Of a stretch of DNA of 64,000 nt, positions 1 to 64,000 are shown piece after piece. The notes beneath the pieces are model-generated. The model did not search any database and was not told the origin of the DNA. It worked only from the letters and a program-made list of their open reading frames with translations. The translations under genes and the position numbers were made by a program. The stretch lies in contig NC_086108.1 in assembly GCF_963921235.1 (NCBI RefSeq), positions 46,936,001 to 47,000,000 on the forward strand, read 5' to 3'. How positions within the stretch are numbered: position 1 is the first letter of the stretch; each line of letters starts with the position of its first letter. The DNA comes from Mobula hypostoma. Taxonomy: Eukaryota.

Positions 1-34
1 AGAGATTCAATGAACTAGATTTGCATCCAATGAA

Positions 35-370
35 GTTGATAAGAACAAGATAGCTCATTGAAACTTAAATTCTCTTACGGTTAAACAGACTGGATGGAGG
101 GGGGATCATTGCTCTGGCTGCCAAACCCAGGATGGGATTAGGGTGTCACAAGGGCAGATATTAGGCTGAGAAGGTGGAGGAATAGTTTAGAACAGTGAAC
201 TGTGGAGCTTGTGGTTGTAGAGGGGTGCAGCTGGATGTATTTCAGGAGATAAATATTAAATGCATCAAGGGTTTGTGGAAAAATATTGTATTGAGACAGA
301 ATTTACCAGAAATGTCAGAGCATGCTCAAAGGACTGTTTGGCCTGTTGATACGTTTCTATGTAAGGAACT
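35..370 (+). mobile_element. Highly degraded CR1 LINE 3' remnant
   Basis: Residual similarity to the 3' end of the CR1 at 4080-4487. Confidence 0.5.
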
Positions 371-1021
371 ACCATCTTGTAACTTGCTCTTCAAGTTCTT
401 TAAACCTCAAATTAAGATAAAGATTTGTGATTAAAAAGCACTAACAAAAAGATGTGATAATATACTAAGACAAGAATGCCATCAGTATAGAATATACATT
501 TTTTTGCTTAAGATATAACATTGCTAAATTGTAAACTTCTGTGGCAGATGTAGATTTCCCAGTTGTGCTCCTGCATTCAAATACCCATGTAGAAACATAC
601 AATCATCTGCATCAATGAATCACGTTATCTAACCAGGCCCAGGTTGCAAAGGTGACAATTCAATTGTAAAGTTACATATCATTATTTGATTCACTTATTT
701 TTTTGTAGTTCAATGTTTTATAAGATTTCAGTTACTTTAAAACATTTAACAGTATATTTTTTTGTAACTTTTGCTTATATACACCAGTGATACTGACAGA
801 TGTTTGGGGTCCATGACAACCAATTTGCACAGATGAATGAGCTGTCAGACAGGCAGGGTTTACCAGTAATGAATCCAAAGACTCTCTCACTAATCTCCTT
901 GGGATCAGCTAACCTGAAGAAAGGTCAGAAATGGTCGATCCATTCCAGAGCAGTCTTAATGGGAAGGCAACCAGTAGACGGGCTTGCTCTACTCACTATA
1001 GACTCAAAACTGTGTAAAGAG

Positions 1022-2455
1022 ATGCTGTTCAAACTCCATCTACAAGTTTGAAGATGATACCACCATAGTGGGCCATACATCGAAAAGTGATGAATCAGAG
1101 TCCAGGAAAGAGATGGGTGCCTAGTGACATGGTGTTATGACAATAACCTTTCCCTCAGTGTCAGCAAAACAAAATCAAGTCACTGACTTCAGGATGAGTG
1201 ATAGTATGCGTTTACCTCAATGGTACTGAGGCCAAGAATCCCAGGACACTACCCCAGAAAAGACTACCATGACCATGAAGCCTTGCGCGGGAACCTGTGC
1301 GCGCATGCGCGTATGTGCCGATTTTTTTTCCCCCACAAATCGGTTTTGCCTTCATCTTCCCGACTATAATGTACATAATTTCTATTTTATATGGGCTGTG
1401 TATCTATCATATCATTCCTGCTTTTACTATATGCTAGTCTTATTTATTTTTGGTTTTGTGTGTTATTTGGTATGATTTGTTAGGTATTTTTTGGGTCTGG
1501 GAACGCTCAAAAATTTTTCCCATATAAATTAATGGTAATTGCTTCTTCGTTTCACACCATTTCGGCATGAAAGGTTTCATAGGAACGCTCTACCTTAGCG
1601 CAGGAAATATGGGACAAACCAATTTAGCCCAATATACGGGATGTCCCAGCAAATACGGGACAGTTGGCAACCCTACGTTCAAGTTCAACAGTGCGTGACA
1701 GGGAATGAGGAAAGGTGCAGCTGACTCATATCGTTTCCTCACGGCCAGGTAGCACATGCTTTGCGGCCTGGTACCGGTCCACGGCCTGGTGGTTGGGGAC
1801 CACTGCCCTATGCAATATCAACATTGGCCTGTCCTGACCAGGCATGTGGGTGCTATGTCCGAGAAGGCCCACCAGGGCTTCCTCAAAAGGCTAAAGAAAT
1901 TTGTCAAGTTCCCTTTGACCTTCACCAAATTTTGATCAATGCACTACAGAAAACACGCTACGTAGATGTATCACAACATGACATAACAACAGCGGTGCCT
2001 GCAACTGCAAGAAACCGTAGAGTTGTGGACAAACTCAATACATCATGGAAACCAGCCTCCCCTCCATGGACTCTGATTATGCTGGTTGCTTTACTGAGGC
2101 AGCAAGAAACATAAACAAAGACCCCAGCCTCATGGACATTCTTGTTTCTCCCTCCCCCTCCCATCGGACATAAAATACAAAAGGCTGAAAGCATATACCA
2201 TCAGGCTCAAGAACAGCTTCGATCCCACTGTTGAGAATACTGAACAGTTCCATGGAACAGCAAGATGGATTCTTGACCTCACAACCTACTTCGTTATGCC
2301 TTTGCACTTTATTATTTAACTGCACTTTCTCTTAAGCTGCAATTCTTCATTCTCCACTATTATTCCTTGTGTGACATGTATGAATGGTATGCAAGACAAC
2401 TTTTCCCACTATACCTCAGCACATGTGACAATTTAAACCAATTTAAATTCCAATT
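1022..2455 (+). mobile_element. Degraded Rex1/Babar-type LINE 3' half, split by a MITE at 1243-1805
   Basis: KF.DDTTIVG...DNNLSL.VSKTK-like RT remnant at 1040-1190; continues at 1806 and ends in a (CAATT)-like tail. Confidence 0.65.
1243..1805. mobile_element. Composite non-autonomous hAT (Charlie-like) element, left end missing
   Basis: Right terminus GGTTGGGGACCACTG at 1791-1805; internal Blackjack-like terminus GTTGGCAACCCTA ending at 1675. Confidence 0.6.
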
Positions 2456-2750
2456 CTTGAGCAAATAGTTTTAAAAATTGCTTGATGCGAACAGAATAGC
2501 AATTGATTCAGCCCTGTTAAATCAGTGATTTGCTCTGGATTACACAAAGGACATCTGTCATTAGATATTAAAAGGACTGAAGAAAACTCACAATGTCATC
2601 AGTTTTTTTTTAAAAAACCTTAACATAAAAGAATATAAACACATGAGTAAAGTCCACTACCCCCAACAAGTGTAACTCAGAGAATGGAGAGAATAAAACA
2701 TAATTAGTCCAAAGAAAAATACAGTTCATAACATACTTGTTTCAAATAAT

Positions 2751-4487
2751 TACTTTGGTTCTGTCTTCACTAAGGAGGACATAAATAATCTTCCAGAAAT
2801 AGTAAGGGACAGAGGGTCCAGTGAGATGGAGGAACTGAGCGAAATATATGTTAGTAGGGAAGTGGTGTTAGGTAAATTGAAGGGATTGAAGGCAGATAAA
2901 TCCCCAGGGCCAGATGGTCTGCATCCTAGAGTGCTTAAGGAAGTAGCCCAAGAAATAGTGGATGCATTAGTGATAATTTTTCAAAACTCGTTAGATTCTG
3001 GACTAGTTCCTGAGGATTGGAGGGTGGCTAATGTAACCCCACTTTTTAAAAAAGGAGGGAGAGAGAAACCGGGGAATTATAGACCGGTTAGCCTAACGGC
3101 AGTGGTGGGGAAACTGCTGGAGTCAGTTATCAAGGATGTGATAACAGCACATTTGGAAAGCGGTGAAATGATCGGACAAAGTCAGCAAGGATTTGTGAAA
3201 GGAAAATCATGTCTGACGAATCTCATAGAATTTTTTGAGGATGTAACAAGTAGAGTGGATAGGGGAGAACCAGTGGATGTGGTATATTTGGATTTTCAAA
3301 AGGCTTTTGACAAGGTCCCACACAGGAGATTAGTGTGCAAACTTAAAGCACACGGTATTGGGGGTAAGGTATTGGTGTGGGTGGAGAATTGGTTAGCAGA
3401 CAGGAAGCAAAGAGTGGGAATAAACGGGACCTTTTCAGAATGGCAGGCAGTGACTAGTGGGGTACCGCAAGACTCAGTGCTGGGACCCCAGTTGTTTACA
3501 ATATATATTAATGACTTGGATGAGGGAATTAAATGCAGCATCTCCAAGTTTGCGGATGACACGAAGCTGGGTGGCAGTGTTAGCAGTGAGGAGGATGCTA
3601 TGAGGATGCAGGGTGACTTGGATAGGTTGGGTGAGTGGGCAAATTCATGGCAGATGCAATTTAATGTGGATAAATGTGAAGTTATCCACTTTGGTGGCAA
3701 AAATAGGAAAACAGATTATTATCTGAATGGTGGCCGATTAGGAAAAGGGGAGGTGCAACGAGACCTGGGTGTCATTATACACCAGTCATTGAAAGTGGGC
3801 ATGCAGGTACAGCAGGCGGTGAAAAAGGCGAATGGTATGCTGGCATTTATAGCAAGAGGATTCGAGTACAGGAGCAGGGAGGTACTACTGCAGTTGTACA
3901 AGGCCTTGGTGAGACCACACCTGGAGTATTGTGTGCAGTTTTGGTCCCCTAATCTGAGGAAAGACATCTTTGCCATAGAGGGAGTACAAAAAAGGTTCAC
4001 CAGATTGATTCCTGGGATGGCAGGACTTTCATATGAAGAAAGACTGGATGAACTGGGCTTGTACTCATTGGAATTTAGAAGATTGAGGGGGGATCTGATT
4101 GAAACGTATAAGATCCTAAAGGGATTAGACAGGCTAGATGCAGGAAGATTGTTCCCAATGTTGGGGAGGTCCAGAACGAGGGGCCACAATTTGAGGATAG
4201 AGGGGAAGCCTTTTAGGACCGAGATTAGGAAAAATTTCTTCACACAGAGAGTGGTGAATCTGTGGAATTCTCTGCCACAGGAAACTGTTGAGGCCAGTTC
4301 ATTGGCTATATTTAAGAGGGAGTTAGATATGGCCCTTGTGGCTACGGGGGTCAGGGGGTATGGAGGGAAGGCTGGGGCGGGGTTCTGAGTTGGATGATCA
4401 GCCATGATCATAATAAATGGCGGTGCAGGCTCGAAGGGCCGAATGGCCTACTCCTGCACCTATTTTCTATGTTTCTATGTTTCTATA
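2751..4487 (+). mobile_element. Young 5'-truncated CR1 LINE with open RT frame (ORF 2826-4388, 520 aa)
   Basis: KSPGPDG, NYRPVSLT, DFQKAFDKV, GVPQ(D)SVLGP, KFADD, RPHLEYCVQFWSP motifs; 3' tail (TTTCTATG)n at ~4463-4487; no endonuclease domain. Confidence 0.95.
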
Positions 4488-4729
4488 TATGAGGCAACAC
4501 CTTGTGGAGAAAAGAGTGGTGAAAGACCAAAACACATTGTACAAAAACTGTTTAATAAAAAAGGGGCAAAAATGTCAGTCTCGTTAAAATAAAAATGCAG
4601 CAGTGAAAAAGCAGACCACTAATGATTCTGGCTTATTATTTGAGGATGCTGTTAAATTTATCAATTTAAATATCAAACACAAACAACCCTGGGCTGGGCT
4701 GGGCTGCACTGCACCAGAATGCTGCAGAC

Positions 4730-5140
4730 ATACCAGCACCAGCACAGGAGCACCACAAGGCTGTGTGCTTAGCTCTGTTTTACTCACTTACGAGAAAGAG
4801 GCTAGGAACAGCTCCAAACCCATTTTTAAGTTTACTGACAACATCTCTGTTGTTGGTCAAATCAAAGGTGGTTACTACACAAGAACAAAAGAGCTGATTA
4901 TTGACTATAGGAGGAGGAATCTAGGAGGTCTATGAGCCAGTCTTCATTAAGGGACCAAAGGCCACATCAACACTTTACTTTCTTGGAAGTTTGAGAAGAT
5001 TCGGCACATCACCTAAAACTTTGACAAGCTTCTATAGGTGTGTGGTGGAGAGTACATTGAGTGGCTGCATCACAGTCTGTTATAGAAACCAATGCCCTTG
5101 AACGGAAAAGCCTACAAAAGATGGTGGATACAGCCCAGAA
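4730..5140 (+). mobile_element. Degraded Rex1/Babar LINE fragment
   Basis: STGAPQGCVLS and KF.D..SVVG.I, TKELIID.RR remnants in ORF 4603-4935. Confidence 0.7.
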
Positions 5141-5609
5141 CTACAAAATAAAATAATTGATCAGCTGAAGCTGCCCAAAGGGACCAGGAAAAAAAAATCA
5201 ACTTTAATATCATAAGGCAGTCAGTCCTGTTCAAGGGTTTGGCTCAGGGGATAAAATATTCCAGCACTGACTCTATGGAATAACTGCGCAAACCATGAGC
5301 ATGAACAAGTCACATAGTAGCTGCTATTTAAGAAAAACCACACAGGACAAAATGCCCAATGCTTGGAGATGCTCAACTCTCTAATCACAGAGTTTCCAAA
5401 TCACACTGAACTTCCAAAAGTTGTTTGGCTGAAATATTGTACAAATCTCTCTTCCCCCCACCCCCCCATCCAAGATGCCCCAGTCTTGCCAATTTACGAA
5501 ACTGTGCTTTCTGCATCTAGTTCAATAAGTTTACAAATAGATCTGGCAGAAAAGTTAGTGAACACTAAATAAGTACAAGACAGCTATTGAATATCACAGA
5601 ATTAAAATA

Positions 5610-5915
5610 CCATTATACAGGGGGTCATTCAGCCCATCAAGGATGTACCAGCAATTCCATCCTTCAACCCACCACATCCATACAAACCATCAACTATTCA
5701 TTTATACTAATCTTCTATGAATCCCATTTTTACTCGGGACAATTTAGAGGCAAATTAACCCAACAACTCACAAATCTTCATGATGTGGATGGAAACCAGA
5801 ACATGCAGGGGAAACCTACAGGGAGAACTTGCTAACTGCATGCAGACAGCCATCCAAGGTCAGCGTTTAACCTACGTCTCAGGCAGAGGGGGGAATGGGT
5901 CTACTAGCTGTACTG
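5610..5915 (-). mobile_element. Degraded V-SINE (HE1-like)
   Basis: Reverse complement of the V-domain (GGAAACCAGAACA...GGGAAACC...ACAGGGAGAAC) with a CR1-like tail. Confidence 0.5.
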
Positions 5916-6796
5916 AGTATATTGCAAATTGGTGCTTGTAATATGTCTCCTCTACATCAGAGGAACTAAACATTGGTTGTGTGACTGGACTGAGGAGCAG
6001 CTGTGCTCAGCTCACAGGAATGACCTGGGTTTCCAGCTGCCTGCCATTTTCATTCACTACCTGATACCCATCCCCCATTTTGTTTTGCCTCTGGCCTCCT
6101 GCATTGTAATGAACAACAAGTCATCTTGCAACTATTACCCATTTATCTAACTTCAGATTATATGTTCTTTCTTCCTACACAACTATTTCTGCCGTTGCTT
6201 TTTCTTTTGTAAAAACCAGCAGGTACAGAAAAGATTCACAAGCATGTTGCCTGCACTGAAGGTTTCAGGTTATCGAGAGGCTGGATAATTATTAACTCAT
6301 ACCATACAGCAGAGTCCTTCAGCCCAACATGTCCACTCTAAGCACTCTGCCCAGTTGCATATCCCTCCATACCCAACTCATTCAAATACCCATCTACCTC
6401 ATCCATTTCTCATAGTCCGACTTAAACCTGGCAAGTTCCTCTCTGTCATGCGTATCTAAACCCCAAACTCCTCCACCCATGTAAGTGGCAGGTTCAAAAT
6501 CCTACTGCTTTTCACTTGAAGAGACTTTCCCCCACATCCTTTACCTCCTGAGATGTATGCTAGTGGGTAAAGTTTTATGCTAATTGCACAGTCTAAGCAT
6601 AATCTTGATCAAAGGAAGAGATTCAATCAACCACCCATTGGACATCAAATTGTCACTCAATCTTTTTACCATAAGCAGAGAGAAAACATTTTTTGCTGAT
6701 CTGCTCAATTTCCTCATTCAGGTAAATCTTCTCTGCACATTCTTTCAAACTTCTAGAATCTCTTCTTAGTTAGTAGTCTCTTACAACCAGCTGCTT

Positions 6797-7243
6797 AAAC
6801 AAGCAACACACATAGAAGTTGCTGGTGAACGCAGCAGGCCAGGCAGCATCTCTAGGAAGAGGTACAGTCGACATTTCGGGCCGAGACACTTCGTCAGGGC
6901 TAACTGAAAGAAGAGCTAGTAAGAGATTTGAAAGGGGGAGGGGGAGATCCGAAATGATAGGAGAAGACAGGAGGACGAGGGATGGAGCCAAGAGCTGGAC
7001 AGTTGATTGGCAAGGAGGATATCAAAGGATCATGGGACAGGAGGCCCAGGGAGAAAGAAAAGGGGGAGGGGGGAAAAAACCCAGAGGATGGGCAAGGGGT
7101 ATAGTGAGAGGGTCAGAGGGAGAAAAAGGAGAGAAAGAAAAAGAATGTGTGTATATAAATAAATAACGGATGGGGTATGAGGGGGAGGTGGGGTATTAGC
7201 GGAAGTTTGAGAAGTCAATGTTCATGCCATCAGGTTGGAGGCT
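6797..7243 (-). mobile_element. Penelope-like element 3' end: GIY-YIG C-terminus, 3' UTR and hammerhead-bearing pLTR
   Basis: Minus strand at 7243-7196 reads SLQPDGMNIDFSNFR*, a typical PLE endonuclease C-terminus; pyrimidine-rich UTR; hammerhead motif at 6901-6866. Confidence 0.8.
6866..6901 (-). ncRNA. Minimal type I hammerhead ribozyme motif (slightly decayed)
   Basis: AGCC-CTGACGA-A-GTGT-CTCG-GCCC-GAAA-TGTC-GACT: CUGANGA and GAAA core boxes, stem II and GUC site present. Confidence 0.7.
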
Positions 7244-7734
7244 GTACACAGCGTTTAATTTTGTCCTCACAAAGCATTGGTATAAACAAATCCAGGGGTA
7301 GGATTTGGGCATTTACTTAAGAAAGCAATGGAAACAGACTGATAATTACCTCTCAACTGCTTCTGCAACACATGAAAGTACTTCCTCATTTAATGAAGTG
7401 ACTGACTGGGCAGTTCCTCCTCCCTGATTCATGAAAAACAGCATCACCACTATGTCTCAGAACACTCTGGGCTCACATGAGATATCAACGATCCAAGACT
7501 TGTGCAATACAGGAAAATGTGCATGTTAACTTCCTTTACACTCTCCTCACTCTTGCAATTTTATAACTGCTCATCTGCTGGGTCTCATGCTTTACTTATG
7601 AAGCAGAAATAGCAATTAGCTTAAAACAGTTTCCTCCAGAAGCTTTCATTAACTCCTACAGTCTTCCTGCTTCATTGTGAAGGTATATCTTCTACAACTG
7701 TTGAATCTCTGCTGGAAGGAAAATAGAGCTAAAA

Positions 7735-8422
7735 ATAGAAAGATAGAAAACCTACAGCACAATACAGGCCCTTCGGCCCACAATGCTGTGCCGAACATAT
7801 ACTTACATTAGAAATTACCTAGGGTTACCCATAGCCCTCTATTTTCTAAGCTTCATGTACCTATCCATGCACTCACCACTCTCACCGTAAAAAACTGACC
7901 CCTGACATCTCCTCTGTATCTACTTCCAAGCACCTTAAAACTGTGCCCTCTAGTGTTAGCCATTTCAGCCCTGGGAAAAAGCCTCTGACTATCCACACGA
8001 TCAATGCCTGTCATCATCTTATACACCTCTGTCAGGTCACCTCTCATCCACCGTCTCGCCAAGGAGAAAAGACTAAGTTCATTCAATCTATTTTCATATG
8101 ACATGGTCCCTAATCCAGGCAACATCTTTGTAAATCTCCTCTGCACCCTTTCTATAGTTTCCACATCCTTCCTGTAGTGAGGTGACCAGAAATGAGCACA
8201 GTACTCCAAGTAGGGTCTGACCAGGGTCCTATACAGCTGTAACAGTTGAAGGCCAATGCACCATATGCCTTCTTAACCACAGAGTCAACCTGCACAGCAG
8301 CTTTGAGTGTTCTATGGACTCGGACCCCAAGATCCCTCTGATCCTCCAGATTGCCAAGAGTCTTACCATTAATACTATATTCTGTCATCATATTTGACCT
8401 ACCAAAATGAACCACCTCACAC
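7735..8422 (-). mobile_element. CR1 LINE 3' fragment
   Basis: ORFs 7853-8209 and 8152-8529 give LEYCAHFWSPHYRKDV..ERVQRRFT and CEVVHFGR; (CTATCTTT)-type tail at ~7735. Confidence 0.9.
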
Positions 8423-8999
8423 ATAACTATTAAAAAATTAATGTAACTTTCAAATGATTTGGAATCAGTCAAGTGGCTAAAACAAAGTCTACACGCTACC
8501 CTCCCCTCAACGAACTGAAGTTTCACCAAAATTCAAGATGTACTGTTAGAGGCGGTCATCAACCTCAGTCATCCAATATCATCAGTATATTAAAAGCTCA
8601 ACAGCCACATGGAAGGATAGTCATTAGGACCTCCTGACAAACAGATGCCCAATGACACACCAGAATTCACAGATCATATTTTGCCTGACGACTCTCCACC
8701 AACGCCGATACATATTGAAACAGTCACCTCAGCATTTTCTAGTGAACACCAGTCCAGAGTATTGTTTTGTTTTAACCAATCACTCTTACCGCAATGGGAT
8801 AAAACAATCGTTATGAATGGCCATTAACGACACATACTGGACTACATACATTAACTTAGGTCTTGGCAGCTTTTCCAGATAAATATAAAACTGCTGGAAC
8901 CTTGTAAACTTGGTGACAATAGATTCAGTGTCTGATCAAAAGTCATCGATTTAGTTCCACCGCTCTCGCCCTTCAAGCTACCCGGCTAAAGCAAAAATT

Positions 9000-10270
9000 A
9001 AAAAACTGTTGGAGTAACTCGTGGGCGGGCGGCCGGCCGGCGAGCGGGGTTGGGGGAGAAGATAAGATCAGGCAACATTTGTAGAGGAAAATGAATGGTA
9101 GAGTTTCCATACTACTTGACCAAAGGAGCAATCTCCAGCCTTTTTTTTAAATTATAGAATCGAACAACGCGACCTTCATCGTTTCCTTCTGACATTAAAC
9201 GGAATGAATACAGCCGAACACGAGGGAGGATGAACTCACCATTACTGACCGATCGGGCGCACTCCGGCCCAGGTACCTCTGAAGATCTCATCTCATCCTC
9301 ATCCAAAGACTTAGCAGACACACGGCGGCCTCGCAGCGTCATTGTTGCCCCACTCGCCACCAGCTTCCTGTCGAAAGTGGGAATAAAAAACACGTAGAAT
9401 AACCGAGAGCAATGAATTGGAGGCCAGACAACTGAGGTCAACACTGCAGCTGAAATAAGCCTACACCGAGCCACTTCAAATCAAAACTTTTTGTTTTCAC
9501 CGTCAGACAAGTTAGTTAAGGATGTTCCCTAGAACATTATGTCTAATCCAAAACAAGTAACACGACATTAAATACTAAGATTTCGAAAATTTAAACTGGT
9601 CAAGGGTCAGGTTTTAAAAGAAGTTCGGTAAGTCAGACGACTCAATAGGGCATTATTTGAGACGGAGATTGGTAAAGAGGGGAGAAATGCGACTTATGAG
9701 CAGCTACTGGGCCAGGTTTCCGTCGTCAGGCCATTTTCCCTACCTACGAGGATCTGGTCCACGGACTCCTGAGATACAGCACGTGATCTGGAGCCAGCGT
9801 ACATTTGGCATTAGGTTGGAAGGAAGAGAACTTGAGGAACAAGAAGGAGATACCTGAAACCGGCAACAATTGCCCGGCTCCTCGTTTGGTCCGATATGAA
9901 ACGTCTGGGTACGAACACCGGCGACGCACAGAGCCCGCTTCGCCGAACGACAGCCGACACGTCGCCTGCTTCCCCCACCAGCAAAGGAGCGGCCGGCCTC
10001 GTCACGCCGCGAGGTCACTCGTGCTGTTCACCGCCGACACCGGTGTAACTGTTCCCGGTCTCGGCGCTCCAAAGGACGTGACTCGCGGCGTTTGTGTGCC
10101 GACGCAGGGACGTACGGCGAGGAGCTGCTGAAACGAGATTGCGCGGGGTGGAGAGAAATCTGTTTTTTTCCTGTGTCCGCTAGTAACCCCGTCCCAGCAA
10201 ATGAGCACCTTTGTTTAATCGCGTCCCTCATTGTCTGTCGGGTGGGAACAGCGCGGAGAAGGATACAAAA
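9000..10270 (-). promoter_or_regulatory. SOAT1: CpG island: promoter and probable non-coding exon 1 of the minus-strand gene (SOAT1)
   Basis: High CpG density not explained by a repeat. Candidate minus-strand donors CAG|GTATCT at 9854/9853 and TAG|GTAGGG at 9744/9743. Confidence 0.6.
9240..9342 (-). CDS. SOAT1: Probable sterol O-acyltransferase 1 (ACAT1), first coding exon (exon spans 9367-9240)
   Basis: MTLRGRRVSAKSLDEDEMRSSEVPGPECARSVSN-G resembles human SOAT1 N-terminus MSLRNR...EEDED...SNG. Acceptor ttttttattcccactttcgacag|G at 9368/9367 and phase-1 donor AATG|GTGAGT at 9240/9239. Divergent from ABL2 as in mammals. Similarity is weak and no downstream exon was identified. Confidence 0.68.
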
Positions 10271-10477
10271 GAATAATTTAAAAACTGGTATTAATGCAAA
10301 GTATCCTATTGGCATAATTATATTTATTTCTAAATAATTTTATATGTTTAAGAGCTGACAGGCTCTCGTATGAAAAAATGCCATTAAATCATTCACTAAA
10401 TTGAATTTTGCCTTGACCCCTGAAAGTTTACTCCATTTTTGTTGTTGTTTGTCTATAAACAACTAGACTTGTTGGGT

Positions 10478-10736
10478 TTTTATTTTATTTAGTGATACAG
10501 CGCGGAGTAGGCCTTTTCACCCCAGCATTCCCCGGCAACCCCGATTTAAACCTAGCTTAATCGTGGGACAATTTACAACGACTCATTAATCTACCCGGTA
10601 AGTCTTTGGGAGGAAACTGGAGCACCCGGAGAAGCCCCACACATATAAATCTCTTAGAGAGGGCGCTGGAATTGAACTCCCGATGCCCCGAGCTGTAATA
10701 GCGCAGCGGCCGGCGCAACGCTACCATAGCGCCCCC
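10478..10736 (-). mobile_element. tRNA-derived V-SINE
   Basis: Head GGGGCGCTATGGTAGCG, B-box GAGTTCAATTCC, V-domain CGGGTGCTCCAGTTTCCTCCCAAAGAC, A-rich tail. Confidence 0.75.
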
Positions 10737-10839
10737 TCAGTTCTTTCATAATTTTTGGTGGGATATAGACCGCATTACCCGGTTTTACCTCAGAGATTCA
10801 CAGTATGTGGCTATCGCTGCCAAGACCAATAATTACCCA

Positions 10840-12130
10840 CTGCAGTGCGTTCCATTCACTTAAAACACGGTGTAAAAAAAAATTCTACTTCTGACACACT
10901 CCCCCTTTTCTTCAATCACTTAAAATTATGTTCTTTCCTTTTACCACCCTGGGTAAACGGTGCTGGCTCCCCACACCATCTACAGCTCTATCAAGTCTCC
11001 TCTCATCCTCCTTCACTCAAAACAGAAAAGCCCTAGTTTTTTCAACCTTTCCTTATTGGACGTTCTCTAATCCGGGCTTGATCCTAGTAAAACTCCTCTG
11101 CACTCTGTCTAAATCTTTCCTCCTAGAATGAGGTGACCAGAAACAAACACAATATTGCAAGCTTGGTGCAACCAGAATTTTATGGAGCTGTAACATTACC
11201 TCTCTGTTCTTCAACTCAAACCCATGACTAGCAAAGGTCAACACAACATACACCTTCTTAGCCATCCTATCAACTTCCACGACAGCATTGAGGGGCCTAT
11301 GGACTTGAACCCCAAAATTTATCTCTTTCCATTAACTTTGTATTCTGACATCAATTTGTACTTTATATTTGTTTCCTTAAGTTTTGCTGATGTTTTCTTT
11401 CTTCTGGCCGATTGGCAGGGGTGGAGTGGTGGGTTGATGCTATCGTCGTCGTTCTTTTCTGCGAGTCGGGTTGGGGAACTGTTATTGTTGCTTTTTTTCA
11501 AGTCGGGCTGTATCGTGGATTGTTATTGCTGTTTTTTTTCTCTGCGAGTGAGGGAGTTGGAGATTGTTACTGTTGCTGTTTATTTTCTGCGAGTGAGGGG
11601 GTTGGAGATTGTTATTGTCACTGTTTATTTTCTGTGAGTGAGAGGGTTGGGATTGTCATTGTTGCAGGGGAGGGGGATTTGATGTTATTGTCACTGTTTT
11701 TCTGTGGGGGGTTAGAGTCTGCGAGTTTTGTTTCTTTTTCATGCGGCGGGGGGGGAATTGTCTTTTCTTTCATCCACTCTATGGCCTTTATGTATTCCGT
11801 GGCTATCTGGAGAAGACAAATAGCAGAGTTGTATTGTACATGCATACTTTTGACAATAAAAATGAACCTTTGATGAACCTTTTAAGCTTGACCTTCCAAA
11901 GTGCACCTCTTCACACCTTTCCAGATGGAATTCCATCTGCTGCTTGTCAGACCAGCTCAGCATCCTGCTGTGTCCTGCCGTAACCTTCCACACTACCCAC
12001 AACACCGCCAACCTTGTGTCATCTGCAAACTTCCACAGCTAAGTTATTTATAAAAATTGCAAAGAGCAAGGGTCCCAAAACAGTTCCCTGTGGAAGACCA
12101 ATAGTTATGGATCAACAGGCAGAATATATT
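10840..12130 (-). mobile_element. Degraded CR1 fragments interrupted by a plus-strand element (~11345-11885)
   Basis: LQYCV.FWSPH.R, RVQRSFTR and QMEFHLERCEEVHFGR remnants on either side of the insert. Confidence 0.7.
11455..11670 (+). repeat. ~45-bp minisatellite (about 5 units) inside a non-autonomous element with a LINE-like tail
   Basis: Unit TTTCTGCGAGTGAGGGGGTTGGAGATTGTTATTGTCACTGTTTAT; element ends AATAAAAATGAACCTTTGATGAACCTTT. Confidence 0.75.
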
Positions 12131-12654
12131 TGTTAAGGATCTCCTCTATCTCCTCAGACTACAGGCACACATTTCCTCCCTTTCCCCTGAGCAGTCCTAC
12201 CTTCATTCTCATCAATCTTCTGTTCTTCACGTGTGTGTAAATGCCTTGGGTTTTTTTTTCTAATCCTACTCACCAAGGCTTTTTCTTGCCTCCTCTAGCT
12301 CTCTTAGAAGGAGAATATTAGGGGGTTTGGGAAGTGCATTTGAAGATAGCAAGGTAAGTGGGAGTCATGGAGCCTCACAGCACAAAAACAGGCCATTTGA
12401 TCCATCACAATCATGCCAACCATAGTATTAGCACAACTTTCCAGCTCTTGGCTTGCAGCTTTTTAATGTCAGGTAATTCAAGTGCTTTGTTTCATCCCCT
12501 CTTCAACACTACCAGTGTCTCTGCTTCCTGTGCTCTCAGGCAGTGTAATCTGATAAGGGGAGAGTTCTCCTCAGTCTATACCATATATCCTTTATGATTT
12601 TATTTATTGCAATCGTGTCCCCTCTTGGCCTCTCCAATCTCTCCTTATCTCAAA

Positions 12655-13446
12655 TAATAATGAGACAGCCTACAGAGAAGAAGTCATCACCCTGACACAG
12701 TGGTTTCAAGAAAACAACCTCTCCCTCAATGTCGCAAAAAACAAAGGAGCTGGTTGTGGATTACAGAAGGAATAGAGACAGGCTAACCACTAATGGCATC
12801 AATGGATCTAGGGTTGACAGGGTGAACAGCTTTAAGTTCCTCAGTATACACATCACTGAGGACCTCACTTGGTCTGTACATACCAGCTGTGTGCTGAAAA
12901 AAGCACAACAGTGCCTCTTTCACCTCAGACGGCCGAAGAAGTTCGACATGATCCCCAAATCCTAAGGGCTTTCTGCAGGGGCAAAATTGAGAGCATCCTG
13001 ACTGGCTGCATCACTGCCTGGTATGGGAACTGTACTTCCTTCAATCACAGGACTCTGCAGAGAGTGGTGCAGACAGCCCAGTGCATCTGTAGATGTGAAT
13101 TTACCACCATTCAGGACATTTACAGTGACAGGTGTATAAAAAGGGCCCGACAGATCACTGGGGGCCCGAGTCACCCCAACCATAAACTATTCCAGCTGCT
13201 ACCATCTGGGCAACTGTACTGCGGCATTAAAGCCAGGACCAACAGGCTCCAGGACAGCTTCTTCCACCAGGCCATCAGACTGATTAACTCATGCTGACAC
13301 AACCGTATTTCTAAACTATATTGACTGTTCTGTTGTATATCTTACTGTACTTGCTAATATTACAAATTACAATAATTTGCTCATTCAGACGGAGACATAC
13401 TCCTCATGCATGTGAATGATGTAAGAAATAAAGTCAATTCAATTCA
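12655..13446 (+). mobile_element. Rex1/Babar LINE 3' part inserted in a CR1 remnant
   Basis: NNLSLNV.KTKELVVDYRR, FKFL.IHITEDLTWS, IESILTGCITAWYGN, RLQDSFFHQAIRL; tail AATAAAG(TCAAT)n. Confidence 0.88.
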
Positions 13447-13613
13447 TAACTGAAGTGCTCTATCTCAGGTAACATTGTGGTGTATATCCAGCACTATGGC
13501 ATCCTTCCTATTGTGTGGCACGCAATATGCCAGCTAGGCTCTGACCAATGTTTTAAAAAGTTGGAATAGTTTCCCTGCCCTTATATTCAATGCCCTAATT
13601 AATGAAGCAATAA

Positions 13614-13740
13614 AAAGTCCTGATGCAGGGTTTTGATCCAAAATGTAGACAATTCCTTCCTCAACAGATATCAACTTGCTAAATTCTTCCAGCAGGTTGA
13701 TTGTTTCTTCATGTTCCAGCATCTGTAGTCTCTTGTATCC
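13614..13740 (+). mobile_element. Short decayed PLE pLTR copy starting at the hammerhead
   Basis: AGTCCTGATGCAGGGTTTTGATCCAAAATGTAGAC followed by TTCCAGCATCTG tail shared with other copies. Confidence 0.6.
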
Positions 13741-15395
13741 AGAGTTAAGGAAGAGCCGTATCCCACGTCCCTTCTCAACCACGTAATTTGCTGCCATCGA
13801 AGATTTTTGACCTGCAGTGCACATTGTATCTGGTATAAATTGATTGCAGTGATATTACAGTGCGGACTGAGGTAGCAATTAAATGGGCTCCCTAATCCCA
13901 AATAGCATAAAGTTTCTAGAATATCTAAGATGGACTCAATCAGTCAAGCAGAAAGTTTTCCTTCAGATTCGTATGACCTATAGATAGTGGAGAGGCTTTG
14001 CACAGTGAGGTGACTGGCTTGCTGCAGAATGTCCACCTTCTGATCTTTTCTTAATGGCGTAATACTTGGGTGGATGTTTCACTTAAATTTCAAAGCAAAG
14101 GTAATTGGCCAGGATGCACATGGCAGTGACTATGTTGATGCCACTAAACATTAGAATAGAATAGTATGTGATATAGCACTAATCACCCAAGTGTGAATAC
14201 TTTCCTAGTCTTGTCGCATGCAAGCAAAGATTGTGTTGTTATTTGTGCAGAACTGGAAATAGATTAAACACCATACCTCATTAGCAACTATTCTCTATTT
14301 TTGATATGATGTAAGGAAAGGGTTAAGGATATTTGGGTCAAAGGAGAATGCACTCTGGAACTTGTGCTTGAAATAATTAGACTAAAATAACAACCATTTC
14401 CCCCCCAATGGTATATGTAACACCAGCCAGTTGAGCATTCCTTCCCTTATCCCTGATGATTAGTTTTGCTTGGGTTCCTTGACACTACACTCAATTAAGT
14501 GCTGCTTTGAGATTAGCGGCAGTAACTTTTGCCTCACCACTGGAACTTGTCACTTCTCACTGTTTGGAGCAGGTGATAGTAAAGTGAGAAGCCAAGTCTT
14601 TATGGTTGAACCCTAATAAAACATCAGTGAGCTGACCAGTGCAATAAATAGCAGTTCATAGCACTGTTGATGGCAGCTTCCATGAATTTGCTGGCAATTG
14701 GGGAAAAAAACATACTAAGAGCATCAGAAATAGAAACAGGAGCTCCACATTCCAGTCTGTTGCCCGGATTTCTCAACCAAAAATCTCTGTTTCAACTTGG
14801 AGCATATTAAATAATTCAGCTTCCAGCATTGTTAGTGAATTCCAAAGATTCACAACCACCTGAAATAAACGTGCCTCCCTCTTCAAGCCAAATGGGTGAC
14901 CATGTTTTCTGAAATTATATTCTCATGTTGTGGATTCCCTCACAAAGGAAAATAACCTCCTTATACAAGATTCTGAGAAGCCTTGAAATTTCAGGAGATG
15001 GATAGAATGACATCTGGCAGGTTACAGGTCTTGTTTTTTATAGGCAAGATGTGTACTACTTCTGCAGCCTCTTCCACAGGTGGAGCAGGAGTTACCCGAG
15101 AGGAAGGTAGGTATTCTGAGAGTTGCTCTTCTCCTCCCTTCAATTAAGCAGGGTTTTTATGTGCTCCTAGTATATGGCCTCACGGCTCTCAATGCTATCC
15201 TAAATGCTCTTTCTTCATATGAGCGGTCATGGGATATTTTTTTTAAAAATGGTGGGGATGTTGCTTTCCTTCAAGGAAGCTCTGACCACATTCTTAAATC
15301 TCATCTCTGCCTGCCTAGAGATCTCTTCCCACTGAGAGAGCTCGGTACAGAGTGCCTGATTTGTGAGTCAGGTTCCAGGTGACCAAACTATGTGC

Positions 15396-15604
15396 AACAC
15401 ACACAAAATACTGGGGGTACTCAGCAGGTCAGGCAGTATCCATGGAGGAAAATAAATAGTCTATGCTTAGGGTCAGGACACTTGGTCACACCTGAAACAT
15501 CAACGGTTTTATTTCCCTCCACTGATGCTGCCTGACCTGCGAAGTAATCCAACATTTTGCTTGCGTTGCTCAAGAATTTCAGCATCTGCAGAATCACTTG
15601 TGTA
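15396..15604. mobile_element. Palindromic (inverted pLTR) PLE-derived short element, old
   Basis: Arms CAACACACACAAAATACTGG..GCAGGTCAGGCAG and CTGCCTGACCTGC..CAACATTTTG are reverse complements; centre is a decayed hammerhead. Confidence 0.7.
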
Positions 15605-16544
15605 TCTGGTGAGAAAATTATTTATCTAACGTGGCCAACAAATATAACAAGGGCCTGAATACTGCAGGTGTTAGTCTGGAGGGGACCTGTTGGTTCACCA
15701 GGACATATCTGACCAATTTTCTACGTTGTCAGATGGATGTCAATGTTGCAACGGAATTGGAACGACTGAGCTCAAGGTCTGGCTTCTCTGGGATGCATTG
15801 TTAGTACAAAATAAGATTTTGACAGGGCTGTGACGAGTAAATTTAACATTTCTTTATAGCATGTGGAGTGAATAACTGTGAAGTGGGCACCTTAGAAGAA
15901 GAATGAGATGGATTGTGCTGGAAGTAGTTTGGAAGTACTTCACACTTGTTATCTGTGTGATGGTGTTAGAATCTGCCATCATTGTGGAGGGAGAGATGTC
16001 AATGGAGTTCCCACCTCATAGGTTGTTGGAATCTCTACTGCTGTTCATGACTGAATATGGCAAGGCTGCAGACTGATCAATTTGCTCCATATGTTGATCA
16101 GTGCTTTGACTATTGATCATCCAGTTGGTCCTCGTTTCGCTTCACTGTATTAACAACACATTCTTAATCCACATGTTGCTGCTCCTGATCTGCTCAGCTA
16201 GAGTTTTCATTGAACTAACATTAGCCTCCCAGCACTGAGATACGTAAAAGCTTCGGTGCGTGTGATGTGATGAACTTCGTACTTTACAACAAGACTGCAA
16301 AGAAATATCTTTTGCAGACCATGACCTCTACTTCCTCGGGTGGCTAAAGAAATTTGACACATTCCCTTTGACCCTTATCAATTTTTATCAATGCACCGTA
16401 GAAAACATCCTATCCAGACGCTTCACTGGCAACTGCTGTGCCTGTGACTGCAAGAAACTGCAAGGAGTTGTGGACACAGCTCAGCATATGAGGGAAACCA
16501 GCCTCCCCTCCATGGACTCTCCAAGGCACTTTCTGCTGCATTGG

Positions 16545-16777
16545 TCTATAAGGAGTTTGTACATTCTCCCCCTGATCATATGGGTTTCCTGTGGGTGCTC
16601 CAGTTTCCTCCCACAGTCCAAGACATACCAGTTAGTAGGTTAACTGGTCATTGTAAATTGTCCTGTGATTAGGCTGTGTTAAGGAGGTGGGTTGCTGGGA
16701 GACACAACTTGGCTGGGCCAGAAGGGGCTGTTCCACGCAAGCGAATAATAAACAAACAAACAAACAAACAAATAAAT
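16545..16777 (+). mobile_element. 5'-truncated V-SINE with (AAAC/AAAT)n tail
   Basis: GGGTTTCC..GGGTGCTCCAGTTTCCTCCCACAGTCCAAGAC V-domain; tail resumes after the Tc1 at 18349-18436. Confidence 0.8.
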
Positions 16778-18348
16778 AGTGTCTATAAAATTTGCCCCTC
16801 CCCTTAAAAGTTTTCATGTTTTACAACAGTGAATCACAGTGGATTTAATTTGACTTTTTTGACGCTGATCAACAGAAAAAGGCACTTTCATGTCAAAGAG
16901 AAAACAAATCCCTACAAAGTGATTTAGATTAATTACAAATGTAAAACACAAAATAACTAATTGCATAAGTATTCAACCCTTCAAGTCAGTATTTGGTAGA
17001 GGCACCTTTGGCAGCAATTACAGCCTTGAGTCTATGTGGGTAGGTCTCTATCAGCTTTACACATCTGGACACTGCAATTCTTCCCCATTCTTCTTTACAA
17101 AACTGCTCAAGCTCTGTCAGATTGCATGGGGGTCATGAATGAACAGCCCTTTTCAAGTCCAGCCACAAATTCTCAACTGGATTGATGTCTGGATTCTCAC
17201 TTGGCCACTCCAGGACATTAACTTTGCTGTTTTAAAGCCATTTCTGTGTAGCTTTGGTTTTATGCTTGGGGTCATTATCTTGCTGGAAAACAAATCTCCC
17301 AAGGCGCAGTTCTCTTGCAGACTGCATCAGAATTTCCCTGGGTTTTGCTGCATTTATTTTACCCTCTACCTTCACAAGCCTTCCAGGGCCTGCTGCATTG
17401 AAACATCTCCACAGCATGATGCAGTCACTACCATGCTTCACAATAGGGATGGTGTGCAGTGTTTGGCTTATGCCAAACATAACATTTTGTCTGATGGCCA
17501 AAAGCTCAATTTTGGTTTCATCAAACCATAGAACCTTCTTCCTGCTGACTTCAGAGCCTCCCACATGCCTTCTGGCTGAGATTTCATGAGTCTTTTCAAC
17601 AGTGGGGAGTCTCTTTGCCACTCTCTCATAAAACTGTGACTGGGGAAGCATTCAGGCAGCAGTTGTATGTGCAATCTCTCCTGTTTCAGCTACTGAAGCT
17701 TGTAACTCCCTCAGAGTTGTCATAGGTGTCTTGATGGCCTCCCTCGCTAGTCCCCTTCTTGTTTGTCACTCAGTTTTTGAGGACTGTCTGCTTTAGGCAG
17801 ATTTACAGCTCTGCCATACTCTTTCCATTTCTTGATGATTGGTTGAAGTGTACTCCAAGGGATAGTCAGTGACTTGGAAATTTTCTTGTATCCAGCCCCT
17901 TGTGTTTTTCAATAGCCTTTACATGGCGTTGCTTGGAGTGTTCTTTGTCTTCATGGTGTAGTTTTTGCCAGGATACTGACTCACCTGCAGTTGGACATTT
18001 CAGATACAGGTGTATTTTCACTGCGATCAATTGAAACACCTTGACTACACACAGGTGATCTCCATCTAACTAATTATGTGATTTGTAAAACCAATTTGTG
18101 GCACCAGTGATGATTTGGTGTGTTATATTAAAGGGGGTGAATACTTATGCAATCAATTATTTTGTGTTTTATATTTGTAATTAATTTAGATCACTTTGTA
18201 GGGATCTGTTTTCACTTTGATACGAAAAGAGTCTTTTTCTATTGATCAGTGTCAAAAAAAAAGTCAAATTAAATCCATTGTGATTCAATGCTGTAAAACA
18301 ACAAAGTATGAAAACTTCCAAGGGGGTAAATACTTTTTATAGGAACTG
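16778..18348 (-). mobile_element. Full-length decayed Tc1 transposon of the IR/DR type
   Basis: ~200-220 bp inverted repeats (16778-16981, 18131-18348) with internal AAGTATTCACCCC-like direct repeats; TA flank; frameshifted transposase with VLWFDETKIEL, KHG..CIMLW, FQQDNDPKH. Confidence 0.93.
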
Positions 18349-19699
18349 TAAATAAAAATATAGATGTATAGATTAGAGAGATATATAAATAAATAAACAA
18401 ATAAATAGGTAAATAAATAAGTAGATAGATAGATAAATAAAAGCAGCCAACAAATTCAAAGATCCCACCCACCCTGGAAATTCTCTCTTCCCTCCGCTCC
18501 CAAGGGCAGAAGATACAAAAACCTGCCAATTGGCTCATGGACAGTTTCTATTCCACAGTGAGAAGCCTATTCCCTGGTATGATATAATGTACTCTTAACA
18601 TCACAATTGATCTCGTTATGACCTTGCAGCTTATTGTCTACCTGCACTGCACTTACTCTGTAATTGTAACAATTTATTCTGCGCTGTTTGTTTTACCTCG
18701 TACTTCCTCAGTGCACTGTTGTAATGAATGAATTCTGTATGGCAAGTTATGCACTGCACCTTGGCGCATGTCATAGAAATATCTTGCGTGCATGTCACCA
18801 ATACCATCCTTGATTGCAGACAGAATCAGCTCAAGCACAAGGTTGATGTTGTAGTCTGGTGCAATGATACCATCTTCCATGAAAAACGTGACCATTTCTG
18901 TGGAAAGTCAATCTTAGGGATTTGGACCACAGCCATGCAAACTCTTGATGTGAGATTCATGATTTCTTAAACCTGATGGCTTTAGCTCTGACCTGCTGGC
19001 ACACCATTGCTTTGACCTGCCCTCCAGCAGAGAGGGCTGTAAAGTACAGGTACCTCATGGGAAGGATTATGATGGGAGTTGAAATTAGAATCCAAATTAG
19101 AATCTTTTCTCTTTGCACCCTCTCTCAGATCTGTCAGTCTGTGGATTTTAGCACCTCTTGCTGGAAGTTGACGGATCCCTTGGGAGCCATAGGCCAAGAA
19201 CACCTCAGTAGTCAATTCACAGAGTGTGCAGGGAGGAAGATTTTGGTTTGTCAGGGTAAATAGGAGCAGAAAAAAAGACAACTAATCACAACTTCTTTAT
19301 CAGTGAAACTCTGGATCAACTTCTTGGTGATGTATGAAAGTCAGGTGGATGGTGGGTGGGGATGTTATAATCCCTGATTCAGGAGAGCAGACAGAAATGT
19401 ATGCAAACAGGAACAAGTATTTTCACAACAGGTACAATTTCTAGCAACAGAGATTGATTAACTGAAGAGGGTTTACAAATTCTACAGCTAGTATCCTATT
19501 GTGAATGACTTGTAAATGGTATCCTGTGGCATAGGAAAGTACACACGGAGCAGTGCAATTGAAACCAACGTCAAGTGAGCTGTCGGTTTCACACAGATTA
19601 AAGAAAGGTGTTGAGAAGTTATTGTTTCAATAATTGAAATAGCCATTGTATGTGTAAGAGCACAGTTCTGCAGTCTTGAATGTAAATCAATTATAAAAT

Positions 19700-21355
19700 T
19701 GAACCATCTTGATCCATACCGTGTTAATTCTACCTGGTTGTATTGCCTTACTAAGTGCTTGTCCAAATACCTTTTAAACAATGTTATTGTATGTGCCTTT
19801 AACACCTTCTGTAGCAGTTCATTACAAATAAATACATCCACCCCCCCCCCACCCTTTGTGGTAAAACCTACCCCCCAATCTCTTTTTAAGTTTCTCTCCT
19901 CTCAGCTTAAATCTGTGTCCTCTAACTCTAGAGGAGTTGCCTCGAGAGAAAGATTCTTTTTATCCTATCTATGCCCCTTGTAATTTTTATGAACTTATAT
20001 AAGGTCATCACTTAGCCTCCTATGCATTCCAATGAGAATAAACCCAGCCTATCCAAACTCTCCTTATAACTACAGTCCACTATTCCTGGCAACATCCTGG
20101 TGAATCTCTTTGTACTTTTTCTATTGCTAAAACGTCCTTCCTGTGGTGTGGTGTGGTGAGCAGAACTGTACAGAATTATGGCCATCACCGGGTTAAGAAC
20201 ACCCAAGTTATGGACAAACGTACCTGTGAGCAAGCTTCCATAATATTGAATTCTAAAGGTCAATGTGTGTCCATACCTGTACATCTGTTTCTAAAAATGG
20301 CAGAACTAGCTTCCTCCCTTTCTCCACTTTTTATCATTGTCCTCTCTTGTCCGTCTCATGTACTTTTGGATTACAATACCATGAAGGTACTGTTACCGTT
20401 TCAAGTGATTTTTTTAAATATATTTTCCAATTTAAGGATCTGTAAAAATGGAATCTGTTCCTTACAAGGGGTTGGTCTGTACTCCATATACAGTCTAACC
20501 GATGTTTTATGCAGCTGTAACATGTACACACTGCCTCAATGTATGAAGGCAAGCATACCAAAAGCCTTCCTTACTACCCATTGTCATCAGGCAATGGACC
20601 TGCACCCCAAAGTCTCCCTGTGTAATAGTTCTGCTAATGTCCCTGTCATTTATTCTATATTGGTTTTCAAAATTTAACTTCCCAAAATACATTACTGCTC
20701 AATGGGTTAGCAAAGATGAATTTTGTTTGGTGTTTGATCAACTAATCACAGCCCATGTGGTACCATAAACCTGCAGAATCTGCTTGAATTGAGCAACAAC
20801 AAGAAAAAAACTCAAACGAGATTCCTAATCCTGATCATTTACAGGCACTAAAGTTAAAATGTTTGGAGAATAGCTGAAGGGCGGCCTATCATAACCATCC
20901 CATCTCCTCACTCTCCTCAAATGGTCTGAAAATGCTCACACACATGAAATATGATGACTTGAGGGAAGGGAGGGCAGGCCCTCATATTCTGGGGAGCTGC
21001 ACTTCATAGAACACTACAGCACAATACAGGCCCTTCAGCCCACAAAGTTGTGCCAACCTTTTAACCTACTGTAAGATCAGTCCAACCCTTCCCTCCTGGA
21101 AAACTCTCCATTTTTCTGTCATCCAATTGCCTATCTACAAGTTTATTAAGTGCCCTTAATGTATCTAACTCTACCACCATCCCTGGCAAGGCATTCCATG
21201 CACCCAGTACTCCCTGTAAAGAGATTACCTCTAATATCCTTCCTATACCTTCCTCCAATCACCCTTAAAATTCTGCCCTTTCATTTTAGCCATTTCTGCC
21301 TTGGGAAAATGTCTCTGGCTATCCACTCTATCTATGCTCTTCTCATCTTGTATAC
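19700..21355 (-). mobile_element. Cluster of degraded CR1 3' fragments
   Basis: KRFTRMLPG..YKE.LDRLGLFSLE (20012-20284), AWNALPG.VVE (21061-21258), CR1 tail at ~21005. Confidence 0.7.
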
Positions 21356-22019
21356 CCCGAATTGCAGAAGTTGTTCCTATCAACTCTATTAGTTCCTCTT
21401 TCTAATTTTAAAAAAACTCGTAATCTCTTACTTTTCAAATACTGAGACTGCAAATTTATAATGAGTAATCTCCCTTAAAATTTAATCTATAGAATCCATT
21501 CTAGTTAATCAACATTGCATTTCCTCGGTGTCCAATTTAACCTTCTGAAGGTTTGGTATTTGGAACTGCTCATGTGCCCCAGGTGTTGCAGCAAATTTCT
21601 AGCTTACATTTATTGAGGCTAATGTTCCAGATTATTTTCTTTATCTGGCCATGAAACCCAACTCCTAAACATCTTATTACCATTTTTAAAGTCCTTTGTT
21701 CCATTATTTTTAGATCAAAGATGGATAGTAAAATTGATGACGATATTGAGCTCCATTTCCCACTCTTAAGCTCAAGAACTTAACTCTTTTTGTCAGGAAG
21801 ACTTAGCAGATCTACAGGTAATTTTATAATTTTTCAATGTTAATCTTAAAAAAATCATGCTTGTGTTTGAATGTCAGAATCATTTTAAAACATACACTGT
21901 GTTTTGTCAGTTTTGATTTTGAGTAAGCCAGAGACATAAAAGTTATACAGCCCTTCAGCCCAGCTTAACTAAGTTGTCATTTTGAGCAAGTTCCATTCCT
22001 CTGCATTTGGTCCATGTCA

Positions 22020-22118
22020 CTCAAAGTTTAAAGTTCAAACTTATTATCAAAGTATGTACACTATATACAACCTTGAGATCTATCTTCTTGCAGGCACGCA
22101 CAAAACAAAGAAACACAA
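22020..22118 (-). mobile_element. Rex1-type 3' tail; appears to continue at 24679-25041 beyond the RTE insertion
   Basis: AAAGTTCAAA-type tail and ATTATCAAAGTATGT..TACAACCTTGAGAT; reverse complement resembles tails at 52800-53112. Confidence 0.6.
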
Positions 22119-23212
22119 CTTTCTTCTTGGAAGTCTGTTGGGAATGACGATGATGTCAGTGATACCTCTGATGAGAGCGAGGCCCAGACTGGGAAGCACA
22201 GATGGGCCCGCAGGTCAGGCACATTACGGCCATTGAAAGGTTGGGTCGTCGGTCCTTGTGGTCCTGGCACTTTTGATCAAGGTCCTTCAGCCGCTGCTCT
22301 TCGAGTGTGCTGGTGCCTTTGCAGACTGCCAGGCGGCAGGCACTGTGGTCTTTGGCAACCAGTCACAGGACGCTTCCACGCAGTCTTTATAGCACTTTGT
22401 GAGGCCTCCTTGCTTTCTGGTGTCATGTGCCGGCTCAGAAAAGAATACCATCTTTGGAAGGTGGTTGTCTTCTGTCCAGACCACATGTTCAACCTATCGA
22501 AGTTGAGCCTTCATGATCAGTGTCTCTGTGCTAGAGCTCTCGGCCCTGCGTAACACTTCTGTGATGGACTCAAGATCCCATGATCTTGCAAAGGCATCAC
22601 AGGTGGAATCGGTCAAACATCTTGATGCACCTGTGGTGTGGGGTCCATGTTTCACAGCCATACAGCAGAGAAGTCAGAACTACTGCTCTGTAGACTGCCA
22701 TCTTGGTCTTCAGTCAGATGCTCCGTTCTCCCCACATACGTGTCCATGGCCTGCCAGAGGATGCCCCAGCTTTGGCAAGTCTGTTTGAGACCTCTCGATC
22801 TAGGCTGCAGGAGGAGGTGAGGCAGCGTCCCAGGTAGGTGACGGCATCAACATTGTTGAGTTGTGTGCCTTCACTCTCAATTCATGGTTCTGCAGGGTTG
22901 GTATGGGGTGCAGGCTGAAGTAGAACTTCAGTCTTCTGCAGGCTGATGGTTAGGCTGAATTTTCTTGCTGCCACAGAGAGACAGTCAGTGAGCCCCTGCA
23001 GGTCCCTTTCCCTGTGTGTTGCAAGAGTGCAGTCATCTACAAAGAGGAAGTCTCGTACTATTGCTTCCAGCACTTTGGTCTTGGCCTTGTGGTGTTGCAG
23101 ATCAAAGAAATATCGCAGATCAGTCTTGTAGTGAATTGTTATTCTGGCATCAGTCTGCGAGAACAGCATCCTGACAAAGAACAGGCTGAACAGAGTGGGC
23201 ACGAGGACACAC

Positions 23213-23362
23213 CAGACATCCCAACTCTCCCGGAAGTTCCGGAAGTCTCCCGCATATTAATAGTGGCTCCCTGATGCCCGCAAATTATATAAAATGTCCG
23301 GGAAATCATTTTTTTTGAGAGAGAGCTCGAGCGCGAGAGAGAGAGAGACAGAGAGAGGGGGG

Positions 23363-23415
<53 letters not shown>

Positions 23416-23792
23416 GGAGAGAGAGAGAGAGAGAGAGAGAGCACCATGGCAGAGTTCCAAAAAAAATATAAAACGTACGTCACCCCAGGCTACACTAAAG
23501 TGTACCCCTGCCCAATAGCAGTCAAAAATAATGACAATGCTGCTCGCTGCACTGTTTTCAACAGTGACTTTTCTATTGCCCATGGTGGGTTAAGACTGTA
23601 AAAGACATGCTGAGGTGAGTTTAACAGGTGTCATTTGTTCAGTAGCATAGCTAACGTTATTTAAACTAGCTGGCTAACTGCTAAGGAGCTACTCTATTGC
23701 AGACATCACACCTCTCCCAGAAGTTCCGGGAGTCTCCCGCAAATTGATGGTGCTACCTCCCTGAAATGAGTTTTTGCAGGGTGGGATGTCTG
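23213..23792. mobile_element. 580-bp MITE, probably hAT (Blackjack-related)
   Basis: 11-bp TIRs CAGACATCCCA/TGGGATGTCTG; flanks ACACAC/ACACAG; splits the RTE GCV.|PTLF motif. Confidence 0.8.
23317..23441 (+). repeat. (GA)n microsatellite inside the MITE
   Basis: Near-pure GA dinucleotide tract. Confidence 0.97.
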
Positions 23793-24790
23793 ACACAGCC
23801 CTGCTTGACGCCGTTAGTTACGAGGAAGGGGTCAGAGGTGCAGCTGTTTTTGATGCCCCTGGCCATCATGCTGTTATGGAATGACCTGAAATGCTGATCA
23901 GCCTTGGGCAACAGCCTGACTTGGTAAGGATGAGCCAAAGGCCCGTGCGACTGATGGTATCAAATGCCTTTGTCAGGTTCACAAAGAGGGTGCAGAGATT
24001 CTGGTTCTGTTCCTGACACTTCTCCTGGATCTGTCTGACAGCAAAGATCATGTCACTGTTCCTCTGTTAGATCTGAAACCACGTTGGCTCTCTGAGGCAA
24101 CGTCATCACGGAGGTGGGAAGTAATCCTGTTCGGTGTGATATGGGCCCTGATCTTCCCAGCTATGCTCAGGAGAGATATACCTCTGTGGTTGTCACAGAA
24201 TGCCCCGTCTCCCTTGTTCTTGTACAGCTGGATGATGTTTGCATCCCTGAAGTCCTGTGGTACACAGGCTTTCTCCCAACACTGCTGCATGAGCTCTGTC
24301 AGCCTCTGAAGAAGGGTTTTACCACTATCCTTGAAGACTTCTGGTGGGATCTCATACAGGCCAGGGGTCTTACCTAGCTGCATCTGGTTGACTGCCTTCC
24401 AAGCTTCTACTAATGTGGGAGGATCATCAAGGGCCTCCAAGACTGGGTGTTGGGGCATGTCTTCTATGGCCTGGTTGTCTGTCTGGGATGGCCTGTTCAG
24501 CAGCTGGTTGAATTGGTCTGCCTGGTGTTGGACAATGTCACCTTTGTCAGTGATGAGCACACCATCCAAGGAGCAGACTGGTGTTGTGATGTTGGACGAA
24601 GGACCGTACACTGCCTCGGGACCATGAGAAAACTTCTTTGCGTTGTTCTGGTCAGCATAGTACTGAAGTTCTATGAAGAATAGAATCAATGAGAAACACA
24701 ACAAAGTCTGGCAAGCATCCAAGGTTCCAGAAAAGACCAAATACCCAAATAGTAAAAAAAGTAACCAAATAAAACAGAACATGAGCCATG

Positions 24791-25041
24791 GAGCCCCCAA
24801 GAGTGAACAGGTAGCCTGCGGAGTCCCCGAGAGCGAGTCCGCGGGCCGTGGAGTCCCCAAGAATGAGACCATAGGCCGCGGAGTCCCCGAGAGTGAGCCC
24901 GCGGGCCGCGGAGTCCTCGAGAATGAGACCATAGGCCGCGGAATCCCCGAGAGCGAGCCCGCGGGCCGCGGAGTCCCCGAGAGCGAGCCCGCGGGCCGCG
25001 GAGTCCCCGAGAGTGAGACCACGGGCCGTGGAGTCCCCGAG
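24791..25041 (+). repeat. 30-bp CpG-rich minisatellite, 8 full units plus a partial
   Basis: GAGTCCCCGAGAGCGAGCCCGCGGGCCGCG at exact 30-nt period from 24791; cut by the Gypsy LTR at 25042. Confidence 0.95.
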
Positions 25042-28000
25042 TGTTGTAATGTGAGCATTATTAAAAGTAAGTTAATACTAATTAGGATAATGGGGGGTTT
25101 TACTTCCATCCTTTTTTACTTCCGGTGTGCTTTGTATATGGTGTGCCTGCCATGCCCTACGGGTTGTGAAAGCCTCTTTATATACCTAACGGTTTTGAAG
25201 CTCGAGATAATGTTGTTTATTTGGCATGAAGTTGTTGAGTGTTCCTTTTTCAAAGTAGAATTTACCATATATTTTTGGCGACGAGGTGAACTGGTTTTGT
25301 GGACGTGTTGGCATGTTTCGAACAGGAGCAGCAGTGCCAGTAAGGGGCCTCACGTTCAGATGGCTACGTTTGGGACTATTGTTGAATTTGTGGAGTTAAC
25401 GGAGGACTGGCTGGAGTATGAGGAAAGGTTGGGACACTTTTTCTGTGCTAATGGAATTACGGAGGAGGCTAAGAAGCACTCTATTCTCCTGAGTGTGTGT
25501 GGGGCAAAGACTTACAAGCTAATAAGGAATTTAGCCACACCGCAGAAACCGGGGGAAGTTCCATATGACGAACTGGTCAAGCTCGTGAGGAACCACTACA
25601 ATCCGAAACCTTCTGTGATAGTCCAAGGGTGTAAGTTTCACAGCAGTTTCAGGAAGCCAGGTCAGTCTGTGGCTAATTTTGTGGCCGAGCTTCGGCAACT
25701 GTCGGAGCATTGAGATTTCGGAGAGGTGTTGGAAGACATGCTCTGTGATCAATTGGTATGCGGCATTAATAATGCCGACATACAACGCCGCCTGTTAGGG
25801 GAAACCCCACTGCTGACTTTCAAGAAAGCCTTAGAGATTGCCCAAGGCATGGAGATGGCTGCTAATAATATTAAGGATATCGGGTCGCAGTCAGCGGCAG
25901 TGCACCAAGTCAGGAGGGAGACTGGTAAACAGGCAAAGCGGGTGAAATGTTTCCGATTTGTACCATGCAAATGATTGCAAATTTAAAGACTCTGTCTGCC
26001 ATGCTTGTAGCAAAAAGGGACATTTAGCTAGAAAATGCAGAAGTTCAAAGGGTAAAGTTAAGCCTGGGCAGGGGAAAGCCCAACAGGCTCAGGCAGCCAC
26101 ACACCATCTAGAAGATGCAGATGAAGAGGCAGCCTGTGCCTACAACATGTTTGCAGTGGAAACGGATGAGGAACCACCTGAACCATATTATGCCACAGTC
26201 ACTGTCAGGGGAAAGGACGTTAAATTTGAGATTGATTCAGGGGCTACTGCATCAGTCATTAGTGAGGAGACCTACAGGAGGACATAGGGGTCCAACCTGC
26301 CTCCCATTAGACCGTCAAAGCTCAAACTTAGGACCTATACGGGGCAGCCCGTACTTCATTTAGGGGCGTTATATGTGGACATTTCAGCCAGGCGTCAGAA
26401 GGCTGAAGCCAGGCTAGTGATAGCTCAGGGCAGGGGGCCCAGTCTTTTGGGTCGTGATTGGCTTTGCAAAATCCGGCTAAACTGGCATGAAATTAAGTAT
26501 GTACGCACGACAGAGGTCATTCTGCAGCGGTATAGTGACGTTTTCAGGGACGAGCTAGGAACACTGAAGGGCGTGACAGTGAAACTTCATGTCAACCCTG
26601 AGGCTACACCATGTGTTTTTAAGCCCAAGTCGGTGCCCTATGCCATGAAAGGCAAAGTCAAGGAGGAGCTGGAACGTTTACAGAGGCTGGGCATTATTGA
26701 GCCCGTCCAGTTTTCAAGGTGGGCGGCTCCCATTGTTTCAGTTTTGAAGGCAGACAAAACGGTGAGGATATGTGGGAATTATAAGCTTACGGTGAATCAG
26801 GCCTCTAGGCCGGAGGAGTACCCATTGCCTCGGGTGGATGACCTGTTTGCGACCCTGTCGGGGGTAAGCTGTTCACAAAGCTGGACATGAGCCACACCTA
26901 CCAACAGCTGCTGCTCGATGAGGATTCAAAGGAGTACGTCACAATTAATACACACAAGGGATTATTCAAGTACAATCGCCTGGTGTTTGGAGTGGCATCC
27001 AGCCCTGCCATTTTCCAAAGGACAATGGACACTTTGCTGCAGGGGATTCTGCACGTAGCAGTGTACCTTGATGATAGTTTGATCATGGGGGCTACAAATG
27101 CGGAGCATCTGGCTAACTTAGAACGGGTGCTGAAGAGGCTCTCAGACGCAGGGCTACGGTTCAAACATGGAAAATCTGTGTTCCTGGCATCGAGTGTGAC
27201 TTACCTGGGACACAAGATCACAGCTGAGGGGCTTTGCCCCGTGGAGGACAAAGTGAGAGCTATTAAGGAAGCCCCAAGCCCCAAGACCGTCACGGAACTC
27301 AGATCATTTTTGGGCATAGTGAATTATTATGGCAAGTCTCTTCCTGACCTTTCAAGGGTTCTGACCGCACTCTATAAGCTGCTTCACAATGACACTAAGT
27401 GGCAATGGGGTGAAGAGCAGGAGAAAGCTTTCAAGGAAGTGAAAGAACTCCTCCACTCAGTGAAGCTGCTTGTTCACTATGACCCAGACAAGGAGATCAC
27501 CCTGCCATGCGATGCCTCGCCCTATGGAGTCGGGGCAGTTCTCTCACATGTAATGGAGGACCGTTCAGAGAAGCCTATTGGTTTTGCTTCACGTACCCTG
27601 ACAGTTGCAGAGAGGAGATATTCACAGCTAGACAAAGAAGGTCTGGCCATTGTTTTTGCGGTCAAACGCTTTCATCAGTACCTTTATGGAAGTGTATTTA
27701 CAATTTATACAGACCATAACCCACTGATGAGCCTGTTCAGTGAGACTAGAGGCATCCCACCGCTAGCCTCAGCCAGGATACAGCATTGGGCTCTTACTTT
27801 GTCAGCCTACTAGTACACTATAGTGTACAGAGCGGGTGGGAATAATGCAAGTGCTGATGCACTGAGTCGACTACCTTTACCTGAGACACCTGTTACCACA
27901 CATGTGCCTCCAGAGACTGTGTTTACATTGGAGAGGTTCTTTCACTTCCTTAAAAGCTTTCTCCTGCTCTTCACCCCATTGCCACTTAGTGTCATTGTGA

Positions 28001-29827
28001 AGCAGCTTATAGAGTGCGGTCAGAACCCTTGAAAGGTCAGGAAGAGTCACACAGAGACACCTGTAAAGGCGACCCAGATCAAGCAGTGGACAGAGAGGGA
28101 CCCAGTCCTGTCCCACGTCAAGACTTTTCTTTTACAAGGTTGGCCCAGAGTCGTGGAAAGAGAGGAACTGAGACCTTATGCCAAACGCAAGACAGAGCTC
28201 AGTCTGCAGGATGGCTGCATTTTCTGGGGGGCAAGGGTCATCGTGCCTCCCCCTGGCCGTTCACAGATTATGGAGGAAATTCATGAGGCTCACCCAGGAG
28301 TGTCTCGAATGAAAAGCCTTGCAAGATCCTACGTTTGGTGGCCAGGAATGGATCAGGATCTGGAGAACAAGGTAAAATCATGCATGCAGTGTCAGGCTAA
28401 TCAGAAAATGCCACCACCAGCTCCTTTGCATCCATGGGAGTGGCCAGACCACCCCTGGTCTAGGCTACATTTGGACTTTGCTGGCCCTTTTATGCGGCAG
28501 ATGTTTCTTGTAACGGTGGATGCACATTCTAAATGGATCGAAGCTCACATCATGAGCAACGTCACAGCCCCCTCAACCATAGACAAACTCAGGCAAGTGT
28601 TTGCAGTCCATGGGCTGCCTGACACTCTGGTCACAGAAAATGGCCCGACGTTCACTAGTGAACTCTTCAGTGAGTTCATGCGGCAGAATGGCATTCGTCA
28701 CATTCGGACGGCCCCTTTCCACCCAGCCTCTGATGGTTTGGCTGAGCGGGCTGTTCAGACAGTGAAGGAAGGCCTGAAGCGGATGCCAGGGGACTCTCTT
28801 AGCATTCGGCTTTCACGTTTCCTGTTTAAATACCACCTCACACCACAGACTACGACTGCCTGCACTCCAGCAGAGATGCTGATGGGGCGTAGGCCCAAGT
28901 CAAGATTGGACCTGCTGCGCCCGGACATGAAGGCGAAAGTGGAGAGAAAGCAGGAAAAGCAGAAGGAGGGACATGATCAACATGCGCGAGAGAGGCAGTT
29001 AAAACCGGATGACAATGTCTATGTGAGAAACAATCAGCAATGGCTGCCTGGGGTTATTCTTAAGCAGAGTGGTCCCATCTCCTATGTTGTTAAGCTGACT
29101 GATGGGCGTGTTTTCCGCAGACATCAGGACCATGTGCGTCTGCATCATGATACCGGCTCAGAGGCAGACAGTTCCATGGAGTTTCCATTTGTGAGACAGA
29201 CTATGGTGGAAGTATGTCCACCAGTGACTTTGCCAGAAGGCGAGACGCTGGCAGAGGGGTCGAGGTCCCCTGAGGAGGATGGACATTCTCACGCAGACAC
29301 TCAGACCCCTCTCATGCCCCCAAAACCAGATCCACCCAAAACATCCTCACCAGCAGTTCCTGCTGGGTCACTGGTGGTAGTGCGCAGATCACAGAGCACT
29401 CATAAACCTCCTGACAGACTGTATCTTTGACGGGACAGTTCTTTTTTTGTTGTTGTTAGATTGAATGTTGAATCTGTTATGTTTTCCAGATGTTTTGTAT
29501 TGATAAACTGTTGCTGAGATACTAGTATAAGCTTATAGGGGTACGCAAGTTAATAACACCACTGTTTTTATTTAGTAGTTTTTTACATTTGGGGATGTTG
29601 GATTTTAAAGGGGGAGAAGAGTTGTAACGTGAGCATTATTAAAAGTAAGTTAATACTAATTAGGATAATGGGGGTTTTTACTTCCAGTGTGCCTTTGTAT
29701 ATAGTGTGCCTGCCATGCCGTACGTGAAAGCCTCTGTATATACGTAACGGTTTTGAAGTTCGAGATAAAGTTGTTTCTTTGGCATGAAGTTGTCGAATGT
29801 GCCTTTTTCAAAGCAGAAGTTACTACA
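25042..29827 (+). mobile_element. Gypsy/Ty3 LTR retrotransposon, Mag-clade (K02A2.6-like), full length but disrupted
   Basis: LTRs 25042-25269 and 29620-29827; PBS TGGCGACGAGG 25276-25286 (complementary to tRNA-Ser(GCU) 3' end); PPT AAAGGGGGAGAAG 29607-29619; PR-RT-RH-IN order. Confidence 0.96.
25360..29430 (+). pseudogene. gag-pol of the Gypsy element (stops, frameshifts, inverted insertion)
   Basis: Gag MATFG..DWLEYEERL; CCHC CHACSKKGHLARKC; protease IDSGA; RT YLDD; RNase H CDASPYGVGAVL; integrase H-H-C-C, LHLDFAGP, GLAERAVQT. Confidence 0.93.
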
Positions 29828-30111
29828 GTAGTAGCAATAAGAGAGGGAGATGGGCCAAATGCAGACGGATGTGATGGGCTCAGGTGGGGGATCTTGGCTG
29901 GCACAGAGAAGAGCACTGGTTTGCTTTCCATTGTGTTTTAAATTTCTTCCACACTTTAATCAGCAGAGAAGAGTGGAACTGAGCATGGATTTGTTTTCCC
30001 ATCTCTGGCAGCAAGGCGAGCCGTACTTGCTTTCTTGAGGGTCAAGCTTGCCTTTATTTCAGGAGAATGTAAAATCACTTGTTTGTTTAGACAGTTCTAA
30101 AGTATATTTCG

Positions 30112-33100
30112 TAAAGGATGGATGGTTTGGAGTTTGTAAAATGTGTGCAGGATAGTTTTTTGAAGCAATACATAGAGGTACCAACTAGAGAAGGGGCAGT
30201 GTTGGATCTTCTGTCAGGGAATGAGACAGGGCAGGTGACGGAGGTATTTGTTGAGGAGCAATTCGGGTCCAGTGATCACAATACCACTAGTTTCAATATA
30301 ATTATGGAGGATAGGACTGGACCCAGGGTTGAGATTTTTGATTGGAGAAAGGCTAACTTTGAGGAGGTGCGAAAGGATTTAGAAGGAGTGGATTGGGAAA
30401 ATTTGTTTTATGGGAAGGATGTAACAGAGAAATGGAGGTCATTTAAAGGTGAAATTTTGAGGGTTCAGAATCTTTATGTTCCTGTTAGGTTGAAGGGAAA
30501 GGTTAAAAGTTTGAGAGAGCCATGGTTTTCAAGAGATATTAGAAACTCGGTTCAGAAAAAGAGAGGGGTCTTCAATAAATATAGGCAGCACAGAGTTAAT
30601 GAGGTACTCGAGGAACATAAAGAATGTAAAAAGAATCTTAAGAAAGAAATTAGAAAAGCTAAAAGAAGATATGAGGCTGCTTTGGCAAGTAAGGTGAAAA
30701 TAAATCCAAAGGGTTTCTACAGTTATATTAATAGCAAAAGGACAGTGAGGGATAAAATTGGTCTCTTAGAGAATCAGAGTGGACGGCTATGTGCAGAGCT
30801 AAAAGAGATGGGGGAAATTTTGAACAATTTCTTTTCTTCGGTATTCACTAAGGAGAAGGATATTGAATTATGTAAGGTAAAGGAAACAAGTAGGGTAGTT
30901 ATGGAAAATATGACAATTAAAGAAGAGGAAATACTGGCACTTTTAAGGAATATAAAAATGGATAAGTCTCCAGGTCCGGACAAGATATTCCCTAGGACTT
31001 TGAGGGAAGTTAGTGTAGAAATAGCAGGGGCTCTGACAGAAATATTTCAAATGTCATTAGAAACGGGAATGGTGCCGGAGGATTGGCGTATTGCTCATGT
31101 GGTCCATTGTTTAAAAAGGGTTCTAAGAGTAAACCTGGCAATTATTGGCCTGTGAGTTTGACGTCAATAGCGGGTAAATTGATGGAAAGTATTCTTAGAG
31201 ATGGTATATATAATTTTCTGGATAGACAGGGTCTGATTAGGAACAGTCAACATGGATTTGTGCATGGAAGGTCATGTTTGATAAATCTTATTGAATTTTT
31301 TGAAGAGGTTACTAAGAAAGTTGACGAGGGTAAAACGGTGGATGTTGTCTATATGGACTTCAGTAAGGCCTTTGACAAGTTTCCACACGGAAGATTAGTT
31401 AGGAAGGTTCAATCGTTAGGCATTAATATGGAAGTAGTAAAATGGATTCAGCAGTGGCTAGATGGGAGATGCCAGAGAGTAGTGGTGGATAACTGTGTGT
31501 CAGATTGGAGGACGGTGTGTAGCGGTGTGCCTCAGGGATCTGTACTGGGTCCAATGTTGTTTAGAACCATAGAACCATAGAAACTACAGCACAGAAACAG
31601 GCCTTTTTGGCCCTTCTTGGCTATGCCGAACCATTTTCTGCCTTGTCCCACTGACCTGCACACAGACCATATCCCTCCATACACCTCCCATCCATGTATC
31701 TGTCCAATTTATTCTTAAATGTTAAAAAGAACCCACATTTACCACTTCGTCTGGCAGCTCATTCCATACTCCCACCACTCTCTGTGTGAAGAAGCCCCCC
31801 TTAATGTTCCCTTTAAACTTTTCCCCCCTCACCCTTAACCCATGTCCTCTGGTTTTTTTCTCCCCTTGCCTCAGTTGAAAAAGCCTGCTTGCATTCACTC
31901 TATCTATACCCATCATAATTTTATATACCTCTATCAAATCTCCCCTCATTCTTCTACGCTCCAGGGAATAAAGTCCTAACCTATCCAACCTTTCTCTGTA
32001 ACTGAGTTTCTCAAGTCCCAGCAACATCCTTGTAAACCTTCTCTGCACTCTTTCAACCTTATTTATATCCTTCCTGTAATTTGGTGACCAAAACTGAACA
32101 CAATACTCCAGATTCGGCCTCACCAATGCCTTATACAACCTCATCATAACATTCCAGCTCTTATACTCAATACTTTGATTAATAAAGGCCAATGTACCAA
32201 AAGCTCTCTTTATGACCCTATCTACCTGTGATGCCACTTTTAGGGAATCTTGTATCTGTATTCCCAGATCCCTCTGTTCCACTGCACTCCTCAGTGCCTT
32301 ACCATTAACCCTGTATGTTCTACCTTGGTTTGTCCTTCCAACATGCAATACCTCACACTTGTCTGCATTAAACTCCATCTGCCATTTTTCAGCCCATTTT
32401 TCCAGCGGGTCCAAGTCCCTCTGCAGGCTCTGAAAACCTTCCTCACTGTCTACTACACCTCCAATCTTTGTATCATCAGCAAATTTGCTGATACAATTTA
32501 CCACATTATCATCCAGATCATTGATATAGATGACAAATAACAATGGACCCAGCACTGATCCCTGTGGCACAGCACTAGTCACAGGCCTCCACTCCGAGAA
32601 GCAATTCTCTACTACCACTCTTTGGTTTCTTCCATTGAGCCGATGTCTAATCCAATTTACCACCTCTCCATGTATACCTAGCGACTGAATTTTCCTAACT
32701 AACCTCCCATGCGGGACCTTGTCAAAGGCCTTACTCAAGTCCATGGTAGACAATATCCACTGCCTTCCCTTCATCCACTTTCCCGGTTACCTCCTCGAAA
32801 AACTCCAATAGATTGGTCAAACATGACCTACCACGCACAAAGCCATGTTGACTCTCCATAATAAGTCCCTGTCTATCCAAATGCTTGTAGATTCTGTCTC
32901 TTAGTACTCCTTCCAATAACTTACCTACTACCGATGTTAAACTTACTGGCCTATAATTTCCCAGATCACTTTTCGATCCTTTTTTAAACAACTGAACAAC
33001 ATGAGCCACTCTCCAATCCTCCGGCACCTCACCTGTAGACAGCGACATTTTAAATATTTCTGCCAGGGCACCTGCAATTTCAACACTAGTCTCCTTCAAG

Positions 33101-36100
33101 GTCCAAGGGAACACCCTGTCAGGTCCCGGGGATTTATCCACTTTAATTTTCCTCAAGACAGCAAGGACCTCCTCCTTTTCGATCTGTACAGTTTCCATGA
33201 TCTCACTACTTGTTTCCCTTAATTCCACAGACTTCATGCCAGTTTCCTTAGTAAACACAGATGCAAAAAACCTATTTAAGATCTCCCTCATTTCCTGTGG
33301 TTCCTCACATAGCCAACCACTCTGATCTGCAAGAGGACCAATTTTATCCCTTACAATCCTTTTGCTCTTAATATATGTGTAAAAGCTCTTTGGATTATCC
33401 TTCACTTTGACTGCCAAGGCAACCTCATGTCTTCTTTTAGCCCTCCTGATTTCTTTTTTAAGTATTTTCTTGCACTTCTTATACTCCTCAAGCACCTTAT
33501 TTACTCCCTGCTTCCTATACATGTCATACAACTCCCTCTTCTTCTTTATCAGAGTTGCAATATCCCTTGAGAACCAAGGTTCCTATTCACTTTGCCTTTA
33601 ATCCTGACAGGAACATACAAATTCTGCACTCTCAAAATTTCTCCTTTGAAGGCTTCCCACCTACTGATCACATCCTTGCCAGAGGACAACCTGTCCCAAT
33701 CCACGCTTTTTAGATCCTTTCTCATTTCTTCAAATTTGGCCTTCTTCCAGTTAAGAACCTCAACCCTAGGACCAGATCTACCCTTGTCCATGATCAAGTT
33801 GAAACTAATGGTGTTATGATCACTGGAACCAAAGTGCTCCCCTACACAGACTTCTGTCACTTGTCCTAACTTGTTTCCTAATAGGAGATCCAATGTTGCA
33901 TCCCCTCTAGTTGGTCCCTCTATATATTGATTTAGAAAACTTTCCTGAATACATTTTACAAACTCTAAACCATCTAGACCCCTAACAGTATGGGAGACCC
34001 AATCAATATATGGAAAATTAAAATCCCCTACCACCACAACTTTATGTTTCCTGCAGTTGCCTGCTATCTCTCTGCAGATTTGCTCTTCCAATTCTCGTTG
34101 ACTATTGGGTGGTCTGTAATACAATCCCACTAATGTGGCCATACCTTTCCTGTTTCTCAGCTCCACCCACAAGGACTCAGTAGACAAACCCTCTAATCTG
34201 TCCTGCCTGAGCACTGCTGTAGTATTTTCCCTAACAAGCAATGCTACTCCCCCACCTTTCATTCCTCTGCTCTATCACATCTGAAACAGCGGAACCCTGG
34301 AATATTAAGCTGCCAGTCCTGCCCCTCCTGTAGCCAAGTTTCACTAATTGCTATAACATCATAATTCCACGTGTCAAGCCACGCCCTCAACTCATCCGCC
34401 TTCCCCGCAATACTCCTAGCATTGAAATATATACACCTCAGAAGATTTTTACCACCACTCACAACCTTTCTATTAGCGGATTTGCTTGAACTTTTAACAT
34501 CATTTTTTTTCACCCCAGCCACACTGTCAGCTCTGGCACCCTGGTTCCCATCCCCTGCAAATCTAGTTTAAAGCCTCCCCAATAGCATTAACAAACCTCC
34601 CTGAAAGGATATTGGTCCCCCTGTAGTTCAAGTGTAACCCGTCTCTCTTGTACAGGTCCCACCTGCCCCAGAAGAGGTCCCAATGATCCTGAAATCTGAA
34701 ACCCTGCCCCCTACACCAGTTCCTCAGCCACTTGTTCATCCTCCAGAGCATCCTATTCCTACCCTCACTGGCACCTAACACAGGTAGCAATCCTGAGATT
34801 ACCACCCTCGAGGACCTGCTTTTCAACTTCCTACCAAGCTCTCTATACTCACTCTCCAGGACCTCCTCACTCTTCCTTGCTATGTCATTGGTACCGATGT
34901 GCACCATGAGATCTGGCTGATCACCCTTCCACTTCAGAATGTCATGCAAGCGATCAGAAACATCCTTGACCCTGGCACCCGGGAGGCAACAAACCATCCT
35001 GGATTCTCTGTCACGACCACAGAACCTCCTATCTGCACCTCTAACTATCGAGTCCCCTATCACTACCGCTCTCCTCTTTTCCCCCCTCCCTTCTGCACTG
35101 CAGAGCCAGACTCAGTGCCAGAGATCCGGCTACTGCAGCTTGTCCCAGGTAAGTCATCCCCCGCAACAGTATCCAATGCGGTATACTTGTTTTTGAGGGG
35201 AATGGCCACAGAGGAACCCTGCTCTGCCTGCCCCTTCCTCTTCCCTCGCCTGACAGTGACCCAATTTCCTGTCCTCTGCTCCTTTGGCGTAACTACCTCC
35301 CTGTAGCTACTATCTATAATCTCCTCATTCTCCCGAATGATCCGCAGGTCATCCCGCTCCTGCTCCAGTTCCCTAACGCGGTTTGTTAGGAGTTTGTAAT
35401 ATATATTAGTGATCTGGGTGATGGGGTGGTAAATTAGATTAGTAAGCATGCAGATGATACTAAGATAGCTGGTGTTGTGGATGATGAGGTAGGTTTTCAA
35501 AACTTGCAGAGAGATTTAGGACAGTTAGAAGAGTGGGCTGAAAGATGGCAGATGGAGTTTAATGCCAAAAAATGTGAGGTGCTACATTTTGGTAGAACTA
35601 ATCAAAATAGGACATACATGGTAAATGGTAGGGCATTGAAGAATGCAGTAGAACAGAGGGATCTACGAATAATGGTGCATAGTTCCCTGAAGATGGAATC
35701 TCATGTGGATAGGGTGGTGAAGAAAGCTTTTGGTTTGCTGGCCTTTATTAATCAGAGCATTGAGTATAGGAGTTGGGATGTAATGTTGAATTTGTATAAG
35801 GCATTGGTAAGGCCAAATCTGGAGTATTCTGTACAGTTCTGGTCACCAAATTCTAGGAAAGATGTCAATAAAATTGAGAGAGTACAGAGGAGGTTTACTA
35901 AAATGTTGCCTGGGTTTCATCTCCTAAGTTACAGAGAAAGGTTGAACAAGTTAGGTCTTTATTCTTTGGAGCGCAGAAGCTTGAGGGGGGACTTGATAGA
36001 GGTGTTTAAAATTATGAGGGGGATTGATAGAGTTGACGTGGTTAGACTTTTTCCATTGAGAGTGGGGAAGATTCAAACAAGAGGACATGGGTTGAGAATT

Positions 36101-36371
36101 AGAGGACAAAAGTTTAGGGGTAACTTGAGGGGGAACTTCTTTACTCAGAGAGTGGTCGCTATGTGGAATGAGCTTCCAGCAGAAGTGGTTGAGGCAGGTT
36201 CGATGTTATCGTTTAAAGTTAAATTGGATAGATATATGGACAGGAAAGGAATGGAGGGTTATGGCCTGAGTGCAGGTCGGTGGGACTAGGATAGGGTAAG
36301 AGTTCGGCATGGACTAGAAGGGCTGAGATGGCCTGTTTCCATGCTGTAATTATTATATGGTTATATGGTTA
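30112..36371 (+). mobile_element. CR1 LINE A (30112-31562 plus 35392-36371), host of a nested antisense CR1
   Basis: ORF2 pieces 30118-31155, 31083-31580 (to GVPQGSVLGPMLF) and 35477-36289; tail (TTATATGG)n at ~36352-36371. Confidence 0.95.
31563..35391 (-). mobile_element. CR1 LINE B, near full length (ORF1 esterase plus ORF2 APE-RT), frameshifted
   Basis: ORF1 SGNH esterase IGDSIVR..HIGTND..DGLHLN (34563-35063); APE YFNARS..ISETWL, GDFN, SDH; RT KFADD; tail (CTATGGTT)n at 31563-31582; GTTT duplicated at both junctions. Confidence 0.96.
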
Positions 36372-37084
36372 AAGGGAAATTACAGGCTGCGGATTGCAGC
36401 AATCATAGTTCAGAAGAAGTATATCTCATAGAATATCTAGAAGTTTTGTGAGCTGCCCGCGAAACACCGCTGTGTGTTTCCAGTTCCATCTTGAATATTT
36501 CCTGTCCATGTACCTGTCCAAATGTCTCTAAATACTGTAATAATACCCTTGTTTACCACTTCCTCTGGTAGTTTGTTGGCAGTCAAAGTATTTGTTTTGC
36601 GGGATGGTCAGAGCTTTTGTCCTTTCCACATGATAGGATTTACATCTGAAGCTCTGCTTCAGTGCCTCACACAAAGTACAGGAGATCCGTGCAAGATGAG
36701 TACAGACAATTCCATTGGCCATTGGTCAGCACAGTGGCTGGCCGCAATACCTGGTCAATGTTATCTTTGTAATTTTAATGCCACATGTGCACTGTATACA
36801 AAGTTATCTATCTTTGACATTTGGCTTCCTACACAAGATTCTTTAGGCTCTTTTTAAATACTGTGAATACTTGCAACCGCAATGAAGATCCTTGCAGGAG
36901 TATTTACCCGCTACCAATTTGAACATCTGCTCTGTCAATCTGTGATTTAGGTTCAATTCCATAACTTCAGTTAACAAAGGAACTTTTCTGAATGTGATCT
37001 GGAATATTAAAAAAAATGTTTAAAAAGTCACTTCAAAAAATTTAAACATATTCATCCGATCCCTATCCTTTAGAACTAATAAAT

Positions 37085-38019
37085 GGAAGCGATTCTGCAG
37101 AAGCTGGAAATCCGGTGTAACACATGCAGAATGCACTCACAAATATCTACAGAGAGTACTCGAACTGACTGCACCACCACCTGGTATGGGGAGGGTGGCC
37201 ACTGCACTGAATTGAAAGAAGTTGCAGAAAGTTGTAAAATTAGTCAGCTCCATCATGGGCACTAACCTCTTCAGCATCCAAGACATCTTCAAGGAGCGAT
37301 GCCACAAAAATATGGCATCCACCATTAAGGACTCCCGTCAACCAGGACATGTCAGCTTCTCATTGCCACCATTTGGGAGGAGGTGCTGGAGCCTGAAGGC
37401 ACACATTCACCAATTCAGGAACAGCTTCTTCTGCTCCGCCATCCAACTTCTAAATGGACTTGAACTACCTCACTACTCCTTTTTCTCTTTTTGCACTACT
37501 TACTTAACTTTTAAAATACATATATATATTTAAAAATATATATACACATTTATTACTGTAATTTACAGTTTTGTTATTATGTATTGCAATATACTGCTGC
37601 CGCACAACAACAAATTTCATGACATTTGTCAGTGATATTAAGCCTGATTCTGATTCTGAATTCAGCGGGTCAGGCAGCATCTATGAAAGGGAATAAATAG
37701 TTGGCGTTTTGGGCCGAGACCCTTCATACTGTATCTTTGCTCCTTCTTCTTCAGCCCTTTACCTTTTCCACCTATCACCTCCCGGCTTCAGGTTCATCTC
37801 CCCCCCCCCCCACAGCCCCCTCCCACCCACACACCCACCTGGCTTCACCTATCATCTTATATATTGTACTCCTCCCCCTCCCCCTACCTTCTTGTTCTTG
37901 TTTCTTTCCCCTTCTTTTCCAGGCTTGATGAAGGGTCTCAGCCAGAAGCATTGATTGTTTATTCCCATCCGTAGATGCTGCCTGACCTGCTGAGCTCCTC
38001 CAACATTGTGTATGTGTTA
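37085..38019. mobile_element. PLE 3' end with inverted pLTR, split by a Rex1 insertion
   Basis: Minus arm 37085-37135 plus 37660-37728; plus-strand pyrimidine-rich UTR and pLTR 37730-38019 with TTGATGAAGGGTCTCAGCCAGAAG. Confidence 0.72.
37136..37658 (+). mobile_element. Rex1/Babar LINE 3' fragment
   Basis: LQKVVKL.SSIMGT.L.SIQDIFKERC..FRNSFF.SAI.LLN; tail (TGATTC)n. Confidence 0.85.
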
Positions 38020-38134
38020 ACCTTCAGAAATCCATTGATTTCATTCTCGCATTCAAGGTCTTCCATTTTAGGAGTTATCATTACCCAAAGGGATGTCTGC
38101 ACTTATGAAGCGAAAAGCCAACTAAACTTGCAGC

Positions 38135-38430
38135 TTCAAAGTTAAAGTCAAGTTTATTGTCGTAAGCATGTATACACAGGTGCAATGCAAAATTTACTTG
38201 TAGCGGCATCACTGACACAACATCATATAAGCAGCATTCTCAAAAAAACATTTTTTTTACAAAAAAAACACGATCAGAACAAAAAAATAATTTTAGTGCA
38301 AAGTGATCAACGTGGTTATTGTGTTGTTAGAATGTAGTGAATGTAGTGAACATGTAGTATCCAGCTGGTTCATAAAGTGAATGGTTGAAGGGAACTAGCT
38401 GTTCTTAAACCTGTTGGTATGGGACTTTAG
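38135..38430 (-). mobile_element. Rex1-type 3' UTR remnant
   Basis: TTCAAAGTT..TTTATTG tail and GGTTCA...ATGGTTGAAGGGAA.TAGCTGTTCTT.AACCTG (antisense of RFRNSYFP). Confidence 0.55.
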
Positions 38431-39754
38431 GAGAGGAAGTAAGAAAATTTGGAGTGAAGCAAAGGTGAAGGAAATTCACACTTCTCTCTTGCAGCTGTGC
38501 AAATAGTTTGGCACTTTCCGAGTTGTAAAACAGATGTCTTTTCAATCCTCATTTATCACAAATAATGTCTAACAAGGTGAATTCCAATGAACTAGTAGAA
38601 AAGCATAACTTTGGGAAAGAGAGACTTCAAGTTCTCCAAAGAACATTGGGTTGTTGATGCTCCTCAATGAAAATTACAGAATTTGTATTAATCTCTGTAA
38701 TAAACAACTGCTAAGTGGATTGAATCCCTGGTTATTAAATATACAGGGAGCATAGAACAGTACAGCACAGGAGCAGGCCTTTCAGTCTATGATAGCCATG
38801 TGATATACCTGAGACTTTATCAGCATATCAATAATTGCAAAGATTTTTAACTTTTTATTTCAAAAAAAATCCTACTTTTAAAGAAGCGGCTAATAATTAA
38901 TGAAAAGCATGCTGTCAGTTTGCCTGCTAGCCACACCCAGCAGGATTTCCGGATCCTGCATTGTTACTATTAACCCTATCAGTGGTATCGTCTATTTGAG
39001 AGTGACGCAACCAATTAATTCCGGCTTCAGCAACTTCCACCAAATGATACACTTTGTAGCAATATGAATTGCCAACATTTGGTGCATGAAAATTAGAATT
39101 GATTTAAAGTCACGGGCTTAGATGTTTTTACTCTGTGTATGAATCCATTTGCAACTCCTCGGCAAAAGACGCGGTCAGTGTCTGAGGTAAAAAGACCTGA
39201 AAAAGACTTGTGTACCATGAAAGTGTCAGAAGAGGATCCTCAAATAAGTGGGAGTCTACTCCATACTATTCAAACCTTTGGCACTGGTATTCACCGACCT
39301 ATGGTCTCCTCAGAAAACACTCAGCAGCAAAGTGCTCTCAATTGCTTGAGGTGATTCATGCCTGACCCCTTCATCTTTCAGATCTTGCAGCAGACATCGA
39401 CTGCTCAGTCGGTACTGTGACTACAAGAACGGATCAGGTGCTGGGTATCCCACAAAGAGTGAATCACCTTTTGACACACTTGAACCTTGCTACATGCTAC
39501 CAAGCAATAAATCAAATGTTAGTCGAGATACCTTTAATTTGAAGGACTGCAACTCCCTAGAAGTTCAACCTCACCAGGACAAGCAATCTACTTGATTGCT
39601 ACCCCACCCACCACCCAAGATGTACATTCTTTCCATTACCAGTGTGCAGGGTCCACACTGTGCAATGTCGACTTATCCACCCAGGCCTCTTCAGCATCTT
39701 GGGAACACTATCATTTGCAGGTACCCTCCAGGTCACACACAATTCCTGATTTTT

Positions 39755-40668
39755 TCAGATTATGAGAACACCCAGTCCCCGTTTATTGTCATTTAGAAAT
39801 GCATGCATTAAGAAATGATACAATGTTCCTCCAGAGTGATATCACACAAAAAAAACAGGACAAACCAAAGACTAACACTGACAAAAACAACAGGAATTCT
39901 GCAGATGCTGGAAATTCAAGCAACACACATCAAAGTTGCTGGTGAACGCAGCAGGCCAAGCAGCATCTCTAGGAAGAGGTGCAGTTGACGTTTCAGGCCG
40001 AGACCCTTTGTCAGGATGAAGGGTCTCGGCCTGAACCGTCGACTGCACCTCTTCCTACAGATGCTGCTTGGCCTGCTGCGTTCACCAGCAACTTTGATGT
40101 GTGTTACTAACACTGACAAGGCCACATAATTAGAACATATAGTTACAGCAGTGCAAAGCAATACCATAATTTGATAAAGAGCAGACCATGGGCACTGTAA
40201 AAAAAAAGTCCCAAAGTTCCGATTGACTCCCGATAGTCCTGATAGCAGGCGGCAGAAGGGAGAAACTCTCCCTGCCATAAACCTCCAGGCGCCAACAACT
40301 GCCGATGCATTGGAAGCACCCGACCACGGCCAACTCTGAGTCCATCCAAAAACTTCGAGCCTCCGACCAGCCTCTCCGATACAGCCTCCCGAGCACCATC
40401 CTCTGCCGAGTGCTTCGACCTCTCCACGGCCGCCAAGCAACAAGCAAAGCCGAGTACTCGGGACCCTCCCCTCCGGAGATTCTGGATCACATAGTAGCAG
40501 CGGCAGCAAAGAAGGCATTCAGAAGTTTCTCCAGATGTTCCTCCGTGCTCTCACGTCTGTCTCCACCAGATCAGGATTGTGCACGGTACCCTACTTGACC
40601 GATAACAGATATCATTCACCGGAGTGGCTGCTGCGCGCTGCGTCACGCCACCATCTTCGCCTCCTCCT
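39755..40668 (-). mobile_element. Non-autonomous LINE-derived element (GC-rich head, Rex1-like tail), host of a PLE palindrome
   Basis: Minus-strand head GGAGGAGGCGAAGATGGTGGCG; tail GACAATAAAC..AATCTGAA; no ORF. Confidence 0.55.
39885..40105. mobile_element. Young palindromic PLE-derived element with 14-bp TSD
   Basis: 87-bp arms 39922-40008 and 40019-40105 with 3 mismatches by eye; TSD ACTAACACTGACAA at 39871-39884 and 40106-40119; hammerhead motifs at the centre on both strands. Confidence 0.88.
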
Positions 40669-41799
40669 TGAGTATGTATTACTGGCTTCATTCTCATTGG
40701 ATCTAAATCTTGTAACTCCCTCACAAACAGTACCGTTGGACTCACTTCATAGAAAGATTACACCACTTTGTCTAGAGAAAGTATTTTAAACGAGCAGTGG
40801 AAAAGTCCTGCTCTTACACAGCTGATATCAAGTGGTCGCCAAACTTACAACTGATGGTCCCTCAGCTCTGCTAACCTGCCCCTTAACCTATTTTGGCTTA
40901 GGTCAGTAGATTGTGCCCAAAGAGCAATAGTGTATCCTCTCTATCTTACATATGTAGAAATATCAAATTTTTGGGGGTCCATGTGACTCAACTATGGTGA
41001 AGGACAAATTTGTACTGACTGATATTTAGCAGTTCCAAAGATGAGCTATCCCTGAATCTACCTGCTTCATCACTGGAGTCACTAGTAAGTCAACCAACAG
41101 AGCAGTGACTCACAGAAGAAAGGGTCTGAATCATGCCCTTATACTGGAGAGTGCTAATATAGAAACAACAACCGCGTTCATTTGAAAAGTGAAGTGTAGC
41201 TAATTGCTTTACATGCATTGCTGAAAAGAAACAATAAGTTAGTGTGGTAAAATAGCACCTGGTGGTGATGTTGTGCAAGACAAGCATTATCTGACTGCAT
41301 TTTTAATATGCATTTAGTTCTACTATCATGCCTAGAAGCTGATTATTAAAAATTATGATTTTCCATAAATATTTGTCAAGATGTTAAGAAATTCTTACCA
41401 TTTAAATTTTAATTTAAATCCACTAATGCTGGTCCAACGGGTCTAACTTGCTTTGATGTAATAGTTTGCAATTGCCTTCTGCATCTTTTGTCTTGCACTT
41501 TATGTTGCACAATTTTTCCTCGACTGAAATTCAGTTTAATGGCTCTTGTCATAATAATAAACTGTTCTTAGCAACTTCAATATTGCAAACCACCTTTGGA
41601 AGAGTAAGCAAAACTGGAGAGATTGTTGAGGAAGATGAGCAAAAACATAATCAAAGTTGACAATCAAGGAGAAGATGGCAGGAGTCATACGGATTTGTGG
41701 AGTGGATTTCAAAGCCAAGACCCTTGGCACAATGTGAAAAGTGACACAATTAAAAGTGGGGATGATCGATTAGAGATTACAAAAGGATGTGGATTGGGA

Positions 41800-42190
41800 G
41801 GTGTTCGTCCATCGTTGACGTCGATGAGGACCTCGACACCATTATGATGGTGTTGAGACTAGCGCGTGATTTGGATTTAAGTGAGGGAGTTGCGCAACGT
41901 CAGCCTCACTCTCTCTTCCCAATTCCCATCTGGATCCAGTGGCAAGACAGAGTCTAGACAGCTGGAGATGGGACTAGGTGCAGTGGATGACCAGGACGTC
42001 TTCTGTGTCTTGTCCTGCTCTACACGTTCCACGACGCTTGCAGAGATCGCCTTCTTGACCGTTGGACCTTCCATTGGTCTTGTCCGCTCAATCCGCCGGA
42101 GTCTGTCTTCACATGCTGGGATAGCTAACTCCCTATCTCACCGAGGGTTTGAGACCCGTCGGCTGCCCTCACCTGGTTTAGCCGGCTTGT
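41800..42190 (-). mobile_element. Probable RTE-derived non-autonomous element
   Basis: Resembles RTE 5' UTR and tail derivatives; no ORF; family assignment tentative. Confidence 0.4.
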
Positions 42191-43230
42191 CTTCTGCTGA
42201 GTGAACACTGGGGGGCAGCACCACCTGTACCACACTGCTCCCAGCACAGCGGTGGAGAGCACTGTCTCCAATGCCTCTCTCCTAGGCAGCAGTAAACAGG
42301 TGACACTGTGGCTTGCGGCTAGTCCTCGCTATGACTGAGGTCACACAGCTCCCCCACCATCTGGCTCTGCCATCTGCCAATAAATCAGTGAATCAGATTT
42401 GCAGCATTTCGCATTAGCAATGTCTAACAGGGTCTTGCGATCACAAGAAAAGCGTCTAAGATGATCACTCGCTGTTTGACTGCACACCTCCACGCACCAA
42501 CTCCTCTGATGCCTCCCTGATGCAGGTAGCAACACGATCCGCACCAAGTTCAGCTCCTGTTTCTCTGCCAATGAGCAACTCACTGATGGGGTAGACGTGC
42601 AGTACTTTAAGTTCTTAATGTCCAGCAGGGTCTTGCAATTGTAAAAATGCGGTTACAGAAGACAGTAGCACCTGTGGTTGGCCCCATGGAAGTCACTGTA
42701 TTCAAGTGGGCCGCCATCTTACCATACATTTGTATAGTAGCACTCATTATACAGTGACTGACCTTTACCCGGCATTACATTAACCCAATATTACATCATG
42801 TCAAATCTTTGCACTCCAATAATGTACCCCAGTGTTATATGGTTACAGCCTTGTGCCCACTAGAACCTAATTATTATAATAACAGTAGTCCTGAAACAGA
42901 CCTGTGTCCATAGGTATCATACCACATGTAATGATGTTAGAGCTGTTTTTATCAGTCCTGTGGCCCACTCTTATGCTGTGATAGATCTATTTGCAGTACT
43001 GTGTTCAGTGTTGGTGACAACATTAACCCACTATAAAGGTAGTACACTTCATTTTAGTGATCAACCTGTACCCACCTGTATTGTACCCCAGTCTAATGCA
43101 AGGTTAGCCTTGTTCCCACCAAAACTGTTGCCTGGTGTTACATAATGCCAGGCTAGTATCCACTAAAGCTACATCCTTGTATTATAGTAGTGGACCTGCA
43201 CAATCAAGACTATAGTCCATTGTTATATAC

Positions 43231-44711
43231 CAGGGGTCGGCAACCTTTTTGCCTCTGTGTGCCGGATCGCATATTAACGAGTGGACGGTGGACCAGATAA
43301 ATGCCATAAAAAACTTGAAATATGGGAATTATCCATTTAAATACATCTAGTTATGTTTTGCCTCAAATTAATGAATAACACATGCTAGAAAATCATTTGT
43401 GCTTAACCAAGGATGCCAATTGGTAATCAAATAACTCAGTTTAGTTGCAATTTATTTCAATCAAGGCATCTTTTGAATCTATTAAAAGGACACAAAGAAT
43501 CTTTAAGCGTAAAACTTATGAACACGATGCATTGAATGGTGGTAAATTAAGTATAATAAAAATGAAAATTTTAATGCAAACAGTTGATAATCACTGTGAA
43601 ACTTGGCACTGTTTGTTGCTTGAAAGCTTCTCAATATTGGGTGTCAGACTTGTTGATGCCAAGAGCAAGACATTATCCAAATGGGTATCAGTCAATCTCG
43701 TTCTCAAATGGTTCTTGATGTGCTTCATTTCTGAAAATAATTGCTCACACAGGTAAGTGCTGCCAAACAATTATGCCATCTTTTTCACATGGTCCACTAA
43801 GTTAAGATGCTTCCCACTTGGACGAATATGTTTTCTATAGAAGTCAAGCACCGACACATCTTCAGAATGAAATTTCGATCTCAATATGTCATCACACTGC
43901 ATCTCAAACAATTCCATTTGAAAAATTTCTGATGCAGTGTTCACTTCCACATCAAATGGAGTAGCAAACAGCTTGAACTCATCTGCATGCAAGCGAAAAT
44001 CAGCAAAACGAGATGAAAACTCTTTTCTCAATTCTTGGACCATATTCACAAAAATGCCTGGATCTTGTGCTTTACTTTTTTGAAAAGTGGGAAAATGTGC
44101 ACGATTTCCTTTTTGAAGCTGGTACTCCCACAATTGCAGCTTTCTTTCCACTGTGGCGGGTCTCGTAATGTCGCCTGATATTTGCCACCTTCTTCACAGC
44201 AACATTTTCTAGGCAAATGCTCGATGAAGAAGTAATATAGTGTCTAAGTGTCTTGGAAATTTCAGCACTCAGTCTCTACCTTCCTGCGTTTTGCATTCAT
44301 TACCATTGGAATTTTTTCTTTGATTTTGTTTTGAAACGCGAGTTATTCAACAAGTATCATAGCACATGTAAATATCTGGATATTTAGCGTGGATTTCTTG
44401 TTAAGACACAGTGACGCTGTTTCTGTTTACAAATTTGAACGATCCCATCTGAAAACCTGCGCATGCACGGAGAGAATCTAATACATACTAATAAGGTAGT
44501 CTGCCTTCCCGTCATTCGTATTTACCAGTGTTCGGTTTGGAACAAAACGGAACCTGGGGCCAGTGTAACAAGACGCCATGCATGTCCATCAGTGTGGTCA
44601 CGTGAAACACTCAGAATAAGGAAAAATCGCTCACAGGCCGGATAAGCGTAGTATCCCAATATTTGCTCGCGGGCCGGATCTGGCCTATGGGCCATAGGTT
44701 ACCTATCCCTG
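43231..44711 (-). mobile_element. hAT transposon (Buster/Charlie, GTF2IRD2/SPIN-like), internally deleted
   Basis: TIRs CAGGGGTCGGCAACCT / AGGTTACCTATCCCTG; perfect 8-bp TSD TTATATAC (43223-43230, 44712-44719); N-terminal AKRRKVETEC..YFFIE and C-terminal EFSSRFADF, QMELFEMQCD, LFGSTYLCEQLFS. Confidence 0.94.
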
Positions 44712-44959
44712 TTATATACAGTAGTGACATACCTACTGTATGTCTGCCTCTGTACCCAAGGGCTATGCAGTGTCAGATATGTGCCCACCAGCACTCTACA
44801 CCAACATTATAGTGACAACCTCGAACCACCTGTACCCTAGTGTTTTGCAGTGGTTCGCTTATGCCCATCCCTTTGGCATCCCACCATTATAGTGACAGAT
44901 TGCATCCTAGTGTCATACAAAGACAAAACAGTGCTTACATATTATGTGCCCCAGAGGTA

Positions 44960-45990
44960 AGTCGTAGAAAATCTACAAGAAGGCTTTTTAGAGCAACCTG
45001 TGGTCAAGCCCACTAGGGAAAACACAATTTTGTATTGGGTGTTGTGTAACGAACCAGATTTGATTCAGGAGCTTAAGGTAAAGGAGCCATTAGGAGGCAG
45101 TGATCATAGTAGAATTCATCCTGCAGTTTGAGAGGGAGAATCTAAAATCAGATGTATCGGTATTAGTTAAGTAAGAGTAACTACAGAGGCACAAGAGAGG
45201 AACTGGAGTTTCTGAGAATAATTCAGAAGACACAGGTTTGGTTTGTCCCCAAGAAGAGGAACCATTCTAAAGGGAGAAATGAAGCAACTGTGGCTGACAA
45301 GGGAAGTCAAACAAGACAGCATTAAAGCAAAAGAGAGAACATGCTATATAGAAAAATTACCAGTTAGCTAATGGATTGGGAAGTTTTTAAAAACCAACAG
45401 AAGGCAACTAAAAAAGTAATAAGGAAAAAAAAGATGAATTATGAAGGTAAGGTAGCCAATATTATAAAAGAGGATACCGATTTTTTTCAGATGTATAAAG
45501 AATGAAAGAGAGGAAATAATGGACATCAGACTGCTGGTAAAAGATGTTGAAGATGTAATAATGAAGAACAAAGAGATAGAGGACAAAGTAGTAAGTATTT
45601 TGCATCTGTCTTCATTGTGAAAAACACCAGCAGTGTGCCAGAAATATGAGAGTGTCGGGGACTGAAGTGAGTGTAGTCACTATTACTAAAGAGAAGGTCT
45701 GAAGGTAGCTATCACCTGGACTAGATGGACTGCACCCCTGGGTTTTGAAAGAAGTAGCTGGAAAGATTAATAGTAATCTTTCAAGCATCGCTATATTCTA
45801 GAGTGGTTCTGGAAGACAGAAAATTTGTAAATGACTCTTCACTCTTTAAGAAGGGAGGGAGGCAAAAGACATGAAATTATAAGCTAGTTACCCTGATATC
45901 TAGGAAGCTGTTAGAGTCTATTATTATGCATGAGGTTTAGAGATGCTTAGAGGCAGATGATAAAATAAGCCAAAGTCGGTATGGTTTCCT
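44960..45990 (+). mobile_element. Degraded CR1 ORF2 fragment; a 3' end of similar type lies at 47350-47720
   Basis: Homologous to 30130-31260 and 2751-3195 (EPLGGSDH, YFASVF, SPG.DGLHP, LFKKGGR). Confidence 0.8.
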
Positions 45991-46976
45991 TCCAGGTCCT
46001 GCTGCAGTGAAACATTCCCACAGCATGATGCAGCAACCACTACACTTCACAGTAGGGATGTTGTGTTTTTGGTGATGTGCAGTGCTTGATGTATGTCAAA
46101 CATTGTGTTTAATCTGATGGCCAAAAAGCTCAATTTGGTTTTTATCAGACCATAGAACCTTCTTCCAGGTGACTTCAATCCCCCACATGCCCTCCGGCAA
46201 ACTAGTTGAGATCTTATGTGACTTTTTTTCAACAGTAGCTTTCTCTTTGCCATTCTCCCATAAACTGCAACTGGCGAAGCACTTGGGCAACAGTTGTATG
46301 CGCAGTCTCTCCCATCTCAGCCACTGAAACTTGAAATTCCTTCAGAGTTGTCATCGGTCTCCTGATGGCCTCCCTCAGCAGTCCCCCTCTTGCATAGTCA
46401 CTCAGTTTTTGAGGACAACCTGCTCCAGGCAGATTTACAGCTCTGCCATATTCTTTCCATTTCTTGATGTTGACTTGACTGTACTCCAAGGGATATTCAG
46501 TGACTTGGAAATGTTCTTGTATCCATCTCCTGACTTGTGCTATTCAAGAACCTTTTTGCAGAGATGCTAGGTGTGTGCTTTTATCTTCATGGTGTAGTTT
46601 TTGCCAGGATACTGACTCACCAGCGGTTTAACCTTCCAAATACAGGCGTATTTTTACTACAATCAACTGAAACACCTTGACTGCACACAGATGATCTCTA
46701 TTGAACCAATTATGTGACTTTTAAAACCAATTGGTTGCACCAGTGATGATTTGGTGTATCATATTAAAGGGGGTGAATACTTAAGCAATCAATTATTTTG
46801 TGTTTTATATTTGTAATTAATATAGATCACTTTGTAGAGATCTGTTTTCACTTTGACACGAAAAGTTTTTTTTCAGTTGATCAGTGTCAAAAAAAGCCAA
46901 ATTAAATCCACCATGATTCAATGTTGTAAATAAACCAAAAACTTCCAGGGGAGATGAATACTTCTTATCGGCACTG
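45991..46976 (-). mobile_element. Second copy of the Tc1 family, one end deleted
   Basis: Colinear with 17382-18348; WKKVLWSD..IELFG; terminus GGCACTG followed by TA. Confidence 0.9.
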
Positions 46977-47065
46977 TACATGCTTTTTGTGTGGCTGTAT
47001 GTTTATTTGCTATCTTATGTGCCTTGTGCTGTGTATGACTGTTGTTTTTGTTCCTTTTCACACCT

Positions 47066-47236
47066 TGTGGTGCATCAGGTGGCACTTTTGCTATTTCCAT
47101 AGTATTTGTGTTTTTATGAGGCTGAGTTGCTAGCTCGATGCTCAACCCGGCACAGATGGAAGGAACCAGCCAGGCTTGAACTTGGGACCTTTTACCTCAA
47201 AGTCTGGTGATGATGCCACTACACCACCGACTGGCA
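47066..47236 (-). mobile_element. tRNA-derived SINE nested in a Rex1-type tail (46980-47350)
   Basis: A-box TGGTGTAGTGG and B-box GTTCAAGCC on the minus strand. Confidence 0.65.
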
Positions 47237-49469
47237 GTGCATGACTGTTAGTGCTGTGTCTTTCACCTTGGTCCTGTAGGAATGCTGTTTTGTTTGGCTG
47301 CATTCATGGGTATTCATGTATGGTTGAATGATAATTAAACTTGAACTTGGTCTCATTGAAATCTAGCAAATATTGAAAGGCCTAAGTAGAATGGATAGAG
47401 GATGTTTCAAATGGTGAGAGAGTCTAAGACAAGGGGGCACTGCCTCAGAATAGAAGGACATCCTTTAGGACAGATATGAGGAAGATTTCTTTAGCCAGAG
47501 GATGGTGAATCTGTGGAAGTCATACGGCTGTGGAGGCCAACTCATTGGTTATGTTTAAAGCAGAGATTGATAGGTTTTTGATTAGTAAGAGGGTCAAAGG
47601 TTATATGGCAAAAGGAGGAGAAAGAGGTTGAGAGGCAAAATAAGTCAGCCATGTTCAAATGGTGGGACAGACTCAATGGGCTGAATGGCCTAAGTCTGCT
47701 CCTATGCTTTATGGTCTTATTATTATTGACTATGTTTGCCATTACTAGATCTCAGTATTATAGCAACAAACTCTACTCACTCATACTCAACCTAAAAGTT
47801 AATTAGTTTTGGGCATGTACACACCCTTACTCTACCCCAGTATTATAGCAGCAGACCTATATCCACCAGGAATCTACCTCGGTGAAATAATTGTTGCAAA
47901 CAAAACAGTAAAATTCATGCTCCCTCATGCATTATTGAGTGAACTGACCTCAGCTGTGGGAGTGCCAAGATTTCTGCTGTTCATCTGTACAGATTACACT
48001 GTAGCACTGAATGAGTCAGGGGCTGCTACAGCAATGATATTCTTGTGATTGCCAAACTTGCTGAACAGGCATCGTCTTGACTGGCAAGTGACCTTTTAAA
48101 ACTTGATCATATAAACAAAGAGGAACTCATGCTCAGCAACCGTCTACTTGGGATTGGTTTGGGAGAAGGGGAAGTTGAGCCTTAAGAGGAAGAGAAAATG
48201 GATGATAAATAGAAGTGAAAATGAACAAAAAAGGCAATTTATAGTTTTATGTCCACCTAAACAAAAATACAGCAATATAAAGTAGGTAAAATGTTGCTTT
48301 GATTTAAAGCTACGAGTCACCATGACTCACTGAAGACACATGTCAGTGTTTTGGGATATGCATTTTTGTTACTCAATCATGTGAATGATTTTGAAGTCTT
48401 AGTATTTTACAATGGGTTTGTGCTCCAAATGCTAATTAACTTGTCTATTCACTCTATAGATTTTATAGATTTTAACGAACTTTCTGCCTTTCCAAAATAT
48501 TCTCTGTTTCAAAACTTTGAATGTTTGAATAATACATGCATTCTGTTAAAAACCCTATTTTTATGACTCTCAGTGAACAGTCCAACATATAGCATGATTG
48601 CTTTTTTAACTGTTGAGGTGATATTTTGTCAAGTAATGTTAACCTTTTCAGCTTTGAGTCACTATGGCCTGTCTTCTGGAGCAGCCTTTCTTTTGCACCA
48701 TCTTCTTGATTAACTTTTAATAACTTCTGCTGTGACCACCTAAGTGGAACTGAGGTTATGGTAGTCATGAAGTCACTAAACACTTAAAATGACAAAAGGG
48801 AACCGCACAAATTTTCCCCAAACTCATTAATGTTAATGATAAGTAATCGTTTGGAAAGCAGCTACTTTGTTTTCGCAATGATGCCCATTATGAATGCAAC
48901 TGCTGTATAAACATCAATGATAACCTACATAATTGTGCTGATTATTTATTAAAGGACAACTCTAGGGAAAACTCACATTAAAAAAAATCACACCATTCAA
49001 CCTTGAGTATTTGGCAGTTGCTAAGGAAACAAAGGTTACTTTCAAATTATTTATCTGTCAGATGATTGCAGCTGATCCATAGAAAAATTGAAAAGTTCAA
49101 GGTTCATTTTCTGGCAGCAATGAGTTAACGAGATTATGCCTGTAGGCTAGGGAGGGAATAAAAATTAATCAGTTAACACCACCCATTACGTGCAGTGTGA
49201 CATTGGGTGTGGGCTATGATTTCCTTGTGGTTGACTAGCCTGCTGAACCGCCACTTACATGAACAGTAACCACTCCACAAAGAAACAGCTTTGTGAAGCA
49301 CGCACCTGTGCTATTGATTTCAGCTTTTTCCTCCCTGTTTACCTTTTCCTCTATTGAAGGTATTGATTCATAATTGAGCAGGTGCCTGCAGCCATTTGGT
49401 GCATCATGCTTATGACTTCTTTCATGTTTGAGGAAGGATTATACAAAAGAATTATTCACTACATATATA

Positions 49470-51095
49470 TTTCATTCAATATTGGGAAGACCAAAGCCAT
49501 TGTCTTCAGGCTCTGTCACAAAGTCTAATTCCAAGTTATTGACTGCATTCCATGCCTTCAAAATGGTCTGAAAGTGATTCAGACATTTGGAAACTTTGAT
49601 GTCATATCTGATCACAAGTTTTGGCTTTCATGCTGTGAAGTTCATCTCCATAACACTATCCAGCTCTGGCCTTGTCTCATCTTTCATGCTGGTGAAATTG
49701 TCATAAACACCTCTGTCATTTTCTGACTTAATGCTTCCAACACACTTCGCTGAGTCTTCCTCAATCTGCTCTGAGGGGCATAGCTGAATGCACTCAGTCT
49801 TCTTCCCAGGGTTGAGGAATCAGAAGCTAGAGCGCAGGGGGAAAGGTTTAATTTAATGGGAACTCGAAGAGCATTTTTTCCCCACAGAGAAGTCGGTATA
49901 TATGTGGAATGAACTGCTAGAGGAAGTAGATGAGGCAGGTGCAATAACAAATTTTAAAACCCAGTTGGACAAGTATGCAGATTAGGAGGTTATGGGCCAC
50001 ATGCTAGTATATGGGACTGGGTTAAATGGGCATCTTGGTCAGCATGGTCTAGTTGGGCTGAAAGGACTGTTTCCAGGTTCTGTGATTCCATGCTCTGTAA
50101 ATCAGATCATTCAAACGTTTGCTTTCTCTGCCATAGATCTGTACCAATTCCTGTTCAGCTCTGTACTTGTTCATCTACACTGGTCAAGAAACATATTGAT
50201 TTTCAGATTTTCTCTGTTGGCTTCAAGCCACTCTATGCTCTCACTTTTGTCCTTCTCTGTAATCTCCTCTAGCCCTATAGCTTTAAGATGTGTTCACTCT
50301 TCCTGTCCTGGACTTTGCAGATCCCTGAATTTAATGACTCTACCACTGACACCCATGCCTTCAGTTGCCTTCGTCTAAATGTACATTTTCTCCAGAAGAT
50401 ACTCATTAGCGATCGTCAGTGTGGCTTTATGTGGGGGAGGGCTTGCCTCACAAATTTGAATAAGCTTATTGAAGAGGTGATGAAAATGATTGTTGAGGGG
50501 AGCAGGTTGGATGTTGTCTCCATGGACTTTGCTGAAGCATTTGACAAGATCCCTCCTGGTAGGCTGGTTCAGGAGAGATCCATGGTGAGTCGGTAATTTA
50601 GATGCAAAATTGGCTTGGTCAAAGAAGAGACGATAGTGGAGAGGGTATAGACGAGGATCGGTCGGACGTTGCCAGGAACATAGAGTATTAGTCACAAGGA
50701 GAGTTTTGATAAACTTTGATTGATTTCCCTGAAGCATCAGAAGCTGAGGGGCAAACCTGGTAGAAGTAGATAAAATTATCACAAGCATAGGTAGGGTCAG
50801 AGTCATTTTTTCCAGGGTGAAAATGTCAAATACCACAGCACCTAGGTAAATGGTGAAAGGGAGAAAATTGAAAGGAGATATGTAAGGCGATACAGAGACA
50901 GTGGTGGGTACTCACAGCAATTGCCAGGGGAGGTGGTAAAAACAACCATGATAGCTATGCTTAGGAGTCATTTTGAAAGATACATGAACAGAGGCATGCA
51001 AGTGGAACTTGTTACATTGGCATCATGCTGGTGCAGACCTGGTGAGCTGAAGGTCCTGACCCTGTGTTCTATGGTTCTATATCTATGTTCTATGT
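49470..51095 (+). mobile_element. Interleaved L2-like and CR1 remnants
   Basis: NIGKTKAIVF (L2-like) at ~49478; CR1 QCGFM.GR.CLTNL, MDF..AFDKIP; (TTCTATG)-type tail at ~51065-51095. Confidence 0.6.
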
Positions 51096-51291
51096 CGTAC
51101 ACTAGTTATATTTTAGAATAGGTGCTCTTCCATTAAATAAACGTTTGCCTCCACACAGGCAAACAACCGAATGAGCAAAAGAATTTGATATATTTCTCTT
51201 TCGGTTAAATTATGGGTAGCAACATCACATAAAATGTTTTGGCTGAAATATTGCCAGAACCGAGTTATACTATTTAAACTACAAGGGTGGG

Positions 51292-51515
51292 GGGAACGTC
51301 GACTCAGACCATGAGAGGCCTGCGTCGGGCATTTTCATGCCTTACAAGGGCAGATTGGAAGTCTGTGTGGGGCACCACTCCTCGCACAGGCTAGAGCAAT
51401 GTGTGGTTAAGTGCCTTGCTCAAGGACACAAACACGCTGCCACAGCTGAGGCTCGAACTAGCAACCTTGAGGTAACTAGAAGAATGCCTTAACCACTTGG
51501 CCCCGTACCCAACAC
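51292..51515 (-). mobile_element. tRNA-derived CORE-SINE
   Basis: A-box GGCCAAGTGG, B-box GTTCGAGCC, core GTGTCCTTGAGCAAGGCACTTAACC; imperfect TSD ACTACAA(GG/AA)GTGGG at 51278-51291 and 51516-51529. Confidence 0.8.
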
Positions 51516-52429
51516 ACTACAAAAGTGGGTCTAAAATCATGACTGATCGCTGCAATGTAAAGAAAAGGAGCAGGACTCAGCCATCTGCCCCTTCAATTCT
51601 ATTCTGCCATTGACCAACATCACAGTTAATCTACCTCAGCACCATTTTCCAACACTGTCACCATATCCCTTTAATTTCTTCAAAGCTCTGAAATCTATTG
51701 ATGCCTGCTTTGACTGAAGTCAGTGGCTGAGCCTCCACAGACCCTCCACGTAGAGAATTCCACAGGTTTGCTGCCCTCTCAACGAAGAATAAATCTCTCC
51801 ATATTCTCAGTCCCGAATGGCAGATGGAGAATGTTGGGCAGGTAAGTAATTAGATGATGAGAGATAAGGAACCATGGGAAGCACAGTTCGTCACATGTAA
51901 GTACCACCTAGTTTCTTTATCAATCGTAGCCAATCAAATCTCTCTGCAGTCTTCCTGTACTTACACACAAATACCACCCAGCTTTATAACATCAGGAGAC
52001 CTGGATTAATAACAATCAATACCCTCATCTAAGTGATTAACATGGATTGTAAATAGAATGACGATCAAATAATCAAAATAAGAGCTATGGCATGCACAGT
52101 GAATTTCATGAGAACATGACAGTGCCACTCAACCCTGCCATTCAAAAGATGATGGCTGATATTCTACCTCAATGCTATTTTCCTTATCTGATCCTAAAAC
52201 CCTTGATTCCTTTAATATTTAAAAGCCTGTCGATCTCTGTTCTTGTGTTTACTCATCAATTGACCATCCACAGCATCCCCTGGGTAGACAATTCCAAAGT
52301 TTCATTATCTTCTGGGTAACGATGTTCCTTTTTACTTCACTTCTGAATGGACAATCCCCTAATGTTGAGCTCCCGCTTCTGGACAGAGCAGCCAGGCGAA
52401 GTATCATGCCTGTTTTTACCCCATCAAGC

Positions 52430-53112
52430 CACAAGAAAGTAGCATCCATCATCAAGGTCTCCCACCAGCCAAGCCATGTTCTCTTCTTGCTGATGCCATT
52501 AGTAAGATGGTACAGGAGCCTCAGGACCCACACCACCTGGTTCAAGAACAGTTCTTACCCCTCAACCATCAGGCTTTTGAGCCAGAGTGGATAACTTCAC
52601 TGAACTCTTCCCACAACCCATAAACTCACTTTCATGGACTCTTCATCTCATGTTCTCGATATTTATTGGTTCTTTCTTTCTTTCTTTCTTCTTCTTCTAC
52701 TTCGTTCGTATTTGCACAGTTTATTGTCTTTTGCACATTGATTGTTTGTCCATCCCGTTAGGTGCAGTCTTTCATTGATTCTATTGTTTCTTGGATTTAC
52801 TGTGTATGCCCGCAAGAAAATGAATCTCAAGGTTATATATGGTGACGTTTATGTACTTTGAACTTTGAACCTGTGGACTATTTTTCAAGGATTCTACAAC
52901 TCATGTTCTTGATAGTATTTATGTATTTAATTTTGTATTTGCGGAGTTTGTCTTCTTTTGCACATTAATTATTTGTCACTCTTTGTCTGTAGGTTTTCAT
53001 TGATTTTGTTGTTTTTCTTTGTTCTACTGTGAATATCTGCAAGAAAATGAATCTCTGGGTAGTATATAGTAACATATACATACTTTGGTAATAAATTTAC
53101 TTTGAACTTTGA
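52430..53112 (+). mobile_element. Rex1 3' fragment with two successive 3' UTR/tails
   Basis: YRSLRTHTT.FKNSSYPSTIRLL; CAAGAAAATGAATCTC...(CTTTGAA)n occurs twice, ending ~52870 and ~53112. Confidence 0.75.
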
Positions 53113-55197
53113 TCAAGGGATTTTATATTGATCTGCCCTCTCCATTGACTCTTTTAAGTCCAGGCTCAAAACTTACCTTTATTCACTAGCATTTGAATCT
53201 TCCTGATGTGGCTAATTTTTGGCTTGTGCCTATGCTTATGTGTTGTTTATTTTGTGCCTATAAGCTGTGTGCCTTGTTGTTTATATCTGTGTTTCTTGTA
53301 TTTGTGATTTTAGTTACCTGTTATGGTTTGTACAACACTTTGGTCAACATGGGTTGTTTTTAAATGTGTTTTATAAAAAAATTTGCCTTGACTTATTCTT
53401 TTCAGCCCTTGAGGAAAGGTCTAATTTGTTTACTCTCTCCACTTTGGACAAACTCTCCCATTCCCAGGTATAAATCTGGTAAGCATTAATTTCACTTTCT
53501 CAATGGCAAGTATATCCTTGTGTAGGGATTTAGACCTGCAGACAATATTTCATATTCAGTTTAATCACGGCTTGAGCTTGCCCATGGCCTGTTGGTTGAT
53601 TGATTAACCTTGCACAAATGATAGCTTAATTCTCATTTATTTTTAAGAACTGTTTTGAGCATCCATTCTCTAAATTTGCCGTGGATAGTTAAGGTTCATA
53701 TTTGTAGAATAAAGTCTCTTACAAAAATGTGATAATTGTTGATACAATGTCTACCAACTATACTGCTCAGAAAGGATCAATTTAAATTTTGCATGAAGAA
53801 AATCCTCAGAGATTTAAAAGTATACTTTTTTTCTTTTTTCATTCGACTAATCTTCCTATTCCAACATTTGACTCCAATTGACCCTCTGTCATTTTTGTGT
53901 TTCTTTCTCAATCAGGTCCTATTGAGTGTAAAGCGCAGATTCAAATATCGCTGTGATGATTGTACGTTCTAGTACTGATTGTTTGGCGACAATAAAGTAT
54001 AAAGTAAAGTATTGGTTAAGAATATAATCAGTTGGTACCATCATGCAAATTGCAGAAATCCTTCTGTCCCCTCTGTTCACAGTTCCACCAAGCTGCTGGA
54101 CAAAATAGATTCATTTAGAAGTCTGCAGCAAGATGTCAAATGATGCACATCTGGAGTTAATAATGATGTTTGGAGCTGATTCTGGGCTCAGACTAAATTT
54201 TTTGCAATCTTTGCTTGAATTTTTAAGATGGGCCTTTTTAAAAGAATTTTAGCTGTGTTTTTGTTCACCTGTCCTCTGATGTTGGTTAAGGTAAAGCAAT
54301 AGAAATGGTTGTTGCAGATACTGGAGAGTGAATACAGTACCACAGTCAGGGACACACAGGTTTCACTTCTGCTTATTCAATCATGAGGAAATCGGGGCTC
54401 TATTCCAAGTTAGTACTTTACTTAAGAGCCTTTACTGGCCCAGTTACCACTTGCTGAAACAGTGATTTCTGCCGATTTCTAAAAATGCCTACTGCCATAA
54501 AACCATCAAGATAAAGTGCAGGCAGATAATTGCTTCAACCTGAATATTAAGTAGATCTGTTCCTCGTGTTGATATCTAAGTTGTTGTTGCTTCAATCTAT
54601 TCTCCACAATTTGAAAACCAATATGAAGCACTAACTGCTTTTAACAGCCTATAGCAAGATCTGAACCTTAGACCTTCTAGATCTGTACAGTTTGGTCATA
54701 ATGGATAACACCCTCATTCACTGTTCTTTGAGAATCAAACTGGCACCAACACACCCACTTCACGGGCAATTTATATCTAATTTAATAATTTATTCAATCC
54801 AGGAAAATGGAAATCTGATTGAATCACATTCTGTCCACATTTAGTTTTCAGAGCTGTTTCCAATCTTTAAAGTCATTGCCTTTGTCTGATTTACATCCTT
54901 AGTTTTGTCTTGTTTCTCATTAAAACAAGGGTAATTTTTGTGCCTTTGCTAAACCAAGGAAACATAATCCTGATAAGAAGCCCTCTTATCAGGTGTAAAA
55001 GTCGTATTAAATTCATGCTCATTCCTTTGAATGGTAAGCCTGGAACATGGATACAGCTCATGGCAAAAATAAAATTGGGTATTATTTTATATTATTACTC
55101 CCATTTAACACTGACAACACTGTAATTTTGTTGACCAATTGTACGTTTATTATAAAGTTAATTCAATGCGCATTACTTTGAAGTTTGGTTCCTTAAG

Positions 55198-55870
55198 GTT
55201 GTTATGGCCAGGAGTGGTAGTAGGGACAAGCTCTCACTACCTATTAAGTGCTCCCAATCGCATGCAACTCAAATAGCCTCTGGGAACCAAGTCCAGCTCC
55301 TGGCCTTCATGTGTGGATTAGTTACTAAGCCCAGTGGAACTGTTTCTATTGACAGGAGAAGGGGCAAAGGTGGGCTACTGGCACCTTAAAACCAGTCACT
55401 TCAGGCAGATAACACACACAAAATGCTGGTGGAACAGAGCAGACCAGGCAGCATCCATAGGAAGAAGCACAGTTGACGTTTCAGGCCAAGACCCTTCATC
55501 AGGCAGATGGGGCTTGTCAGTCATGGTTGGCAGCTCATTTTGGAGAAGGAAAACTCTGATCTCAAACCTCTACTGACTTGCAGCTATACCCATTCATGAG
55601 GAAGGCTTCAGGAGTAAAGGAGGGAAAAATCCAGAGCTGGAGTCCCTAAGGCAATGTTATGTTGAGTTCAATGCCATCTGGGAACTCCTGCGATGCTGTT
55701 GGTGCCAAACTGTAACGGTGTCTGTAGTTCCTTTGGATTCATCAGATGCATGGTGAGGGGGAGCTTGCTACATGGGCAACAGCTTGTTCTCCATGTTGTG
55801 TTGTCCTGGCTTGCGTATCTAGACAGCTAGGACACAACATCCTTGGTTGATTCTGTTGGATAGAAGCCTC
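55198..55870 (+). mobile_element. Probable RTE-related non-autonomous element, host of a PLE fragment
   Basis: Continuous across the insert once the 10-bp duplication is removed; family tentative. Confidence 0.45.
55411..55502 (-). ncRNA. Short PLE pLTR insertion with intact hammerhead core
   Basis: CTGATGA-A-GGGT-CTTG-GCCT-GAAACGTC at 55502-55475; TSD TCAGGCAGAT at 55401-55410 and 55499-55508; stem I 5' arm absent. Confidence 0.75.
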
Positions 55871-57424
55871 AAAGTTTGAAGAATTGGCAGAAATGTATAT
55901 GAATTTATATACATAATTCTTGGAAGTTTAGGTATCATCATAAACTATCACTTGTTATAGGTCCAGAAGCTCATCTGGGAGATAATAATCTATCATGTCT
56001 ATTTTGATCCATTTGGATTTAGATAAACCAAGAGATTCAAAAATATAGGGCAGTCACAGCTTTCGTAGTACATGAAAGCTATAAAATGCACACTTTGACA
56101 TGAAGGGAATCAGGAAAACTATTGATGCTGACAAAGCATTAACTTTAAATCTGCAAAAGAAAATACTTATAAAGTGAAAGGACAAGACAACTGAACACAA
56201 GGGAAGGAGAAAATATGGATTATTTTCACTTGGTTGTCTTTCACAGTTCAACCATTTCTCAAAGCATGTATAGACAAATCAAGTACTTGCCTTCCAAATG
56301 AGTTTTACATTTGCATTAAAGATAATCTGACATGCTTAGTTTACTTGAATTCCAGCAAAACAATTGTGAATAATATCAACAGTCCTTCTGAGATTAAAAT
56401 TTACATTTCAAAATGATTGTTGTGGAAGCCCATAATGGCACAAAGTTGTCCGACCAGAAAGATCTCAAGGGCACGACCGCTCCCTCATTCATCAATCCTT
56501 ATCCATCCCAATAAACCTCCCACCCAATCTTCCTATCTGCCTGTTTTGTCCCATTGGGAAATGTAGAACAATATTGTTATATCTCAGTTGATATCAGTCA
56601 CTACTTAATCACAAATCCAACTGAAACTTATATTGCAGATTTACTTTTTACCTTCTCTTTACTGATTTATATTATTTAATAAATACGACCAAGTTTCAGG
56701 GACTTTCTTCCCAGTTGAAACAATACTTTATCCTAGAAATAATAATGGTACTACTTGTTTTTCATTGCACTGTTCTGATTGTTAGAATGTATCTGAATCT
56801 CACGGGACTGGAACTGGCCACATCATAAAAATGAAGCCTGAGTAGATTATGATGTGTAGGTCAGCATCCTGTTGAAAAAAAAACTATCAAAAAAGCCAAG
56901 AAGGAAACCATTTAATCCATTATATCTATGATGGTTCTTGGAAATAATTAACCAATTATTGCCATTTCCCTGCTGTTTCCTCAACAGTTCTTTCATCATA
57001 AATATCTGAGCAATTTTTTGAATGTTCTCAATGAATCGTTTCCACCATTCTTTCAGGCTACATTTCAGATTACTTCCATCATTTTAAAGACAGCAAATAT
57101 ACCCCTTTAAGCTTTTCCCTGAAATACATTTCAATCTCTTGCATTGATCTGAAACCTTCCAATACCAAATAGCTTGATTTTGAGCCATTCAAGTTCCATG
57201 TCAATAGAAATATCTCATGAAGCTCCTGATAAATTATTATAAGGCTTTCCGTATTGCCTCCTGGTTGTCCAAGAGGCTGTTGAAATCTACATTGTTACAT
57301 TCACACTACCCGAATACCAGACCAACAAAGGAGCCTAACCATATCTCCTTAAACTCAGTGGTTTTACTGTTTCCAAATCCCATACATTCAACATCCCAGA
57401 AAGTACCATTGATCAAACATCTGC

Positions 57425-57650
57425 AAGGAACAAAACAGAAAATGCTGAAACCTATCAGCAGGTTGGGCAGCATCCATTGAAAGAATCTTCCTAGAGATGC
57501 TGCCTGCCTGCTGCATTCACCAGCAACTTTGATGTGTGTTGCTTGAATTTCCAGCATCTGCAGATTTCCTCGTGTTTGTGTTTTTAAATCCATTGAAAGA
57601 AATTTAGTTAATATTTTGGACATTTCAGATCAAAGGCTCTTCATCAGAAG
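57425..57650. mobile_element. Old minus-strand PLE pLTR copy with a young plus-strand PLE tail (57486-57587) inserted
   Basis: TSD ATCCATTGAAAGAA at 57472-57485 and 57588-57601; old copy ends in CTGATGAAGAGCCTTTGATCTGAAATGTC (minus, ~57648-57619). Confidence 0.8.
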
Positions 57651-58214
57651 GTGGTCACCATGTTTTGTACTTCCAAAACAATTTCGAGCAAGGCACTTTT
57701 AAATATTTATTGGAGGTGTTAAGGTATTATTAATTCAGGTTTTTAATGAACGCGCATTGAATTGTTACATTGGTAATACTGTATATAATTTTAGGTGCTC
57801 ATTTTTTGTTGTAAAATATTGTGATTGAAATATTGTATGGAAATGAGAACAGAAATAGCTGAGCAGAGATTACATTTTGGGAGTCTAAATACTTCCCGAT
57901 ATTTAAATTAAAAAGTGCAAAATAATCCAGGTCACTGATTCTGGACAGGGCAGCATAATCTCTGAAACGTATTCTGTACTTTCAAAGTCAGAACTACAAT
58001 TATATTGTTAGGTAAAATGATAAATATCCTTGAAATAAAGAAAAAATGCTGGAAATAGTATATCAGCTAGCATATGTGAAATAAATAAAAACAGATTTAA
58101 GTATCAGCTCCAATAATATTCCGTTTAAATCATCACTCGCTGTTTTCTCTTTACGGACGCTGTCTGTCCCTGCGAGTATTATCTGCATCTGCAATATCTT
58201 GCTTTCGGTTTTGA

Positions 58215-58940
58215 CTCCTGCGCAAATCCCTGTCACTGAACGATCGGTTGGAACTACCAGCTGCTGAACTGTTTGGAGAGCCGTCTCGGAGAATCTCGGA
58301 CGACCAAGGACGACGTGCAGCTTGGAGGACCAGCTCGGAGGACCGTGAAGAGAGCGCCTCGTTGTGGCTCAGGGCAAGGCGGTTGCAGTGGGACTGCAGG
58401 ACGGGGGCGGATGCGGAGTTGGAGCCGGCTGTTGTGTGGAAGCTCGTATGGTGGGTGACTGGGCTCCCTCCGGAGCGCTTCCCGCGACTGCTGCTTCGTG
58501 TCGGCGCTGAAGGGACAACAAGCCGCTACCGTCTCCCCCGTCCGCCGAGGGTAGCGGTCCGGCACCCGGTCGCCACGCTACCTGTAAAGCCCCGTAGGGA
58601 GAGGGGGCCGGGCCGGGCCGGCAGCGACACAATAACCCGGCCGAGAAGCAAAAGAATACACCGAGGGAGGATGTAAAGGAAACGGTTCTGAAAGAGGAGG
58701 ATTCGGGGCAGACGCTCTTGGAGAGGCCGGGGATGGGGCAGCAGCAGGGCCGCGTCGGCGGCACTGCTCTCGCTGGTGCTAGTGGAGAGACAGCCCAGCC
58801 AGGCAGGGGTAGGGTTGGCACGGCGAGGCCCGGACATGGGGGTAGGAGAAGAGAAGCAATAGCCAGGGGCAATGAGGCTGCCTGCAACATCTTCACTCAC
58901 CATGGTAAGCGTGCAGTTGTTCATATCCTGGGAAACGTGT
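58215..58940 (+). promoter_or_regulatory. ABL2: CpG island: ABL2 promoter and 5' UTR
   Basis: Abrupt GC/CpG enrichment against AT-rich flanks; GC box GGGGCGG at 58404-58410; ATGTAA start-stop at 58671-58676. Confidence 0.8.
58733..58904 (+). CDS. ABL2: ABL2 (Arg) tyrosine kinase, first coding exon 1B; rest of gene beyond window
   Basis: MGQQQGRVGGTALAGASGETAQPGRGRVGTARPGHGGRRREAIARGNEAACNIFTHH matches vertebrate ABL2 1B (MGQQVGRVG...RPSGRRR...FNIFTQH). Kozak GGGATGG, Gly2 myristoylation site, phase-1 donor CATG|GTAAGC at 58904/58905, inside a CpG island. Confidence 0.93.
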
Positions 58941-61900
58941 CTCTGAGGCAGAAACCTATCCAACTGTCTTTAATTACTGTACTTACACAGACCAATGCAT
59001 CCCCCTTTGTTGTTATTTCCTCCTTCAGTTGCCTGTTATGTGTTAAACAATAATATCCCACATGAATATTCTCCTTAGTAAGTCAATGTAGTAAAATGTA
59101 TGAAATTCAATTCAACTGCAAGAAGATATTTTAATACATTCCATGGCCTTTGTACTCCACCTTTGGACAACCACTGTTTTCACTTGGGTTTGTCATAGAT
59201 ATTTGTGGGTTGCTGATCGCAGTTGTCATGTGTATTAATGAATATTTAAAGATGGGGAGTGTGTCAAATTGTGGTGCTGATTGTCCCTTTATCATCTTTT
59301 TAAATTACTTGAGCTAATGGGAAAACATTCTAGATGCTATTATTGATTTACAGGACATTGCTTATATGGAGTAAAGCTTGTGAACTTCATTTTGTAGAAT
59401 AACTCTTTTATGGGTTGATTTGGTCGTCTGAAGTTTGGCAAGAGAAATAAAGCTTGAGTGTGCCAATTGTCGCAGTCTTCAGTGTCTTTGGTAACCTGAA
59501 TAAAGTTTGGGCGCAGTGACAAAGGAAAAACAGATGTTCTTATAAGTTGCGTGATGGTTGTTTTGTTCAGTCAGTGCAGTGGCCTTTGGTGATTTTCAGA
59601 AACATTTCCCTCAAGTTCCAATAATTTTCACAAAGTTTCCAAGATATCTATTGTTTCTCAAAGTTGTAATTAACTCCCATGAACTATGGTGATCCAGAAA
59701 TTTATTTTCTTCAGTGTGGTATCCTGCTTGTCTTTCAATGTGATGATTTTCTTATTTATTCAGGAAATGACTCTTAAACAGTTTCTGTCTCTGTGCGTCT
59801 CCCAACCTTGCACTTAGTGAGATTCATGCAATCTTATTTTCAAATTTTGTACTGTCATAAAATTGGATGTGAGCAAATGTCACTGATTATAAACAATTAA
59901 CAATTTCCGATACAACTCGGTGATATTTAACAGTGGAAGGCGCAAGACTGTTTTATTATTTTGCCATATTTCTCTGTACTGCATCTGTAGGGCTTAGTGA
60001 TGGTAGGGCACTGGCAAATTGTTCATGCAGACTCCTGCTTAATCACATTGGGAAAACAGTGTTAATTAGTTTTAAGCTTCCATGGGAGAGAGAATAGTAG
60101 ATGGTTGTTCGGGCAGTGGATTAACTGAATATTGCAAAATGCAATCTGTTGTGGATCTACTGCTGTCATTGTGTGGTCTAGAAGAATGAAGGGAAAAAGG
60201 CCGAGGTTTGCAAGCATAGATTCAAAGTTAATATCTAAGAGAACGTGAGAAGCAGAGGATGATTGGGTTCACTAGGAAGCATCGAAACAGTTTCACACTG
60301 CAAATGGCAACCTTGGTTGCAGATTGGCAGCTTCAACCTGATTCTCTTTATTGTGGCACAGATGGATGAGGTAAGAGGTGATGAGACAAGTCAATAATGA
60401 ACAAAACCATTTCAGTTTTATTTGGAATACCACTGAGAGTTTGTATTAACTGTGTTTAAACCTTGTATTATGACTTGGGAAGGTTGGTCTTGGCGATTAA
60501 TATCATGCCATAATGATATTAATCTGATTCAATGACAAAAGCTTTAGGTAACTTCGGTAGTCCTGATTTGAGAAGAAAGGAGTAATTTGGGGTATCAATG
60601 CCAAGTGAAGTTAATATTGTAATTATTTTTAAGACAATTACCTCTCCAGAGGTATTTACCCATAGTTGTAAGGGTGGATGACAAAAATTTTAAGAGCCAT
60701 GAAATAAGATTTTTGGGAGACTCTTGAACACTCTACACAATGCAAGATAGGTAATAATTGGACCCATTTTCATTTACAGGTTTGAAGAAAAATCAGGTAA
60801 AGATCGGATTAGAGGGTGGTAGGAATGGGTATCATAAGCGAAGTTTCCTCAGAAGGATTGACTTTTGCTTTTACATGGTGTGCGTCATACAAGTTGACGG
60901 GAAGGACATTGGTTGGCCTGACAAGTTTAAACTGTCATCAGATTAGATCTTCCCTTGTTTGGCTGATGGAATTGAGTTAGTTTGTTGTGGCAAGCATGGG
61001 CCTGATTTTTGATCAATGTGATTCAAAGGTGATTTTTTTTTTGTTTTTGTTTGCAGAAACCATTAAATATTTTTCTTTGTTTTTTTTAACACTCAGTATT
61101 GAAACATGTAGATATATGGAACACCTCTACAAAAATGTAACCAGCTGGATAAATTAATAAAACAGATTGGAACTTCATTGCTGCTTTGGGCTAAATTTTA
61201 CTCAGTTTTGTTAATGGGGAATAAACAATTAGTGTCTGTCACAATGTATTTTGTTACATCTCATAATCTGCATCTGTCCAGTGATTTCACAATAATTTAG
61301 AGCTGCAATACTATAAAAGTTGTGAGAGAGTGAACCAGTCTTTATACATGTGTAAATATTACAGATTTATTTTGTATGATTGTTTTCTTTCTTTAGCTTT
61401 TACCAAGGGGATTGCCTAAGATCAGGAAGTTGTCCCACAGGTGCCGACTTGTTAATAAGCAGAACAGAGCTGGGCCATTCTGATTTTGGAAGGAGAAAAT
61501 TATTTGAGCTTCCTACATTAGGTGAGGATAGGAGTGATTGTGGGTGGGAAATTGAAAATTGAGGGCTGGGGTCAAGCAACAAGTGTTGTGACAACGTTGT
61601 AATTGCCCAGATCTACATTCTCAACACAGTAACACTTTGAAAATTATAATTTGTTATCAATATTTGCACAGTTTTTCCAACCAATTGTGGAGTTTGACCA
61701 TGGCTGCATTTGCTTATGTTGAACCTCGTAAGAACAGCTAAATCCACATTGAATTGTGTGTCAGCAGAATGCGTCTGCTATTTTATTATGCATCCTCTCA
61801 AATTGGTCTGTTTTCTGCTTTAGTCATCCTTGACGCAAGGTGTGTTATTGAATCTTTGTTGTGCTGCCTTATGGTGAGCAAAATCAGTCTAATGGCTTCT

Positions 61901-62024
61901 TCAGCTGTAGCTGAAGTAGATTAAATTGTGAACTATTTATAATATGTTAGTTTTGAAGCAGACCACTAATGTTGCAAGATGAAATACATATATTTATATG
62001 TGTACAGGGCTGCTAAGTTTAAAC

Positions 62025-63800
62025 ATTGAATGTAAAACAGTACAGGACCGTAACAGGCCTATCAGCCCATAACGTTGTGCCACACTAATTATATTGATTT
62101 AGTTGGACATTTGATTACTAATCCTTTCTGCCCACACAATGTCCATATCCTTCCTTTTCTGGACAGTCATCTACAAATTTAAAACCCTCTTGAACTCATC
62201 TATTTTATTTGCCTTCACCATCAACCATACAGTGCATTCAGTGCACATTTCCTGTGAACTTACCCCATCACCTTAAATGCATATCCTCTTGTACTAGACA
62301 CTTCAACTCTGGGGGGAAAGATACTGGCTATCTATCTAAAGTTCTCATAATTTTATAAACCTCTAGGAGATCTCCAGAGAAGACAAACTAAGTTTGTTCA
62401 GTCTTTCCTTATAGCACTTGCCCTCTAATCCAGACAGCATCTGGTAAACCTCTTCTGCACCCTCTCCAAGGCCTCCATATCCTTATAATGGGGTGACCAA
62501 AACTGAATGAAGTATTCCAGATGTGGCCTAACTGTAATGGACATACTTGACTCTACAATGGGTGGTTAAAACTGTCCAACACATCACTGGCACCAGTCTA
62601 CCCATCATCAAGGACATGTATACAGAAAGGTGCTGGGATTTCCCCCGGGATCAATAAAGTATGACTATGACTATGAAAAGGCCAACAATATCCCACCCAC
62701 TGTTTATGGACTGTTTGTCCCACTACCATCAAGGAAGAGGCTATGCAGCATCAACACCAGCACCACTAGACTCAGAAACAGTTACTTCCCCCAATCCATC
62801 AGGCTGATCAACACCTCCAACCACGAATCCACCCCATCACCACTCCAGACGCATCATCTAGTGTCACTATATACATACAATCTGTCTATATGTACTTTAT
62901 ACTTTGTATTTTATAGGATTGTTTTTATATTTGTATTTACTGTGTTACTTAAGCTTATCATGCTTTTTTATGCTGTATCAGATCTGGAGTAATAATTATT
63001 TTGTTTCCCTTTACACTCTTGCACTAAAGAATGATGATAAGCAGTCTTGAACTAGAGTTTTATAAAGCTGCAACATAACTTCCTGACTTTTGAACTCAAT
63101 TACTTAACCAATAAAGGCAAAGTATGTCACATGCCACCTATGCTACCCTGTCAACCTCCATGGAGGTATGGGCTGGGGCCACCAAGATCATTCTGCACAT
63201 CAACACTGTTAAGGGTGTTGTCATGAACAGTGTCCTGTCTCTTTATATTTGATCTCCCAAAGTGCAGCAGTTAACATTTGGCTGGATTAAAATACCCCTG
63301 CTATTCCTCTGTCCATATCTGCAACTGATTTATATCCTGCTGTATCCTTTGCTAGTCTTCTAAGCTATCCACAGCACCAGGAATTTTCATATAGTCTGCA
63401 GAACATCATTGATGACAAACCTCCAGCTAGAATAAGTCCTGTTGACCACTACCTTCTATTTTGTATAGGCAAGCTAATTCTGAATCTAATTAGTCAATTC
63501 GCCATGGATCCTGTGTATCTTTGTTTTCTGGATGAGCTTCCCATGATGGACCTTGTAAAAAGCCATACTAAAATCCATGTAGACAACATCCGCAGCTCTA
63601 TTTTCATTAATTGTCTTCATTACCTCCTTGTTAAACTCTGTCAAGTTAATAAGATACAACTTACCCTTCACAAAGCCATACTGACTGTCCCTAACTAGCC
63701 CGTGCTATTTCAAATGTTGATAAATTATATCTCTAAGAATCCTCTCTAGTAATGTTCTTATTGCCGACATGAGACTCATTAGACAGTAGTTTCCAAGATT
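62025..63800 (-). mobile_element. Degraded CR1 in ABL2 intron 1 with a plus-strand Rex1 fragment inserted at ~62535-63052
   Basis: LINLTEF.KEV, DVVYMDFSMAF.KV.HG (63486-63671); Rex1 TTRLRNSYFPQSIRLIN (62630-62992). Confidence 0.75.
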
Positions 63801-64000
63801 ATTCCTGTTTCTCTTCTTGAAAGATTTTGGCCATGGATTGGGAAAGTTGTATTGCTTACTTGTTTGTTTTGAGAGTTGTCTTAGTTTCTTACCAAGGGGA
63901 GGTATAATATTGAGACACTTGAGAGGGATTGAAGAGAACTCAAAACATCAACTGGCTTTTATACTGAGCCTTTCATAATTTAGATATCAGCTAAAGCTTT

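What the first reader, a model, noticed from the sequence alone, without database searches (positions are those of the whole stretch)
6797..57650. Dispersed family of short Penelope-derived elements carrying a minimal, dimer-type hammerhead ribozyme
Seen: at least seven related copies (6797-7243, 13614-13740, 15396-15604, 37085-38019, 39885-40105, 55411-55502, 57425-57650) share consensus AGTC-CTGAYGA-A-GGGTCTCGGCCC-GAAACGTC-GACT. That is stem I, the CUGANGA box, stem II, the GAAA box, a palindromic ACGU in place of stem III, and a GUC site. The 6797 copy is attached to a GIY-YIG C-terminus, which ties the family to PLEs. Established: PLE pLTRs carry minimal type I hammerheads thought to cleave as dimers. 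Inference: this is a high-copy, long-lived, mostly non-coding ribozyme-retroelement system (retrozyme-like) in this lineage. The general phenomenon is known; I cannot tell whether this family has been described. Most individual copies here have core or stem mutations.
Basis: partly seen in the sequence, partly recalled or inferred. Interest (0 to 1): 0.75.

Follow-up and report, generated by a model that had tools for sequence, protein, structure and literature searches.

The report
Penelope retroelement stubs with decayed hammerheads
The scattered short repeats are broken-off ends of a Penelope-type jumping gene that carry the small hammerhead self-cutting RNA motif already known from such elements; they are real and very abundant, but every copy here is damaged and the kind is ordinary.

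Summary
In detail: 11 related arms in 8 insertions, with the motif found 5 times against 0.04 expected by chance. The column majority is a minimal type I hammerhead with a palindromic ACGU in place of helix III. Public contigs laid on the 6797 copy continue its frame into a Neptune-type GIY-YIG end. The insertions show the published Penelope-like (PLE) signatures: head-to-head pairs, a tail on one arm only (3 of 3 pairs), and exact 10-14 bp target-site duplications (3 of 8). None of the 11 arms keeps both core and stems. Damage is concentrated at CpG sites (24 of 70 against 20 of 201), and the core is no better kept than its neighbours. No arm starts at the predicted cut and there is no tandem array. 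These are dead 5'-truncated PLE ends, not a self-propagating retrozyme. The kind was described in 2014 (PMC4209133); I did not find this family in print. Cleavage is untested. New member of a known kind; interest 0.15.

The parts
6797..7243 (-). Arm A: longest copy; ORF end, pyrimidine-rich 3' UTR, hammerhead motif, body, no tail
   Evidence: depth falls to flank level on both sides; no exact TSD
7196..7243 (-). Last 15 codons and stop of a Neptune-type GIY-YIG endonuclease
   Evidence: frame continued by loose ends in 516, 69 and 73 contigs of X1, X9, X17; spacing matches Neptune rows of Fig. S2 in PMC8557442
6902..7195 (-). 3' UTR, 80% pyrimidine on the element strand
6866..6901 (-). Minimal hammerhead motif of arm A; all 12 core positions kept, one mismatch in each stem, U-G in helix III; predicted cut between 6870 and 6869
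13616..13744 (+). Arm B: solo, tailed, divergent subfamily; two core changes
   Evidence: possible 9-bp TSD with one mismatch at 13599 and 13745
15396..15488 (-). Arm C1: tail-less arm of a head-to-head pair; four core defects
15491..15604 (+). Arm C2: tailed arm; truncated inside stem II, no CUGA box
37076..37140 (-). 3' end and tail of arm D1, displaced by a LINE remnant (bounds approximate)
37141..37659 (+). LINE-like remnant inserted into arm D1 (bounds approximate; class judged from recall, no Pfam match)
37657..37731 (-). Arm D1: 5' part, truncated inside the CUGA box
37732..38019 (+). Arm D2: about 190 nt of pyrimidine-rich 3' UTR, mutated hammerhead, body, no tail
   Evidence: possible 9-bp TSD with one mismatch for the whole pair at 37067 and 38021
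39885..40015 (-). Arm E1: tailed arm of a young head-to-head pair; G8 changed, stem I 5' strand mostly lost
40015..40105 (+). Arm E2: tail-less arm, truncated inside the CUGA box
39871..39884 (.). Left copy of an exact 14-bp TSD around pair E (right copy 40106-40119)
55411..55503 (-). Arm F: solo, tail-less; all 12 core positions kept but stem I 5' strand lost; exact 10-bp TSD (55401-55410, 55499-55508) overlapping the element's first 5 nt
57486..57587 (+). Arm G: young tailed stub starting about 9 nt downstream of the predicted cut, so without hammerhead; exact 14-bp TSD (57472-57485, 57588-57601)
57425..57650 (-). Arm H: older arm of another subfamily, CUGA box starting at 57647, split by arm G; stem I not recognisable

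Best explanation
These are 5'-truncated insertions of several subfamilies of an endonuclease-bearing, Neptune-type Penelope-like retrotransposon. The terminal repeat (pLTR) of the master elements carries a minimal type I hammerhead. Inferred mechanism, by analogy with the Anolis Poseidon element: the element's protein nicks DNA and starts reverse transcription inside its RNA, about 65-110 nt downstream of the hammerhead, at either of two sites about 30-40 nt apart, which gives tailed and tail-less ends. It copies back through the uncut hammerhead and usually stops early. Often a second short copy is laid down in the opposite direction in the same event. So the hammerhead is a passenger in nearly every stub because it lies next to the start of reverse transcription. 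After insertion its four CpG sites decay and the copy dies. In master transcripts the motif probably can cleave, weakly and only as a dimer or with help from the element's protein. Shown: anatomy, TSDs, tails, decay pattern, continuation into the ORF. Inferred: clade, reverse transcription start sites, ribozyme activity.
For: ORF link: loose ends behind 7243 in 516 (X1), 69 (X9) and 73 (X17) contigs continue the frame by ten codons (translated by hand). The Glu-to-Asn spacing of 17 residues and 8 identical residues match Neptune-1_Ac without gaps; Poseidon and Nematis rows are shorter and lack the P-x-G-L-N end. Tails: 5 tail matches against 0.14 expected, exactly one per pair in 3 of 3 pairs, as described for PLEs. 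One event: an exact 14-bp TSD encloses the whole pair E; exact TSDs in 3 of 8 insertions, against 1 of 300 random pairs reaching 10 bp and none reaching 14. Decay: CpG columns changed in 24 of 70 cells (20 are CpG-type transitions), others in 20 of 201, Fisher P=8e-6; core non-CpG 8 of 78 against 12 of 123, P=1. Uncut template: of 11 arms, 10 span the predicted cut site, 1 starts about 9 nt beyond it, none starts on it; the Anolis element also uses uncut RNA. Motif: majority architecture matches the published min-HHR, with an extra base before stem II, a G-C closing pair and a palindrome at 15.2-16.2.
Against: No reverse transcriptase or full ORF of this element was seen; the clade rests on 25 residues compared by eye, ten of them from a contig consensus with agreement 0.65-0.66. 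Pfam gives nothing on the window's 20-residue piece and Rfam no hammerhead. Covariation is weak: score 0.325 against 0.255 +/- 0.043, 28 of 500 shuffles as high, and all six both-side changes come from two unrelated loci, L001 and L002. RNAalifold finds no consensus structure on A1. 5 of 8 insertions have no exact TSD. The 3' stem-loop is not clearly better than shuffles (z -2.0, -1.0, -0.9, -0.3 in the four intact tailed arms). The family is laid in two runs guessed to be RNA, which may be DNA or host read-through and shows neither ends nor circles.
Confidence: 0.88

Rival explanations
1. A retrozyme-like non-autonomous family: short units are transcribed, cut by dimeric hammerheads, circularised, and reinserted by the PLE enzyme as units in their own right.
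For: Very high abundance: summed depth 0.86-15 million inside against 8-9 in the flanks of run X1, which the tool warns is no copy number. Present in two RNA-guessed runs. Retrozymes are reported from one chondrichthyan and proposed to derive from pLTRs. In arms A and E1 the candidate frame after the conserved ATG: A stays open to its end, E1 meets a stop after 16 codons, which could mark a non-autonomous subfamily.
Against: No tandem array of the unit in 64 kb. 5' ends vary from 15 codons inside the ORF to beyond the cut, so there is no fixed monomer. Ends follow tail and tail-less positions, not the cut site. Core not better kept than neighbours. One 64-kb window cannot exclude arrays elsewhere.
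Confidence: 0.06
2. The motif is a hammerhead-shaped but non-cleaving element even in master copies; it is kept for another job, such as a protein-binding fold, a splice acceptor or a promoter part.
For: Nearest-neighbour energies favour folds that bury the core: the monomer minimum pairs the CUGA box with the helix III strand (-10.1 against -7.9 kcal/mol), and the competent dimer (-14.7) lies far above the best cofold (-28.5). Published min-HHRs cleave poorly; 8 of 9 Xenopus dimers did not cleave; hammerhead mutants do not block insertion in vitro. The best-kept columns of A1 lie downstream of the motif.
Against: The whole catalytic core, the extra base, the closing G-C pair and the palindrome are kept in the majority sequence and in two unrelated loci whose stem I differs at three pairs with pairing kept; stem I was not in the search pattern. 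The Anolis motif cleaves with protein, and a C3G/G8C double change rescues it. Energy models ignore Mg2+ and tertiary contacts. This rival changes the ribozyme step only, not the PLE origin.
Confidence: 0.2
3. The head-to-head pairs come from repeated, targeted insertion of new stubs into old ones, not from single events.
For: Arm G did insert into the older antisense arm H, with its own 14-bp TSD. PLE endonucleases can cut their own pLTR.
Against: Pair E is enclosed by one exact 14-bp TSD and its arms are 98% alike over the body. Pairs C and D join arms of one subfamily, 76-78% alike, above the 55-71% to other subfamilies in all but one comparison. One tail per pair in 3 of 3.
Confidence: 0.07

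Closest known systems
Minimal hammerheads (min-HHR) in pLTRs of metazoan PLEs, including Xena, Poseidon and Neptune of fishes (Cervera and De la Pena 2014, PMC4209133; parts 1-2 of 4 read)
   Same: Type I, no helix III loop, palindrome at 15.2-16.2, extra base between 9 and 10.1, G10.1-C11.1; mostly single dispersed motifs from truncated PLEs; pairs on opposite strands 100-700 bp apart; many variable families per genome.
   Different: Different host and sequence; stem II is 4 bp here; density (11 arms in 64 kb) is far above the 4,000-9,000 motifs per genome quoted for coelacanth and Xenopus, though those counts are for intact motifs and none here is intact.
Neptune clade of EN+ PLEs (Craig et al. 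2021, PMC8557442; passages and supplement parts 1 and 55 seen)
   Same: C-terminal GIY-YIG with E-x3-I-x2-L-x4-P-x-G-L/M-N spacing followed by a stop; heavy 5' truncation; inverted truncated copy at the 5' end; 30-40 bp tail at one end only; hammerhead in the pLTR.
   Different: RT and Zn-finger linker not seen. Insertions here are not in microsatellites, a bias the paper mentions for Neptune. Naiad and Chlamys share the endonuclease motif but carry it N-terminally.
Anolis Poseidon element PAc (Frangieh et al. 2024, PMC11167929; parts 1-2 of 4 read)
   Same: Two internal reverse transcription starts downstream of the hammerhead explain tailed and tail-less ends; uncut RNA is the template; ORF start lies in the pLTR near the motif.
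   Different: Other clade; its ORF starts in stem II, whereas the conserved ATG here lies about 20 nt past the cut; nothing tested biochemically here.
Animal non-LTR retrozymes (PMC7229834, passages; bioRxiv 10.64898/2026.07.22.740005, parts 1-3 of 5)
   Same: Type I hammerhead, pLTR kinship, non-coding units, dispersed monomers occur.
   Different: Defined by head-to-tail tandems with at least two complete hammerheads and by circular RNAs; this window has no tandem, no complete motif, no fixed unit length, and head-to-head pairs instead.

Membership tests
PLE min-HHR | Core boxes CUGANGA and GAAA, then NUH, with type I stem order | tested here: met
   Met in the column majority and X1 majority letters; among single arms, 2 of 9 scored keep all 12 core positions
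PLE min-HHR | Palindrome at 15.2-16.2 without a helix III loop; extra base after A9; G10.1-C11.1 pair | tested here: met
   A1 columns 26, 27/38 and 42-45; extra A and G10.1 invariant in 8 of 8 arms that reach them
PLE min-HHR | Compensatory changes in stems across families | tested here: inconclusive
   3 of 4 stem I pairs change on both sides, all in L001/L002; stem II changes are one-sided; 28 of 500 shuffles reach the score
PLE min-HHR | Self-cleavage as dimer or with protein | not testable with these tools
   Only energy estimates; contigs cannot show RNA ends
EN+ Penelope-like element | C-terminal GIY-YIG endonuclease upstream of the pLTR | tested here: met
   Last 15 codons in window plus ten codons from contigs match PLE endonuclease ends by eye; no profile match on 20 residues
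EN+ Penelope-like element | Telomerase-like reverse transcriptase in the same ORF | not testable with these tools
   No genome held; the ORF remnant is below the size needed for the protein search; 27 long window frames scanned show only LINE, LTR and DNA transposon domains
EN+ Penelope-like element | Inverted truncated pLTR and a 30-40 bp tail at one end only | tested here: met
   3 of 3 head-to-head pairs have one tailed arm; single TSD around pair E
Neptune clade | Endonuclease end motif and spacing of Neptune type | tested here: met
   8 of 17 residues identical to Neptune-1_Ac without gaps; Poseidon and Nematis rows differ (by eye)
Neptune clade | CX2-5CxxC linker and RT phylogeny | not testable with these tools
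   Region absent from the window
Non-LTR retrozyme | Head-to-tail tandem with two or more complete hammerheads | tested here: not met
   No such array among 7 tandem rows; 0 of 11 arms complete; one window only
Non-LTR retrozyme | Abundant circular or unit-length RNA | tested here: inconclusive
   X9 and X17 are contigs guessed to be RNA; no pile-up of ends; no joint at the cut among the 15 of 58 joints shown
Rfam hammerhead families | Covariance model match | tested here: not met
   4 matches at E up to 1, all microRNA hairpin models on the palindrome of pair E, all below gathering score

The most novel reading that the evidence does not exclude
In the master element the hammerhead is a doubly switched ribozyme. 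The monomer is locked by pairing of the CUGA box with the helix III strand and is opened by the element's protein or by a partner copy. A 3' splice site ending on the AG of stem I swaps the stem I strand between spliced and unspliced RNA. With intact copies likely numerous in this genome, dimers between transcripts could cut host RNAs or feed a retrozyme-like pool.
Probability: 0.07. Interest if true: 0.55.

Novelty: new member of a known kind. Interest (0 to 1): 0.15.

Why it matters
It adds a very dense vertebrate example of a known association and a clean record of how PLE ends are laid down. It does not open a new mechanism. The role of the PLE hammerhead is still open, and a genome with this many insertions would allow a strong test: count 5' junctions against distance from the cut, and compare core with flank between subfamily masters. 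This window alone points to uncut RNA as the template.

Tried and rejected
Rfam scan: no hammerhead; the microRNA hits only reflect the palindrome of pair E. A fuzzy-regex scan timed out with no output and was replaced. No whole genome is held, so there is no genome-wide count or consensus. Motif scans: 0 in viral contigs, 0 then 2 loci in metagenomes, 0 in prokaryote genomes. L001 and L002 share no blastn match with the window and serve only as outside examples; they were fetched with a pattern that fixes the core and much of stem II, so only their stem I is unbiased. The ORF remnant is too short for a homologue search, which leaves the RT unseen; Pfam finds nothing on it. Raw reads of X21 laid 0 reads, no test. 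I first read the 414 contigs that go loose behind 6898 as a truncation hot spot, then dropped it: their consensus continues stem I and agreement is 0.38, so they are probably sister subfamilies. RNAalifold on A1 gave no pairs. Alignment A2 was out of register for two rows and was replaced by A3, in which row C1 is shifted at its 5' end and truncated arms carry flank letters in stem I. Depth ratios were not used as copy numbers. Not in print, as far as searched: (listings), term searches in 10.1101/2025.06.08.657570 (0 for Penelope, PLE, hammerhead), PMC8557442 (0 for Chondrichthyes) and 2 supplementary files of PMC4209133 (0 for shark names; its file 1 could not be searched). Repbase and Dfam could not be searched, and the supplements of the 2026 preprint, which lists retrozyme families of one chondrichthyan, were not seen; the family may be named there.
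Full report
Setting. The window is repeat-rich animal DNA, 35-50% GC, with LINE reverse transcriptases, an LTR-type pol and Tc1-type remnants among 27 long frames scanned. No genome is held. Earlier notes of this scan call the genome a ray or cartilaginous fish; that agrees with my recall of such repeats, but I did not test it.

Observation. blastn and nhmmer with two window copies find the family at all seven stated places. I count 11 arms in 8 insertions: A 6797-7243 (-), B 13616-13744 (+), pair C 15396-15604, pair D about 37076-38019, pair E 39885-40105, F 55411-55503 (-), G 57486-57587 (+) and H 57425-57650 (-). The core-plus-stem-II pattern matches 5 times against 0.04 expected. The majority of alignment A1 (10 of the 11 arms) is a 36-nt minimal type I hammerhead: 4-bp stem I, CUGANGA, an extra A, 4-bp stem II, GAAA, the ACGU palindrome, and the cut after GUC. 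Run X1 gives the same majority letters at the three positions where arm A departs (96%, 97%, 79%), with C or U at N7 (24% U) and 30% CpG decay at C11.1 (40 of 82 rows shown). Rfam has no hammerhead match at E up to 1, which is expected for mutated minimal motifs but is no support. Body identities separate about five subfamilies: A, E1, E2 and G at 93-98%; C and D at 65-78%; F; B; and H, by eye.

Link to Penelope-like elements. Arm A begins with 15 codons and a stop, then 294 nt that are 80% pyrimidine, then the motif. Contigs that run past 7243 (516 in X1, 69 in X9, 73 in X17; agreement 0.65-0.66) continue the frame by ten codons, translated by hand. The second Glu of that piece lies 16 residues before the Asn of the window's P-x-G-M-N. 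In Fig. S2 of PMC8557442 this spacing is that of Neptune (and of Naiad and Chlamys, whose endonuclease is N-terminal); 8 of 17 residues equal Neptune-1_Ac without gaps, while Poseidon and Nematis rows are shorter. Because a stop follows, the endonuclease is C-terminal, so Neptune is the best call. It rests on 25 residues; Pfam sees nothing in the window's 20, and no RT was seen.

Insertion anatomy. The tail motif occurs 5 times against 0.14 expected: in B, C2, D1, E1 and G. Each of the 3 head-to-head pairs has one tailed and one tail-less arm. Contigs loose before 6800 supply the same tail to arm A's family (392 in X1). Exact TSDs flank 3 of 8 insertions: 14 bp around the whole pair E, 10 bp around F, 14 bp around G. 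B and D have 9-bp candidates with one mismatch; A, C and H have none that I trust. Of 300 random pairs, 1 reached 10 bp or more and none 14. Inverted truncated copies, a 30-40 bp tail at one end and TSDs of 8-10 bp are described for PLEs. In the Anolis Poseidon element the tail is the stretch between two internal reverse transcription starts, uncut RNA is the main template, and the hammerhead cleaves only with protein. G inserted into the older antisense arm H, and a LINE-like remnant splits D1.

State of the motifs. Of 9 arms scored, 2 (A, F) keep all 12 core positions. A has a mismatch in each stem and F has lost the 5' strand of stem I. G lacks the motif; H keeps the boxes but no stem I. 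So 0 of 11 are complete. Changes fall on CpG columns in 24 of 70 cells against 20 of 201 elsewhere (P=8e-6). Without CpG columns the core is changed in 8 of 78 cells and the rest in 12 of 123 (P=1) (5' junctions judged by eye, arms of different subfamilies scored against one majority). This is neutral decay of methylated DNA. For masters the evidence is thin: on A3, 3 of 4 stem I pairs change on both sides, all in the unrelated loci L001 and L002; stem II shows only one-sided changes; 28 of 500 shuffles reach the score, while slid controls fall far lower. RNAalifold finds no structure.

How it most likely works. Shown: stubs of varying 5' length share 3' ends with or without tail, carry TSDs and lead into a GIY-YIG end. 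Inferred: reverse transcription starts shortly downstream of the hammerhead and copies back through it, so almost any stub contains part of the motif. Ten of 11 arms span the predicted cut and none starts on it, which fits an uncut (or religated) template. Energy estimates for the majority sequence favour closed folds: monomer -10.1 kcal/mol with the CUGA box paired to the helix III strand, against -7.9 for the open form; competent dimer -14.7 against -28.5 for the best cofold. That fits the low activity published for min-HHRs and the need for protein, but the model omits Mg2+ and tertiary contacts. I put PLE stubs with a passenger min-HHR at 0.88. That the motif never cleaves even in masters I put at 0.2; this concerns only the ribozyme step.

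Retrozyme reading. Non-LTR retrozymes are tandem repeats with at least two complete hammerheads, and the described ones give circular RNAs. The window has no such array and no fixed unit. The family is laid in two runs guessed to be RNA, but contigs show no ends or strand. I put this at 0.06; one window cannot exclude arrays elsewhere, and the 2026 preprint reports retrozymes in one chondrichthyan.

Abundance. 8 insertions in 64 kb. In X1, 106,606 contigs were laid on 561 bases, with summed depth 0.86-15 million inside against 8-9 in the flanks; this shows a very large family but is no copy number.

What is known. Cervera and De la Pena 2014 describe this architecture in Xena, Poseidon and Neptune elements of fishes, as mostly single dispersed motifs and as opposite-strand pairs. 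My searches (term searches) found no description of this family, but Repbase, Dfam, file 1 of the 2014 supplement and the preprint's supplements were not seen. A look-up of this scan's notes for this genome gave 30 fits for 'hammerhead', 8 shown, of which 6 reach the same reading; these are unchecked AI notes, not support. One of them reports a single insertion that starts exactly at the cut; I found none among 11 arms. Papers seen: PMC4209133 parts 1-2 of 4 and a supplement search; the 2026 preprint parts 1-3 of 5; PMC11167929 parts 1-2 of 4; PMC8557442 passages and supplement parts 1 and 55; PMC3846280 and PMC7229834 passages; 10.1101/2025.06.08.657570 term search only.

Verdict. Observation confirmed; interpretation partly supported; new member of a known kind; interest 0.15.

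Noticed in passing
window 6900-6935 (-) and 37891-37922 (+): A pyrimidine tract followed by YAG ends on the AG of stem I in both long arms, like a 3' splice site; the D. virilis Penelope intron ends at helix I. No matching joint among those shown.
   Followed up: partly
A1 columns 66-69, e.g. window 6848-6851 (-): A conserved GATG about 20 nt past the predicted cut opens a frame starting Met-Leu-Pro in 6 of 10 arms; candidate ORF start inside the pLTR. Arm E1 has an in-frame stop after 16 codons.
   Followed up: partly
window 55499-55508 and 40015-40016: 5' junctions use microhomology: 5 nt shared between TSD and element start in F, 1-2 nt between the arms of E.
   Followed up: partly
window 57425-57650: A young stub inserted antisense into an older arm of another subfamily, with a 14-bp TSD; possible self-targeting.
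   Followed up: partly
L001 1090-1200: An unrelated min-HHR family in a metagenome contig also sits head to head with a second copy.
   Followed up: no
window 25150-29820: LTR retrotransposon with RT, RNase H and integrase domains and 113-nt direct repeats at 25153 and 29711; a 118-nt inverted repeat at 27338 and 27929 lies inside it.
   Followed up: no
window 30115-36290: Nested LINE copies in opposite orientation; one has a GDSL/SGNH esterase frame at 34563-35111 upstream of its second ORF.
   Followed up: no
window 24785-25041: 30-bp minisatellite, about 7.5 copies, just upstream of the LTR element.
   Followed up: no
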